From the NCBI GenBank assembly GCA_018304425.1, contig JAGVWE010000004.1, positions 96,001 to 160,000 of the forward strand: a DNA stretch of 64,000 nt. The letters run 5' to 3'. The notes beneath the pieces are model-generated. The model was not told where the DNA came from and did no database searches. It worked only from the letters and a program-made list of their open reading frames with translations. Both the position numbers and the translations under genes were made by a program. This stretch comes from Candidatus Iainarchaeum sp. Its GTDB lineage: Archaea; Iainarchaeota; Iainarchaeia; Iainarchaeales; UBA10219. Shown piece by piece: positions 1-64,000 of this stretch (the first letter of the stretch is position 1; each line of letters begins with the position of its first letter).

Positions 1-1234
1 CCAGGATGCTGATGGGCGGAATATACCGTTCCAGCACCCTCCGGATGACCCTTGGATCGCGCCTGAAACCCGGAATCATCATGCCTGCCTTGTCCAACTG
101 CTGGGACACGGCTTCCGGCCCCTGGTTGGCCATGTCAATCCAGAACCGGCCGAACAACACGCACACCACCGTCAACACGACAATGTACAGGAGGGCATGC
201 AATACCAGGCCCCCGCTGCCAACAAATTGCAGGCGCACCACGCTTTGAGCGATTTCGTTGAACACGGACAGCCCCGCGCCCTGCAGGAACAGCCGCTCGA
301 TGAAGCCATTGGGTGGCTGGACGACGGCCGCAACCCCGCTCAAGGCCATGCCCAGCACCGGCGTGTTCTTGGCCAGTTCGGCCCACAACCGGACGTTGGC
401 AAACAACGCCACTGCCAGGATGACCGGCATGTTCGAAACGTACAAGAACTTTACGGGAAACCTTCCACCCGTGCCCTTCCGGCCCATCGTAATCGGGATG
501 TTGACGTGGATGCCTTCCGCAAACGTAACCACGAAGAACACGATCAGCGTGAAGAGCAAAGGCATGATGGAAATCAGGGCCGCACCGAAGTCGCCCGCAC
601 CCAGGTAGTCAATGAAGACGAACAACAGGCCCTTGAGCAAGCCGCCCCGGGTCGGCGGCAGGAACACCCGCCACACGATGTCGGCCGCGACCCCCGCCGC
701 GATGAACAAGCTGATGCCGGAGCCGATCCCGTACTTGGACACCACTTCGTCCAAGTACATCAGCAAAATCGAGCCAAAGGCAATCTGTGCCACGACCAGG
801 GGAAACATGCCCTCCAAGGGGTAAACCAGGCCGGAAAACACGTAGACCCCGGCCTCGAAGAACGACAATACCAGGGTGAGCAGCTTCTGCATGCCCGTGA
901 ACTTGGCCTTGTCCTCTTTTTGCGTGACATCCAGTTCAATGATTTTCGCGCCGACCAGCAACTGCAGGATGATGGAGGCCAGGACAATGGGCCCGATTCC
1001 AACGGTTATCAGGGAGCCCACGCTGCTCGCCAAAATCACCTGCAACTGCTCCAGCTGCCCGCCAGCGGACTTGGCCACGTCAATGCCTATCACGTTGATG
1101 TTGCCCATGACGTAGAAGAGGCCCAGCACAACCGCGGTCCACATGAGCTTGGTCTTCAGCGGCGGCTGCACTTCCGGGTGCCGCACCTCTGGCAGCAAAC
1201 TGTAAATTGGCACGAAAAAATCGATTGCGCCCAT
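1..1234 (-). CDS. secY: Preprotein translocase SecY (3' end outside window)
   Basis: Manual translation MGAIDFFVPIYSLLPEVRHPEVQPPLKTKLMWTAVVL..., LITVGIGPIVLASIILQLL, DEVVSKYGIGSGISLFI; follows uL15 with TAATG overlap. Confidence 0.96.
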   Translation of the reverse strand, partial: MGAIDFFVPIYSLLPEVRHPEVQPPLKTKLMWTAVVLGLFYVMGNINVIGIDVAKSAGGQLEQLQVILASSVGSLITVGIGPIVLASIILQLLVGAKIIELDVTQKEDKAKFTGMQKLLTLVLSFFEAGVYVFSGLVYPLEGMFPLVVAQIAFGSILLMYLDEVVSKYGIGSGISLFIAAGVAADIVWRVFLPPTRGGLLKGLLFVFIDYLGAGDFGAALISIMPLLFTLIVFFVVTFAEGIHVNIPITMGRKGTGGRFPVKFLYVSNMPVILAVALFANVRLWAELAKNTPVLGMALSGVAAVVQPPNGFIERLFLQGAGLSVFNEIAQSVVRLQFVGSGGLVLHALLYIVVLTVVCVLFGRFWIDMANQGPEAVSQQLDKAGMMIPGFRRDPRVIRRVLERYIPPISIL

Positions 1235-1728
1235 TACTTGGCTCCCTCCGCTTCTTCCGCACCCTCTTCCTCGGCCTCGAATTCCTCGTCCTCTTCAGAG
1301 GAAGCGGCTTCTCCGCCGACGCTGCCACCGGCTTCCACGATTTTTTCCTTCGCGCCTTCGCTGACCGCAATGTTTGAAAGCACAAGTTTTTCCGCCACAG
1401 CGCCCCGGCCGAGGATTTTTCCTATGCCGACCTTTTTGCCATCCACCAGCACCTGGCCGCCCCTGCGCTCGGCCCGCTTTTCCGCAATCCATTTTGGCAG
1501 CAACCGGACGAAGTCCGCGAGGTTCAAGGCCTTCGGCTTGGGTTTCGGCTTCAACGTCACCTTCACTCCGAACGTCATCCAATAGCTCGTGAACTTGTGC
1601 TTGTGGCTTCCCGCCCGGCCCATTCCGCCACGTGCTCCCTTTCCGCGTGCGTTCTTGGTGTTTCCGTGGCCGTGGAACCGCTTGCCCCTCAACTTGTTGA
1701 CCCTGCGCCTTCTCCTGACCGTCATCAC
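1234..1728 (-). CDS. rpl15: 50S ribosomal protein uL15 with acidic C-terminal tail
   Basis: RG..HGHG..K..RG.G.RGG.G.AG..KHK motif, KILGRG; spc operon position. Confidence 0.96.
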   Translation of the reverse strand: MMTVRRRRRVNKLRGKRFHGHGNTKNARGKGARGGMGRAGSHKHKFTSYWMTFGVKVTLKPKPKPKALNLADFVRLLPKWIAEKRAERRGGQVLVDGKKVGIGKILGRGAVAEKLVLSNIAVSEGAKEKIVEAGGSVGGEAASSEEDEEFEAEEEGAEEAEGAK

Positions 1729-2195
1729 ATCATCCTCTCAACGAGTTCATTGATTTCCTTGCCCCGGTAGCCGAGGGCGCCGCCCAGGTTATAGGCCTTC
1801 TTGATGCCGCCCCGCTCAAAGCCCTTGGACGGGGGGTTCAAGCGGAAAACCCCTTTCACGCCGAAGTCTTCCACGCGCTTCTTCCCGGCCAAAACGGTTT
1901 CAGCCAACTCTTTGAAGTCCTTCAGCTTGTGCTGCTTGAGGAACTCGGCAGTCAACCGCTTGTTTCCAAGCAGCCGCCCCCGCTTTTCCAGCAACCCAGC
2001 CAGGGCTCCGGCCGAAACCTCTCCAAACGTCACATAGGATTCCACCTTATTCACCATGGCCCTCGAAGCCGGGTCTTCCCGCACCAGCACCAGGTGGTTG
2101 TCCCGGTCCAGCCTCAGCAACTCCAGCGTCCGCCGGTGCTCCGGCCTGACTTTCACGTTTCCCCTGACCCTTACAACGGCATACATGACCATCAC
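1725..2195 (-). CDS. rpl30: 50S ribosomal protein uL30 (archaeal long form)
   Basis: YAVVRVRG, FRLNPPSKGF, GALGYRG..INELVERM. Confidence 0.96.
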   Translation of the reverse strand: MMVMYAVVRVRGNVKVRPEHRRTLELLRLDRDNHLVLVREDPASRAMVNKVESYVTFGEVSAGALAGLLEKRGRLLGNKRLTAEFLKQHKLKDFKELAETVLAGKKRVEDFGVKGVFRLNPPSKGFERGGIKKAYNLGGALGYRGKEINELVERMM

Positions 2196-2923
2196 TTCTC
2201 GCCCTTGGACCTGAGGTCCTCCGAAATACGCATCCGCGTGACCCGGTTCAACGCATCAATGGTTGCCAACACGAAGTTGAGCTTGGTGCCCGTGCTGCCC
2301 CGGGTCTTGCACCAGGTGTCCTTCACGCCCGCAAACCGCAGCACGTCCTTGATGTTCTCGCCGGCCACGAGCCCGGTTCCCTTTGGCGCGGGAATCAAGG
2401 TGACACGCACCGAACCAGACTTCCCGGTAATCTTCACCGGAACCGAGTGATTGGTTCCGCACATGCACTCCCACGAGCCACACCCCTTCCTGACCCGAAA
2501 GAGGTTGAGTTTCGCGTCCCTCGTGGCCTTCCGCACTGCCGGCCAGCGCTCCCGGTCCTTCGAAACACCCAAGCCCACGAAACTCGTCTTATCGCCTATG
2601 AGCATGGCAACGCGGAATGCGAACTGCCTTCCAGCCATCCGCACCCTGGCCGTCTTCTTGAAGTCCACCATTTTTACCTCGAGCTCGGGAACCAGGGTAT
2701 CAACGATTTCCGGCTCCATGATGGCCAAACCCCGGTCCAGCACCATGTCCAGCGACGTTATCTCCTGGTTCCTGACCAGCCTACCCGTCTCGGTCTTGGG
2801 CACCCAGTTGGCCAGCCGCTTTTCCTTGTCGGCCGCGCGGTTCAACGCTTCCTCCACCAGTTGCCTTTCCTCTCTTGAAGCCTTCGGATTTCTGCCGGTT
2901 CTCTTTTTTTCAACCATGTTCAT
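2192..2923 (-). CDS. rps5: 30S ribosomal protein uS5
   Basis: WVPKTETGRLV, GCGSWEC.CG..HSVP, PAPKGTGLVAG. Confidence 0.97.
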   Translation of the reverse strand: MNMVEKKRTGRNPKASREERQLVEEALNRAADKEKRLANWVPKTETGRLVRNQEITSLDMVLDRGLAIMEPEIVDTLVPELEVKMVDFKKTARVRMAGRQFAFRVAMLIGDKTSFVGLGVSKDRERWPAVRKATRDAKLNLFRVRKGCGSWECMCGTNHSVPVKITGKSGSVRVTLIPAPKGTGLVAGENIKDVLRFAGVKDTWCKTRGSTGTKLNFVLATIDALNRVTRMRISEDLRSKGEK

Positions 2924-3405
2924 CCACCATACTTCGCGTCAATCTCTTTCTTGACCAGTTCAAACAATTGCGTCGCGTCCCCGCCCAAGTGCTTTCCCGT
3001 GGCCCTCTCATCGGAAGGAAAAACCTCTTTGTCGCATGCCACGCCCACGCCGCTGTCCACGACGCCCCGCAACACGGCAAAAATTGTCGAGCCATGCACC
3101 GGCGTAAGCAAGCCAATGTCCAGCACCGCTTCCAGGAGGCTCTGTTTCTTGGCCTTCTTACCGCACAAGTAACCGGTCAAATAGGCGGCCGGCAGGTTGC
3201 CCGTGTGCCGGGTCCAACCCAGTTTTCTGAGTTCACTGGACTGCGCCATGACCAGGCACTCATCCCCCACCTGGGAGTTGTTGTTGGTTTTCCTCACCCC
3301 CAACCGCAGCTTCCCCGACTTGAGCAAAGCCAACCGCTTCTTATAGTTCGTGCGCTCCTCGCGCCTCCGCCGGAACGGCATCGCATACGTGTTGATCTCG
3401 GTCAT
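2920..3405 (-). CDS. rpl18: 50S ribosomal protein uL18
   Basis: FRRRRE.RTNY.KRL.LLKSG, GNLPAAYLTG, AVLDIGL; start set at MTEINT (3405). Confidence 0.95.
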   Translation of the reverse strand: MTEINTYAMPFRRRREERTNYKKRLALLKSGKLRLGVRKTNNNSQVGDECLVMAQSSELRKLGWTRHTGNLPAAYLTGYLCGKKAKKQSLLEAVLDIGLLTPVHGSTIFAVLRGVVDSGVGVACDKEVFPSDERATGKHLGGDATQLFELVKKEIDAKYGG

Positions 3406-3476
3406 TCCGAACCACCCTTTATGCCACTTGGTTCGGAATATTTCGAACCAATCCTGCATTCATTGTTCGAAATCAT
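3402..3476 (-). CDS. Putative 24-aa bridging ORF MISNNECRIGSKYSEPSGIKGGSE
   Basis: ATG immediately after eL19 TAA; its TGA overlaps the uL18 ATG (ATGA); fills the whole spacer. Confidence 0.45.
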   Translation of the reverse strand: MISNNECRIGSKYSEPSGIKGGSE

Positions 3477-3926
3477 TTATTTACCGCCACCCGTCGCCAG
3501 TTGCTCCAACTGCTTTTTTCCCTTGAAATAACCGCCTTTAACCATGTTATACAGTTTCGCGTACGTGAACTCGCCCTTCAGCTGGTCCTCCGCCCGCAGC
3601 TTCCGCAGGACGGCCCTTTGCGCGCGCACGTTCGCAATCCACCGAAGCCGCTGCTTGACCCGCGCCTTCTTGGTGCCCGAGCGCTTGCCTTCCCCGGACT
3701 TCCGGCCCTTCCGCTTCTTGGCCTGCAACACCCGGGCCCTGCCGCGGCTGTGCCCTGACTCCTTCTTCCACCGGATGACGCCGTCCTTGATGAGCAGCCG
3801 CACGTCTTCCTTGGTCATGGCTTCCTTCAAGCGGTCCAAGGCATCCGGGCTGATCCAAATCTTGGACTTCCCGCACTTCAAAACCGATGCCGCCAGTCTC
3901 CTGAGCTTGTTTGCCTGCATACCCAT
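3477..3926 (-). CDS. rpl19e: 50S ribosomal protein eL19
   Basis: RRLAASVLKCG..KIWI.P, SRGRAR, G.G.RSG.K.AR, LYNMVKGG.F. Confidence 0.96.
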   Translation of the reverse strand: MGMQANKLRRLAASVLKCGKSKIWISPDALDRLKEAMTKEDVRLLIKDGVIRWKKESGHSRGRARVLQAKKRKGRKSGEGKRSGTKKARVKQRLRWIANVRAQRAVLRKLRAEDQLKGEFTYAKLYNMVKGGYFKGKKQLEQLATGGGK

Positions 3927-3930
3927 CCAC

Positions 3931-4467
3931 CTAGTTGACTACCCTCAATCCCAACTCCAACGCTTTTTCCCTGATGGCAATCCGCTTCTTTCGTCCCACG
4001 TTGCCGTCAATCCGTATTACCCGGTCCTTGACGCCCGCCAACTGCGCCGGGTTCGCCACCAACGCCTCAAGCAAGCCCTGGGGGTGCAGGTTCCTGAATG
4101 CCTTCGGCGTGCGGTAGCCAATCTTCACCCAGGCCCCGTCATCGCGCTTGAACAGGGTGTCCATGCCCCGCGGCTTCCGCCACTTAGCCCACTTCTCCAA
4201 CGAAATCCGGCGCTTGTATTTCTCGCCAAACCGTCCCCTGAACGTCGGGTGCCGCCTGAGGTGGGCCAACACCGCCTGCAATTTCCGCAGTTCCTTGGAA
4301 AGCTTCAGCTTCACCTTCTTATGCCGGTGCTCGGCCCGCTTCTGCCTGCGCTTGCCTGCTTCCCGTGGCTTTTTGTCGGCCTTTGGCTTGGCCGTTGCAT
4401 GCGTTGCCGCCATGGGCTTCTTCCCATGCGCCTTGCCCTTGTCCTTCGTTGCTTTCGCCATAACCAT
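3931..4467 (-). CDS. rpl32e: 50S ribosomal protein eL32 with basic N-terminal extension
   Basis: WRKPRGMD, KIGYRTP, LHPQG, VGRKKR..I...A..LGLRVVN. Confidence 0.94.
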   Translation of the reverse strand: MVMAKATKDKGKAHGKKPMAATHATAKPKADKKPREAGKRRQKRAEHRHKKVKLKLSKELRKLQAVLAHLRRHPTFRGRFGEKYKRRISLEKWAKWRKPRGMDTLFKRDDGAWVKIGYRTPKAFRNLHPQGLLEALVANPAQLAGVKDRVIRIDGNVGRKKRIAIREKALELGLRVVN

Positions 4468-4471
4468 TCCC

Positions 4472-5014
4472 CTACTTCTTCACTCCCTTGTACGCAATGT
4501 AAATGCCGTCCTGGAACACCCGGATGTCCTTGCCCTTGATGCGCGTGGCCCGCTCCATGTTGGCAGCCGTCTGCCCAACGGCTTCCCGGTCCACGCCGCG
4601 CACCAGGATGTCCTTTCCCTTGATTTCGACCCTGGTGTCCTTGCCCACGATAGGCGATTTCACCGGGTGCTTGGCCCCGCCCACGTTCACGATTTCAACG
4701 GCATTCCCCGTAACCTTCACCGAAATCGGGAAGTGCGAGTACACGATTTCCAGCCGGTACTCGTAACCCTGCTTCAAGCCCGCCACCATGTTCTCGATAT
4801 GCGAAGCCACGGAACGCAGGATGGCACGCTTCTTCTTCTTGTCCTGGTCCATTTTGACCATGACGCTGTTCTCCCGCTTCTCCAGCGACAGGCCAGGCCC
4901 CTTGAATACGCGCACCACTTCCTTGCCGCCGGCCCGCACCTTCAAGGTGTTGCCGGTCAGCTCGGCCTGGACATCCTGGGGCAATGCCACGATTATCTCC
5001 GTTCCACTCGCCAT
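4472..5014 (-). CDS. rpl6: 50S ribosomal protein uL6
   Basis: YSHFPISV, GQTAANME, KDIRVFQDGIYI; start at MASGT. Confidence 0.96.
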   Translation of the reverse strand: MASGTEIIVALPQDVQAELTGNTLKVRAGGKEVVRVFKGPGLSLEKRENSVMVKMDQDKKKKRAILRSVASHIENMVAGLKQGYEYRLEIVYSHFPISVKVTGNAVEIVNVGGAKHPVKSPIVGKDTRVEIKGKDILVRGVDREAVGQTAANMERATRIKGKDIRVFQDGIYIAYKGVKK

Positions 5015-5024
5015 AAACATCCCC

Positions 5025-5417
5025 TTAGTATACGTAGGCCAGCAGCCTCCCACCAATGCCGCGCTTCTTGGCATCGGCATGCGTGAAAACCCCTTGGGGC
5101 GTGGAAACAATGATGGTTCCGATGTCCACGCTCGGCAGATACCGTTTCTCGAACTTCTCAAACTCGTCCTTCGCGACGGCATACCGGGGCTTGATGGCCT
5201 TGCACTCGTTTATCTTGCCCAACAAGGTAATCTTGTAGAGGCCTTCCCTTCCGTCATCCACCAACTCGTACGTGGAAATATAGCGTTTCTCCTGCATGAC
5301 CCGCAGGATTTCGCCCAGCAACCGGGAAGCCGGTCTTACCATGCACAACCGCTTGGACACCCCCTCATGGTTCTTGATGTTGATGAGGGCATCCGCCAAT
5401 GGGTCCGTTCTCGTCAT
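5025..5417 (-). CDS. rps8: 30S ribosomal protein uS8
   Basis: DPLADAL..IKN, DDGR.G, IKPRY, GGRLLAYVY. Confidence 0.97.
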   Translation of the reverse strand: MTRTDPLADALINIKNHEGVSKRLCMVRPASRLLGEILRVMQEKRYISTYELVDDGREGLYKITLLGKINECKAIKPRYAVAKDEFEKFEKRYLPSVDIGTIIVSTPQGVFTHADAKKRGIGGRLLAYVY

Positions 5418-5438
5418 GTTCCATTCCACCTTTACGCA

Positions 5439-5630
5439 TTAATCATACTTCTGGAAACCAATCTGCAACGCGAAGTCCTTGAAGCAACGCCGGCACAAGC
5501 CAATGCGGTACTTGCTGATCAAACCCTTCGAGTTACCGCACCGCCGGCAAGCCTTTTCCTTGCCCTTTCCCTTGCGGGGTTTCGTCCGGTTCAAGGGCTT
5601 CTGCTTCTGGATGATTTCCCGTTGCATCAT
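5439..5630 (-). CDS. rps14: 30S ribosomal protein uS14 (zinc type)
   Basis: CRRC...LCRRCF..A..IGF.KY. Confidence 0.95.
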   Translation of the reverse strand: MMQREIIQKQKPLNRTKPRKGKGKEKACRRCGNSKGLISKYRIGLCRRCFKDFALQIGFQKYD

Positions 5631-6185
5631 TTATTTCACTTCCACTCCAAACCTCGTTGAAACAAACTCCACTGCCTCGGCCTTCGAAACCGCGTGATGC
5701 CTTGGAATGCGCTTCTTGGCCAGCTTCCTGCGCTTGACGCGGTAACCCGGCCTTTCCAGGGCAATCAGCACGTCAAAGCCCCGGATGCCAAGCTTCGGGT
5801 CATACTTGGTCCCGGGCAGGTCAATGTACTCCTTGATCCCGAAACCGAAGTTGCCGTGCAAGTCAAAGTTCTTCGCCGCCAACTTGTTTTCCCTGGCCTG
5901 CAACGCGCGCTTCAGGAACTCGATGGCCCGTTCATCCCGTAAGGTGACCTTGCACCCAATCGTCAAGCCCGGTCGGATCTCCCAGGTCGGGTTTTTGACC
6001 TTGCACACCGTCAGCAAGGGCTTCATGTTGGTGAGCCGCTGCATGATGGTCTCGGCCTTCTTAAGCTCTTCCCCCGTCTGCCCAACCCCCATGTTCACGG
6101 TGACCTTCGCTATCCGGATCTCCCGCATCGGGTTGCCCGCAATGGGCGCCTGCCGCTGTTCCACCATCGCTTCCATGTCCATCAC
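5631..6185 (-). CDS. rpl5: 50S ribosomal protein uL5
   Basis: NPMREIRI.KVTVN.GVG, GNFGFGI.EYID.PG..YDP. Confidence 0.97.
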   Translation of the reverse strand: MMDMEAMVEQRQAPIAGNPMREIRIAKVTVNMGVGQTGEELKKAETIMQRLTNMKPLLTVCKVKNPTWEIRPGLTIGCKVTLRDERAIEFLKRALQARENKLAAKNFDLHGNFGFGIKEYIDLPGTKYDPKLGIRGFDVLIALERPGYRVKRRKLAKKRIPRHHAVSKAEAVEFVSTRFGVEVK

Positions 6186-6901
6186 TCGATTTCTACCTCG
6201 GGCTTCTTCGAGCCCACTACCAACACGTTCCGTTCAACGGTCTGGAATTCCTCACTACCCGCCTGCAAGCCAATCAGCTTGGGCCTGGACATGGTTCCTT
6301 CCACGACCTCCTTCACTTCGGCCACGGTTCCCACGTGGGTTCCCTGAATGAGGTACACCACGTGGCCCTTCTTCAATTCAAGCACGCCGGCAATCTTCCG
6401 CGCCGGCAACTCGAGTTTCAACGTCGAACCCACGCGGACGGCATTCTTTTCATCCATTAAGGTCGTGCCATCGTCCAAGGTAAGCTGCTGCTTTCCACCG
6501 GGCAGGGTGTGCTTGCGCAGCACCTTGCAGAGCTTGAAAGAAGCCTCCTTGCCGTCCAATTCCCTGAACCGGAGCCTCCCCTTGTTGTCCAGCAATGCGC
6601 GGTACTTTTTCTTGGCCTGCACGACGTCAAGCACGTCAAACAACCCCACCGGGAACCGCAGTTCCTTTCGCCGGACGCCGTTCACCTTGACTTCCGAGTT
6701 GTTCAACACCAGCCGTGCTTCCTTCTCGTTGTCCACCACTTGGAGGAGGTTCCTCAACGCGAACACGAGCGGCACGGAACGACTGCGGTTATGCGGCCCC
6801 GGAATCGTCTTCGTCGTCCAAGCCGTTTCCTTCCGGTTGAAATGCCTAACGACTGGCACGGAAAGTGCCTTCTGCGCCTTTGACTCACCTTTCTTCGCCA
6901 T
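6182..6901 (-). CDS. rps4e: 30S ribosomal protein eS4
   Basis: PGPH...SVPL, VKVNG..R...FPVGLFDV. Confidence 0.96.
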   Translation of the reverse strand: MAKKGESKAQKALSVPVVRHFNRKETAWTTKTIPGPHNRSRSVPLVFALRNLLQVVDNEKEARLVLNNSEVKVNGVRRKELRFPVGLFDVLDVVQAKKKYRALLDNKGRLRFRELDGKEASFKLCKVLRKHTLPGGKQQLTLDDGTTLMDEKNAVRVGSTLKLELPARKIAGVLELKKGHVVYLIQGTHVGTVAEVKEVVEGTMSRPKLIGLQAGSEEFQTVERNVLVVGSKKPEVEIE

Positions 6902-6904
6902 GCT

Positions 6905-7294
6905 TTATCCCTTTCTTTCCTTTCCCTTCTTGGCCGCCTTACCCCCCAACCGGAGGGCGTCAGCGGATTCTATCTCTTCAATCACCAAGTTACTGGGCCG
7001 CACCGGCACCAAAATCTCCTTTCCATCGGCTTTCCTGCGCTTCAAGCCCTCGATGAACACGAAGCCCTTGGTCCGGTCCACCCGCGAAATCTTCCCCGAA
7101 AAGCCCGCCCGGCCGCCCCGCACCAGCTTCACCTTGTCACCCTTCCGCACCGGCACAGCGCGCTTGCCCAGGCTCTTCCTCAGCTCCCCACTCAAGTGAG
7201 CCGACACCAGGACCTTCCGCTTGTGCAGGGGAAGGTTATACCAGGCCTTCCGCTGTTTTCCAGGCTTACTGCTTTCCGTCAACGCAACACCCAT
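6905..7294 (-). CDS. rpl24: 50S ribosomal protein uL24
   Basis: S.KPGKQRK..YN.PLH, VRKGD.V..RG KOW motif. Confidence 0.96.
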   Translation of the reverse strand: MGVALTESSKPGKQRKAWYNLPLHKRKVLVSAHLSGELRKSLGKRAVPVRKGDKVKLVRGGRAGFSGKISRVDRTKGFVFIEGLKRRKADGKEILVPVRPSNLVIEEIESADALRLGGKAAKKGKERKG

Positions 7295-7303
7295 GCTTTC
7301 ACC

Positions 7304-7702
7304 TTACACGATGGCCGGCGCCAGGCCCGCGACCTTCGGCCAGCGCTCACCCACTTCCTTTGCCACTACTCCCTTGATCTCGGAGCCCTTCGGCAGGCCC
7401 TTGTCATCCACCAACACCACGGCATTGTCCTCGAACTTCACGCGCACGCCGTCCACCCGCCGGTACTCCTTCCTCACGCGCACAATCACGGCGCGCTCCA
7501 CTTTCTTCCGGATTTCGGGTTTCCCCTTCTTCACGACCACGTTCACGAGGTCAGCGATGCCGGCCTGCGGCTGCTGCCGCTTCTTTCCCTTGAACCCGAA
7601 GACGCTGATGATCTCGCAGATCTTCGCGCCCGAGTTGTCCGCGCACGTGCACCACGACTTCTTGGTCAACCCCTTGGTCGGCGTTGCGTTAATGGCTTTC
7701 AT
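7304..7702 (-). CDS. rpl14: 50S ribosomal protein uL14
   Basis: CADNSGAK, VKFEDNA.V, GSEIKG.VAKEV; start at MKAIN. Confidence 0.97.
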   Translation of the reverse strand: MKAINATPTKGLTKKSWCTCADNSGAKICEIISVFGFKGKKRQQPQAGIADLVNVVVKKGKPEIRKKVERAVIVRVRKEYRRVDGVRVKFEDNAVVLVDDKGLPKGSEIKGVVAKEVGERWPKVAGLAPAIV

Positions 7703-7713
7703 AATCGCACCTT

Positions 7714-8127
7714 TTACTCCTTGCCCTCTTCCTTTACCGGGGCCTTGCCCTTGGGCCCCTTCTTTTCCTTGAACGCCTTGCCCACGTCCTCGTGGGAAAC
7801 GGCCTTCGCGTGGCCCTCCACGCTCAAAATCGTGAACGCCTTGGTCTTGCTGAGCTTCCGGGTTTCCCCAATCCGGACGACGTCCTGTTCTTTCGCGCCA
7901 ATGCACCGGGGATTGTGCGCGACCAGCCTGCTCCGCACGTTCTTATACCGCTCGTACTTGTGCACGTAATGGGTGAGGGTCCGCTCAACGATGGCCGTCT
8001 TGTCGGCCTTCGCGCTCACCACGCGGCCCGTGAAAATGTTTCCACGCACCTTAACCCCTCCGTGAACCGCGCACTTGCCGTCATTGCACACGCCAACTTC
8101 CCTTGCCATGGGTTCAGCCATAATCAT
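7714..8127 (-). CDS. rps17: 30S ribosomal protein uS17
   Basis: C.D..C..HG...VRG, KYERY, IGETRKLSKTK; start 8127 or 8121. Confidence 0.95.
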   Translation of the reverse strand: MIMAEPMAREVGVCNDGKCAVHGGVKVRGNIFTGRVVSAKADKTAIVERTLTHYVHKYERYKNVRSRLVAHNPRCIGAKEQDVVRIGETRKLSKTKAFTILSVEGHAKAVSHEDVGKAFKEKKGPKGKAPVKEEGKE

Positions 8128-8459
8128 CCCATCCCCTTTTCCCGGAATTCCTTCTTCCGAAATTCTTTCTTCCGAAAGAACAGCTTGACGCGGTCCTCGG
8201 GCCTCGCCACCAGCCGCTTCCCATCCACTTCCACTGCTTCGCCGCCCACCTCGACCAGGAACAGGGCCTCGTTCTTCGGCACCCGCTTCTCCCGGCCCCT
8301 GGACTCCAATACCAGCACGTTCCGGGTCTCGTCCACGATTCTTCCCCCGAAACCCGCCCGGCCGCGGTCCGAGGAAGCCAGTACCCTGGCCTCCAAGCCG
8401 ATGAGCTCGTGGCCCAAGAGGTTTTCCGCTGAAATGCAATAATGCCCGGTCTTAATCAT
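8124..8459 (-). CDS. rnp1: RNase P protein component 1 (Rpp29)
   Basis: HELIGL, G.IVDET.N, VPK...F, RPEDR. Confidence 0.92.
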   Translation of the reverse strand: MIKTGHYCISAENLLGHELIGLEARVLASSDRGRAGFGGRIVDETRNVLVLESRGREKRVPKNEALFLVEVGGEAVEVDGKRLVARPEDRVKLFFRKKEFRKKEFREKGMG

Positions 8460-8479
8460 TTTTCCACCTTTAATGCAAC

Positions 8480-8782
8480 TCACGAATCAATCAATTCCTG
8501 TTTATAGCCTTCCTGGAGCAGGATTTCCTTGGCCCGCTTCCGGTGCTCTCCCTGCAATTCAATCACGGTTCCCCGCAAGGTGCCACCACACGCGAGCTTG
8601 CTCTTCAGCGTCTTCGCCAACTCCTTGGCGATTTTCGCGTCCTCCACGCCCGAGATGATGGTCACAATCTTGCCAAACCTCCGCCGCAACGTCCCAATCC
8701 GGACTTTCTGGCTCTCCTTCGCGATTTCCTTGCAGACGCAGAGGTTCGTTGGCAAACCACAGGTAACGCACACCGTGTCCAT
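8480..8782 (-). CDS. Translation initiation factor SUI1/aIF1
   Basis: C..CGLP..LCVC..IAKE.Q, LKSKLACGGT, IELQG.H. Confidence 0.95.
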   Translation of the reverse strand: MDTVCVTCGLPTNLCVCKEIAKESQKVRIGTLRRRFGKIVTIISGVEDAKIAKELAKTLKSKLACGGTLRGTVIELQGEHRKRAKEILLQEGYKQELIDS

Positions 8783-9007
8783 TTACTTGGCCTCACCCCT
8801 TGCATCCACTTGCTTGGCTTCCGCCTTCTGACCCATAATCGTCAACACCCGCGCAATGCCCCGCCGCAGGTTCCTGATTTTCGCCGGCTTCTCGGCCCTC
8901 GACCCCGAAGCCACTGAAGCCCGTTCCTTGGTCAGGTCCGTGCGCAACTGCACGAGCCGCTCCTCGAGCTCCACCACGCTGAGCTCCCGCAATTCACTGG
9001 CCCGCAA
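8783..9007 (-). CDS. rpl29: 50S ribosomal protein uL29
   Basis: ELR.LS..EL...L..L, IR.LRR.IAR.LT; TTG start. Confidence 0.93.
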   Translation of the reverse strand: MRASELRELSVVELEERLVQLRTDLTKERASVASGSRAEKPAKIRNLRRGIARVLTIMGQKAEAKQVDARGEAK

Positions 9008-17861: not shown

Positions 17862-19316
17862 CTAGCCCTTCACGCAAATCAGGGGCCTCACCCTAGCCAC
17901 CTTCGAACTAATCCCCGCATGGTGCACCACGTCAATGACCTGGTCAATGTCCTTGTAAGCCCCCGGAGCCTCTTCCGCGATGCCCTTCAAGCCATGGCCC
18001 TTGATGATGATTCCGCGCCTGGCCAACTCGTCCACGACCCCCTTTCCCGTCCACTGCTTCAACGCCCCCACCCTGGACATGGTCCTTCCAGCCCCATGCA
18101 CGGTGCTGCCAAAGGTTTCCTCCATCGCGGTCCGCGTGCCCTTCAAGATGTAACTCGCCGTGCCCATCGTGCCCCCAATGATGACCGGTTGCCCGACTTT
18201 GCGGTACTTTTCGGGAACCTCTTCGCGTCCCGGGCCAAAACTCCGCGTCGCGCCCTTCCGCTGCACCAGCAACTCTTTTTCCCTTCCATCCACCCGGTGC
18301 CGCTCGAGTTTGGCCGTGTTGTGCGCGACCCCGTAGAGCATGGGCATTTCCTCGGCCTTCAACTCGAACGTTTTCTCGAAGCACGTTCTCGCCAGATGCG
18401 TCAACACCTCGCGGTTGGCGAACGCGCAGTTGATGCCTGCATACACCGCGGACAAATACCGTTGCCCTTCCTCGGACTGGATGGGCGCGCACGCCAGTTC
18501 CCTATCCGGCACCGTCAACCCGTACCCGGGCATGGCCTTCTCCAGCACTTTCAGGTAATCCGAGCCCACCTGGTGGCCCAGCCCCCTTGAACCACAGTGA
18601 ATGCTGACAATCAACTGGTCGCGGAACAAGCCGAAGGCCTTCGCGGCCTCCTCGTCATAAATTTGTTCCACGTACTGGACCTCGCAGTAGTGGTTGCCGC
18701 TGCCCAGGGTGCCCAACTGCTTCTCGAATCGCGCCTTGGCCTCCGGGCTCACGTTCGCGGCGTTCGCGCCCCGAATGCACCCCTTTTCCTCCATCAACTC
18801 CAGGTCTTCCTTCAAGCCCAACCCGTTTTCCACGGCATAGTGGGCCCCCCTTTCCAGGACCTCGTCCACCCGGTCCTTGTCCAGCCGCACCTTGCCGCCA
18901 ATGCCGAGGCCCGCCGGAACCACGCGGTAAAGCTCTTCCGCCAGCCGCTCTTCCTTGCCCTTGACGTCCTTCCGCGTCAAGGGAGTGACAAACGTCTGCA
19001 AGCCACAGTTGATGTCATAGCCCACCAAACCGAACACGATGACCCCTTCTTGGAGGTCCATGGCGCCGACGCTGCCAATGCAGGCCCCGTAGCCCACGTG
19101 CAGGTCCGGCAACGCCAACGCGTACTTTTGCAGCCCCGGCAGGCAGGCCACGTTCTTCAACTGGGTGAGGGGGTTCCACTCCCCCTTCTTGACCTCGTCC
19201 AAGACGTGCCCGACAATGTAGGGGTTCGCGTACACCCTTCCAGGAACCCTCATCTGCCCGCTCATGGGCAGCTCCCAAACCCATTCACTGGCCTGCCGCA
19301 ACTCGCTCCTACTCAT
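17862..19316 (-). CDS. rtcB: RNA-splicing ligase RtcB
   Basis: LPDLHVGYG, GYDINCG, GTLGSGNHY, HCGSRG, HGAGR, EEAPGAYKD; start MSRSE overlapping the archease stop. Confidence 0.97.
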   Translation of the reverse strand: MSRSELRQASEWVWELPMSGQMRVPGRVYANPYIVGHVLDEVKKGEWNPLTQLKNVACLPGLQKYALALPDLHVGYGACIGSVGAMDLQEGVIVFGLVGYDINCGLQTFVTPLTRKDVKGKEERLAEELYRVVPAGLGIGGKVRLDKDRVDEVLERGAHYAVENGLGLKEDLELMEEKGCIRGANAANVSPEAKARFEKQLGTLGSGNHYCEVQYVEQIYDEEAAKAFGLFRDQLIVSIHCGSRGLGHQVGSDYLKVLEKAMPGYGLTVPDRELACAPIQSEEGQRYLSAVYAGINCAFANREVLTHLARTCFEKTFELKAEEMPMLYGVAHNTAKLERHRVDGREKELLVQRKGATRSFGPGREEVPEKYRKVGQPVIIGGTMGTASYILKGTRTAMEETFGSTVHGAGRTMSRVGALKQWTGKGVVDELARRGIIIKGHGLKGIAEEAPGAYKDIDQVIDVVHHAGISSKVARVRPLICVKG

Positions 19317-19738
19317 ACATCCACCACACATTCCGCGACAAACCCCTGCGGCGTTTTCCTGACCGACAACTGGTAGAAGGTCGCGGCCTTGACCTCGGTC
19401 TTGGGCTCGTGCCGGTTGGGGTCGAACTTTTCGCCCCATGCGCTGGCCTTCAGTCCCCACTGTCCGGGCCCCTGCCGGAGGTCCTTGACCTCGAACCGCG
19501 AGAACACCATGCCCTGCACGTCCCGTACGTACAACAGGTTGTTGAGGAACTCGGGCAGCAAGGCCTCCAAGTCGGAGGCGTGCGCGTCAAACTGCACCTT
19601 CTTCTTGGGCGCCACCCGTTCAACGTCCACCATGGCCGAGAACATGGCCTTCGCGCATTCCTCGAACGCCTGCTCGCAGGTCTTGCCCTTTCCCCTCACT
19701 CCGATGTCGGCGCGGTGCTCGAACAACTCGTAGGACAT
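19313..19738 (-). CDS. Archease
   Basis: YE..EH.AD.G, EVKAAT.Y.L, C-terminal DV; adjacent to rtcB. Confidence 0.95.
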   Translation of the reverse strand: MSYELFEHRADIGVRGKGKTCEQAFEECAKAMFSAMVDVERVAPKKKVQFDAHASDLEALLPEFLNNLLYVRDVQGMVFSRFEVKDLRQGPGQWGLKASAWGEKFDPNRHEPKTEVKAATFYQLSVRKTPQGFVAECVVDV

Positions 19739-19783
19739 AACAACTCCCATGACCCTTTGCAGGGAAACGTTTATAGGCTCTGC

Positions 19784-20557
19784 TTATTCGTGGCCCCTTT
19801 GTAATTCGGAAAACCGCCCTCTTGCTTCCCTTAGCCGCCTGTTGAGCCGGTATTTTTCCCCCACATCCTTCACATATTCGTCCCACAATCGTTGCAGGAT
19901 GAGCACTTCACGCAGTGCTTTCCTTTCGGGCCACGGAAGCGTATAATACAACTGATAAGTCTTGTTATCCGGGAACAATTCCCGCTTAGGCTGGCGGGCG
20001 CTCCACCGCAGGCGCAGCCATTCCTCGTAACGCTCGTGCCTGAAGAGCATTGCTTCAACTCTGGCCTTGTAGTGATAAAGCGTCTGCACGCTGACCTTCA
20101 ATTCCTTGGCCATTTCCGCCGTCGGCCGTTCTCCCGCCATAAGCCGCGTTACCAATTCACGTTGCACCCTTTTCGGCAACCTGCGCGGGTTCTCGATGCC
20201 GTGCTTCTTCGCCAACTCACTGATTTCACTCATGCCCTTGCCAGTCTTTTCAGCCACCCGCTTGAACTCGCGCCCCCCCTGCAGCAAGCGGAGCGCCCGC
20301 TGGGTCCGGTGCGTTCTCCATGACTGCAGTCCGGCGGCTCGCATGACTTGTTCCACGAAGGGCTTTGAAACGCTTTCCAGTTTTGCCACTTCAGCCGGAA
20401 ACAATTTATGGTATTTGAGCGCGTCAATGATTCGCCGAATCGACAACTCCCGTTCTTTGGGCGAACGCCATCTTTTCAGCGACTTGTGGGCAAACTTCCG
20501 GCCCCGCTCCTGGAACCGTTTGAACTCGGCCTCGATGTTGACGCGCGGCGCAGGCAT
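19784..20557 (-). CDS. Multi-HTH putative DNA-binding protein
   Basis: Three HTH-like segments (PAEVAKLESVSKPFV, FKRVAEKTGKGMSEI, TAEMAKELKVSVQTLYHY). Confidence 0.65.
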   Translation of the reverse strand: MPAPRVNIEAEFKRFQERGRKFAHKSLKRWRSPKERELSIRRIIDALKYHKLFPAEVAKLESVSKPFVEQVMRAAGLQSWRTHRTQRALRLLQGGREFKRVAEKTGKGMSEISELAKKHGIENPRRLPKRVQRELVTRLMAGERPTAEMAKELKVSVQTLYHYKARVEAMLFRHERYEEWLRLRWSARQPKRELFPDNKTYQLYYTLPWPERKALREVLILQRLWDEYVKDVGEKYRLNRRLREARGRFSELQRGHE

Positions 20558-20559
20558 GC

Positions 20560-21381
20560 TTATTTCCCCCCAATCAGGTTCCGCCAGGCCTGCGCGTGGC
20601 GCTCCGCCTGTCGGTTGAACCAGTCTGGAATCCGCAAACCTGAGGTCTCCGCATATTCAACGAATTGTGCCTCCATTTCCAACAGCTGAAGCAGCAAGTC
20701 TTTTCGCTTGGCGTGGGTGCCCTGCTCTGCCCTTTCGTAGAGGCTCTGCCGGCTGAGGACTTCCTTGAGAATGCGTTTGCCTTCCTCCCGCAATTTGGGC
20801 CACCTCAGGTGCACCCAGTCTTCAAATCTCTCGGCGTGGTAAAGAGCCTGCAACCGCAAAGCTTCTGACCTCCATTTATTCCGTTCCCGCTGGGCCGTGG
20901 AAAGCGTTACCCCTGCATTTCGGGCGGCAGCAGTGACCCCGCCGGAATCGAGTTCTGCCCTTAACCGGGCACGCTCTTCCGGCGACAGCCTACGGCCGTG
21001 CGTGGCTTCGAACCGGGACCGTTGGCCGCGCGCGGTCGCAATCCGCTTTGCCTGCTGGGTTGACAAACCCGTGGCCGTTCCCGCTGCCTGGTAGGAAACC
21101 CCTTGTCCGACCATGGCGGCCACGCGTTGTCGGCGCACCTCGCGCCCCGGGACGGGGACGAAGAACCCCTCCACCGCTTGGACAAACTTTCGGTTCACGC
21201 CGTGGCGTCTTGCTATTTTCAGTTGGGTGAGCGGCCTCCTCGAATTGGCGAGGTCGCCGACGATGCGCCAAATCGCTTGCACCCGCGCCTCCGGCGTCCC
21301 CCACTTGGCCTTGGCGCCGGAACCGAAAGAGGCCAGGAACGCTGCCTGGGTCGAAGGCCGTTTCCGTGCAAGCATACCCAT
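20560..21381 (-). CDS. Multi-HTH putative DNA-binding protein, paralog of 19784-20557
   Basis: QLKIARRHGVNRKFV, YQAAGTATGLSTQQA, VTAAARNAGVTLSTA; shared ER[YF]E[ED]W..LRW motif. Confidence 0.65.
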   Translation of the reverse strand: MGMLARKRPSTQAAFLASFGSGAKAKWGTPEARVQAIWRIVGDLANSRRPLTQLKIARRHGVNRKFVQAVEGFFVPVPGREVRRQRVAAMVGQGVSYQAAGTATGLSTQQAKRIATARGQRSRFEATHGRRLSPEERARLRAELDSGGVTAAARNAGVTLSTAQRERNKWRSEALRLQALYHAERFEDWVHLRWPKLREEGKRILKEVLSRQSLYERAEQGTHAKRKDLLLQLLEMEAQFVEYAETSGLRIPDWFNRQAERHAQAWRNLIGGK

Positions 21382-21465
21382 ATGGGGTGCGACCCCGAAT
21401 AAATAGCTTTGGCCAGCCTTCCGGCAAGGCCTTAAAAGCTTTCAACGACAAACAGCGGAGGAATT

Positions 21466-21774
21466 TCACTCTTTCAATTCGATTTCCATGTGGACGTTTT
21501 CCGGGATTTCCACGCGCATGATGCGGCGCAAAGTCCTTTCGTCGGATTCAATGTCGATGAGTCGCTTGTGGATGCGCATCTGCCAGTGCTCATAGCTTTC
21601 AGTGCCGCCTCCACAGGGGCTCTTCCGGGTGGGGATGACGAGCTTCTTGGTGGGCAGGGGAATGCTGCCCGAGTGCTTGACGCCCGTGCGTTCCGCGACG
21701 TCCAGGATTCTCACGCAAATGTCTGTCAACTTGGCGTAGTCCGCTGAACTCAGTTTTATCCTGGCTTTCTGCAT
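21466..21774 (-). CDS. rps10: 30S ribosomal protein uS10
   Basis: ARIKL.S, IPLPTK, RKSPCG.G, MRIHKRLID. Confidence 0.97.
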   Translation of the reverse strand: MQKARIKLSSADYAKLTDICVRILDVAERTGVKHSGSIPLPTKKLVIPTRKSPCGGGTESYEHWQMRIHKRLIDIESDERTLRRIMRVEIPENVHMEIELKE

Positions 21775-21789
21775 TCCGATGCCTTTCCC

Positions 21790-21830
21790 GAATAAAAATA
21801 TGGATGGGCCGGCCGCAAGGCCGGTTCCCT
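21790..21830 (-). terminator. GC hairpin plus U-rich tract between EF-1a and uS10
   Basis: mRNA CCGGCC-UUGC-GGCCGG followed by AUAUUUUUAUU. Confidence 0.45.
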
Positions 21831-21834
21831 GCCA

Positions 21835-23103
21835 TTACTTGCGTTGGTTGATGCTCACGACCATGCCGGCTGCCACGGTCTGGCCCATGTCCCGGATGGC
21901 GAACCTGCCCAGTTGCGGGAACTTCTTGAATTCTTCCACGCACACGGGCTTCAACGGCTTTACCTTGACTATTGCCGCGTCGCCGGTCTTCAAGAACTTG
22001 GGGTTCTCTTCCTTGGTGGCCCCGGTCTTGGGGTCGAGTTTCTTCTGCAATTCCACCAGGGAACAACTCAACTGTGCGGTGTGAATGTGGAACACCGGCG
22101 TGTAGTTGACCGGAATAGCGGTGGGGTGGTTCAAGACCACGATTTGGGCCGTGAAGTCGGTGGCCACTGTCGGCGGGTCGTTGGGGTGTCCAACCACGTC
22201 GCCTCTCGCGCAGTCGGTCTTTTCCAGGCCGCGCACGTTGAACCCGATGTTGTCCCCGGGCAGGGCCTGCGTCAACTGCTCGTGGTGCATTTCCACGGTC
22301 TTGACTTCGCAGACCTTTCCCGTGGGGTTGAAGATGACCTTGTCACCGGGCTTCAGGATGCCGGTTTCGACCCTGCCAACTGGCACGGTGCCAACACCCT
22401 TGATGTTGTACACGTCCTGGATGGGCAGCCTCAAAGGCTTGTCGGTCGGGGGCGTCGGAGCGACCAAGGCGTCCAAGGTGTCAACCAAGGAAATGCCCTT
22501 GTACCAGGCCATCTTGGGGGAAACCTTTGCCACGTTGTCGCCTTCCCAGGCCGAAATGGGCACGTACTTGACCTGGTCAGCCTTGTAACCGATGCCGGTC
22601 AAGAGCTTGGACACGTCGTCCTTCATGGCGGTGAACTTCTTTTCCTCGTAGCCGACCTCGTCCATCTTGTTGATGGCAACGACCAATTGCTTCAAGCCCA
22701 TGACCTGCGCGAGGAACGCGTGTTCCTTGGTCTGGGCCTGGACGCCGTCCTTGCATGACACGACCAGCACGGCCGCGTCGGCCTGGCTGGTTCCCGTGAT
22801 CATGTTCTTGACGAAGTCCCGGTGTCCAGGAGCGTCAATGATGGTGAAGTCGTTCTTCTTGGCCTTGAACTTCCGGTAGGAAACGTCGATGGTGACACCG
22901 CGTTCCCTTTCCTCCTTCAATTGGTCCATTACGTAAGCGAATACAAAGGTTCCCTTTCCCTGGGCCTCGGCTTCCGCTTTCAGTTTGCGGTAGTCTTGTT
23001 CGCTCAAAGCCCCGGTATCGTAGAGCAGTCTCCCGACTGTGGTCGACTTTCCGTGGTCGACGTGGCCGATGAAGACCAGGTTCATGTGATTTCTTTCTGC
23101 CAT
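21835..23103 (-). CDS. tuf: Elongation factor 1-alpha
   Basis: [26 protein letters not shown]; SD GGAGGTG before ATG 23103. Confidence 0.98.
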
Positions 23104-23307
23104 TAATGCACACCTCCAAACTTGCCGGATACGCCGGCCCTCACAAGTCAGAAGTTGCCGAAAAATCGTGCAACCCACAAATCTTGTTAGCCCCGCCCGG
23201 AGACTTGCCCCGTGGGGTTATAAGCCCCCTACAAGGGGGTTTACCATAAATCCTCTGCCTCAAGAAGGTTTAAAAAGCCATCCTCCGGCTTTTGCCGTAA
23301 AAGGCTA

Positions 23308-26300
23308 TTAGTCCATGAAAAAAGAGGCGGGCTTTGGCTCGGGTTCCATGCCCTTCCGCGTCCGGACCTCGCGAATGGTTTTGATTTGGAGTTCCTTGGG
23401 AAGCGGGTCATAGCCGGCGTACTCGGCCTGCCAGACAGCCCTTCCCTGGGTTGCCCCCCTAATCGAGGAACTGAACCCAATGAGTTCTTTCACGGGCGCA
23501 ATCCCGATGATGATGGTGGTGTCGCCCTCGGTCCGCATGTCCGTTATTTGCGTGCGCCTGGAGCCCAGCTCCCTTGAAACGGCCCCCATATAGGTTTCGG
23601 GAACCGTGATGTTGAGTTTTTGCTTGGGTTCAAGCATGATGGCGTTGCCTGAAAGCATGGCCGCATAACAGCCGCGCGTCACGCAGGGCAGCATCTGGGC
23701 CGGGCCCCTGTGAATGGAGTCCTCGTGCAAGGTCGCGTCATCCAAGATGATTTTCACGCCCTGCACTTTTTCCTTGGCCAGCGGCCCCTCATTCATCGCG
23801 TCCTGGAACCCCTGGATGACGAGTTCCTTGGCCTCGTGCAAGGCCACGATTCCCCGGGTCGCGTCGACCAGCATGTTGTGGCCATGAATGCACCAGGTCT
23901 TCTTGGCTTCGTCGCGGTCAAAGCCCATGTCAATGAGTTTCTGCACGATGACCGTGTCCTTCAGCCGTATCTTGGCGTTAATCCTTGATTCCACGAGCTT
24001 TTCAAACAACTCCGGGGGAATGGGTTCGGCCCAGATTTTGAGTTTGTTGTGCTTGTTCGGGCTCTTGGCTTCGATGACCGGGGATTCTTTCGTAATCGTT
24101 TCATGGTAGACGACGATGGGGTCGGAAGTCGTGATCTCGACACCGTGGGTCTTCTCAATCCGGTACTTGTTGATGTCCAAATGCAATTCGCCCATGCCCG
24201 ACAACAGGTGTTCCCCGGTTTCCTGGTTGAGAGTAGCTCTCAGGTTCGGGTCCTCCTTGCACAACTGCCGGATGACCTCGATGAGCTTGGGCAGGTTCTT
24301 GGTCTGCTTGGCTTCGATGGCAATGGTTATGACGGGCTCGGCCGTTGACATGAACGACTCGAATTCCTTCATGGCCACCTCGGAAAGGGTTTCCCCGGCA
24401 TAGATTTCCTTGATGCCTACCAGGGCCGCGATGTTCCCGGCCGGGATCTCGGATACCTCGACGTAGTCCGCGCCCATGAACACGCCGACCTTCTGGATGA
24501 TGACCTCTTTTTGGGCTCCGATGAGCTTCAACCGCGTGCCCTTGCGGATGCTTCCACTATACACCCTTCCCGTCGCGATGTCTCCCGCGTGGGGGTCCAC
24601 CGATACGTCCGTGCACATCATGGAGAACGGGCCCTTCTCGTCGCAGGCCAGCATGGCCTTGCCAATCTCGCTGTCCAGCTCTTCCTTGCCCCAAATCCTT
24701 GGGATACGGTATTTCTGGGCTTCCAGGGGGTTCGGCAAGTGGAGGATCACCATTTCCAGGATGGCCTCGTGCAACTGGGACTTCTGCGCCAGCTCTTTCT
24801 GGTTTTCCTTGGCACAGTAATTGTAGACGTCCTTGAAGGTTATCCCCGTGCGCTGCATGTGGGGCACGGAAATCGCCCAGTGGTTGTAAGCGGAGCCAAA
24901 GCACACCGAGCCGTTCTGGACCTTCACCTGCCAGTCGTTTTCCTTGCCTGGCGGCGCATTCTTGGCGATCAGGTTGTTGACTTGCCCGATGATTTTCACG
25001 AACTTTTCCTGCATCTGCTTTTCGTCAATCTTGAGCTCGTTCACGAGCCGGTCCACCTTGTTGATGAACAACACGGGCTTCACGTACTCCTTGAGGGACT
25101 GCCGGCAAACGGTTTCCGTCTGCGGCATGACTCCCTCCACCGCGTCCACCACGAGGATTACGCCGTCAACTGCCCTCATGGCCCGGATGACTTCGCCGGT
25201 GAAGTCAATGTGCCCCGGGGTGTCGATGAGGTTAATCAGGTGGTTCTGTCCCTTGTGCGAGTGCACCAGGGAAACGTTGGCCGCGTTGATGGTTATGCCG
25301 CGTTCCTGTTCCTGGTCCTCGTAGTCCATGAACTGCTGTTTCCCGGCCAGGTCAGGGCTTATCAGCCCGACCGAGGCAACCAGGTTGTCCGAGAGGGTGG
25401 TGTTGTGGATGATGAATCCATTGCCGATGAAGTTATGCGTTTCTTCAACCGAGAAATCGTAAACGAATTCTTCGCCTTCAACCACTTCCTTTTTCGTGAC
25501 CATCGGCGTGAAGCAGTCGAAAAAGGTTTTTTCAAGGCCCTGGATTTCTTCCCAGGCTTCTGCGTCCTTGATTTCGGGATTTCCAATGAATGAATAGACT
25601 TTTTCAAAGAAAACGTTTAGATTGGTTTGATAGACCGGCTGTTTTCTGAACTCGATGGCTTCAAAGCTCTTGGGCAGCGCCTTTAATTGGAGGCCCATTC
25701 TTTGCCGGAGCCCCCTCAGGAAATCCTGCGCAATAGGCGTTAAGTCGGTGTTCCTGTTCGGGCTATCGGATATTGCCACAAACCCGAGCAGCTTTTGGTT
25801 TTTTCTATTCAATCGGAAGCCGATTTTTTCAGCGAAAACCTTCATGTTGGCGCCTGAAATGTAAAGATTGCTCTTCTTTTCATTGAACGTTGAAAGGCAG
25901 CCAAATCGCAGCAACAGCAAGCCGGTGTCAAGCAGCATACCCTTGGATTTGCTGGAAAGACTTGCCGCCCGCCTGCTTCCCTCCACCGTTCCATCCGTGT
26001 CAAAATACCCCTGCAGGAATGCCTTAACAACCCCATTTGGCGCACTTTTAATGGGTTCAGGCACTTGAATGCTTTCCGCCTTCCTTTTTTTGGGCAACCC
26101 GAAAAAGCCGGTTAGTATTTTGTAAAATGTCAAGCCACCGCCCAAATCGATTCTGGTGGCTTTTCCGGCATACTTGCGGGTTTTCGCCTGCACGCCGAAG
26201 ATTTTTTCCATGATTTGTTCAATTGCCCGAATAATCGGCTTGTCTTCGTTGGTTATCCTTATTTCTTTCCCGCGGCTTCCGCCATCCCCCCAGATTAAGC

Positions 26301-27156
26301 CCAAGAGGTAGGCAACTTCACTGAAGTCGGCCTCGGTTTTCGGCAGTTTCACGCCCACTGAGGACTTGCCCGCCTTCCGGATGCTTTCCCTGAAGTTGAT
26401 CCGGTCAATGGAGTCATAGGTCTGGGTGTATCCAAGGGTCTGGCATAGGCCGAGATAATCCGCCAACCGGTACCGGCCATTGTAAACACAATGATAAAAG
26501 GTTTTGTCGCCCAACCGGGTGTTTACGATTTTCCCGAGTTTTTGCAAGCCGAACTCGAGCGCTTTTCGCTTGATTTCCTGCGCCGCTCTTTCCTCCACCC
26601 AGACAAAAAAACCACAGTCTTTCGCAAGACAGTTCAGCAACCGTGTTTTAAGCGCTTCAAGCGATTCCGGGGCTACATTCACTATCCTCGGCGCCAAAAC
26701 AAACTCGTTTTTATCAATGTCAACGGCCTGTCTTTCCAGTATTCTTCCTTCACCGTCCATGCAAAGGAACCGGTGCTCAGGCGTCGTTTCCACTTTCAAG
26801 CCGTTTGAAAATAGGAGTCTGACCAGTTTCCCGCCGTTTTTCAGCTTCCATGCATGCGTTATGTTTTTTGCGCACGATTGTTTTCCCTGTGTGTCGAATG
26901 AAGCGGCTTTCAGGCCCAAGCCGTCGACATTATAGATTAGTTCTTTCTTGGTTTCCTTGACAAGCTTGCCTTGCCTGGCAGCCCGCTCAAAAAGTTCTTG
27001 GGCGGTTGGAAAGGAACCATTCGCCAAGTAAACTTTAGTGGCGCCTGACACACACTTGCCGTGGTCGATGTGGGCCACAATGCCCATGTTCCGGATGTTG
27101 GGTCGGTTCGCCATCCGGGTCTGGACGTCCCGCACTACATCTTCTTTCTTGGCCAT
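23308..27156 (-). CDS. fusA: Elongation factor 2 precursor containing an intein
   Basis: AHIDHGK|intein|TTLSD, RGITI, DTPGH, NKVD, diphthamide loop LHEDSIHRGPAQ; 731 aa after splicing. Confidence 0.97.
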   Translation of the reverse strand: MAKKEDVVRDVQTRMANRPNIRNMGIVAHIDHGKCVSGATKVYLANGSFPTAQELFERAARQGKLVKETKKELIYNVDGLGLKAASFDTQGKQSCAKNITHAWKLKNGGKLVRLLFSNGLKVETTPEHRFLCMDGEGRILERQAVDIDKNEFVLAPRIVNVAPESLEALKTRLLNCLAKDCGFFVWVEERAAQEIKRKALEFGLQKLGKIVNTRLGDKTFYHCVYNGRYRLADYLGLCQTLGYTQTYDSIDRINFRESIRKAGKSSVGVKLPKTEADFSEVAYLLGLIWGDGGSRGKEIRITNEDKPIIRAIEQIMEKIFGVQAKTRKYAGKATRIDLGGGLTFYKILTGFFGLPKKRKAESIQVPEPIKSAPNGVVKAFLQGYFDTDGTVEGSRRAASLSSKSKGMLLDTGLLLLRFGCLSTFNEKKSNLYISGANMKVFAEKIGFRLNRKNQKLLGFVAISDSPNRNTDLTPIAQDFLRGLRQRMGLQLKALPKSFEAIEFRKQPVYQTNLNVFFEKVYSFIGNPEIKDAEAWEEIQGLEKTFFDCFTPMVTKKEVVEGEEFVYDFSVEETHNFIGNGFIIHNTTLSDNLVASVGLISPDLAGKQQFMDYEDQEQERGITINAANVSLVHSHKGQNHLINLIDTPGHIDFTGEVIRAMRAVDGVILVVDAVEGVMPQTETVCRQSLKEYVKPVLFINKVDRLVNELKIDEKQMQEKFVKIIGQVNNLIAKNAPPGKENDWQVKVQNGSVCFGSAYNHWAISVPHMQRTGITFKDVYNYCAKENQKELAQKSQLHEAILEMVILHLPNPLEAQKYRIPRIWGKEELDSEIGKAMLACDEKGPFSMMCTDVSVDPHAGDIATGRVYSGSIRKGTRLKLIGAQKEVIIQKVGVFMGADYVEVSEIPAGNIAALVGIKEIYAGETLSEVAMKEFESFMSTAEPVITIAIEAKQTKNLPKLIEVIRQLCKEDPNLRATLNQETGEHLLSGMGELHLDINKYRIEKTHGVEITTSDPIVVYHETITKESPVIEAKSPNKHNKLKIWAEPIPPELFEKLVESRINAKIRLKDTVIVQKLIDMGFDRDEAKKTWCIHGHNMLVDATRGIVALHEAKELVIQGFQDAMNEGPLAKEKVQGVKIILDDATLHEDSIHRGPAQMLPCVTRGCYAAMLSGNAIMLEPKQKLNITVPETYMGAVSRELGSRRTQITDMRTEGDTTIIIGIAPVKELIGFSSSIRGATQGRAVWQAEYAGYDPLPKELQIKTIREVRTRKGMEPEPKPASFFMD
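25402..27054 (-). mobile_element. Intein (551 aa) with LAGLIDADG homing endonuclease in the EF-2 P-loop
   Basis: Cys1 CVSG, block B TPEH, LLGLIWGDG and FLQGYFDTDG, VYDFSV..THNF, terminal HN followed by Thr+1; lower GC. Confidence 0.95.
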
Positions 27157-27161
27157 GGCGA

Positions 27162-27764
27162 TTACCTGGAACTCAACGCGATTCTTTCGACCTCGTCGCG
27201 TCGCTTGATGGAGAAGCTGGTGTTATCCCCTTTGGCGGCCAGGATCAGTTCCTTGGCGAGGGCCTGCTCCGCCGAGGTCTTGCTGTTGAACGACTGCGCG
27301 AAGGCCGCCAAGGCAATGTTCTTCAGCGCCTCGTCCACCCGCTTCATGGGCGCGATGTCGACCGCGACCGTGTAAGAGATGCCGCCCCGCTTGATTCGCG
27401 TGATGTCCTCCCTCGGAGCAGAGTTCTCGATGGCCTGCACGAGCACCTGCACGGGGTTTTGCTTGGTTTCCCTTTCAGCAATGGCAAAAGCCTTTTCCAC
27501 GATTTTCAGGGCCTGGATCTTCTTCCCGCAGCTGCCCCGGCCCCGGATGTACTTCCCGGACAGCTTTCGCTTGCCCTGGCCCGAGCGCATGACCTTGTTG
27601 ACCAGCCTTTCCACGACGCTCATGCGGGCCTTCTGGAAGGGGTATTCCTGCATTTTGCCGAACGTGTGGGGAACCATCTTGGTCGCCAGGTCCAGGTAAT
27701 TGGCGAGGCTCACATCGCTTATCTTCACGTCCGTGGTCTCCCAGTGGTCAAAAACCTTTCCCAT
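27162..27764 (-). CDS. rps7: 30S ribosomal protein uS7
   Basis: VERLVNK.M, NPVQVLV.AIEN.APRE, ERIA.SSR. Confidence 0.97.
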   Translation of the reverse strand: MGKVFDHWETTDVKISDVSLANYLDLATKMVPHTFGKMQEYPFQKARMSVVERLVNKVMRSGQGKRKLSGKYIRGRGSCGKKIQALKIVEKAFAIAERETKQNPVQVLVQAIENSAPREDITRIKRGGISYTVAVDIAPMKRVDEALKNIALAAFAQSFNSKTSAEQALAKELILAAKGDNTSFSIKRRDEVERIALSSR

Positions 27765-27774
27765 ATCAATCCCT

Positions 27775-28206
27775 TTACCGCTTTACCTTCTCCTTTCTGC
27801 CGGTGCGAAGCATTTCCAGGGCCTGCCCGTTCACGTGCGTGACCTTGTATTTCACGCCCCACAAGTCCCCCACCGGGCCATGCTTCCTTCCCCCGATGCC
27901 CGAAATGATGACTTCATCGTGTTCGTCAATGTACTTGATGGCGCCATCCTTGGGCGCCAAGGCCGTTACTTCCACGCCGTTCTTGATGATTTGCACGCGC
28001 ACGCATTTCCGTATCCCGGAATTCGGTTGCCTCGCCGTAACCCCGCGCTTCTCGAGGACGATGCCCCTTGCCTGGGGCGCGCCCTCCAAGGGGTCGACCT
28101 TTTCCTTGAGGAGCCTCCGCTTGAAGGAGGCTTTCTTCTTCCGCCACTTCTTCCGGTTGTCCTCAAGACTCGCCGCTGCAAATTCTCCTTTCGCCATAAA
28201 CATCAT
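27775..28206 (-). CDS. rps12: 30S ribosomal protein uS12
   Basis: [31 protein letters not shown]; start 28206 or 28197. Confidence 0.97.
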
Positions 28207-28616
28207 CTGATAATCAAATCAGCTACCCCGTAATTTCTTTTCAATATTTCCTTTATCTTCCTCAGCTTGCCCAGGCTTTGCAGGGCCTTCTTCTTGTGCT
28301 CCGCTTCAAACGAGGCAATCAGCACCTTCCGCCCCTGCCGCTCCGAGAACGCGGTTTCCTTGATGGGAACCTTGTAAAACGCTTTCCTCACAAAGTCCAC
28401 AGCACTTTCCGCGTACTCGAACAACTCAATGCTCTTTCCAATCCTCTCCCTGACCTTCGCAATGGTCTGGCCGTTCTTGCCGATTGCCAGCCCCATTTGC
28501 TTGCCGTTGACCAGGAAAATGATTTCATCCTCCTTGGCCAGGCAGTCCCTCGCCGAAACCCCGGCAAGGTCCTCCAACGCGTTGATGTAATGGATCTCTG
28601 TCTTGCCCAACTTCAT
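28203..28616 (-). CDS. nusA: Archaeal NusA (KH domains)
   Basis: MG.AIGKNG..I; position between eL30 and uS12. Confidence 0.9.
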
Positions 28617-28632
28617 TCTTCCACGTCCAAGG

Positions 28633-28950
28633 TCAGGCCTTGGCCTCGCCACCCAGGCTCAGCACGTTGCTCTTGCCCGGCTTGACAACCACCATGGAGA
28701 GAATGCTGAATGGCTTCCCGCAAACAGAGCCAAGCTCCAAACCCGTTCCCATGAACTCATAAACGGGTACACCGGCAACGCTTGCCTGTGCCTGGAGCTT
28801 TTCCTTTACAAGCTTCGGGATGTTCCCGCTAATTATTAGTAGTTGTCCGTCTCCCTTTAAAATACTTTTCTCGGACTCCCTGCGCCCGAAAAACACTTCC
28901 CCGGAGTCAACCGCCCTCCGGATTTCCTTGCCCGCATCCACTGCCGCCAT
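28633..28950 (-). CDS. rpl30e: 50S ribosomal protein eL30
   Basis: AV.SG.V..G, GT..ELG..CGKPF, PG.S.VL. Confidence 0.95.
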   Translation of the reverse strand: MAAVDAGKEIRRAVDSGEVFFGRRESEKSILKGDGQLLIISGNIPKLVKEKLQAQASVAGVPVYEFMGTGLELGSVCGKPFSILSMVVVKPGKSNVLSLGGEAKA

Positions 28951-28952
28951 AC

Positions 28953-32905
<3,953 letters not shown>

Positions 32906-32907
32906 CT

Positions 32908-34731
32908 TTACACCTTGTCCCCGATTTTCAGTTTGGGGTTGACTCCCAACGCCTTCAGCTCGTCCAACAACAACTTGAACCCGTAACTCATCTCAACGGG
33001 GTACACCTTGGAGCCGTCGCAGATCGCGCAATACTTCTTGTTCCGGATCTGGTCGTTGATGCCGATGACCCCGCACTTCTCGCAGACCAGTTCGATGGCC
33101 TTGTCCGAGTCCTCGATGAGTTTCTCGTGCAAGAGCATTGCGGCACCGTGGCCCACCAGGGTCTCGCCTTCCATTTCACCGAAGCGGAGGCCTCCCTCTT
33201 TTTCCTTTCCCTCGGTCGGCTGCCGGGTGAGAATCTGCACCGGGCCCCGTGACCGGGCCTGCATCTTGTGCGCGACCATGTGGAACAGCCGCCGGTAAGC
33301 CACGACCCCGGTAAAGATTTCGCCTTCGACCCGTTGCCCGGTCGTGCCATCGTAGAAGACTTCCTTGCCGTCCTCCCGGAAACCGTGTTCCTTGAGGATA
33401 TCGGCCATTTCCTGCCTATCGCTTGCCGCGAACGGCGTGCCATCCACTTCCATGGCCTTCAACGAACCGGCCTTGCCTGCCAGCATTTCCAGCAGGTGCC
33501 CCATCGTCATACGGCTTGGCACCGAGTGCGGGTTCAGGATGAGGTCGGGCTTCATGCCGTCCTTCGTGAAAGGCATGTCCTCTTCGGGGATGATGGCGCC
33601 AATGACTCCCTTCTGGCCGTGCCGGGAACTGAACTTGTCGCCCAGCGCGGGCACCATCTCGCTCCGGATCTTCACCTTCACCAGCTTGTTGCCAGACTCC
33701 CCCTCCGTGACAATGACCTTGTCGACGAAGCCGTGCTTGTTCTTGCGAATCGTGAGACTGCTTTCCCGTCTCTTTTCCTTGACCACGCCGAACTCCGAGA
33801 TTTCCTCCAAGAACCTTGGCGGGGACGTCCGGCCCATGATGGCCTCTTTTTCCTGGACAAAGGACTCGACTCTCGGCAGGCCGTCCTCGGACAAGTGCTT
33901 GTAGACTTCCGGGCCCATGAACCCCACTGTTTCCTCGACCGGCACCTCGAACTTGTCAATCTGCCCGCCCGGATACCGGTTCTCGGCCGCCTCATACGTG
34001 CGAAAGTAAGCGCTCCTGGCCAGGCCCCGGTCAATGGCTCCCTTGTTCAACACCACGGCATCCAAGATGTTATACCCATAATACGGCATGATGGCCACGA
34101 CAAAGTTCTGGTTCGTGGGCCGCTTGTGGAGTTCCAGGACATCCATGGTCTTCGTCTTCACCAGCGTTTTCTGGGGATAGTACAGCAGATAACCCTCCGT
34201 GTCCGTGCGCAGGTTGTAGTTGATGCCGCTCAGGCCCTGGGCCTGCTTGAACATCTTGGCCCCGTGCAAGGCCTTTCCAGCCATGTTGTGCTGCAAGTAG
34301 GGAATCATGGACGTGATGACCGATAGGATGCCGATGGCCGCAACCTCGATGTGCGTGTGCTCCTTCGACAACTCCTCTTCACCAGTCGCAATCAAGGCGT
34401 TCTCCTCTTCTTCCGCGTCCAGGTACTCGATGACGCCCGCATCCACGAGGTCCTGCCAGGCAAGCTTGCCTTCCCTGACCTGCTTGAGTATCTCCTCGGT
34501 CAGCTTGGGCTTGCCGTTCTCGACCACGATGAGCGGCCGCTGCACCCTCCCCGAGTCCGTGTTGATGTAGATTTCGTTCGTGTCCTCGTGGAACGCGATG
34601 TTGACGGAGGGCACGATTTTCCCCTGCCGCCGCCGCTGCACCAGGTCGTGCACGAGCTTCTCGCCGCTGGGGTGGAACCCAATCAGGCGGCCATTGATGT
34701 ACACCCTGGACTTGCTTTCCTTCGCGCTCAT
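32908..34731 (-). CDS. rpoB1: RNA polymerase subunit B'
   Basis: GDKFSSRHGQKG, PSRMT, RQPTEG, GGLRFGEME, Zn ribbon. Confidence 0.98.
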   Translation of the reverse strand: MSAKESKSRVYINGRLIGFHPSGEKLVHDLVQRRRQGKIVPSVNIAFHEDTNEIYINTDSGRVQRPLIVVENGKPKLTEEILKQVREGKLAWQDLVDAGVIEYLDAEEEENALIATGEEELSKEHTHIEVAAIGILSVITSMIPYLQHNMAGKALHGAKMFKQAQGLSGINYNLRTDTEGYLLYYPQKTLVKTKTMDVLELHKRPTNQNFVVAIMPYYGYNILDAVVLNKGAIDRGLARSAYFRTYEAAENRYPGGQIDKFEVPVEETVGFMGPEVYKHLSEDGLPRVESFVQEKEAIMGRTSPPRFLEEISEFGVVKEKRRESSLTIRKNKHGFVDKVIVTEGESGNKLVKVKIRSEMVPALGDKFSSRHGQKGVIGAIIPEEDMPFTKDGMKPDLILNPHSVPSRMTMGHLLEMLAGKAGSLKAMEVDGTPFAASDRQEMADILKEHGFREDGKEVFYDGTTGQRVEGEIFTGVVAYRRLFHMVAHKMQARSRGPVQILTRQPTEGKEKEGGLRFGEMEGETLVGHGAAMLLHEKLIEDSDKAIELVCEKCGVIGINDQIRNKKYCAICDGSKVYPVEMSYGFKLLLDELKALGVNPKLKIGDKV

Positions 34732-34929
34732 TTAAGCTTCACCCGCCACAACTGCCGAGGCGTCAGTTGGCACCGCATACGGCCGCCCCATCTCGCTGCT
34801 GCTCGATGGGGCATAAATATCTGCCGAGGCGTCAGCCGAGTAGGCCCCCATGGGGGTTGACACCGCAGGCATGCCCCATTTCGCCCCGAAGGGGTTCGAT
34901 GGGGCGGTAGGCTTATTGGCCAGCGTCAT
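34732..34929 (-). CDS. Putative 65-aa bridging ORF carrying two element copies
   Basis: ATG overlaps rpoB'' stop (ATGA), TAA abuts rpoB' ATG; TAPSNPFGAKW resembles TVPSSPFGARW of 12922-13020. Confidence 0.5.
   Translation of the reverse strand: MTLANKPTAPSNPFGAKWGMPAVSTPMGAYSADASADIYAPSSSSEMGRPYAVPTDASAVVAGEA
34752..34910 (-). repeat. Intercistronic element copies C (34873-34910) and D (34785-34812) with 15-nt direct repeat
   Basis: GCCCCAUC-GA-...-GA-[AG]AUGGGGC twice; ctgccgaggcgtcag at 34752-34766 and 34821-34835. Confidence 0.8.
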
Positions 34930-36392
34930 TTCAATTTCACTCCCATGTCCCGCAACATCTTCTCCACCGGGCTTTCATCGGTTTCCGTGGTTACCTCCGC
35001 CAACAAGGCGAGGTTCTTGACCAGCCCACACTGCGGGCCGTCCGGGGTCTCGATGCAGCAGAGCCGGCCCCAATGCGTTCCATGCACGTCCCTGGCCTCG
35101 TACAACTCCCGGTTCTTGTCCAGGGGAGACTTGACCTTCCGCAAATCCGTCAACGGACTCAAATAATTCACGCGGTCCATGAACTTGCTCACACCGGTTG
35201 CCCTGCCAATCCAGTTGCCGGTGCTCATCGCGAACCTAATTCTCTCCGTTATCGCACCGGGCCTCACCACCGTGCTGATGTTCAGCTTCCTTCTCCGGGT
35301 AACGGTTCGGTCAATCTGGAACTTCAAGTCCTTGATGAAGTACTTGAACGAGTACCGGAACAGGTGCTCCATGAGCTTGCCCGACAACTCAAGCCGTTTG
35401 TTCGCGTAGTGGTCCTTGTCGTCGTCTTCCCTGAGGTTGCTGGCCCGTTCAATGGCCTTGGTGGCCATCATGACCAGGTAATAGGCCTTGGCCAGCCGGT
35501 CCTTGGGCTCCTGGCCGATGTGCGGCAACAGGAAGGCGTCCACGACTTCCTGCGCGCGCTTCAACCGGTATTCCTCGACCTGGCCGGGGGCCACGAACTT
35601 CCCGATCTTGTCCAGGGCCTCTTCCTCGGTCTTCACCTGCAGGGTCTCCAGGTTAATCAAGGCATCGTTCTCGATTTCCTTCGGCCCGCCCTCAAAGGCT
35701 TCCATGATTTCCCGGTCGTTTTTGAGGCCCAGCGCCTTCAACAACACGAACAACTTGAGCTTCCTCGGCGAGGCCGGGAAGGTGACGTTCAACGTGCCGT
35801 CCGGGTTCCGCAGGATCCTGACGCGGCCCTTGAACGCGCCCCGCGTCGAAATCACTTCCGCGATGATCTTGTCCTGTGCCTGCTTGGACACGAGCACACG
35901 GTCCGAGGCCAGCACTTCCTGGGTCATCAACGCCTTCTCAGAGCCGTTGATGATGAAATAACCGCCAAAGTCCTTGGGGTCCTCGCCCATCTCGACGAGT
36001 TCGTCCCCGGTCTTCCCGTTCAACCAGCACCGGTTCGACTTGAGCATGATGGGCAGTTCCCCGATGTACGCCCTTTTGACGTCCTGCTCCACATCCCGCC
36101 GCAGCAACCGCATCGTCAAGTAAATGGGCGCCGAGTAAGTCCGGTTCCGGATGCGCGCCTCCATGGGGTAGAAGTTGGTGCGCGGGCTCCCGTCGGCTTC
36201 CACGATTTGGGGCCGGCCCACCTCGATTTTGTCCAACTCGATGCGGACTTCCTCGATTTTGGGCACGATCTGCTTGTTTTCCTCGACGATTTCGTCGAGC
36301 TTCTTGTCCAGGAACTGGTTGAAGCTGTCAATCTCCATCTGAGCAAAATTCCGGTTATGGAAATAGGATTGTACGAGCGGCCAATTCTTCAT
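34926..36392 (-). CDS. rpoB2: RNA polymerase subunit B''
   Basis: PMEARIRN.TYSAP, GGYFIINGSE, DHY.NKRL, ETPDG..CGLVKN; start MKNWP after GAAGGAG. Confidence 0.97.
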   Translation of the reverse strand: MKNWPLVQSYFHNRNFAQMEIDSFNQFLDKKLDEIVEENKQIVPKIEEVRIELDKIEVGRPQIVEADGSPRTNFYPMEARIRNRTYSAPIYLTMRLLRRDVEQDVKRAYIGELPIMLKSNRCWLNGKTGDELVEMGEDPKDFGGYFIINGSEKALMTQEVLASDRVLVSKQAQDKIIAEVISTRGAFKGRVRILRNPDGTLNVTFPASPRKLKLFVLLKALGLKNDREIMEAFEGGPKEIENDALINLETLQVKTEEEALDKIGKFVAPGQVEEYRLKRAQEVVDAFLLPHIGQEPKDRLAKAYYLVMMATKAIERASNLREDDDKDHYANKRLELSGKLMEHLFRYSFKYFIKDLKFQIDRTVTRRRKLNISTVVRPGAITERIRFAMSTGNWIGRATGVSKFMDRVNYLSPLTDLRKVKSPLDKNRELYEARDVHGTHWGRLCCIETPDGPQCGLVKNLALLAEVTTETDESPVEKMLRDMGVKLK

Positions 36393-36522
36393 TCCAACTA
36401 ACTCCTTCAACCTTTCTCCGCGAAAAGCCCCGAAGGGCAGGTTGCGGCCGTTCAAAGCCGCAACCGAGGTGGTTAAACCAATCCAGTTCAATGGTTTGGA
36501 GTTGGTTCAATCAATGCAATGA

Positions 36523-36756
36523 TTACACTACGATCCGGTAGTACACGCTTCTTCCGGCCGTGGGGCTGTGCCGTGTTATCTTCACGATGTCGCCCCGCTT
36601 GGCCCCGATTTCTTCGATGACGGGGTCGTTGGCCAGAATCTGCGGGATTTTTTCGTTGGTGGCGTGGAACGCCTTCAAGACTTCCGGAGCCTTGTCCTGT
36701 GGCACCACTTCGTGCTTGGGCACCATGAAATGCTGGGACAACTGCTTTAACACCAA
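36523..36756 (-). CDS. rpoH: RNA polymerase subunit H (Rpo5)
   Basis: H..VPKHE, P.I...DPV, GDIVKI.R.S.TAG..YYR.V; start TTG/GTG near 36756 inferred. Confidence 0.93.
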   Translation of the reverse strand: MVLKQLSQHFMVPKHEVVPQDKAPEVLKAFHATNEKIPQILANDPVIEEIGAKRGDIVKITRHSPTAGRSVYYRIVV

Positions 36757-37059
36757 GGGGACCACGCCATACTTTACGGCTTTAACGGGAATCCATGGGC
36801 CAGCCTCGCAAGGGAATTCAACGCCAAATCCTTGCCTTGGGGAAACGCCAATCCAACCCATTCACCGCGCAATCAGCCGCTACAAATACATCTACTCAGA
36901 TGCACTATGTATTTCTACTATTTTCTCCAAAGAAAGAAATTTAAAGGCATACCCTAGCCGCCTAAAAACCCTTAAATGCCTTCCGCTCGCCCTCCCCCAA
37001 AGCATTACCCGAAACCGTTAACCAACCCGTTTTTAAGTAGTTAGCCGGGGTATTCCCTT

Positions 37060-37728
37060 GTGAGCTCGGAACACTTCTTCTTGTTGTTGGAGGTCTTGAA
37101 ACAAGCCGGCCTGCAAGGCACCGCCCGTTCCTCGACCACGCGGTTGGCCAGGGTCCTCCATTGCAGCCAGCAAACCGTTTCCCGGCAACTCCGCGAACTC
37201 GAGGCCCGGAGCCTGCTTTTACGCCGCGCCTCTCCCCTCGGCGTTGAACTCTCCCTCTCCCCCCAAGGCCAGCGCTTGCTGCAAGGCGTTTACACCGAAC
37301 TCTGCCAGTCCCTGCAAGCCAGCGGCAACCCCTGCACGCTTTCCGGCACCGTGGAAACCGGTTTGATGGAAGGGGCTTACTATCTTTCCCTGCCCCCCTA
37401 CCAACGGCAACTCCGCGAAAAACTCGGCTTCCCTCCCTTCAAGGGAACCCTCAACCTCCACGTCAACGAAACCGACTTGCACGCCTTTCTCGCCCAGGCC
37501 AAGCCCCTGCACGTGGAAGGCTTTCAAAGCGAGGAACGTAGCTTCGGCGGCCTCAAAGCCTACCGCGTCCTCGTCAATGGAAAAATCCCTGCCGCCTTGA
37601 TTCACCCAGACCGCACCACGCACAAGAACGTCGCAGAAGTCATCGCCGAGAAGAAGCTGCGCGACCAACTCGGCCTCAAAGACGGCGACCGCGTCTCCTT
37701 GACGCTCCAGGAGGAAAGCCATGCCTAA
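37060..37728 (+). CDS. ribK: CTP-dependent riboflavin kinase with N-terminal winged HTH
   Basis: HTH SQQTVSR.L..LE; G..EG.YY, PF.GTLN, P.RT.H, LR..LGLKDGD. Confidence 0.92.
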   Translation: MSSEHFFLLLEVLKQAGLQGTARSSTTRLARVLHCSQQTVSRQLRELEARSLLLRRASPLGVELSLSPQGQRLLQGVYTELCQSLQASGNPCTLSGTVETGLMEGAYYLSLPPYQRQLREKLGFPPFKGTLNLHVNETDLHAFLAQAKPLHVEGFQSEERSFGGLKAYRVLVNGKIPAALIHPDRTTHKNVAEVIAEKKLRDQLGLKDGDRVSLTLQEESHA

Positions 37729-38197
37729 AACACCGGTCATCGGCATCGCGGACACGATGTTCGCGCGCGCGGACATGGGTTCCCTGGCCGAGCAAACCAT
37801 TCGAAGGGAGGCCCCGCAGGCCATCATTTACCGCGTCACGGTTCCGGGCATCAAGGACCTGCCGGTTGCCTGCAAGCGCCTCCTCGAGGCCAGGAAGTGC
37901 CATATCGTGGTCGCGCTGGGCATGCCCGGCAAGATGCCCATCGACCAGCAGTGCGCGCACGAAGCCTCTTTGGGCATCCAGTGGGCACAGTTGATGACGA
38001 ACAAGCACGTCCTCGAGGTCTTCGTTCACGAGGGCGAGGGCAAGAACGACCAGGACCTGGCCGAGGTCATGCGCAACCGCACGATTAAGCACGCCGTCAA
38101 CGCCGTCAAGTTGTTGACCGACCCCGGTTGGTTGCGCGAGCGCGCGGGCACCGGCCAGCGGCAGGGAAGAGCGAATGCCAGGCCCCTCAAACTCTGA
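37721..38197 (+). CDS. ribC: Archaeal riboflavin synthase
   Basis: IGIADT.FAR.DMG, TVPGIKDLPVACK, EVFVHE.E, G.RQG. Confidence 0.95.
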   Translation: MPKTPVIGIADTMFARADMGSLAEQTIRREAPQAIIYRVTVPGIKDLPVACKRLLEARKCHIVVALGMPGKMPIDQQCAHEASLGIQWAQLMTNKHVLEVFVHEGEGKNDQDLAEVMRNRTIKHAVNAVKLLTDPGWLRERAGTGQRQGRANARPLKL

Positions 38198-38606
38198 ACG
38201 CCGTCCCAGGCTTGGAATCGCGGTCAGCCGCTTCAACGAGGAGTTGACCTCGCGCATGCTTCGCACCGCCGAACAACACGCCGCATCCCTTGGCTGCACC
38301 CTCTCCCAGGTCCTTCACGTGCCAGGGGCTTATGACCTGCCGCTCGCCGTGAAAAAACTGCTGCAGCGCAGGGACGTGGACGCGGTCGTGACCCTGGGTG
38401 CGGTCATCGCGGGGGAAACCGGGCACGACGAAGTCATCTTGTCCGCGCTCGCGCCCGCCTTGACGCAACTCTCGCTGGAGTTCATGAAACCCGTTGCCCT
38501 CGGCGTCATCGGCCCGGCCACCGAAGCCCAGGCCGAAGCCCGCGCCGAAGAATACCCCAAGCGCGCGGTCGAGGCCGCGGTGCAGATGCTGGCGGCTCTT
38601 CGATAG
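38175..38606 (+). CDS. ribH: 6,7-dimethyl-8-ribityllumazine synthase
   Basis: VS.FN, VPGA.D.P, LGAVI.GET.H, KPV.LGV. Confidence 0.95.
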   Translation: MPGPSNSERRPRLGIAVSRFNEELTSRMLRTAEQHAASLGCTLSQVLHVPGAYDLPLAVKKLLQRRDVDAVVTLGAVIAGETGHDEVILSALAPALTQLSLEFMKPVALGVIGPATEAQAEARAEEYPKRAVEAAVQMLAALR

Positions 38607-38649
38607 CCTTTTATTTATTCGCGGCCCCTGCGTTTAGGTGGAGAACAGC

Positions 38650-39014
38650 ATGAAGAACCTCGCACCCAAGCTCGTGCGCCAGCGCATCATCATCGAGGGC
38701 ACGACGATGAAATCGCCAAGCCCCCGCTCATTAAGGCCTATCTATTGGCCTTGTCCAAGGCCGTCAAAATGAAGGCCTTGCGCAAGCCCCATGCCTATGT
38801 GGCAGGGGACATGGGCTACGGGGGCTGGATCCACTGGGCGACTTCGGGCGCGCACTTCTATTCCTATCCTGCCGAGCACACGCACCCCACCAACCCGCCC
38901 TTGTTCACCGTGGATGCGTACACCTGCAAGCCGTTCTCGGCCCGGAAATCAGTCGCCTTCACCAGGCGCTACCTCAAGGCCCGGCACCTCGAGTGGAAGG
39001 AAATTGAAATCTGA
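38650..39014 (+). pseudogene. S-adenosylmethionine decarboxylase-like gene with a -1 frameshift near 38701-38706
   Basis: SD AGGTGGAG, MKNLAPKLVRQRIIIEG in one frame; ..GWIHWATSGAHFYSY..FTVDAYTCKPF in the -1 frame. Confidence 0.65.
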
Positions 39015-39428
39015 TTACCTAGGGCTTCTGCGGCGCGTGAACACACCCATGGATTCCAGGGAGCGCGTGCCCCGTGTCCCATAGCCGTGGAGGGTGCGGA
39101 TGGTAACGTCAAGCAGTATAGCAATTTCGGCTATTCGTTTGGCTACTCTGGCTCTTTCAGCGGCACTTTCCACCACATCAAATGCGCGGTGGTAAGCGCC
39201 CAGCAAGGCCCGGGCTCTTTCGACTTCGTTCAGGTGCGGCGTGGTCTCGAAGTTTGAAATCGCCCGAAGCACGCGTTTTCCCTTTAAGGAAGGGAATCGG
39301 TGCAGGAGGTTCCTTTCAGCCACGCCCCGCAATTGCTTGCGATGCTCGCGTACCGACTGAAACAGGGGTTTTCTGGCTGCTTTATCGGTGCTCCTTCGCC
39401 TCGGATTTCGTACATGTTCCCTTTGCAT
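39015..39428 (-). CDS. Hypothetical Arg-rich protein
   Basis: 137-aa ORF filling the gap after ALDH; no recognisable motif. Confidence 0.55.
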   Translation of the reverse strand: MQREHVRNPRRRSTDKAARKPLFQSVREHRKQLRGVAERNLLHRFPSLKGKRVLRAISNFETTPHLNEVERARALLGAYHRAFDVVESAAERARVAKRIAEIAILLDVTIRTLHGYGTRGTRSLESMGVFTRRRSPR

Positions 39429-39457
39429 TTTTTCGCCTCGTCTTCATCCTGCTCGTC

Positions 39458-40882
39458 CTAATTCAGGTTCAGCCCCAACAGCTTGAGTTCCGTCATCTCT
39501 TCCATGGCGTACTTGACGCCCTCGCGGCCGAAACCGCTGTCCTTGACCCCGCCATAGGGCATGTTGTCGACGCGGAAGCTTGACACTTCGTTGACTATCA
39601 AGCCGCCCACTTCGAGTTCTTCGAACGCCCGCCAAATCTTTTTCAAGTCGTTCGAAAACAGGCCGGCCTGCAAGCCGAACCGCGAGCGGTTGACTTCCTT
39701 GAGCGCCCAGTCGAAGTCCTTGTAGGGGATGCAAATCACGAGGGGGCCGAAGGCCTCCATGCAGCCCAACCTGCACTTCTTTGGCACGCCGGTGAGCACG
39801 GTGGCCTCGAAAAAGCTTTCCCTCCGCTTGCCACCGCACAGGACTTTGGCGCCGCCAACCCGGGCTTCTTCCACCCATTCCTGCACGCGCTTCGCGTTCT
39901 CCTCGTCAATCATGCAACCCAACTGCGTGTCCGGCTTCAAGGGCTCGCCGACCTTCAACTCCCGTGCCTGCTTGACGAACGGTTTCATGAACGCATCCCA
40001 CACCCGTTCATGGACGAACAACCGCTGGATGGACACACAGCTCTGCCCGCTATAGTAGAACGCGCCCGTCACGCACTTCTTGACCGCAGCTTCCAGGTCC
40101 GCGTCCGGCTCCACGATGACGGCCGCGTCCCCGCCCAACTCCAATGCAACCTTTTTCTTGCCCGCGCGCTGCTTGATTTCCCATCCAACGACGTCACTGC
40201 CCGTGAAGCTCACCATCTTCACGCGCGGGTCCTCGACGAGCGGCCCAGCCAACTTGGACGAGCAGGGCACGACGTTGAACGCCCCCGTCGGTACCCCAGC
40301 CGCTTCCACGACTTCCGCCAGCTTCAAGGCGCTCAACGGCGTCTTGCTGGCCGGCTTCAACACCAGGGTGTTCCCGGACGCGAGCACCGGGGCAACCTTG
40401 TGGGCCACCAGGTTCAAGGGAAAGTTGAAGGGCGTTATCCCGGCAACCACTCCAATCGGAAAACGCTTGGCGATGCCCACCCGCTTGCCGGCTGCTTTCG
40501 TGACGTCCAAGGGCACGAGTTCCCCGGACAACCGGTGGGCTTCCTCGGCCGCGAACTGGAACGTGGAGATGGCGCGCTCGACCTCGATGTCCGCGTACAC
40601 CCAGGGCTTGCCGGCTTCGAGGCAAAGCGTCTTCGTCAATTCCTCGCGGCGTTCAACCAGGCCGTCCGCGATTTTCTTGCACCACTCAGCCCGCTCCCAG
40701 GCCAGGCTCTTCCGCGTCACCTGGAAGGCTTTGTCCGCAGCCGCCAACGCGTCCTGGATGTCCTTTTCCTGGGCCAAGTGCACGCGCGCGAACGCCTTGC
40801 CGTCAAACGGGTAAACCACGTCCAAGAACTTGCCCGACTCCCGCCACTGGCCGCCGACGAAGAACTTATAGGTCTTAACCAT
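39458..40882 (-). CDS. NAD(P)-dependent aldehyde dehydrogenase
   Basis: ITPFNFP, KPAS, FTGS, LELGG, GQ.C, EAFGP, PYGG.K.SG.GREG. Confidence 0.95.
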   Translation of the reverse strand: MVKTYKFFVGGQWRESGKFLDVVYPFDGKAFARVHLAQEKDIQDALAAADKAFQVTRKSLAWERAEWCKKIADGLVERREELTKTLCLEAGKPWVYADIEVERAISTFQFAAEEAHRLSGELVPLDVTKAAGKRVGIAKRFPIGVVAGITPFNFPLNLVAHKVAPVLASGNTLVLKPASKTPLSALKLAEVVEAAGVPTGAFNVVPCSSKLAGPLVEDPRVKMVSFTGSDVVGWEIKQRAGKKKVALELGGDAAVIVEPDADLEAAVKKCVTGAFYYSGQSCVSIQRLFVHERVWDAFMKPFVKQARELKVGEPLKPDTQLGCMIDEENAKRVQEWVEEARVGGAKVLCGGKRRESFFEATVLTGVPKKCRLGCMEAFGPLVICIPYKDFDWALKEVNRSRFGLQAGLFSNDLKKIWRAFEELEVGGLIVNEVSSFRVDNMPYGGVKDSGFGREGVKYAMEEMTELKLLGLNLN

Positions 40883-40935
40883 GCAGGTCTCCCCTATCTA
40901 CTTGCAGGCTATATCTTCTTATTTATTGGCGAAAA

Positions 40936-41328
40936 CTAGAACGTCTGGCTTCCCGCCAAGTCAACGAATTCGAGTTTGATTTCCAGGCCGCCCGCGGCCG
41001 TGCCCTTGACGAGGGTGCCGTTGAAGGAGTTCATGCCCTGCTTGCAGAGGATGTGCAGGTCGCCTTGGAGGCCTTGTTTGGTGCGGACAAACCTTCCCGA
41101 GGCCGCGGCAAGGGGAACGTCCTTGATTTCTTTGACCACGTACTTGCCTTGGCTGAACCCGTTCATCACGCCTTCCCGCACGTTGCCCGCACAACTCACA
41201 ATCTTTCCCTCGCCGATGCGCGCGTCGGTCATGGCTTTTTCCAGGCAGGCCAGGATGTTGTCGGCCTCGTCCAATTGGAGGGTTAAACACCGCTTTTGGC
41301 CGCCCTTGAAGTAACAGGATGCTGGCAT
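40936..41328 (-). CDS. PPC/DUF296-like protein
   Basis: L..G..I..L, G.I....G.V, LHI, GTL; degenerate His motif. Confidence 0.6.
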   Translation of the reverse strand: MPASCYFKGGQKRCLTLQLDEADNILACLEKAMTDARIGEGKIVSCAGNVREGVMNGFSQGKYVVKEIKDVPLAAASGRFVRTKQGLQGDLHILCKQGMNSFNGTLVKGTAAGGLEIKLEFVDLAGSQTF

Positions 41329-41394
41329 TCATACAGCCAACGCCTTCCCGGTTATTGAGCCTTGACTGTTCGGAAACCTAAACGGAAACCAGGC

Positions 41395-41438
41395 AAAAAT
41401 AAAAGAAAAAAAGGAGGAAGGGGCGAAAAGCCCCCTTC
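41395..41438 (-). terminator. Hairpin plus U-tract terminator
   Basis: mRNA GGGGC-UUUUC-GCCCC followed by long U runs after the stop at 41443. Confidence 0.6.
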
Positions 41439-41442
41439 GTCC

Positions 41443-43059
41443 TCACGCAGCGGTGTCGACGCAGACCTTCGCGAAGAGGTCGGCGCCCCCGCCCTGCCAA
41501 CTCCCGTTCGCGCAGACCTCGGCCTTCCGGCTCTCGTCATAGCACCGGAATTCTCCTTCCTTGCACTCCTTCTCGCCCGTGAAGGCGCTCACCACGGCCT
41601 GGACGATGTTGCGCCTCCCGCACCCCATCTCAAACTCTTTGGGGTCCTGGCTGCGCACCATCTCCCCGGCGCGGCAGTAGACCACGGTCCGCTCCTCGGG
41701 GTAGCACTTGTACCAGCCTTCCCGGCACGGTTCCCCGAATTTTTCGACGGGCCTCGTGGGCTCCATGGGTTTCATGGGCTCGGTTCGGGGCATGGGGGTG
41801 CCCTTGCCTTCCCCGCCGCTCGACGTTCCAGCCGTCGTTGGCTGGACCGGCATGGGCCTGGGCGGCACCTTTACGCCGGAGCAGTAGGGGGGCTGCTCGA
41901 ACACCGGGTTCCAGTTGCCGCCGCTGCAGACCATGACCTTCACGGCGCCGTCATCGCATTCGCCGCGCGTGGGCGGCACGTAGCCTCTGCACTCCCGAAC
42001 GCAGTACTCGAGTTTCTCCGGGTATTTGCCGTACTCGCGCCTGCACTTGTCCTTGCAGTCATCGGGCGGCAGCTCGATCGGTGTTTGTCTCGCCCACTGG
42101 CACTGGTTCTTCACGCAGCCGCAGCCCAGGCCGTAGTTGCCCGCGTTGTAGCATTGCCTGGCTTCGCAGGTCGTGGCCCTGCTTTCTTCTGACCGGCTCT
42201 GGCACAACTGGCCCGAGCAGCCTCCGCTCGTGCAGTCCGCGTCGGTCTCGCACTTGCCATAGGTCGAGGAACCGCAGAACGCGTCGTTGTCCCCGTCGTC
42301 TCGGGCTTCGCATTCCTCGCGGAGGCAGCGCGCGAAAACCGCTTCGTTGATGCCGACGGTTTTCGCATTGGCGACCGTGGCCGAAACGGTTATCCAGGCC
42401 TTTTGCCTGCACCGTTCCTCGCACGAGCTGCCCGTGTCACTGCGCGTCTCACAGCGTTTCCTGTAACAGTCCTGATAGCCATTGGGGCCCTCGCTGAGGT
42501 AGCACTGGTCCTTGCACGAAATCTCTTGGCCCTCGCACTTGGCTTGTATGCAGAGCCGCGCCTGGTATTCGTCTTTGAACTCGCGCTCACAGTAGCCAGC
42601 ACAACTCTCTATGGGCGCCGGGTCGACGCGTGGCGCGCAGTATTTCGCGTAGTAGTCGGAGGCCGTGTCATACTTCTGGTACTCGCCGTTCTGGCACACC
42701 GTGACACTGTACTGGTCGCACGTGTATGTGCCTTCCCTGCACGTTACCCGGCGCGTCTGACAATACTTTATGTAGTAATCAGAGTCGGTGCCGAATTTCT
42801 GGTATTCGCCGTTCAGGCAGACCGTGACACTGTACTGGTCGCACGTGTATGTGCCTTCCCCGCACGTTGTCTGTGCACCACAATATTTTCTGTAATAGTC
42901 TGATGCCGTGTCATACTTCACGTACTCGCCGTTCTGGCAGACCGCTACGCTGCCCTCGTAACAATTGTAGCTGCCTTCCGCACAGCGCGTGCCTACATCT
43001 TGTGCCGTAACGGTTCCTGCAAGCAGCAACAGGAAACCAACCAGCAAAACTCCCTTCAT
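41443..43059 (-). CDS. Secreted Cys-rich repeat protein with eight-cysteine-cluster domain
   Basis: Signal peptide MKGVLLVG..TAQ; FCGSST.G.C..D.DC..GGCSGQ.C..TTCE..C..C.C..C.W. Confidence 0.82.
   Translation of the reverse strand: MKGVLLVGFLLLLAGTVTAQDVGTRCAEGSYNCYEGSVAVCQNGEYVKYDTASDYYRKYCGAQTTCGEGTYTCDQYSVTVCLNGEYQKFGTDSDYYIKYCQTRRVTCREGTYTCDQYSVTVCQNGEYQKYDTASDYYAKYCAPRVDPAPIESCAGYCEREFKDEYQARLCIQAKCEGQEISCKDQCYLSEGPNGYQDCYRKRCETRSDTGSSCEERCRQKAWITVSATVANAKTVGINEAVFARCLREECEARDDGDNDAFCGSSTYGKCETDADCTSGGCSGQLCQSRSEESRATTCEARQCYNAGNYGLGCGCVKNQCQWARQTPIELPPDDCKDKCRREYGKYPEKLEYCVRECRGYVPPTRGECDDGAVKVMVCSGGNWNPVFEQPPYCSGVKVPPRPMPVQPTTAGTSSGGEGKGTPMPRTEPMKPMEPTRPVEKFGEPCREGWYKCYPEERTVVYCRAGEMVRSQDPKEFEMGCGRRNIVQAVVSAFTGEKECKEGEFRCYDESRKAEVCANGSWQGGGADLFAKVCVDTAA
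42637..42992 (-). repeat. Three tandem coding repeats of about 40 aa (C.EG.Y.C...SV.VC.NGEY.K..T.SDYY.KYC)
   Basis: Near-identical DNA blocks, e.g. accgtgacactgtactggtcgcacgtgtatgtgccttccc twice. Confidence 0.85.
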
Positions 43060-43135
43060 TTCCCCGCCTCCCTGGCTAAAAGCCGTTTTAACCAGCGCCA
43101 ATGTTTTTTTAAACCCGTTTTCGCACCGTTTCCGT

Positions 43136-43588
43136 ATGCCTGCCAAAAGGGCCGCGGAGGAAGAGGCTTTCTGTGAAAGCCTTGCCTCCAAACCCGGGTG
43201 GAAGAAGGACTGGGCGGGAAACCTTTTCGTCGTCCACGAGCACCATGCTTCGCGCCTGCACTGGGACTTTCGCCTGGAACTCGGCGGCGTCTTGAAGTCC
43301 TGGGCCGTGCCCAAGGAGCCCTCCACCGACCCCGCAACCAAGCGCCTGGCGGTTGAAACCGAGGACCACCCGCTGGCCTACGCGCGCTTCGAGGGCAACA
43401 TCCCGGAAGGCAACTACGGTGCCGGCAACGTGAAAATCTGGGACACCGGCAGCTTTGAATTGGCCGAGCGCTCGGACAAAAAAATTGCGGTTGACTTGAA
43501 AGGCAAAAAACTGAAAGGCAAGTTTTTCCTCGTGAAATTCGACCGCGCGGGGCCCAAGAACTGGCTGTTCTTCAAGGGAAAAGAGTGA
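43136..43588 (+). CDS. Stand-alone LigD-type 3'-phosphoesterase
   Basis: FVV.EH.A..LH.DFRLE, SWAVPK, RLAVETEDHPL.Y..FEG.IP...YGAG; TATA about 25 nt upstream (leaderless). Confidence 0.92.
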   Translation: MPAKRAAEEEAFCESLASKPGWKKDWAGNLFVVHEHHASRLHWDFRLELGGVLKSWAVPKEPSTDPATKRLAVETEDHPLAYARFEGNIPEGNYGAGNVKIWDTGSFELAERSDKKIAVDLKGKKLKGKFFLVKFDRAGPKNWLFFKGKE

Positions 43589-43593
43589 GCCCC

Positions 43594-43932
43594 TTATCCA
43601 ATGATTAGCTCGATTTTTTTCTTGGACTCCGGCACCAGCCTTACTTTTGAGCCTTGTTTGAGTTCACAGTATTCTGCAAGGTCTTTGGGAAGGGTTATTG
43701 CAAGCGACCGCCCGGCTGAAATTACGGGTCGGCGAAACGAAAATTTTTGGTTTATCAAGTCGCTCAACTCCTGCATTTGCTTGCCCGTAGCAAATTCTTC
43801 TCCGCATTTGCGGCACTTATAGTAGGGGGATCCCTTTATCGTTATTTTTTCATCCGCCAGTTTCAGGTCTCTAACCCGAAGCTTGGCCATGCCCCCACAC
43901 AAGTGGCAAGTTATTTTACTGTTTTCCGCCAT
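43594..43932 (-). CDS. YgiT/MqsA-type Zn ribbon fused to AbrB domain (putative antitoxin)
   Basis: CxxC..CxxCGEE plus G.SL.IT.PK..A....LK.G..V. Confidence 0.8.
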   Translation of the reverse strand: MAENSKITCHLCGGMAKLRVRDLKLADEKITIKGSPYYKCRKCGEEFATGKQMQELSDLINQKFSFRRPVISAGRSLAITLPKDLAEYCELKQGSKVRLVPESKKKIELIIG

Positions 43933-44183
43933 TTATTCACCTCGTTCTCATTTGATTCCCACAGGGTAAGTACATGGACAAGATTTTTTCTTTCAACCTT
44001 TACAACCGTCAGAAAACAATTCAGCACTTTGAATATTGTTTTGAATTTGTCTTTTCCGGGTTCCCGCAATCGCACCTTTTGTCTGACTACTTCCATTTCA
44101 ATGTCGCCATAGTTTATACCATATTTGGCTGCCTTCTCCGCGAATCTGAGCTGTGCATGGGCCGTCCAGCACACCGTTTGCAT
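43911..44183 (-). CDS. DUF4258/RelE-like putative toxin
   Basis: WT.HA..R N-terminus, V.T C-terminus; overlaps antitoxin; low GC. Confidence 0.65.
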   Translation of the reverse strand: MQTVCWTAHAQLRFAEKAAKYGINYGDIEMEVVRQKVRLREPGKDKFKTIFKVLNCFLTVVKVERKNLVHVLTLWESNENEVNKWRKTVK

Positions 44184-44335
44184 ACTAATCTATTGGCTGG
44201 CCAAGTATATAATCATTACCTTTCACTAATCAGGTAAGTCCGGAAAAAGCCGGGCCCAGGCACTGGCTGTTTTTCAAGGGAAAGGAATAGTCGTCCTTGG
44301 CAATTACGTTTATATAGTGGTTCAGCAACCCTTGT

Positions 44336-45217
44336 TTGGGTGTCCCTCTGCCTTCGAGGAGAATTTCACGCGCGGAAAGAAGAAAGCTTAGCAAGGCAAG
44401 CCGCACGCGCCTTGCGCCTTATTATCGAGGCACTAGGAAACCTTTACCTCCAATGGTGGGAAAGCTTTACCGGCTGCTTTCTAGGATGTATGGGGTGCCT
44501 GTGCGGGAATTGACTCCCGCTTATAGAGGTCAAAACGCCAAGCACCCGATGGTCGTGGCCGAATATGATCCAAAAAGACACGAGCTGCGCGGCGATATCG
44601 AACAGCCACATGTTTATGAGCATGAATTATTTCACAGCTTGCAATTCTTACTTTTGCCAAGCCACATGACGCTGGGTGCCGCCACCCCTTCACGCTTTCG
44701 GCTCTCCAAACTTCGCTCGTCCAAACAAGCAGAACACGAGAATCGATCTAGGGACGCACGAGCATTAGAATTCCAAGAAATTGGTGCAAGTTCGCAGGAC
44801 GCACCACTTAGTAGGGCAATGCCTTACCTTCCTATTCTGAGACCTAAAACTATGCTTGTTTCTGCCGCCTTGCCGCTCGTTTTTGCTTTTTTAGGGACCC
44901 CCGCCTGGGTCGCACTGTCTTCTCTAGCAGGCGGCGCTCTTGTTTCAACTGCGAGCCTTTACCGTCGCTTCAAATGGTTTAACCAGTATTTTGGACGTCA
45001 TGGCCCTGAGTCCCTTTTATTGATATATGCCGACCCCCCAAAAAACGTAAGCCCGCGCCTCTTGCAGCTTAAGGAAGATGAATTCATTGCAAGAGGCTTC
45101 TTGAGTTCCAATGGGGGCCTTACAAAGGCCGGCATGGGGCACATTCGCTTTCTCGTTCCGCGCACGGAGTTAATCCGTAGGTTAAAGGCCGCAAACCGAG
45201 CAATTTCAGGCAAGTAA
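44336..45217 (+). CDS. Hypothetical membrane protein with HExxH motif
   Basis: YEHELFHSLQ, hydrophobic hairpin, Arg-rich N-terminus; low GC. Confidence 0.6.
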   Translation: MGVPLPSRRISRAERRKLSKASRTRLAPYYRGTRKPLPPMVGKLYRLLSRMYGVPVRELTPAYRGQNAKHPMVVAEYDPKRHELRGDIEQPHVYEHELFHSLQFLLLPSHMTLGAATPSRFRLSKLRSSKQAEHENRSRDARALEFQEIGASSQDAPLSRAMPYLPILRPKTMLVSAALPLVFAFLGTPAWVALSSLAGGALVSTASLYRRFKWFNQYFGRHGPESLLLIYADPPKNVSPRLLQLKEDEFIARGFLSSNGGLTKAGMGHIRFLVPRTELIRRLKAANRAISGK

Positions 45218-45231
45218 TGAATGCCGTCAAC

Positions 45232-45651
45232 TCAGCTGAACGACTTCCCGCACCCGCATCCGCCGTGCACGTTCGGGTTTTGCACGGCGAAACCGCTGCC
45301 TTGGAGGCTCTCCAGGTATTCGAGGACCGAGCCCTGCAGCATGGCCCAGCTCTCTTGGTCCACGCAGACCTTGGCCCCGTTCTTTTCAATGACCAAGTCG
45401 TTGGCTTCGGCTTTCTTCTCGAACCACAAGCCGTACGTGAACCCCGAGCAACCGCCCGGCATGATTTTCACGCGCAACAGCCAGCCCTCCTTGTCCTCCT
45501 TCTTGGCGAATTCCAGGATTTTTTTCGCGGCGTTGGAGGTTACTTCCAGCACGCCCTCGGCCTTGGTCTCGCTTTTCTCCGCGGCAGCGTTGCCGACGCT
45601 GGCACACGAGCTATCGATATGATGACCTGATGGCATTCCCATGTCGTTCAT
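45232..45651 (-). CDS. A-type Fe-S carrier (IscA/SufA/ErpA family)
   Basis: GGCSG, NPN....CGCGKSF; start uncertain. Confidence 0.93.
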   Translation of the reverse strand: MNDMGMPSGHHIDSSCASVGNAAAEKSETKAEGVLEVTSNAAKKILEFAKKEDKEGWLLRVKIMPGGCSGFTYGLWFEKKAEANDLVIEKNGAKVCVDQESWAMLQGSVLEYLESLQGSGFAVQNPNVHGGCGCGKSFS

Positions 45652-45705
45652 CCTCCCCAGGATTGGTTACACACTTCATGCAGCCAATCCTTTAAAACCC
45701 TTGTC

Positions 45706-46296
45706 CTAGGCTCCCGGCAGCAACCCGCTGCCGAGGGTCAGGGCCGCCACGCAGTTCCCCATCAGGGGAAGGCCGGGCAGCATGGCCTCGATTTGTTGAC
45801 GGGCCGCCTCGTCAAAGTCGCCTTCCAGGACCCGGGCCTTTCCCGTCTGCAGGTTGGCTTCCACGACCACTTTCTGGCCTTGCACTTGTTGTAAGAGTTC
45901 GGGGTAGGGGCAGGAGGGGCTGAGCCGCACTTCGTACTCGATGCGGTAAACGCTTTCGGCTTGCCGCGTAGTGCGGTCATCTACTCGTGGGTCACAGGCC
46001 TTGGATGCGGCCACGATGGCCTGGGCCTTCGCGGGATCGGTTTCGAGTTTCACGTCCTTGACGAAGCTCTTTGCCAGTTCCGCCACCCGCAAATACTCTT
46101 CCTCGGAACAGTTGCGGGTCTTGTCGAACGCGTTCGCTAACGTCGCCAGCGCCTCGCCTTCCACGGTCTGCTGCCGGGCCAGCGCCTCGGCCTTGGCTTC
46201 CGGGGTTTTCGGCTTGGGTTTGAGGAAGTCAAGTGCCTCCGTGCAGCCCGCCAACAACACGACCACTAATACCAGTGCAACGCCCCCCGCCTTCAT
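45706..46296 (-). CDS. Putative lipoprotein
   Basis: MKAGGVALVLVVVLLAGC lipobox; ATGA overlap with the Rieske gene. Confidence 0.72.
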   Translation of the reverse strand: MKAGGVALVLVVVLLAGCTEALDFLKPKPKTPEAKAEALARQQTVEGEALATLANAFDKTRNCSEEEYLRVAELAKSFVKDVKLETDPAKAQAIVAASKACDPRVDDRTTRQAESVYRIEYEVRLSPSCPYPELLQQVQGQKVVVEANLQTGKARVLEGDFDEAARQQIEAMLPGLPLMGNCVAALTLGSGLLPGA

Positions 46297-46595
46297 GCTT
46301 CCACCCATACCTTGTCGCCCTCGACTTTCACGTTGTACTTGGGCACGCTCACGCTCTTCACCACGGCCGAAACCCCCGTGGTCACGTCGAACTTCCAGCC
46401 ATGCCAGGGGCAGGTGACCACGCAACCGTCCAGCACGCCGTCTCCGAGCGGTCCGCCCTTGTGGGGGCAGGTATTGGCAATCGCGTGGTATTGTCCGTCC
46501 ACCAAAAAGACGGCCACATCCTCGCCGTTGACGCTCACGACCTTGGCCGCGCCTTCCCTGATTTCGTCCACGCGGGCCACTTCCTGCCATGCCAT
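46293..46595 (-). CDS. Rieske-type ferredoxin (NirD-like)
   Basis: CPH..G.L..G, CPWHGW.FD..TG. Confidence 0.93.
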   Translation of the reverse strand: MAWQEVARVDEIREGAAKVVSVNGEDVAVFLVDGQYHAIANTCPHKGGPLGDGVLDGCVVTCPWHGWKFDVTTGVSAVVKSVSVPKYNVKVEGDKVWVEA

Positions 46596-46631
46596 GTCAT
46601 CCCCCCAAGCTTTTGCCTGCATACCCTTTTC

Positions 46632-46937
46632 TTACGCAATTATTTTAATTGCCTTCTTCTCGGGCACCAGGGTTACTCTCCCGTCCTTTTTGAGGCCATA
46701 CTCCTGGGCAAGCGCCTTGGGGATGCGCAGGGCCAGGCTTTCCCCCCACTGGCTGATTTTCGCCGTGTAGCGCTTCATTTCCCGGTATTCCTTGGCGACC
46801 GCGTGCAGTTGGCTCATGTTCACGATTTCCTCGCCACAGGAACCACACTTGAAGTAGGCATAGCCTATTCCTTCCGGGGTCTTGTCCCGCCCTTCCGCCA
46901 TCTTCTTTCCGCATTGTGGGCAATTCATTTCCTTCAC
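46632..46937 (-). CDS. Zn ribbon-AbrB fusion (putative antitoxin)
   Basis: CPQC..CGSCGEE plus WG.SL.LRIPK. Confidence 0.82.
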   Translation of the reverse strand: MKEMNCPQCGKKMAEGRDKTPEGIGYAYFKCGSCGEEIVNMSQLHAVAKEYREMKRYTAKISQWGESLALRIPKALAQEYGLKKDGRVTLVPEKKAIKIIA

Positions 46938-47167
46938 CGCCTGTTTTTTTCGATTGTAACTATCCGAATGGTGTGGCCGACGATTTCATCCACGCAGGAC
47001 GCCGTGAACTCCCTGAAGCGCTTCACGAATTTCACGCGGTCCTTGCCGAAGCGCACCATGCGGCCGGTTTCGATGGTGGCCTCGATGAGGCCTGGATGTA
47101 CTTGCCGCTGTAGCGCCCGCAGGAACGCGTGCCGTTTCAGGAGGACTTCATAGTTGCCCTTGCGCAA
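46934..47167 (-). CDS. DUF4258/RelE-like putative toxin
   Basis: HA..RA..R.V....IE..I..G, I.IVT; GTGA overlap with antitoxin. Confidence 0.7.
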   Translation of the reverse strand: MRKGNYEVLLKRHAFLRALQRQVHPGLIEATIETGRMVRFGKDRVKFVKRFREFTASCVDEIVGHTIRIVTIEKNRR

Positions 47168-47194
47168 GGCACCACACCCCTATTACACCATATG

Positions 47195-47214
47195 AGATAT
47201 ATAAAGATATCTTT
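47195..47214. promoter_or_regulatory. AT-rich palindromes overlapping TATA box (possible antitoxin operator)
   Basis: AGATAT-N6-ATATCT and perfect AAAGATATCTTT upstream of the TA pair. Confidence 0.4.
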
Positions 47215-47289
47215 TAATATCTATCCGTGCTGGCCATGTGGAACAGGCGCTTTACGGGTTTAAATTCCTTTTCCTGGCCAGGTATCCAT

Positions 47290-47967
47290 ATGGTGTCGGG
47301 GACCCAGAGAGCGCTGCTCCTCCTCAGCGGCGGCATCGACAGTCCGGTCGCGGGATGGCTGGCCCGGCAGCGCGGCGTCCACGTGGACTGCATCCACTTC
47401 GCCAACGAGGTCTTCGCCGGCAACGAACCGGAATACAAGTCGCGTCTGCTCGCCAAAAAACTGGGCTTTGGGCAATTCTATTTCGTGGACATCAGTTCCC
47501 TGCTCGCCAGGCTCGCCGGCCACGGCAACCGGAAATACTATTTCGTCTTGATGAAGCGCGCCATGATGAAAATCGCGGAACAAGTCGCGTTGCGCCACGG
47601 CTACGACTTCCTGGTCACGGGGGAGAGCCTGGGCCAGGTCAGCAGCCAGACCCTGAAAAACCTGGCCGTCATCGACAAGTCCACGCGCATCAAAATCGTG
47701 CGGCCGCTGCTCTGCCTCGACAAGGTGGAAATCATTCATTTGGCGGAAAAAATCGGTTCCTTCGACTTGTCCAAGGGAAAAGAGCACTGTGACGCGCTGG
47801 CCACGGGCAAGCCGTCCACGCAGGCCGATGAAGACCTGGTCCTCCAAGACGAGGCCCTGGTCCAACTGGACAAGCTCGTGGCTGAGGCCGTGCAACAAGT
47901 CGTGCAAGAACCCGTGGCCTCGATGAAGGAACCGGAAGCCCCCAGGCACTTGAAGGGCGTGTGCTAA
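47290..47967 (+). CDS. ThiI-like PP-loop sulfurtransferase, catalytic domain only
   Basis: LLSGGIDS.VA, TGESLGQVSSQTL.NL, RPL...DK.EI..A..IG; no THUMP region. Confidence 0.85.
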   Translation: MVSGTQRALLLLSGGIDSPVAGWLARQRGVHVDCIHFANEVFAGNEPEYKSRLLAKKLGFGQFYFVDISSLLARLAGHGNRKYYFVLMKRAMMKIAEQVALRHGYDFLVTGESLGQVSSQTLKNLAVIDKSTRIKIVRPLLCLDKVEIIHLAEKIGSFDLSKGKEHCDALATGKPSTQADEDLVLQDEALVQLDKLVAEAVQQVVQEPVASMKEPEAPRHLKGVC

Positions 47968-47977
47968 ACTGGAACGG

Positions 47978-48550
47978 GTGGCCCCTCGCCTCTTGGCTGA
48001 GACGGTAAAGGAAAATGGAGCCAAACCGGTCGGCTCCCGCTTGGCTCGGATGAGGAACGTCGACCATCGGCTGGAAAAAAAATCGATTCCCCCCTATCCT
48101 GAGACCGGATGGAGATACTATCGCGTCCGGGAGATGGACGTCTCGCGCAATCATCCTGGGCTGAGGGTGGTCATCAAGCGACACCATGGGGGCGGGACCA
48201 CAAGCGCCGAATTGATTCGGGTCGTCCAGAGGGATGTCCGCTGGCACAACAGGGTATTCCGGCACGAGACCAGTTACAAGGTTCTGATGCCCTATGCCCA
48301 TGCGATCCACGACAAGCTCATCGCGATGGCCTGGCTCGGCGCACCGACTTGCAACGAAGTCATTGATCGCCAGACGAAAAGGGGGACGGCGGTGTTCGCC
48401 AAACTCATGCGGAAGGGCGTGACCCGGGAGCGGTTGGAAGAGATCGCCATGTTGGCCGCCGACCGGTTGCGGACCGACACCGAGAATCTGATGCTCGTCG
48501 ACTACGCCCGCGGGAAATTCGTGTTCATGCCCCTCATCGATTATGGATGA
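47978..48550 (+). CDS. Hypothetical protein, possible minimal kinase-like fold
   Basis: VVIK, IAM.WL, D.ENLML, terminal IDYG; start uncertain. Confidence 0.5.
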   Translation: MAPRLLAETVKENGAKPVGSRLARMRNVDHRLEKKSIPPYPETGWRYYRVREMDVSRNHPGLRVVIKRHHGGGTTSAELIRVVQRDVRWHNRVFRHETSYKVLMPYAHAIHDKLIAMAWLGAPTCNEVIDRQTKRGTAVFAKLMRKGVTRERLEEIAMLAADRLRTDTENLMLVDYARGKFVFMPLIDYG

Positions 48551-48616
48551 GAGGAACGTGCGCCTGGTTGTCGGATTTCCTGCTGAAATAGAAGCGGCTG
48601 GACACGTGCCTGGGGC

Positions 48617-49045
48617 TCACCGCAGCCGTCGCAGTTTTTCCTCGTAGCCTCTTTGGAGGATGGCAATCGGTTTCCTGTCCTCGTAGCCGGTGTCGAGGCG
48701 GTGCCAGGCCGTGATTTCCTTTTCGTCGAGCTTCCAGCAGAGGTAAACGTCTTCGTCGTCCAGGCGGTGGTAGAAGTCCACGAGGCCCTTTTCCAGGTCC
48801 TTGACGATGCACCCCATCTTCACCAGTTCCTCCATGAGCGAAAAGAATTCGACGGACTGGAGGTGGAATTCCTTGTTGGCGTTGATCATGAGCAACTCGT
48901 TTTCCAGGCTTTCCTCGAGGGGCTCCAGGTTCATTTGGCTGATGGCGTTGATGTCCTCGTTGAGCTTCATGACCCGCTCGAGTTTGGGCCGGATTTCCGC
49001 CAGTAATTCATTGGCTTCCTCGACCGTGAAATAAATCTTGCTCAT
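48617..49045 (-). CDS. DUF2203 family protein
   Basis: FT.EEAN.LL, G..VKD...GLVDF, LCWK..E..I..WH....GY..RKPI. Confidence 0.88.
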   Translation of the reverse strand: MSKIYFTVEEANELLAEIRPKLERVMKLNEDINAISQMNLEPLEESLENELLMINANKEFHLQSVEFFSLMEELVKMGCIVKDLEKGLVDFYHRLDDEDVYLCWKLDEKEITAWHRLDTGYEDRKPIAILQRGYEEKLRRLR

Positions 49046-49113
49046 ACTCCATCAATGGAATGAGCGACGGGTATTTAAAGATTTTTTTCAAGGCGTTTGA
49101 CTGAAATTTCCCG

Positions 49114-49536
49114 TCAGATTTTGATGCCCGCCACCACGTGCGTCTGCTGCGGGTCATTCCGGTAGGCCCGCATGCCTTCCTTCAAGACGTGCAAGCCCAG
49201 CAACGCGCACTTGACCCTGGTTTCAATGATGTTGCCAAGCACTTCGAACAAATCAGCGGGCGTCAAGTGCGTGATTTCTTCAGGGGATTTGCCTTTCACG
49301 AGCTCGGTCACCAGGCTTTCCGCGGCCCGGCTAATGGCGCAGCCCTGCCCGTTAAACCGTATCTCGGCGACTTTCCCGGTTTCCGCGTCAAACCGGACGT
49401 CAAACGCCACTTCGTCCCCGCACAAAGGGTTTCCCCCTGCCAGGTGCAGGTCCGGCTTCTCCAGGCTGCCGAAGTTCACGGGGTTCCTGTACAAGTCCAG
49501 GATGACCTCGGAATAGATGTCCTTCAACTCGACCAC
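49114..49536 (-). CDS. sufU: SufU/IscU-like Fe-S scaffold
   Basis: NPLCGD, G.GCAIS.A, RVKCA.L. Confidence 0.9.
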   Translation of the reverse strand: MVELKDIYSEVILDLYRNPVNFGSLEKPDLHLAGGNPLCGDEVAFDVRFDAETGKVAEIRFNGQGCAISRAAESLVTELVKGKSPEEITHLTPADLFEVLGNIIETRVKCALLGLHVLKEGMRAYRNDPQQTHVVAGIKI

Positions 49537-49540
49537 GCGT

Positions 49541-50767
49541 TCACCCCATGAATTGCTTGGCCTTGTGCAGGACTTCGGCCATCAACTTGATTTCGTCCGG
49601 CGTGTTGTAAACGTAGAAACTCGCGCGCGCCGTGCCCTTGATTCCCAGTTCGCGCATGAGGGGCTGCCCGCAGTGGTCCCCGCTCCGAACCGCTATCCCG
49701 TACCGGTCGAGGATGCTGGCCACGTCATGGGGGTGGATGCCTTTCAGGTTGAAGGAAACGACCCCGGAACGCTTCTCGATTTCGTCGGGGCCGTACACGG
49801 TCACGCCCTCGCTTTCATGCAGGGCCCTCAACGCAACCGCCATCACCTTCTTTTCGTGCTCGCGCACGTTCTCCATGCCGAGCTTCTGCAGGTAGTCAAT
49901 CGCGGCACTCAACCCGATGCCTTCCGCGATGTTGGGGGTGCCGGCTTCGAACCGCCAGGGCAGCTTGTTGAACACCGTGTGATCCAAAAAAACCTCGGCA
50001 ATCATGTCGCCCCCGTAGAGGAACGGCTCCATGCGCTCCAGGAGGTCTTTCTTCGCGTACAAGGCCCCGATTCCGGTCGGGCCCAGCATCTTGTGGGCCG
50101 AGAACACGAAAAAGTCGGCATCCATGTTCCGGACGTCCACCGGCATGTGGGGCGTTGACTGGGCGCCGTCAACCAAGACCAAGGCATCGAACTCGTGCGC
50201 GACCTTGATGAGGTGCTCGGCCGGGTTGATGGTGCCCAAAACGTTCGAGCAGTTCGTGAACGCGACCAGCTTCGTCTTCTTCGACAGCTTCTTCTCGAAA
50301 TCCTCGGTGTCCAGGGTTCCATTCGAGCGCACGTTCGCAAAGTTCACCTTCAGCCCGTGCGCCAGGGCCAGCTGCTGCCAGGGCACGAGGTTCGAGTGGT
50401 GCTCCATCTTGGTCAAGAGAATCTCGTCGCCTGCCTTCAACTGCTTCTTGAGCAAGCTGTAGGCCACCAGGTTGATGGCCTCCGTCGCGTTCTTGGTGAA
50501 CACCATTTCATCCCAGGACTTGGCGCCCACGAATTTGGCGGCCTTTTCATGCGCCTGCTCCCAGGCATTGGAGGCCTCGGCGCTCAGGGAATGCACCGCG
50601 CGGTGCACGTTGGCATTGTAATTCCGGTAATAATCGTTCATGGCCTCGATGACCTGCCGTGGCTTCTGCGTCGTCGCGGCATTGTCGAAGTAGACGAGGG
50701 GCTTGCCGTGCACCTTTCGCTCGAGGATGGGGAAGTCTTCCCTGATTTTTTGTGCGTTCAGGCTCAT
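49541..50767 (-). CDS. sufS: Cysteine desulfurase SufS
   Basis: YFDNAATTQKP, EHHSN, DGAQ, SAHKM.GP.G, RSG.HC. Confidence 0.96.
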   Translation of the reverse strand: MSLNAQKIREDFPILERKVHGKPLVYFDNAATTQKPRQVIEAMNDYYRNYNANVHRAVHSLSAEASNAWEQAHEKAAKFVGAKSWDEMVFTKNATEAINLVAYSLLKKQLKAGDEILLTKMEHHSNLVPWQQLALAHGLKVNFANVRSNGTLDTEDFEKKLSKKTKLVAFTNCSNVLGTINPAEHLIKVAHEFDALVLVDGAQSTPHMPVDVRNMDADFFVFSAHKMLGPTGIGALYAKKDLLERMEPFLYGGDMIAEVFLDHTVFNKLPWRFEAGTPNIAEGIGLSAAIDYLQKLGMENVREHEKKVMAVALRALHESEGVTVYGPDEIEKRSGVVSFNLKGIHPHDVASILDRYGIAVRSGDHCGQPLMRELGIKGTARASFYVYNTPDEIKLMAEVLHKAKQFMG

Positions 50768-51891
50768 GCGTGTCCAGCTCCTGCCCTGGTTTCGCCCCAC
50801 TTGCGCCTGAGTTCCACGGCCAGGGGCTCGTGAAAGGCGGGGGGCATGCGATGTAACAAGCTTTCCAGGAACCCCATTATAATCATTTCCTGTGCTTCCC
50901 CAGCCGGCAGGCCCCGGCTCATCAGGTAAAACAGGGGCTCTTCCTCGATGTGCCTCACCGAGGCCGAGTGCTTGGCTTTCACGTCGTCGGCCTCGATTTC
51001 GAGGCCCGGCACGTTGCGGCTCTTGGCTTCCCGGCTCAGCAGCAGGCTGTGGGCTTCGAGCAGGGACTCCGTCTTCTGGCCGCCGGGCAGGATTCGGACC
51101 ATGCCATCGAAGTTGGCCTGGCTGTGGCCGTTCAGCACGTTCTTCATGGAACTATAGGCTTGGGTGTGCTCTCCGCTGTGCACGGTCAGCAGGCGGACGT
51201 CGGCTTTCTGCCGGCCAGCCAGCAGCATCGCATCCAATTGCTCGGCGGAGCTGCCGCGGCCGTTCAACGCCAGGCACAGGCTGCCCTTCACGTTCTCGCC
51301 TTCCACCCACAAGTTCAGTCCCCTGAATTTTGCGTCCCTGGCCAGGATCTGCTGCTGGCACACGCCATTCCAGCCCCCAGCCAAATGGATGCGCGCGCAG
51401 GAAACCCCCGCGCCGGCGCCCAACACGACCGTCTCCGCAAGCAACCCGTTCCCGCCCTTCACGCGTTCCAGCACCTTGGCGCTCGCGCCGGCCACGGCCA
51501 GCACGATTACCTTGGCGGCCGCGTGCTCGCCCAATTCAACCGTCCACGAAACCGTTTCAGCCGGTGCGCCCTCGATTACCACGACAAAGCAGTCCGCAAA
51601 CGCGGCGTTTGCCCGCGCTTCCATGGCGTCATGGGGGGCCTGCTCCGATTCCAGGGCCTGCCTGATTTGTTCGCCGTAGGCCGGCAACGCCTCATCGAAG
51701 CCCAGCACGCGCGCGCCCCTCACTTCGGCGATGCGCGTCGCACCCCCGGCGGGCGCGAAGGCGGTCAGCCATTCCTTCCACTTCCTCTCGTCGGAGGACA
51801 AGCGGTAGGGCCAGGGCCAGGCCTCGAAAACCTGCCTGTTTTTCTCCCGGTAGGCTGAGAGCCAGCCGGGTTGCGTGCCAACAGTAGCCAT
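50764..51891 (-). CDS. sufD: Fe-S assembly protein SufD
   Basis: PGLEI.ADDVKA.H, LFYLMSRG; start 51891 or 51912. Confidence 0.9.
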   Translation of the reverse strand: MATVGTQPGWLSAYREKNRQVFEAWPWPYRLSSDERKWKEWLTAFAPAGGATRIAEVRGARVLGFDEALPAYGEQIRQALESEQAPHDAMEARANAAFADCFVVVIEGAPAETVSWTVELGEHAAAKVIVLAVAGASAKVLERVKGGNGLLAETVVLGAGAGVSCARIHLAGGWNGVCQQQILARDAKFRGLNLWVEGENVKGSLCLALNGRGSSAEQLDAMLLAGRQKADVRLLTVHSGEHTQAYSSMKNVLNGHSQANFDGMVRILPGGQKTESLLEAHSLLLSREAKSRNVPGLEIEADDVKAKHSASVRHIEEEPLFYLMSRGLPAGEAQEMIIMGFLESLLHRMPPAFHEPLAVELRRKWGETRAGAGHA

Positions 51892-51916
51892 GCCTTTCCC
51901 TTCCGGTTCCATTGGC

Positions 51917-54493
51917 TCAGCCGACGGAGTTCTCCATCTCCAATTCAATCAGGCGGTTCAGTTCCACGGCGTACTCCATGGGGAGGCTGCGCGTGAACTC
52001 GCGGATGAAGCCCATGACGATCATGGTGCGCGCTTCCTCTTCCTTGAGGCCGCGGGACATCAAGTAGAATATCTGGTCTTCGCCGATTTTGCCCACCGTG
52101 GCCTCGTGCCCGATGTCCGCAGTCGGCTCGTCGACTTCGATGGTTGGATAGGTGTCGCTCCTGGATGCGGGGTCAAGCATGAGGGCATCGCATTGCACGT
52201 GGCTGGTGACGTTCTTGGCGCCCTTGAAGACCTTCAACAGGCCCCGGTAGGTCGCGCGGCCGCCGTCCTTGCTCACGCTCTTGCTGGTAATCGTGCTCGT
52301 GGTATTGGAAGCCAGGTGCACGACCTTTCCGCCCGCGTCCTGGCGTTGTCCCTTGGAGGCCAGGGCCACGCTCAAAATCTCGGCCTTGGCGCCTTCTTCC
52401 ATGAGGTAAACGGAAGGGTATTTCTGGGTGACCTTGCTGCCCAGGTTCCCGTCCACCCATTCGACTGTAGCATTCCGGTAGGCAAAAGCTCGCTTGGTGA
52501 CCAGGTTGTAGATGTTGTTGGCCCAGTTCTGGATGGTCGTGTATCGGATGGTCGCGCCCGGCCTCGCGATGAGTTCGACGACCGCGGAGTGCAAACTTTC
52601 ACTACTGTACTTTGGGGCAGTGCAATTGTGTACGGCCACGCCGCCAGCCACGTAGCTTTCGTCCTTCTCCACGCTGAAATTGTAAACGGAGACCTTTTCG
52701 ACTTCCCTGGCCGAGACGCTTTTGATGGGCACAAACGCATACTCTTTGCTGATGTGCGCGTAGGACTTGGCGTTGACTTCCTTGACCGCCTGCCAGGCGC
52801 TCTGCTTTCCCACTGCGACCTCGTTGGCCACCACGGTGTCCACGATTTCCGCGAACTTCGGCAAAAAGCCTCCGCCGACGTGTACGCAGTAAATGTTCCG
52901 CCGCTTGCCGCTGCGTTTGTGTTCGTTGAGTCCGGCGAAAATGTCCAACCGCAACAGCAGGCCCTGCAACTGCTTAGCCAGCGTCTTCGAGATGGTGTTC
53001 ATGCGGAACAGGCGCTTGACGCCCCACCCGTACTGCTTGAGCATGAAGCTTCCATCGCCCCTCCAGAAGCCTTTGACCAACTCCATCTGCTTCGCCGGAG
53101 CCTCGCGCATGGCCCAAGCCGGCGCGTGCTTGCCCGCGGCGCCTTTCCCGCATTCGCGTTCGAAGAACCTCGCCGCCATGGTCGAACACAGCACCAGCGA
53201 GATACCATTCTTGTATTCCTTGTATTGCAGTGGCGCCTTGTGGAAGTATTTGACCAGTAGCCGCTTGGTGTCCTCAATATATTCCGTCTCGTTCTTGTTG
53301 AAGGTGAATGCGAGGTAGTGGCTGCCCATCGTGTTGCCTTCGGACAGATAATAGCCCAGTAGTCGGAAGAAGTCCGCGTCGGTTTCAAGCGTGAGTGTTT
53401 CTTCCTTGAAACCGTGCCCGCCTTTTCCCATTGGGACCATGAATTCCCGCACGCTTTTTTCTTCGGTCTGCCGGTCAATCGGGATGGCCAGGTAATCCCC
53501 CGGCAGGAGCGCGTTTGCCGGCTGCCAGCCAGGTTCCCAGGCAGTATTCTTGTATTCTGCTTTTTGCCGCTTGACCACCAGGAACGGGTGTTCTTCCGTG
53601 GCTTCAATTTTCTCAGAGCTGTCGCCAAAGTATTCAATCGTGAAAAGGTTGCCTGTGTAGGGCCGTACCTGGGTTTGATAAACGTCCTTGTATTCGCCTG
53701 CATGCGTCAGCACCTTCTCGCCCACTCGAACCTCTTCAATGGGCTTGTGCCCGTTTTCAGTCACAATTTCCGTGCCTGCGGTAAAGCAGCCCTCTATGTA
53801 CGTCACCTTTGCGCCCTCGTCCGCGATGATAAGCGTCCGCTCGAACTGCCCCATGTTCTCGGCGTTGATGCGGAAGTAGGCCTGCAGGGGAACCTCGACC
53901 TTCGTGTTCTTCGGCACGTAGACGAAGCTGCCCCCGCTCCACACCGCGGTGTTCAGGGCCGCGAACTTGTTGTCGTCGAAGGGGATAACGGTGTTGAAGT
54001 ATTCCTTGACGAGCTCCGGGTACTGCTTGAGGCCCTCGTCCATGCTCAGGAAGACCACGCCCAGTTTTTCGAGGTCCTTGCGTATGTTGTGGTAGATTAC
54101 TTCCGAGTCGAACTGCGCGCCCACCCCGCCCAGGAACTTCTTCTCGGCTTCCGGGATGCCGAGCTTGTCGAAAGTGTTCTTGATGTAGTCGGGCACGTCC
54201 TTCCAGTCGGTCTTGTTCTTTCCCGCGCTCATGTAGTAAATGATGTCGTCGAAGTTGATGGCGGAGAGGTCGGGGCCCCACTTGGGGAGGGGCTTCTCCT
54301 GGAACGCTTGGAGGGCCTTTAAACGCAGGTCCAGCATCCATTCCGGTTCATTCTTGATGTGCGAGATTTCCCGAACGGTTTTCTCGTTCAAGCCCTTGTC
54401 CAGGATGATTTCGTACTTCTTGGTGTCCGAGCGGAAGTCGTACTTCGAGTAGTCGAAGGTCGTAAGCGCGCGTTCCTTGGTCTTGGGCGTCAT
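51917..54493 (-). CDS. sufB: Fe-S assembly protein SufB precursor containing an intein
   Basis: GQFERTLI, YIEG|intein|CTAP, HEATV, YLMSRG; 470 aa after splicing. Confidence 0.96.
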   Translation of the reverse strand: MTPKTKERALTTFDYSKYDFRSDTKKYEIILDKGLNEKTVREISHIKNEPEWMLDLRLKALQAFQEKPLPKWGPDLSAINFDDIIYYMSAGKNKTDWKDVPDYIKNTFDKLGIPEAEKKFLGGVGAQFDSEVIYHNIRKDLEKLGVVFLSMDEGLKQYPELVKEYFNTVIPFDDNKFAALNTAVWSGGSFVYVPKNTKVEVPLQAYFRINAENMGQFERTLIIADEGAKVTYIEGCFTAGTEIVTENGHKPIEEVRVGEKVLTHAGEYKDVYQTQVRPYTGNLFTIEYFGDSSEKIEATEEHPFLVVKRQKAEYKNTAWEPGWQPANALLPGDYLAIPIDRQTEEKSVREFMVPMGKGGHGFKEETLTLETDADFFRLLGYYLSEGNTMGSHYLAFTFNKNETEYIEDTKRLLVKYFHKAPLQYKEYKNGISLVLCSTMAARFFERECGKGAAGKHAPAWAMREAPAKQMELVKGFWRGDGSFMLKQYGWGVKRLFRMNTISKTLAKQLQGLLLRLDIFAGLNEHKRSGKRRNIYCVHVGGGFLPKFAEIVDTVVANEVAVGKQSAWQAVKEVNAKSYAHISKEYAFVPIKSVSAREVEKVSVYNFSVEKDESYVAGGVAVHNCTAPKYSSESLHSAVVELIARPGATIRYTTIQNWANNIYNLVTKRAFAYRNATVEWVDGNLGSKVTQKYPSVYLMEEGAKAEILSVALASKGQRQDAGGKVVHLASNTTSTITSKSVSKDGGRATYRGLLKVFKGAKNVTSHVQCDALMLDPASRSDTYPTIEVDEPTADIGHEATVGKIGEDQIFYLMSRGLKEEEARTMIVMGFIREFTRSLPMEYAVELNRLIELEMENSVG
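52625..53788 (-). mobile_element. Intein (388 aa) with LAGLIDADG endonuclease in SufB
   Basis: CFTAG start, TEEHP, LLGYYLSEG and LVKGFWRGDG, VYNFSV, terminal HN followed by Cys+1. Confidence 0.95.
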
Positions 54494-55275
54494 TGCCTCG
54501 CCTCCACGGCCACTTCAGGGGAAAGCGGCTTGTCCTCGGTGATCCAGGCATAGCCCTTGGCCTCCAACTGGTCGGCGAAGCCCGCGTCCCCGGAAGCAAC
54601 TATTTTGCCGTCCACGAGCACGTGCACGCGGTCGGGTTTGAGGTAGCTCAAAATGCGCTTGTAGTGGGTGATGACCAGGGCGCTGGACTCCGGCGTGCGC
54701 AAGCCGTTGACGGTCTCGGCCACCAGCTTGAGGCTGTCGATGTCGAGGCCGGAATCGGTTTCGTCGAGAATCGCCAGGACGGGTTCGAGCATCATGAGTT
54801 GCAGGATTTCGGCGCGCTTTTTTTCGCCGCCGGAAAACCCGACGTTGAGTTCGCGTTTGACGAGTTCGTCTTTCATTCCAAGCTGCTTGGCTTTCCCGGA
54901 AAGCCTGCGGCTGAATTCCAGGATGCCCTCATTCTTGCCTGGAAACCGCGCCTTGTGGGCCGCGTGCAGGAACCGGATGAATGGAAGACCCTGGATTTCA
55001 AAGGGATACTGGAAGCTGAGGAACAACCCTGCCTTGGCGCGCTGGTCCGGCGGGAGTTCGGCCAGGTTCCTGCCCTTGAACAAAATGGTTCCCTGCGTGA
55101 CCTCGTACTTGGGGTGGCCCATGAGGACATTGCTGAGCGTGCTCTTGCCGGCGCCATTCGGCCCCATGATGGCGTGCACCTCTCCGGGCAGGATGGTAAG
55201 CGAGAGGCCCTTCAAAATCTCTTTTCCGGCCACGGTGGCGTGGAGGTTCTTTATTTCAAGCAAAGGCGTTTGCAT
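54490..55275 (-). CDS. sufC: Fe-S assembly ATPase SufC
   Basis: GPNGAGKST, FQYP, FSGGEKKR, LDETDSGLD. Confidence 0.96.
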   Translation of the reverse strand: MQTPLLEIKNLHATVAGKEILKGLSLTILPGEVHAIMGPNGAGKSTLSNVLMGHPKYEVTQGTILFKGRNLAELPPDQRAKAGLFLSFQYPFEIQGLPFIRFLHAAHKARFPGKNEGILEFSRRLSGKAKQLGMKDELVKRELNVGFSGGEKKRAEILQLMMLEPVLAILDETDSGLDIDSLKLVAETVNGLRTPESSALVITHYKRILSYLKPDRVHVLVDGKIVASGDAGFADQLEAKGYAWITEDKPLSPEVAVEARQ

Positions 55276-55283
55276 GCATTCAC

Positions 55284-55613
55284 CTACTTGCAGTCCAGCC
55301 GCTTGCACTCGTTCTGGCAGCAATGCGTTACGTGCTGGTTCATGATCTGGATGACGGACAACCCGGACTGGTTGTCGTGGCTGTGCGGCATCTCGCGGAG
55401 GGAGTAAATCCGTTGCTTGCCCTTCTTTTCCGCGTTGACGTAGTTGCAGGCGCGCAGGATTTCCAATGAATGGCTGACCCGGCTCTGCTCGGCCGCCAAG
55501 GCCCGTGCAATCTCGGACACCGGCTTCGGCCCCTCTTTCAGGGTCTCCAAAATCTGCAGCCGCAAGTCGTTGGCCAGGGTCTCAAAGCAGAGCTTGTATG
55601 GCACGGCATTCAT
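55284..55613 (-). CDS. ArsR/SmtB family regulator with His/Cys-rich tail
   Basis: LA...R..IL..L, SRVSH.L..L; tail HVTHCCQNEC. Confidence 0.88.
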   Translation of the reverse strand: MNAVPYKLCFETLANDLRLQILETLKEGPKPVSEIARALAAEQSRVSHSLEILRACNYVNAEKKGKQRIYSLREMPHSHDNQSGLSVIQIMNQHVTHCCQNECKRLDCK

Positions 55614-55645
55614 ATGAAATATAGTTCATGCATCAACTATTTAAG
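55612..55645 (-). promoter_or_regulatory. TATA box plus ArsR/SmtB-type operator
   Basis: ATGAA-N6-TTCAT (55614-55629) and ATAGTT-N8-AACTAT (55621-55640) between TTAAATA and the ATG. Confidence 0.6.
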
Positions 55646-55695
55646 GTTTTTGGGTCAGAAGCCGAAGTAAAGGCCTTAAAAGGCGTTTCCAGGCC

Positions 55696-56889
55696 TTACC
55701 ACCCATAGTACTTGGCCGAGCTGTACTTGAAGGCGTGGAACACTCGCAGGACGCCTTTCCGCACCAGGTTGTGGTTGCCGACCAACAGTTTCAAGGCGAT
55801 GCCGAGCTTTTGCCAGGCCGTCATGCCCAGCAAGTCCTTCGGCAGGAGATGCGCCATTTGATTCAATTCAGGGTCCGTGAATGCATACATGGCTTCCTTG
55901 CCTTCCACGATTTTGGGGTAGGGCGGAAACTCGGCCTTCCATTTCCGCTCGTACTCGGACAAGGCTTTCGCGTTCCAGTCCCCGCCATGAATGGCTTTCG
56001 CCGCGGTCTCGGCCGCGAGCTTCCCCGACACGATGCCCAGGTGCGTGCCGCCCTCGAACAAGGGGCTCGTGAACCCCGCCGCATCCCCCACCAACAACAA
56101 GCCGTCCGCAAACGTTTTCTCCACTGGCCCCGAAGCCGGAATCGGGCCGCCAAAGGTTTTCTTCACCACTTTTTTCTCCCAACCCATCTGCTTGACGAAC
56201 TCGTCCAAGTACGCTTTGGCCTTGTTCTTTTCCGTGGTCACCAGTCCCACGTTGGCGCGGCCCGCGCACTTGGGAATCATCCAAAGATAACCCTCCGGCG
56301 CCAGCTTGGGCCAGAGGTAGAAGTCCAGCCAGCCCTCCTGGGGGATGTCCATCATCTCATACTGGATGCCGATGACGAGGTCAAACCGTTTGTTCAACCC
56401 CAGCTTTGAACTGCTCAACGCCTGGGGGCCGGTCGCGTCAACCACCACCTTTGCCGAAAAACTTTTCTCTCCACAGGCCACGCGCCAGAGTTTGCCTGCC
56501 CCCGTAAGGGGGCCCACGCGCTGCAAGTCGGTTACCCGGTGTCCCAGCTTTACTTCCGCGCCCGCCTTTTGCGCCTCGGCCGAAATCCATTGCTCGAACT
56601 TGTGCTTTTCGAGGACGTAGCCCTTTTCCTCGACAAGGCTCGCGGTGCCATCCGGGAAAATCACGCGCACGCCCTTGACGTCCAGGGAAACGGCTTCCGC
56701 CGGCAACGGCATGCCCAGCTTCGCCACGCAGGCCTCGGACAGGCATTCCCCGCAGTGCACGGGCTCGCCGGTCGTCAGGTGCTCTTCGAGCACCAGCGTC
56801 TTCAAGCCCGCACGCGCCGAATGAAGCGCGGCACTGCCGCCCGCCGGCCCTGCTCCAATGACGATGACGTCATACCTTGGTTCGGTCAT
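55696..56889 (-). CDS. Geranylgeranyl reductase family flavoprotein
   Basis: GAGPAG, P.HCGE, GY.W..PK, VGDAAG..SP...GG. Confidence 0.9.
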   Translation of the reverse strand: MTEPRYDVIVIGAGPAGGSAALHSARAGLKTLVLEEHLTTGEPVHCGECLSEACVAKLGMPLPAEAVSLDVKGVRVIFPDGTASLVEEKGYVLEKHKFEQWISAEAQKAGAEVKLGHRVTDLQRVGPLTGAGKLWRVACGEKSFSAKVVVDATGPQALSSSKLGLNKRFDLVIGIQYEMMDIPQEGWLDFYLWPKLAPEGYLWMIPKCAGRANVGLVTTEKNKAKAYLDEFVKQMGWEKKVVKKTFGGPIPASGPVEKTFADGLLLVGDAAGFTSPLFEGGTHLGIVSGKLAAETAAKAIHGGDWNAKALSEYERKWKAEFPPYPKIVEGKEAMYAFTDPELNQMAHLLPKDLLGMTAWQKLGIALKLLVGNHNLVRKGVLRVFHAFKYSSAKYYGW

Positions 56890-56897
56890 GGCTCCCC

Positions 56898-57053
56898 TCA
56901 CAGCAACGGATAAATGAAGGCCGAAATCACGGAACTCTGCGCCAACAACACCAACGCCCCCACGATGATCAGGAGGATGAATAACGGCAGCAGCCACCAG
57001 GCCTTGCGCTCCCAGAGGAAGGCGGCCACGTCCTTCAACAGTTCAAACGCCAT
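56898..57053 (-). CDS. DUF5989/SxtK-like small membrane protein (51 aa, absent from the ORF track)
   Basis: MAFELLKDVAAFLWERKAWWLLP..hydrophobic..SAFIYPLL. Confidence 0.85.
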   Translation of the reverse strand: MAFELLKDVAAFLWERKAWWLLPLFILLIIVGALVLLAQSSVISAFIYPLL

Positions 57054-58771
57054 GGGTTCACCAGTTTGTCGCGGTCAACTCCACTAATGTCCTTCTTATC
57101 GATTATAAACCTATCCATGACGAGGAAGTCGATGCCGGTTCCCGCAAAGCACTTGAAGGCGTCATGCGGCGAGCAGACGATGGGCTCGCCTTTGACGTTG
57201 AAGCTCGTGTTGATGACCACGGGAACACCCGTCAGCTTCTTGAATTCCCTGATGAGGGCGTGGAACAAGGGGTTTATTTTCCGGTCCACGGTCTGCAGCC
57301 TGGCCGTGCCATCGATGTGGGTGATGGAGGGCAGCAGCTTCTGCTTGCCTTTCTTGACGTCGCACACCAGCACCATGAAGGGGTCAGGCTGCCGGATTTC
57401 AAAGTAGTCCCGCGCCTCTTCAAGCAGTGCGGCGGGCGCGAAGGGCCGGAAGTCCTCGCGGTGCTTGACCCTCGAATTCAGGATATCCTTCATGTCGGGG
57501 TGCATGGCGTTCGCGAGAATGCTCCTGCACCCCAGCGCGCGCGGCCCCCACTCCATTCTCCCCTGGAACCAGCCCACGATGTGGTTGGCCTGGATTAGCC
57601 TTGCGGTTTCCCCGAGCATGCCGTCCACGCTCAGCTCCCGGTGCCGGATGCGGTTGGCCTCCAGGTAGGCCCGGATTTCCTCCGGCGAATACCCGGGGCC
57701 CAGGTACGGCTTTTCGAGGACGAAAGAACGCGGTCGGCCGAGCACGTGGTGGTACGCGTGAAAGGCCACGCCCATCGAGCCCCCGGAATCCCCTGCAGCC
57801 GGCTGCACGTACAACTCGTCGAACCCGGCTTCCTTCAGGATCCTGGCATTGGCCACGCAGTTCAAGGCAACCCCGCCCGCCATGCAGAGCTTCTTCAGCC
57901 CTGTTTCCTTTTGCACGTGCCGGGCCAGGGCCACCATGGATTCTTCCAGGATTTGCTGCAACGAGCACGCCAAGTCTATGTGGTGTTGTTCGACTCTTTC
58001 CCCGGGCTTCCGCGGCCTGCCGAACTCGCGCTCGAACCGCGCCGAGAACATCCGCTCCAGGCTCATGAAGTCAAAGTAGTCCAGGTTGTTCTCGTAACTG
58101 CCGTCAGGAAAAGACCGGAAGACTTGCTTCATTTTCTCGTAGTACACGGGCTTGCCGTAGCCGGCCAAGCCCATGACCTTGTACTCGTCGGAGTTGACCT
58201 TGAAGCCAAGATAACCCGTGACCATGCTGTAAAACAGGCCCAGGCTATGGGGAAACCGCATTTCCTTCCACAACTCCATCTGGTTGCCCCTGCCCACGCC
58301 ATACGCGGCCGTCGTCCACTCCCCCACCCCGTCCACGGTCAGGATAGCTGCCTCCTGGAAGGGCGAGGGGAAGAAAGCCGAAGCCGCATGGCTCTCGTGG
58401 TGGCGGATGAACACCATTCGGCCCTTCCAGCCCAGCTTCTTGCGCACGGTTTCCGGGATGCGCAGCTTTTCCGTCAGCCAGCTCGGCATCATGGCCAGGA
58501 AAACCGGCAGCGAGCGCGGAAAATAGTGGAGGAACGAGAACAGCACGCGCTCGAACTTCAGCAGCGGCTTCTCGTAGAAGCCGACGCAGTCCACGTCCTT
58601 CATGGTGATGCCGGCCTGCCGCAGGCAATAGCCGATGGCGTGCACGGGAAAGTCATCGTCGTGTTTTTTCCGCGTGAACCGCTCCTCGTCCGCGGCCGCC
58701 ACGACTTCGCCGTCCTTCAACAAGGTAGCGGAAGCGTCATGGTAATGGCACGAAATGCCCAGCACGTACAT
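57035..58771 (-). CDS. O-carbamoyltransferase (NodU/CmcH/SxtI family)
   Basis: HDASA, EERFTRKKH, HH.SHA, DGVGE, EYKVMGL, GPRALG.RS, RPFAP, NTSFN. Confidence 0.95.
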   Translation of the reverse strand: MYVLGISCHYHDASATLLKDGEVVAAADEERFTRKKHDDDFPVHAIGYCLRQAGITMKDVDCVGFYEKPLLKFERVLFSFLHYFPRSLPVFLAMMPSWLTEKLRIPETVRKKLGWKGRMVFIRHHESHAASAFFPSPFQEAAILTVDGVGEWTTAAYGVGRGNQMELWKEMRFPHSLGLFYSMVTGYLGFKVNSDEYKVMGLAGYGKPVYYEKMKQVFRSFPDGSYENNLDYFDFMSLERMFSARFEREFGRPRKPGERVEQHHIDLACSLQQILEESMVALARHVQKETGLKKLCMAGGVALNCVANARILKEAGFDELYVQPAAGDSGGSMGVAFHAYHHVLGRPRSFVLEKPYLGPGYSPEEIRAYLEANRIRHRELSVDGMLGETARLIQANHIVGWFQGRMEWGPRALGCRSILANAMHPDMKDILNSRVKHREDFRPFAPAALLEEARDYFEIRQPDPFMVLVCDVKKGKQKLLPSITHIDGTARLQTVDRKINPLFHALIREFKKLTGVPVVINTSFNVKGEPIVCSPHDAFKCFAGTGIDFLVMDRFIIDKKDISGVDRDKLVNPWRLNC

Positions 58772-58783
58772 CCATTCACCTGG

Positions 58784-59053
58784 TTAAAACTGCCTGTAAA
58801 AACTCTTCTCCGACTTTACTTTCTCGAACGCGATCCAGCGGCTCCTTCGGTCAACGCCCTTTCCGAAGCCCAGGTCGACCTTGAACAGCCGGGCAAACAG
58901 CCAGGTGGGTGCGATGCCCACCACGTACACCGCGAACAACAACACGGTGTTCACCACGGTGATGAACGCGAACCGGATGAATTCCGCGAGTTCCTGGATG
59001 GGTTTCGGCACCACCTTCTTCAAGAACCCTGAAACGCTGTCCAATGCCTGCAT
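58784..59053 (-). CDS. SxtJ-like membrane protein
   Basis: TM VNTVLL..VY...I.P, S.W, C-terminal QF; adjacent to carbamoyltransferase. Confidence 0.72.
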   Translation of the reverse strand: MQALDSVSGFLKKVVPKPIQELAEFIRFAFITVVNTVLLFAVYVVGIAPTWLFARLFKVDLGFGKGVDRRSRWIAFEKVKSEKSFYRQF

Positions 59054-59093
59054 GCTGACACCAATCTGCATCCATTCAATTCCGTAACCGTTT

Positions 59094-60209
59094 TCAAACC
59101 ATGCCCTGGACGGCAAGCGCCGAGGCAAGGGCCTCCGCGGCCACCTCATGCCCGGCCGCATTCCAGTGCCCGTCCACCGGCAGGTTCAGGGCCCCTGCCT
59201 GCCTTGCCTCCTTTAGCGCCGGCAAAAGGTCCAGGACGGCCAGTCCCTGGCCTCTGGCAAACCCCTGCAAGGCCTGGTCCGGCTTCTCCAAGTCAAACCC
59301 GTTGGACTCCAACCCGAATTGCCGCCGGACGGCTTCCCATTTTTCCCCGTCATACTGCATCTGCGTGGGAATGACCACGAGCAGGGGCTCCGCCCCGGCC
59401 TCCCGCGAAACCCGCGCCATCTCGGCCACCACCGCCTGGCTGACTTCCATGCCTGCTTCGATGTCCGGCGAATAGTCTTTGCGCAGCATCTCAAACTCGT
59501 TCAAGGCAACGCCTTCCCCGCTAGCTGCCCTCGCCGCTAGGATGGTGCGGACCTGCTCGGACAGGAACGCGTACACCAAAAAGTTTTTCCGCAAAAACGA
59601 CCGGAATTCAAGGGCATTCAGTTCCTCGCCCGACAACAGGGGCTTCACGCGCTTCAGCTTCCCCTCTTCCACCACGAAAAACTTTTTCGTGAAGGAGTCA
59701 ATGGCGTCATTGCCCACGTAGAACGCGATGACCACCACGTCCGGTTTGAGCTTCACGCCCTCGCGCCGCAACCAAATCAGTTCCTGGTCAGGGCCCCAGC
59801 CGAACACGCCCGCGTTGATTACCTCGACCGTTTTCCCCCGTGACTGCAACGACTCCTCGAGCCTCGCCGGAAAAGCCTCGGCCTGCTTCACGCCGTACCC
59901 GAACGGATAACTGTCCCCCAGCACGAGCACGCGTTTCACGCCCGGCCGCTTTTCCCCGACTTCCGCATCCCGGAGGCCCAGGGCATTCGTTTGAACAACC
60001 ATTTCAAAGTCCCGTGCCCTGACCAAAGCGTGGTGGCTGGGAGCGAGTTTGCGCTCGAGTTCCGCATCGGGAGCATACAGCTCCGCCGCCGAGCTTATGT
60101 AGAAAATCCGGAGGGTGGCCTCAAACACCGCGAAAAACAGCACCACGGCGGCCAGGGACACCAACAGGTTCTTCCGCGTTTCCGCCTTCATGCCCGTGTC
60201 CCTTTTCAC
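59094..60209 (-). CDS. Membrane-anchored SGNH/GDSL hydrolase
   Basis: N-terminal TM, LGDS, NAG..G, GND, DGHWN. Confidence 0.9.
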   Translation of the reverse strand: MKRDTGMKAETRKNLLVSLAAVVLFFAVFEATLRIFYISSAAELYAPDAELERKLAPSHHALVRARDFEMVVQTNALGLRDAEVGEKRPGVKRVLVLGDSYPFGYGVKQAEAFPARLEESLQSRGKTVEVINAGVFGWGPDQELIWLRREGVKLKPDVVVIAFYVGNDAIDSFTKKFFVVEEGKLKRVKPLLSGEELNALEFRSFLRKNFLVYAFLSEQVRTILAARAASGEGVALNEFEMLRKDYSPDIEAGMEVSQAVVAEMARVSREAGAEPLLVVIPTQMQYDGEKWEAVRRQFGLESNGFDLEKPDQALQGFARGQGLAVLDLLPALKEARQAGALNLPVDGHWNAAGHEVAAEALASALAVQGMV

Positions 60210-61606
60210 TTTCTTGGCTTCAGGTTGGGTTTGGTCAGCGAAGCCGCGTTCAACCAGGCCCTCAACTGTTTGCCGTCCAGCCCGCTTTCCTCTGCCAACG
60301 CCTGCCGCACGCTCTTCCCCTGCTTCTGCGCGTGCTTCACGATTTCGGCTGCCCTCGCGTACCCGAGGACGGGCGTCAACGCCGTCGCGATGCCTGCCGA
60401 GTAATCAAAGTAGTAACCGCACGCCATCTTGTTCACCCGGATGCCACGCAGGCAGTCCCTTGCCAGGATTTTCGAGGCATTCGCCAGGATTTGCTGGCTC
60501 CGCCCTACATTCAACACCACGGAAGGTGCGAACACATTCAACTCCAGCTGCCCACCCATCGCCGCCAAGCGCACCGCATGCGCCAGCCCGGACACCTGGA
60601 AGCACACCATGTTCACGACTTCCGGCACGCTGGGGTTGACTTTTCCCGGCATGATGCTGGAACCCGGTTCAACCTCGGGGAGTTTCAACTCGTTGAACCC
60701 CGTGTACGGCCCCGAAGCCAGCAACCGCAAGTCGTTGCACAACCGGTTCAATTCAATCGCGTATTCCTCGACGGCATTCATCAGTTCCACGAAGTCCGCC
60801 ATCGAGTTCGTGGCCTCCACCAGGTTCCGCGCGTTGCCCAGCCGCAGCCCCGTAATCTTCCGCAGGTTCTTCACCATTGCCCCCGCAAATCGCGGGTGCG
60901 AGTTCAGCCCGGTTCCCACTGCCGTTCCCCCGATGCCCAGCAGGCGCACGCTCTCGGTAGCCGTCTGAATCCGTTTCCGAGCCTTTCCCATGCCCTCCGC
61001 ATACGCCGCGAACTCCTGTCCCAGCGTAATCGGCACCGCGTCCTGCAGGTGCGTGCGCGCGGACTTCAGCACGCGCCGGAATTCCTTCGCCTTCCGCTTG
61101 CACGCGGCCTCCACCACTTCAACGCCTTCCAGCAGTTCTTCCGCTTGCTTCAAGGCCATCAGCCTTCCAGCGGTGGGGATGACATCGTTGCTGGACTGGC
61201 CCAGGTTCACGTGGTCGTTCGGATGAACGCGGTCGTACTTTCCCTTTTTCCCGCTCAGCAACTCATTAGCGCGGTTGGCGATGACTTCGTTGGCGTTCAT
61301 GTTCCAAGGCGTTCCGCCGCCAGCCGTGAACGCATCCAATGCAAAGTCCTTGGCAAACCTTCCATGCAACGCCTCGCGCGCCGCCCTGACAATCGCAGCC
61401 CCTTTCTTCCGGTCGAGCACGCCCAGCCTGGCATTGGCCTGTGCCGCTGCGAGCTTGATTTCGAGGAGCGATTCAATCAGCAGTGGGGAAACCGGCCAGC
61501 CGCTGACCGGAAAGTTCTCCAGCGCCCGCTGGGTGAACACGCCATAATAGGCGTCCGCTGGCACTTTTTTCTTGCCCAACGAGTCCCTTTCCACCCGGAA
61601 ACGCAT
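60206..61606 (-). CDS. Aspartate ammonia-lyase / class II fumarase
   Basis: HPNDHVN.GQSSND, RTHLQDA.P, GSSIMPGKVNP. Confidence 0.93.
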   Translation of the reverse strand: MRFRVERDSLGKKKVPADAYYGVFTQRALENFPVSGWPVSPLLIESLLEIKLAAAQANARLGVLDRKKGAAIVRAAREALHGRFAKDFALDAFTAGGGTPWNMNANEVIANRANELLSGKKGKYDRVHPNDHVNLGQSSNDVIPTAGRLMALKQAEELLEGVEVVEAACKRKAKEFRRVLKSARTHLQDAVPITLGQEFAAYAEGMGKARKRIQTATESVRLLGIGGTAVGTGLNSHPRFAGAMVKNLRKITGLRLGNARNLVEATNSMADFVELMNAVEEYAIELNRLCNDLRLLASGPYTGFNELKLPEVEPGSSIMPGKVNPSVPEVVNMVCFQVSGLAHAVRLAAMGGQLELNVFAPSVVLNVGRSQQILANASKILARDCLRGIRVNKMACGYYFDYSAGIATALTPVLGYARAAEIVKHAQKQGKSVRQALAEESGLDGKQLRAWLNAASLTKPNLKPRK

Positions 61607-61670
61607 GAACCCATCCATGCAACCAAACGCCTTTAAACCCCTCTTTAGTCTATTATCAAGGGAGTTTGCC

Positions 61671-63383
61671 TTGGCTCAACCGGCTGAAACGATTGAATCC
61701 GATGTGCTCATTGTCGGGGCGGGAGGCGCAGGCTTACGTGCCGCGATTGCCTCCCTGGACGCCGGCGCGAACACGGTCATCCTCGGCAAGACCCTGGCCG
61801 GCAAAGCCCACACCGTCATGGCGGAAGGAGGCATCAACGCCGCGCTGGGCAACCTCGACCCCCAGGACAGCTGGCTCGTCCACGCCAAGGACACCATGGA
61901 GGAAGGCATCAACCTCTCCGACTGGCGCATCGTCGAAAAGATGTGCCGCGAGGCCCCGCAAGCCATCTCCGAACTAGAATCCTATGGCGCCATCTTCGAC
62001 CGCACCCCGGACGGGAAAATCATGCAGCGCCCCTTTGGCGCGCACACGTACCGGCGCACCTGCCACATTGGGGACATGACCGGCCTCGAAATGATGCACG
62101 TGCTCGTCGAACAAGTGCAGAAGCGCAATGGCCGCCTCATCGACGAAGTCTACTTGACTGACTTGCTCGTGGACGGCAACCGCTGCGTGGGCGCGGTCGG
62201 CTATGACTTGAAGAAGGGAAAGCTCCTGCAATTCAATGCGCGCGCGGTCATCCTCGCAACGGGGGGTTATGCGCGCGCCTACAAGCGCAACTCCAACGCC
62301 TGGGAGAACACGGGGGACGGAATCGCCATGGCCTACCACGTGGGAGCCATCCTCATGGACCTGGAGATGCTGCAATTCCATCCCACGGGCATGATTTGGC
62401 CGCCCAGCGCTTCCGGTATCCTGGTAACGGAGTCCGTGCGCGGCGAGGGCGGGTTGTTGTTCAACGCGAAGGGCGAGCGCTTCATGCCCAAGTACGACGC
62501 CAAGCGACTCGAGCTTTCCGCCCGCGACGTGGTCGCGCGCGCCATCTACAACGAAATCCTGGCGGGAAGGGGCACGGAGCATGGCGGGGTGTGGCTGGAC
62601 GTCACGCATCTTCCCGCCGAAAAGATCCTCAAGAAGCTGCCCCGCATGCACAAGCAGTTCCTCGAGTACGCTGGAGTGGACATCACCAAAGAAAAAATGG
62701 AGGTCGCGCCGACCGCGCACTACGCCATGGGCGGCATCAAGGTGGACCCGGCTACGAACAGGTCCAACGTACTCGGCCTCTTCGCGGTCGGCGAGGTCTC
62801 CGCGGGCGTGCACGGCGGCAACCGTCTGGGGGGAAATTCCTTGACCGAGCTCCTGGTGTTTGGCAAGCAAGCCGGCCAGGCCGCGGCTGCGTACGCGCTC
62901 CAGCAGTCGCCCGCGAAACCCGACGCCAAACAAGTCGAAGAAAAACTTGCGCAGATTACCGCGCCCCTCGAACGCAGGGAAGGCGTAAAGCCCGCCGAGC
63001 TCCGCGACCGCATCCGGGAAGCCATGTGGAAGGGCGTTGGGGTCAAGCGCACGGAAACCGGCTTGAAGCAAGCCATCGCCGAACTCGAAGCCGTCAAGGC
63101 CCTCGCACCCTCAATGAAGGTCTCCGGTTCCCTGGTCTACAACCAGGACCTCAACACGGCCATGGACGTCCGCAACATGCTGGTCGCGGCGGAGGCCACG
63201 GCGCGCGCGGCCCTCTACCGCGAGGAATCGCGTGGCGCGCACTATCGGGAGGACTTCCCGGAAACCAATGACGGAGTCTGGCGCGTGAACATCGTGATGT
63301 CCAAGGGCTTCAAGGGCTTCAATTTAAGCGTTTACCCTGTGCCCAGGCCGGAGGGCGAACTGGCGAAGGCAATCAAATGGTAG
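61671..63383 (+). CDS. sdhA: Succinate dehydrogenase/fumarate reductase flavoprotein
   Basis: GAGGAG, AHTVMAEGG, QFHPTG, HY.MGG, HG.NRLGGNSL, ESRGAH; TTG start after GGGAG. Confidence 0.93.
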   Translation: MAQPAETIESDVLIVGAGGAGLRAAIASLDAGANTVILGKTLAGKAHTVMAEGGINAALGNLDPQDSWLVHAKDTMEEGINLSDWRIVEKMCREAPQAISELESYGAIFDRTPDGKIMQRPFGAHTYRRTCHIGDMTGLEMMHVLVEQVQKRNGRLIDEVYLTDLLVDGNRCVGAVGYDLKKGKLLQFNARAVILATGGYARAYKRNSNAWENTGDGIAMAYHVGAILMDLEMLQFHPTGMIWPPSASGILVTESVRGEGGLLFNAKGERFMPKYDAKRLELSARDVVARAIYNEILAGRGTEHGGVWLDVTHLPAEKILKKLPRMHKQFLEYAGVDITKEKMEVAPTAHYAMGGIKVDPATNRSNVLGLFAVGEVSAGVHGGNRLGGNSLTELLVFGKQAGQAAAAYALQQSPAKPDAKQVEEKLAQITAPLERREGVKPAELRDRIREAMWKGVGVKRTETGLKQAIAELEAVKALAPSMKVSGSLVYNQDLNTAMDVRNMLVAAEATARAALYREESRGAHYREDFPETNDGVWRVNIVMSKGFKGFNLSVYPVPRPEGELAKAIKW

Positions 63384-63393
63384 GGGGAGTTGC

Positions 63394-64000
63394 ATGAAGG
63401 TACGCGTTTACCGCAGTGACGCCCGGCAACGGGACGCCAAACTCATAGCCTACGACGTCCCCTACACCAAGGGTATGCGCGTCCTCACCGCGCTTGAGTT
63501 CATCCAGGAACACCTCGACCCCACGCTTTCCTTCCGCTGGAACTGTGGGGCCGGCCAGTGCGGGAGCTGTGCCGCGGAAGTCAACGGCAAGCCGGTGCTC
63601 ACCTGCAAGACCGAAATCCGGGAGGGCATGCAGGACCTCTCCGTTTTTCCCCTGAAAGTCTTTCCCCCCGTCAAGGACCTCGTCGTCGACTTCGCCCCCG
63701 CGCAAAAGAAGCTCAAGGACCTGCGCGCCCACTTCACGCCCGCGCGCGAGAAAAAGCCCGGCGAATTCTATCGCCTGCAGGAATGGCAGGTGCAGGCCGC
63801 GCAGGAAATGCGCAAGTGCATTGACTGCTTCATCTGCTATGACGTCTGCCACGTCTTGCGCGACGCGCCGCACCTCAACTTCGTTGGACCACGCAACCTC
63901 GTCAAGGCGGCGGCCCAGGAATTCCATCCCCTGAACGTGGTCAACCGCGCGCCCCTCGTCGAGCAAGGCGGCTTGTCCGCCTGCAATGTCACCCGCTGCT
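63394..64000 (+). CDS. sdhB: Succinate dehydrogenase/fumarate reductase Fe-S subunit (truncated by window end)
   Basis: Manual translation MKVRVYR..., CGAGQCGSC..C, CIDCFICYDVC. Confidence 0.92.
   Translation, partial: MKVRVYRSDARQRDAKLIAYDVPYTKGMRVLTALEFIQEHLDPTLSFRWNCGAGQCGSCAAEVNGKPVLTCKTEIREGMQDLSVFPLKVFPPVKDLVVDFAPAQKKLKDLRAHFTPAREKKPGEFYRLQEWQVQAAQEMRKCIDCFICYDVCHVLRDAPHLNFVGPRNLVKAAAQEFHPLNVVNRAPLVEQGGLSACNVTRC

Follow-up and report, generated by a model that had tools for sequence, protein, structure and literature searches.

Hairpin insertions crossed by short open frames at four essential-operon junctions of a Candidatus Iainarchaeum genome: possible relics that preserve termination-reinitiation coupling

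The REP/BIME repeats with their RAYT transposases and the ends of the IS200/IS605 elements are imperfect hairpins that carry a short conserved flank; they lie mostly outside genes and are strand-biased, and to our knowledge the REP/RAYT and IS200/IS605 systems make no target duplication. In the unmasking type of translational coupling, the upstream ribosome melts a hairpin that lies over the next start, while the archaeal bulge-helix-bulge introns carry two 3-nt bulges on opposite strands, 4 bp apart. The Rickettsia palindromic elements and MITE-like in-frame repeats are short multi-copy hairpin repeats with an open frame (PMC10969869), and termination-reinitiation coupling at such overlaps as ATGA and TGATG is described in archaea and bacteria (Huber et al. 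2019, PMC6728339; Huber et al. 2023, PMC10666635). In the latter work, about 20 nt of spacer is reported to abolish the coupling (PMC10666635). A literature search for a described equivalent of the arrangement below, with supplements outside its scope, found nothing relevant.

The window, i.e. the whole analysed stretch of 64,000 nt, contains four long spacers designated sp1 (eL19-uL18), sp2 (uL23-uL2), sp3 (uL3-uL4) and sp4 (rpoB''-rpoB'), with the flanking genes identified by Pfam. An earlier sequence-only reading had listed a short ATG-to-stop frame in each of them, and the coordinates, lengths and junction geometry were all reproduced by minus-strand translation of the four stretches:

3402-3476, minus strand: sp1 micro-ORF, 24 aa, TGA stop, between eL19 (3477-3926) and uL18 (start 3405)
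11492-11593, minus strand: sp2 micro-ORF, 33 aa, TGA stop, in frame with uL2
12922-13020, minus strand: sp3 micro-ORF, 32 aa, TGA stop, between uL3 (13031-14194) and uL4
34732-34929, minus strand: sp4 micro-ORF, 65 aa, TAA stop, between rpoB'' (34926-36491) and rpoB' (32908-34731)

The sp1 micro-ORF opens 0 nt after the eL19 TAA and closes in an ATGA overlap with uL18; that of sp2 opens at a TAATG, overlapping the stop of uL23, and closes 6 nt before the uL2 ATG; that of sp3 opens 10 nt past the uL3 stop and closes at the uL4 GTG (GTGA) or at most 5 nt from it; and that of sp4 opens in an ATGA overlap with the rpoB'' stop, its TAA standing directly before the rpoB' ATG. At both ends of all four frames the stop and start are spaced as in a termination-reinitiation pair (a 4- or 1-nt overlap, or a few nt), the overlaps and the gaps of 0-10 nt being the same as in the described coupling (PMC6728339, PMC10666635). 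The translations also agree with the claims that sp2, sp3 and sp4 read the hairpin in the same frame and that the last eight residues of the sp2 and sp3 micro-ORFs are identical.

The origin of the spacers, which the sequence-only reading did not see, emerges from the relatives. Tight or overlapping junctions are found there at all four places, which indicates that sp1-sp4 are insertions: eL19-uL18 is an ATGA overlap or a gap of 1-24 nt in 27 of 28 loci, the uL23-uL2 gap is at most 30 nt in 18 of 21 relatives, 28 of 30 have a tight uL3-uL4 junction, and the rpoB''-rpoB' gap is at most 24 nt in 21 of 28. The uL4 searches of the genome contigs and metagenome contigs returned one locus each, L001, which is too distant, and L090, the closest relative (uL4 79% identical), whose locus ends at the uL4 start and permits the comparison at uL23-uL2; a TAATG overlap leads there directly on into uL2, without a spacer. 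The sp3 insert is absent from a low-depth contig of a related organism, in which 12874 is joined to 13033 with only 34 other letters. Duplicated junction pieces flank the inserts, each micro-ORF starts where the downstream gene did ancestrally, and each stop lies at or beside the re-created start. The comparison of sequences points to an origin of sp1-sp4 by insertion of hairpin DNA into once-overlapping or near-abutting junctions, ancestrally of the same kind as those known for termination-reinitiation coupling, and the micro-ORF start is inherited from the downstream gene and did not evolve as a new start. The inserts have the following parts:

3404-3451, minus strand: sp1 insert structure, a palindrome at 3428-3451 (8 bp, perfect) and, as an alternative, a hairpin of 11 bp at 3404-3439
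11486-11590, minus strand: sp2 insertion, 105 nt, separating the ancestral ATG from that now used by uL2
11504-11559, minus strand: sp2 hairpin element core, inside the 105-nt insertion
12934-12989, minus strand: sp3 hairpin element core, 70.7 bits, the top-scoring copy in the genome (covariance model)
11486-11519, minus strand: 34-nt 3' module, copy 1, identical to 12916-12949
12916-12949, minus strand: 34-nt 3' module, copy 2, identical to 11486-11519
34858-34913, minus strand: sp4 type A element copy, CCTACCG-type 5' flank, 61.5 bits
34768-34820, minus strand: sp4 type B element copy, ATTTATG-type 5' flank, closest to the leaders of Leu and Ser tRNA genes
34926-34940, minus strand: sp4 duplicated junction, left copy, final four rpoB'' codons plus stop, overlapped by the ATG from which the micro-ORF starts
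34728-34742, minus strand: sp4 duplicated junction, right copy, with an SD-like stretch and the working rpoB' start

Copies of one dispersed covarying hairpin element are contained in sp2, sp3 and sp4, while the sp1 palindrome is unrelated to this repeat family and had no second copy in the genome by blastn. The alternative hairpin of sp1 pairs the SD-like stretch and the uL18 start region (centroid fold, z = -2.3), and the 34-nt module, at which independent contigs break, folds as a 9-bp hairpin in which lie the micro-ORF stop and, shortly before the downstream start, an SD-like GTGA. The predicted folds bury the uL18 start region and the stop/SD-like stretch before uL2 and uL4, with modest z-scores of -1.6 to -2.5. 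The SD-like motifs match the 16S 3' end and, by eye, precede the new starts; A/T-rich, TATA-like stretches were seen by eye at the 5' end of the sp2, sp3 and type B copies.

On both sides of sp4 the sequence encodes VKLK-stop, with 3 silent differences between the sides, and relatives have the same codons, with an ATGA overlap or a short spacer. Mis-assembly as the source of the duplicated gene ends was rejected: the sp4 stretch is whole in 5 runs of 4 studies, some of them possibly the source of the assembly, and the divergence pattern, with a perfect stretch beside a saturated one, is unlike strain variation. Where the junction copies differ, the change is always silent or swaps one stop for another: so it is for 10 of 10 differences at C1:15900-16300, 6 of 6 at C6:128780-129015 and 3 of 3 in sp4, and likewise, by eye, in the genomes G040 and G016. 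Such a pattern would be expected if the inserts were removed between the junction copies, from RNA or DNA, in which case the two copies would have to specify one and the same gene end, and the micro-ORFs would be confined to the unprocessed form. This explanation is nevertheless very improbable: on sequence inspection the internal loop of the hairpin is a symmetric 2x2 one (G-A/A-G), not the two 3-nt bulges four pairs apart needed for archaeal splicing, direct repeats are unable to pair with each other, and in four DNA runs no joint from this organism that lacked the element was seen at the covered parts of sp1 or sp2, and no difference inside the covered parts of sp1, element-free joints being found at sp3 only, in low-depth, diverged contigs.

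The hairpin was found elsewhere in the genome by blastn and nhmmer, and a covariance model built from 18 copies returned 29 matches (E <= 1) in the genome, which is of DPANN type and 1.48 Mb long. The element is, as a MITE is, short, multi-copy and non-coding, and it is multi-copy in several genomes of the order too: 24 of 151 genomes match, the own genome included (23 of the 150 others), some with 10-29 matches. The compensatory changes claimed for the hairpin are real, since 7 of its 13 pairs vary on both sides (29 cells), and none of 500 shuffles reached the covariation score. Families of the order share the unpaired tandem G-A pairs and the flanks as conserved features, most copies point the same way as the gene or tRNA downstream, eight tRNA genes are preceded by co-oriented copies, at several of them with the element 3' end 0-4 nt from the mature tRNA 5' end (by eye), and the uL3-uL4 spacer of G040 contains a hairpin of this type too. 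All this would suit cis-regulatory or processing RNA elements (protein sites, stabilisers, cleavage signals) common to tRNA precursors and highly expressed operons, for which the frames are irrelevant. As a complete account that reading is improbable, because the distribution is patchy and most relatives have no spacer at these junctions, no Rfam 15 family, ribosomal-protein leaders included, matched the 64-kb window at the gathering score, one of the about 29 copies lies inside a gene, in frame in the linker of an E2 acyltransferase between Biotin_lipoyl and E3_binding, among 28 copies in G040 those near tRNA genes stand in either orientation, and the flanking duplications are marks of insertion events. 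It is, all the same, compatible with the relay through the micro-ORFs proposed below, the two not being exclusive. A tRNA scan of the 64-kb window found none.

As insertions, the copies resemble the described mobile repeats in part. They share with the Rickettsia palindromic elements the short multi-copy hairpin, the open frame and, in the E2 linker, the in-frame position (PMC10969869); unlike them, most copies here lie in tRNA leaders and junctions, with the one within a gene, no terminal inverted repeats are evident among 27 anchored copies, whose ends are not sharply defined, the flanking duplications have no fixed length, as target-site duplications of a MITE would (3, 5, 12, 15, about 25-43 and >60 nt), and the host is a DPANN-type archaeon. 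With REP/BIME and IS200/IS605 they have in common the hairpin with a short conserved flank, the extragenic position and the strand bias, and the genome has a single Y1 transposase gene, at a contig end (C1:81-437); however, duplications are present here, and no link of the Y1 gene to the element was found, its flanks holding other hairpins, not the repeats. A TnpB-like ORF is present in the genome without a link to the element. A diversity-generating retroelement was likewise set aside, the differences being not adenine-specific (by eye) and no reverse transcriptase match being found in the genome (92.55% complete).

In each of the 18 copies examined, those in tRNA leaders among them, the hairpin-reading frame runs for 57 nt or more without a stop, so that local selection is not required to keep it open across the element. 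In dinucleotide shuffles an ATG bridge arose in 0.19, 0.037, 0.037 and 0.084 of 5000 trials for sp1, sp2, sp3 and sp4, and with 8 nt fixed at each end in 0.46, 0.50, 0.015 and 0.23 of trials, respectively. Genome-wide, five of the seven sense element-bearing gene-gene spacers are bridged (three automatically, with sp3 and C3:313537-313717 added by curation after downstream-start correction, and with sp2 and sp3 as sister copies, not independent), compared with 6 among 260 co-directional spacers (40-250 nt) without the element, where gene starts were the longest-ORF starts of a crude gene finder; the two unbridged are C1:279848-280116 and C6:134679-134784. Bridging is far above chance genome-wide; in the shuffle test that the sequence-only reading had proposed, chance bridging is frequent for sp1, sp2 and sp4 once the ends are fixed. 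An ATG lies upstream in the hairpin-reading frame in 7 of 18 copies (five operon spacers and the E2 gene copy), in none of six tRNA-leader copies and in none of five others, and the inherited ATG frame is the open element frame in 5 of 5 operon spacers.

Among relatives, 13 spacers of at least 39 nt at the four junctions comprise, by eye, 6 with an ATG bridge, 3 with a GTG or TTG bridge and 4 with none. In three spacers (in G016, in G040 and the own C6:128858-129002) the bridge runs in frame into the duplicated end of the upstream gene, its last codons and stop, and terminates there. The covariance model did not recognise the inserts in G012, G015, G024, G011 and G010 and gave 8.5 bits (E = 1.7) on the G016 rpoB insert, so the pattern in relatives is not tied to this one repeat family.

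It is possible, though rather unlikely, that the micro-ORFs are inert neutral relics, the frames following automatically from insertion behind an inherited start, a stop-free repeat frame and a duplicated stop, and that ribosomes start on the downstream genes directly, at the SD-like site of each, or that internal promoters serve these genes. The frame open in 18 of 18 copies, the high chance of bridging at sp1, sp2 and sp4 with the ends fixed, the SD-like motifs and TATA-like stretches mentioned above, and low codon scores are on its side. It is countered by the coincidence of inherited ATG and open frame in all five operon spacers, by the excess of bridged element-bearing spacers over the controls, by the unrelated inserts of relatives that bridge too (6 ATG bridges of 13), by the three bridges that end exactly on a duplicated upstream-gene stop, and by the pairing of start regions in the predicted folds.

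The peptides themselves look unselected. None of the four matched Pfam, a homologue search with the 65-aa frame among proteins of 35-114 aa returned the query itself only, codon scores fall at the 2nd to 18th percentile of gene windows, and the hairpin-compensating changes are non-synonymous. The sequence-only reading had offered leader peptides as an alternative, which these results leave without support; functional small proteins or regulatory leader peptides are hardly credible, even with frames that are open, ATG-started and best in codon score of the three frames, the more so as the same DNA stands untranslated in tRNA leaders. Its related suggestion, that the RNA and the open frame, not the peptide, are under selection, agrees with this as to the peptide; as to the frame, no local selection is needed for it to be open across the element.

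The reading that we somewhat favour, drawn from sequence features, is that the micro-ORFs are relics, retained since they keep termination-reinitiation coupling intact across a structured insert. Hairpin-forming DNA would enter a junction formerly overlapping or a few bases apart, immediately after the former start codon of the downstream gene, with a duplicated piece of the junction flanking the insert; the left copy would retain the upstream stop and the old start codon, and the right copy the ribosome-binding stretch and the working start. The old start would then open a short frame, which meets no stop in the repeat and so crosses the insert to finish at the new start or next to it. Ribosomes that finish the upstream gene would reinitiate on the relay frame, melt the hairpins, terminate beside the real start and reinitiate a second time, so that the coupling of essential genes may survive a structured insert of 70-200 nt; insertions would be tolerated in these operons only if coupling is preserved, and the peptides would have no role.

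Two successive termination-reinitiation events would fit the published limit of about 20 nt (PMC10666635). The ferrying of ribosomes and unmasking of the SD suggested earlier agree with this limit and with the predicted folds that bury the downstream initiation region in sp1 and sp2, and the translational role itself we infer. The relay differs from described termination-reinitiation in that two junctions would be chained via a non-conserved, insertion-made frame. It resembles unmasking-type coupling in the predicted hairpins over the uL18 start region and the stop/SD-like stretch before uL2 and uL4, and differs in that the melting ribosome would translate a relic frame, not a real gene. With the hairpin frame open in 18 of 18 copies and the start inherited, much of the bridge comes free.

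More speculatively, and with considerable doubt, the copies may represent an undescribed class of hairpin insertions in small DPANN-type genomes, which enter overlapping essential-operon junctions with a junction duplication of variable length, are tolerated only if the displaced start opens a relay frame (are "translationally transparent"), and have duplicated ends re-coded silently beside identical stretches; this would point to a mechanism that copies or selects both gene ends, unlike known transposition. Such frames should not be annotated as genes, and a downstream start is readily misplaced within the element, the 289-aa uL4 frame being an example. Essential genes of compact archaeal genomes are packed with overlapping stops and starts, and structured repeats of 70-200 nt sit here in such junctions of the ribosomal-protein and RNA-polymerase operons, each crossed by a putative relay frame. 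If the relay works, even the least permissive sites of a genome are open to selfish or regulatory repeats, chained termination-reinitiation can span long structured RNA, and the arrangement would provide a natural design for insulated polycistronic expression.

The four spacers with bridging micro-ORFs lie between genes assigned by Pfam to eL19 and uL18 (sp1), uL23 and uL2 (sp2), uL3 and uL4 (sp3) and the two halves of RNA polymerase subunit B, rpoB'' and rpoB', with rpoH upstream (sp4), and the surrounding genes are on the minus strand. The source genome comprises 1.48 Mb in 7 contigs, with 58% G+C; the window is positions 96001-160000 of its contig C3 (G000:C3), and the organism occurs in groundwater communities. 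The genome was compared with 40 relatives, all from the same order only, with genomes of 0.5-1.5 Mb. The host is of the DPANN type, a label based solely on the affiliation and genome sizes of these relatives; uL4 homologues at identities of up to 62% came from sources named Diapherotrites, Iainarchaeum or Micrarchaeota, and closer relatives reach 79-87% identity in uL4.

Comparison with the junctions of the relatives shows the four spacers to be insertions. In the closest relative found (locus L090; uL4 79% and uL2 76% identical), uL23 and uL2 meet in a TAATG overlap, with uL2 directly after and no spacer, while the window has 105 nt between the ATG at the ancestral position and the new ATG at the second uL2 codon. 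The uL23-uL2 distance was at most 30 nt in 18 of the 21 relatives' loci with both genes matched, a count that leaves out 10 further, unmatched loci; uL3-uL4 was tight in 28 of 30 loci, rpoB''-rpoB' was within 24 nt in 21 of 28, and eL19-uL18 showed an ATGA overlap in 9 of 28 loci and did not exceed 24 nt in 27 of them. At the sp3 site of a related organism, seen in a low-depth contig from one DNA run, window position 12874 is joined to 13033 with 34 other letters between; on the gene strand, this joint has a stop codon and, after 5 nt, the ATG of a uL4 that resembles the database protein P0006. The same comparison shows the micro-ORF start as inherited from the downstream gene, with its ATG at the former downstream start in all four spacers, as TAATG (sp2), ATGA (sp1, sp4) or a few nucleotides past the stop (sp3).

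The sequence-only reading had described four ATG-to-stop frames of 24, 33, 32 and 65 codons, with stop/start overlaps at their ends, and translation reproduced the frames letter for letter and the overlaps as described; the hairpin is read in one common frame in sp2, sp3 and sp4, and the last eight residues are the same in the sp2 and sp3 products, as had also been claimed. The proposed lack of selection on the peptide agrees with the appearance of the micro-ORF peptides, which look unselected, and the changes that compensate hairpin pairing are residue changes in them. The observation was confirmed; its interpretation found partial support and needs re-framing. The longest uL4 frame (289 aa) opens at an ATG within the hairpin (window 12923-12955, minus strand), and the database start in near-identical strains (P0002) is a GTG pair further down; the ATG is an annotation trap. 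The uL23 frame (window 11593-12084, minus strand) has 163 aa with a Pfam domain only at residues 83-143, which points to a wrongly called start or to a long extension of the N terminus; alignments of the relatives begin at its residues 29-83.

The hairpins of sp2, sp3 and sp4 belong to a single repeated sequence, which occurs on five other contigs as well (repeat search, blastn). Within the source genome, nhmmer matched this element at 21 places (E < 1e-4), a covariance model from 18 copies gave 29 matches at E <= 1, and an extra copy was recognised by eye at C6:134693-134735. The core has a stem of 7-8 bp, above which come an unpaired G-A/A-G tandem and then either a short upper stem or a triloop alone; its 5' flank is CCTACCG or ATTTATG, and on the 3' side lie a linker that is conserved and another hairpin that is variable. 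The pairing is supported by covariation, with 91% of cells paired, both-sided change in 7 of 13 pairs, a score reached by none of 500 shuffles, and collapse in slid controls. The sp1 insert differs from the element, and its palindrome had no second copy by blastn in the source genome. The window also holds a tandem repeat of three copies at 42638-42988 (unit 108-123 nt, 73-84% identical).

Duplicated junction sequence of variable length flanks the inserts: 3-5 nt in sp2 and sp1 and about 15 nt in sp4, where the repeated stretch takes in the final four codons of rpoB'' with their stop and the ATG and has 3 differences, all silent. The duplicate is 12 nt and perfect in spacer C3:313537-313717, whose flanking genes (C3:312625-314530; 270 and about 300 aa) have one T2SSF domain each and may be either two genes or parts of one gene split by the insert. 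In spacer C6:128858-129002, 25 nt are perfect and a further 12 nt (four codons) are silently re-coded; past the element, the FAD/GGR-like gene has a repeat of its final 12 codons and stop (C6:128780-129015, L046), on which the bridging frame terminates just ahead of a trypsin-like protease gene. At C1:15900-16300 (L032, L154), a PD-(D/E)XK nuclease has the coding sequence for its first 21 residues past the initiator Met in duplicate, once on each side of an antisense element copy, with 10 differences, all silent, adjoining 33 identical nt, and the frame opened by the upstream duplicate stops 7 nt ahead of the real start. Among relatives, the uL3-uL4 inserts of G040, with the same hairpin type as the element, and of G015 each have a 21-nt duplicate, and the rpoB insert of G016 has a 13-nt duplicate and flanks resembling the ATTTATG type, with a weak covariance-model match (8.5 bits, E = 1.7). 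Inserts unrelated to the element occupy the same operon junctions in L030 (G015), L005 (G013), L139 (G010), L107 (G012) and L021 (G024); several unrelated inserts of relatives combine a duplicated junction with short frames that overlap their neighbours on either side by ATGA or TGATG. Transposase searches of the source genome found no enzyme linked to the element. A single Y1 (IS200/IS605-type) transposase gene is at a contig end (C1:81-437), and a TnpB-like 400-aa frame (C6:132820-134022) lies about 700 nt upstream of the copy at C6:134693-134735.

Co-oriented copies stand upstream of eight tRNA genes (Arg, Cys, Ser, Leu, Leu, Ser, Pro, Val), and in six or seven cases, judged by eye, only 0-4 nt separate the last element hairpin from the mature 5' end of the tRNA. 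The remaining copies are in gene-gene spacers or 5' regions, a few being antisense or convergent to neighbours, apart from one within a coding sequence:

G000:C3:164033-164096, outside the window: element copy in frame in a linker of the E2 acyltransferase (455 aa; L038/L151)

This linker lies between the lipoyl (residues 5-76) and E3-binding (152-187) domains, and the copy is read in the same frame as in the micro-ORFs. The element was matched at E <= 0.01 in 24 of 151 genomes of the order, the source genome included, with 29 matches in G085, 25 in G040, whose copies share conserved flanks, 15 in G076 and 10 in G019. For many tRNA genes of the source genome, prediction gave introns of about 48-98 nt, a few implausibly long ones being probably false calls of the intron mode; a motif scan also found a hairpin at C4:131082-131109, followed by a stretch that may be the core conserved in RNase P RNA.

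Bridging was compared with chance, for which the sequence-only reading had proposed a shuffle test. Whole-spacer shuffles bridged in 0.037-0.19 of trials, and with fixed ends the fractions were low for sp3 (0.015), C3:313537-313717 (0.027) and C6:128858-129002 (0.062), but reached 0.46 for sp1, 0.50 for sp2 and 0.23 for sp4. The inherited start also counts against an excess, as does the hairpin-reading frame, which stays free of stops over at least 57 nt downstream in all 18 copies, those of tRNA leaders among them. In this frame, an ATG stood upstream in 7 of 18 copies (five operon spacers and the E2 copy), in none of six tRNA-leader copies and in none of five others. Element-free co-directional spacers of 40-250 nt had an ATG bridge in 6 of 260 cases genome-wide and a bridge from any start in 27, and tRNA-free gene-gene spacers holding a sense copy were bridged in 5 of 7: sp2, sp4 and C6:128858-129002 automatically, sp3 and C3:313537-313717 after the longest-ORF downstream start was exchanged for a homologue-supported start or ATG. 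The two without a bridge, C6:134679-134784 and C1:279848-280116 (269 nt, above the size range of the automated count), contain T-runs or TATA-like stretches by eye, which suggest separate transcription units. In relatives, 13 spacers of at least 39 nt at the four junctions, judged by eye, had three GTG/TTG bridges, no bridge in four, mostly A/T-rich, and six ATG bridges:

rpoB: G016 and G012
eL19-uL18: G010
uL23-uL2: G024
uL3-uL4: G040 and G015

In G016, G040 and, in the source genome, C6:128858-129002, the bridging frame runs in register into the duplicated end of the upstream gene, its final codons and stop, and closes there; therefore, termination would occur in its ancestral context.

The sequence shows the micro-ORF frame as open through the insert and ending at or beside the working downstream start, and we infer a ribosome relay to the next gene: ribosomes would cross the insert by two termination-reinitiation events. 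A spacer of about 20 nt is reported to almost abolish termination-reinitiation in Haloferax and E. coli (PMC10666635), and therefore an insert of 70-200 nt would uncouple essential genes unless chained. In the predicted folds, the uL18 start region of sp1 is paired, with an 11-bp centroid hairpin, the micro-ORF stop and an SD-like GTGA of sp2 and sp3 lie within a hairpin of 9 bp, at a distance of 5-7 nt from the start that follows, and sp4 forms four hairpins; SD-like stretches ahead of the new starts fit the 16S 3' end by eye. The predicted folds, together with these stretches and the published spacer effect, support the relay logic. The literature searched yielded no published account of such relay frames or of the element. 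Survivorship is the simplest driver: with 89% of the genome coding by own gene finding, an insertion into a junction would persist only if it restored the ends of both genes and maintained ribosome flow. The relic-and-relay frames across inserted hairpin repeats appear as a combination of MITE/REP-like repeats with termination-reinitiation coupling, the relay itself being putative.

Follow-up and report, generated by a model that had tools for sequence, protein, structure and literature searches.

Termination-reinitiation coupling through overlapping ATGA/TAATG junctions is a feature of archaeal and bacterial operons. At such native junctions the overlap is direct. The bridging ORF described below likewise has its start codon within an ATGA overlap and its stop codon immediately in front of the following ATG, while its coupling would be relayed by a 65-codon filler frame derived from an insertion. 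The MJRE palindromic repeats of Methanocaldococcus jannaschii, reportedly described by Suyama, Lathe and Bork in 2005, are said to be repeats 'with coding potential'. The Iainarchaeal element is likened to these as an archaeal palindromic repeat able to lie within coding sequence; lineage and sequence differ. REPs are linked to a RAYT gene and, to our knowledge, generate no target duplication (TSD). The Iainarchaeal element departs from them in both respects, and its repeats do not flank a single-copy Y1 (RAYT) gene as would be expected of a REP/REPIN-RAYT system.

Described elements of a comparable kind include: (i) the RPEs of Rickettsia (Ogata et al. 2000), which are palindromic repeats found as in-frame fusions within conserved genes and also in stable RNAs, as set out in the relevant sections of PMC10969869 and PMC2229807, and for which the TSD status is given as '?' in Table 1 of the latter, (ii) the YPAL/RU-2 elements of Yersinia (De Gregorio et al. 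2006), which are GC-neutral with internal inverted repeats and variable target duplications of 3-26 bp in the section of PMC2229807 that deals with them, and (iii) MITEs, for which a section of PMC11602168 gives typical target duplications of 2-10 bp.

The element considered here lies between rpoB'' and rpoB', the genes for the two halves of RNA polymerase subunit B, in Candidatus Iainarchaeum sp. (G000; 1.48 Mb in 7 contigs, 58-59% GC, 92.6% complete). The stretch of this genome that was analysed, termed the window, is 64,000 nt in length. Among named genomes, G000 is closest to Candidatus Iainarchaeum MAGs, one of which, archaeon GW2011_AR10 (CP010424.1, G016; AR10 below), is complete. Like the RPEs as described in parts of PMC10969869 and PMC2229807, the Iainarchaeal repeats are short palindromes of a small genome that occupy intergenic and stable-RNA sites and that can lie in frame inside conserved protein genes, which are not destroyed and keep a usable frame. 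By contrast with RPEs, to which it has no sequence relation, the Iainarchaeal element is archaeal, GC-rich and modular, with two hairpins, long target duplications in several cases and a strong association with tRNA genes. It resembles YPAL/RU-2, as portrayed in part of PMC2229807, in that it is not AT-rich, has internal rather than terminal inverted repeats, has target duplications of variable length and would be co-transcribed or co-translated with neighbouring genes. Its duplications, however, are as long as 30-66 nt, with a tendency to terminate at ORF boundaries, and the host domain and sequence differ from those of YPAL. Classical MITEs and REP/REPIN sequences are similarly non-autonomous, multi-copy, hairpin-forming and lineage-specific. 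In place of the fixed short target duplication of MITEs (2-10 bp in the consulted part of PMC11602168) the Iainarchaeal element has long and variable ones, and terminal inverted repeats of at least 10-15 bp are lacking, as the unit ends are GCCTACCG... and ...CAGTTG with the palindromes internal. A literature search of article text found no published description of such repeats in Iainarchaeota or Diapherotrites. The archaeal MITE census (PMC11602168), in the part consulted, names other DPANN genomes, and its supplementary tables and sequence files may list elements of this lineage.

The spacer between the rpoB halves is probably an insertion scar, composed of two tandem units of a two-hairpin repeat restricted to a lineage of Iainarchaeota and carried as a filler frame that preserves coupling. 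What is notable in the rpoB copy is the combination of a junction duplication with a relay ORF.

Organisation of the rpoB''-rpoB' spacer

By Pfam assignment the minus-strand gene order is rpoH, rpoB'', rpoB', rpoA' and rpoA''. The spacer coincides with a 65-codon ORF (Table 1). The ATG of this ORF lies within an ATGA overlap (34926-34929) with the TGA stop of rpoB'', and its TAA abuts the ATG of rpoB' (TAA then ATG at 34729-34734), i.e., the ORF has the form of a relay in which the start overlaps the upstream stop and the stop abuts the downstream start.

Table 1. Coordinates of the spacer, its flanking genes and two related hairpins in the window.
Feature	Position	Strand	Evidence
rpoB'' (N-terminal half, RNA polymerase subunit B)	34926..36491	-	Pfam Rpb2 domains 1-3
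rpoB' (C-terminal half, subunit B)	32908..34731	-	Pfam Rpb2 domains 4-7
65-codon bridging ORF	34732..34929	-	ORF list; spans all 198 nt of the rpoB''-rpoB' spacer
Left copy of duplicated junction (GGAGTGAAATTGAAATGA)	34926..34943	-	Direct repeat and AR10 comparison
13-nt filler (CGCTGGCCAATAA), left duplication to unit 1	34913..34925	-	Alignment of five unit-1 copies
Repeat unit 1 (CTACCG type)	34821..34912	-	Covariance-model match, E=8e-14
Repeat unit 2 (ATATTTATG type)	34745..34820	-	Covariance-model match, E=4.4e-5
Right copy of duplicated junction (GGGTGAAGCTTAAATGA)	34728..34744	-	Direct repeat and AR10 match
Copy B hairpin, L3-L4 spacer	12942..12988	-	Model match, E=3e-16
Copy A hairpin, L23-L2 spacer	11512..11558	-	Model match, E=3.5e-14

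The original prediction had placed two hairpin copies in the spacer, and both are present on the minus strand, copy C at 34873-34910 and copy D at 34785-34812. The 15-nt direct repeat that accompanied them in that account is exact (34752-34766 and 34821-34835, minus strand), and copy B, said to lie 22 kb away, is located between the L3 and L4 genes at 12950-12986, 21.9 kb from the spacer. C and D had been taken for one element, which is upheld by a whole-genome search in which both match a single covariance model. Two features had no part in that account: the exact 65-codon ORF and a degenerate junction duplication that brackets the spacer.

Unit 1 consists, in order, of hairpin C (34873-34905), a linker, a small CCCCCAUGGGGG hairpin and the second-hairpin module CUGACGCCUCGGCAG (34821-34835), and its homologues are found in the leaders of tRNA-Pro and tRNA-Arg and in the E2 gene. 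Unit 2 is ordered as hairpin D (34785-34812), the linker CGTATGCG and a second hairpin, CCAACUG-ACGCCUCGG-CAGUUGUGG (34746-34770), which includes the second copy of the 15-nt repeat (34752-34766). This unit aligns with the rpoB spacer of AR10 and with two tRNA leaders. Since 34821-34912 and 34745-34820 are each homologous to separate repeat copies, the spacer is best described as two tandem units of a modular two-hairpin repeat. The left junction copy contains the final codons of rpoB'' and their stop, the former start codon of rpoB' and a GGAGTGA that resembles a Shine-Dalgarno sequence; the filler that follows shows no homology with the other copies in the alignment of five unit-1 copies. 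The right junction copy provides the TAA of the bridging ORF and the ATG at which rpoB' now starts, together with a GGTGA that resembles a Shine-Dalgarno sequence.

The repeat family and its genomic sites

A relaxed search with the hairpin core recovers 5 copies in the genome, one of which is fully stem-compensated (CCUGUU/AACAGG vs CCCAUC/GAUGGG), and BLAST with the surrounding sequence reveals a mosaic of common modules at many loci. A strict stem-GA-stem-loop regular expression is too noisy (36 matches vs 15-31 in shuffles), and a covariance model (R1), built from 11 G000 copies aligned across 47 positions, was used in its place. In a whole-genome search R1 has 22 matches at E<0.01, distributed over about 20 loci. 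Compensatory changes occur in 6 of the 13 stem pairs of the 11-copy alignment, in which 94.3% of cells are paired; the observed covariation score is reached by none of 500 shuffles, and no slid register comes near. The outer stems of 48 distinct copies, drawn from several genomes, are Watson-Crick in 379 of 384 cells, the remainder being 2 G-U and 3 C-A.

The family is defined by a covarying outer stem of 8 bp, preceded by TAYTACCG, CTACCG or TATTTATG on the 5' side and followed by CACGYNYG or CGACGTATG on the 3' side, and copies C and D both conform to this definition. The 15-nt repeat represents the second-hairpin module of the family (CAACUG-loop-CAGUUG) and is present in both units as CUGACGCCUCGGCAG; its pattern occurs in 9 genome copies, compared to 0 in mononucleotide shuffles. 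The bare 10-mer GCCCCATCGA is weak evidence alone (10 matches with at most 1 mismatch vs 7.2 expected), as is the single-sequence fold of the spacer relative to shuffles (z = -1.9 sense, -2.4 antisense); with a modest z on both strands, folding energy alone identifies neither strand nor function. Rfam gives 0 matches at the gathering threshold in the whole window and chance-level matches only, with E up to 10, at 34650-35000. In family f17, which contains AR10, the hairpin is a plain 8-bp stem with a GAA-type loop, while the G000 hairpins carry additional palindromic layers that appear to have grown at the tip.

The sites of the copies were assigned with gene calls from a self-trained codon model, which recovers the rpo and r-protein operons, and with tRNA calls from ARAGORN and Rfam. 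Nine of the 20 G000 loci fall within about 140 nt of a tRNA gene. When tabulated by orientation, as had been recommended, 15 of the 20 loci are sense to a neighbouring gene and 5 are antisense, and 5 of the 20 lie in sense orientation between two protein genes that run in the same direction. One copy lies in frame in the inter-domain linker of a 455-aa E2 acyltransferase, where the reading frame stays unbroken to the end of the catalytic domain; this is the type of site known from RPEs, i.e., in frame within an intact conserved protein gene. In an alignment of the E2 orthologues of 7 relatives, the linker varies too much for an exact empty site to be delimited.

Copies A and B reside in ribosomal-protein operons. 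Copy B is inside a bridging ORF of 32 codons, which stops at a TGA that forms GTGA with an overlapping GTG start, and copy A is inside a 33-codon bridging ORF, has the covarying stem CCUGUU/AACAGG and shares with copy B a 34-nt 3' module that is 100% identical. Among 5 close relatives, L23 and L2 are joined by direct stop/start abutment or overlap in 3 and by hairpin-free spacers of 33-46 nt in 2, and the L3-L4 spacers are about 25 nt or less in 4. The hairpin was not seen at L23-L2 in any of the 5, nor at L3-L4 in the 4 relatives with a clear junction. Model matches occur in only 10 of 121 sampled genomes of the order, including 5 of the 6 genomes of f17.

Other features were noted at or near these sites. 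An antisense copy lies between a 397-aa gene and secE (G000 C4:189486-189704), where a 20-codon GTG-started ORF on the gene strand ends 6 nt before the secE ATG. A second repeat family abuts the 5' or 3' ends of G000 tRNA genes (C1:37090-37140, C5:170520-170545, C4:155245-155330 and C1:296900-297060); its members are perfect palindromes of the form AGGCCTTTTGTAAAAAGGCCT, after which come GCGAAAA and another hairpin. Two tRNA genes with a repeat copy beside each, L038:134-265 (-; 132 nt) and L084:70-238 (+; 169 nt), were found by the Rfam tRNA model and missed by ARAGORN, and presumably have long introns. A 1296-codon open frame at 9896-13786 (+) of the window covers the entire ribosomal-protein operon on the opposite strand. 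This frame is a codon-bias shadow ORF rather than a gene and is rejected by the codon model. The L23 ORF (11593-12084, -) encodes 163 aa from its first ATG, with an N-terminal extension of ~75 residues rich in Lys, Ala and Gly that is either real or due to an over-called start.

Junction duplications and the bridging frame

The two halves of rpoB overlap or are spaced by no more than 22 nt in 18 of 28 loci of the order, and the spacer is at most 25 nt in 43 of 69 named Iainarchaeum loci. The G000 element sits in a former ATGA stop/start overlap, with a junction of about 15-17 nt present on both sides. The left flank of the spacer reads GTGAAATTGAAATGA and the right flank GTGAAGCTTAAATGA, and the duplication is degenerate, with 12 of 15 positions identical between 34926-34940 and 34728-34742. 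The right copy matches the 3' end of AR10 rpoB'' at 15/15 positions, while the rpoB'' end of G000 itself has drifted at synonymous sites.

A comparison of the spacer across relatives had also been suggested. AR10 has a spacer of 100 nt, flanked on both sides by GAGTGAAGCTTAA, that carries a homologous unit 2 at the same site; the blocks in common are ATATTTATG, the covarying stem, CGTATGCG, TGCCAACTG and CAGYTG. By contrast, G040, a member of f17 like AR10, is without the insert. Thus, ancestry shared between the AR10 and G000 inserts requires a loss, or else the events were independent. Logan contigs of four DNA runs were compared with 33800-35900 of the window; a 600-nt contig corresponds to the exact filled allele and a 165-nt contig to a diverged element copy, and an empty junction is bridged by none of these few contigs.

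Duplications of the rpoB'' 3' end, of 13-30 nt, are present at 5 of 23 other loci with spacers of at least 45 nt, a result matched in 0 of 200 shuffles. Two of them are exact over 30 and 29 nt, a third of 30 nt has 3 mismatches, a fourth of 23 nt has 4 mismatches, and that of AR10 is exact over 13 nt; the duplications of L173 and L174 look like one event. From these duplications the junction has been struck at least three more times besides the AR10/G000 insert, by independent hairpin inserts with 23-30-nt duplications in other Iainarchaeum MAGs. Elsewhere in G000, exact flanking repeats of 12, 25+ and 35+ nt are observed. Only 3 of the 20 G000 loci exceed the 95th percentile of 300 random loci by a strict flanking-repeat score, so that target duplications are demonstrable for a subset only. 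The lengths in G000 are 10, 12, 15-17, 25+ and 35+ nt, and many loci have none. In at least 7 clear cases the inner edge of the duplication coincides with a stop codon (+0 to +4) or a start codon, a position not obviously produced by selection alone.

Further rearrangements were seen at individual loci. At G000 C1:15700-16500 (L078) the beginning of a 396-aa gene, some 66 nt counted from the ATG, is duplicated beyond an antisense copy, which leaves a diverged pseudo-start upstream of the gene. Two tandem element copies with an 88-nt period are found at G019:C1:176156-176284 (L050/L058), each preceded by the same 19-23-nt stretch (ATGAAATTGAAAGAATGAA) that forms the start of the downstream gene, i.e., the element plus its target duplication has been duplicated again. 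In G031 (C1:160753-163749) the match to rpoB'' is broken, with residues 29-501 followed ~1.5 kb later by residues 487-521 in one 1001-aa frame, which may reflect an intein or other large in-frame insertion near the rpoB'' end. The rpoB''-rpoB' spacers of L100 (Ca. Iainarchaeum andersonii; 315 nt) and L151 (246 nt) are AT-rich rather than composed of hairpin repeats, and look like small hydrophobic coding ORFs between the rpoB halves.

All 5 sense copies at operon junctions are traversed by an ORF that runs from the ancestral start to a stop within 8 nt of the next start. The chance of an open bridging frame by dinucleotide shuffling is 0.19-0.40 for each copy, with a product of 0.002, a post hoc statistic in which copies A and B share sequence and, thus, are not independent. 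The element is GC-rich and all three of its frames are fairly open; the rpoB'' frame also stays open across the spacer. The bridging frame is the same as that used in the E2 copy (PTAPS..GTPAV..AAYSADASA), where its translation is certain. In AR10 the equivalent bridging ORF has 32 codons and ends with a second VKLK directly before the stop.

The codon score of the 65-codon ORF is -0.04 compared to 0.25 +/- 0.10 for genes, which places it below the 5th percentile of genes, and is above the scores of the other two frames. The 65-aa product matches no Pfam family. A 1-nt difference in hairpin length shifts the AR10 frame downstream; the nucleotide blocks are conserved between the two genomes and the peptide is not. 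The 65-residue peptide is, by this comparison, apparently not under selection. Because bridging ORFs are found at 5 of 5 junctions and the peptide is unconserved, the 65 codons are read as a probable relay frame that keeps termination-reinitiation coupling. The duplicated junction holds a Shine-Dalgarno-like motif, a stop and a start; thus, the left copy is predicted to keep the native rpoB' initiation region and the right copy to rebuild the stop and start before rpoB'. The Shine-Dalgarno argument draws on the enrichment of GGTGA upstream of called genes (5.3% of the 1323 genes with enough upstream sequence vs 1.1% background), as the conserved 16S 3'-region motif needed for an anti-Shine-Dalgarno check was not found in the assembly.

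Origin and maintenance of the insert

According to the proposed mechanism, ribosomes leaving rpoB'' would start at the native rpoB' initiation region kept by the left duplication, translate the 65-codon filler frame through the hairpins, terminate at the TAA that abuts the rpoB' ATG and then reinitiate. Coupled, balanced synthesis of both B halves would, in this way, survive the insertion, and the 65-codon peptide itself would be without function. Insertions at essential operon junctions would persist only with a bridging frame. A mobile element tolerated only where translational coupling is preserved was one of the two readings offered originally. Its core stands, given that target duplications flank several copies and that bridging ORFs are found; the word 'only' does not hold for the family at large, since most copies sit where coupling is irrelevant.

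The other reading offered was a signal common to ribosome and RNA polymerase operons. A shared cis-regulatory RNA of this type, in which one factor-bound hairpin co-regulates ribosomal-protein and RNA polymerase operons, would account for the covarying stem and for the location of 3 of the 4 window copies in information-processing operons in sense orientation. The proposed regulon is nonetheless unsupported by the roughly 20 loci as a whole, as 9 are beside tRNA genes, in leaders and trailers, 5 are antisense and one copy is internal to the E2 ORF. The hairpin is, moreover, missing from L23-L2 in all 5 relatives and unseen at L3-L4 in the 4 clear ones, the model matches just 10 of 121 genomes of the order, Rfam has no match, and G-U pairs (2 of 384) are unusually rare for a structure selected in RNA. 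The distribution of copies and their absence from the r-protein junctions of relatives largely refute a conserved regulon signal, and a regulatory RNA is considered highly improbable; the spacer element looks like selfish DNA rather than a common control signal. A genuine small protein gene, which would encode a new RNA polymerase-associated or linker polypeptide of 65 residues, is harder still to credit. While the ORF has perfect coupling signals at both ends and outscores the other two frames, its codon score and lack of a Pfam family speak against a gene, its AR10 counterpart follows another frame past the hairpin and has only few residues in common with it, the ORF is absent in 18 of 28 loci of the order, and its sequence is made of repeat units that are also present at non-coding sites.

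Exaptation of the insert as an RNA or DNA module, e.g., as an internal rpoB'-rpoA promoter, an mRNA processing or stability hairpin or a tRNA-maturation leader, is unlikely but draws on several features of unit 2. The ATATTTATG box of this unit resembles a TATA box, the block is invariant in 4 of 4 aligned unit-2 copies including that of AR10, and two unit-2 copies abut tRNA gene 5' ends. Three ATATTTATG-type copies, however, point to tRNA 3' ends, so that there is nothing obvious to promote at these sites, and tRNAs with the CTACCG type have TTTAAA-type boxes of their own upstream of the element. The near-perfect Watson-Crick palindromes and the orientation bias (15 of 20 loci sense) would also suit a REP/RAYT- or IS200/IS605-type system, in which the hairpins serve as ssDNA substrates of the Y1 (HUH) transposase of the genome, and G000 does have one Y1_Tnp gene (C1:81-437). 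The hairpins that flank this gene are unrelated to the repeat, with no model match nearby, and Y1_Tnp is present in 5 of 10 model-positive vs 30 of 111 model-negative genomes but not found in the complete AR10 genome or in G085, which is the most copy-rich. As established for IS608, Y1 transposition is not known to yield a target duplication, unlike the flanked copies observed here; a Y1 system is, on this balance, very unlikely. The search for mobility genes covered RVT_1 (reverse transcriptase), Cas1 and Y1_Tnp; among these three families it found neither RVT_1 nor Cas1 in G000 (92.6% complete), and no IS with ends that match the repeat.

With the spacer read as an insertion scar, the manner of insertion can be considered. 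Target duplications as variable as 10-66 nt would point to the repair of widely staggered breaks rather than to a classical transposase cut, and the nearly wobble-free stems would point to a palindrome at the DNA level. Such stems are more in keeping with a palindrome that matters as DNA, or with synthesis templated by one arm, than with a structure formed in RNA alone. An undescribed mode of DNA insertion is suggested tentatively, as a possibility with clearly less than even chances, in which a new enzyme would introduce a wobble-free palindrome at an ORF edge and duplicate 10-66 nt. The duplicated gene end, with its stop or start, would rebuild overlapping or abutting essential genes on both sides, even where RNA polymerase B is split, and the host would carry the element as a relay frame that is translated. 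Known transposition chemistry does not explain why long duplications repeatedly terminate at the edges of ORFs, and these offer a tractable lead to a new insertion mechanism.

If this reading is correct, selfish DNA is able to colonise the most constrained sites of a reduced archaeal genome, among them the rpoB split, r-protein operons and tRNA leaders. The host would survive the insertion because the target duplication rebuilds the stop, ribosome-binding site and start and because the element stays readable. A consequence for annotation is that small 'hypothetical proteins' of DPANN MAGs may be insertion scars where they separate rpoB'' from rpoB' or one r-protein gene from another, and unusually long spacers at rpoB or r-protein junctions need not be regulatory.

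The Y1 transposase gene of G000 is of the IS200/IS605 type and sits at a contig end (C1:1-700), between GC-rich hairpins of its own that are unrelated to the repeat family.
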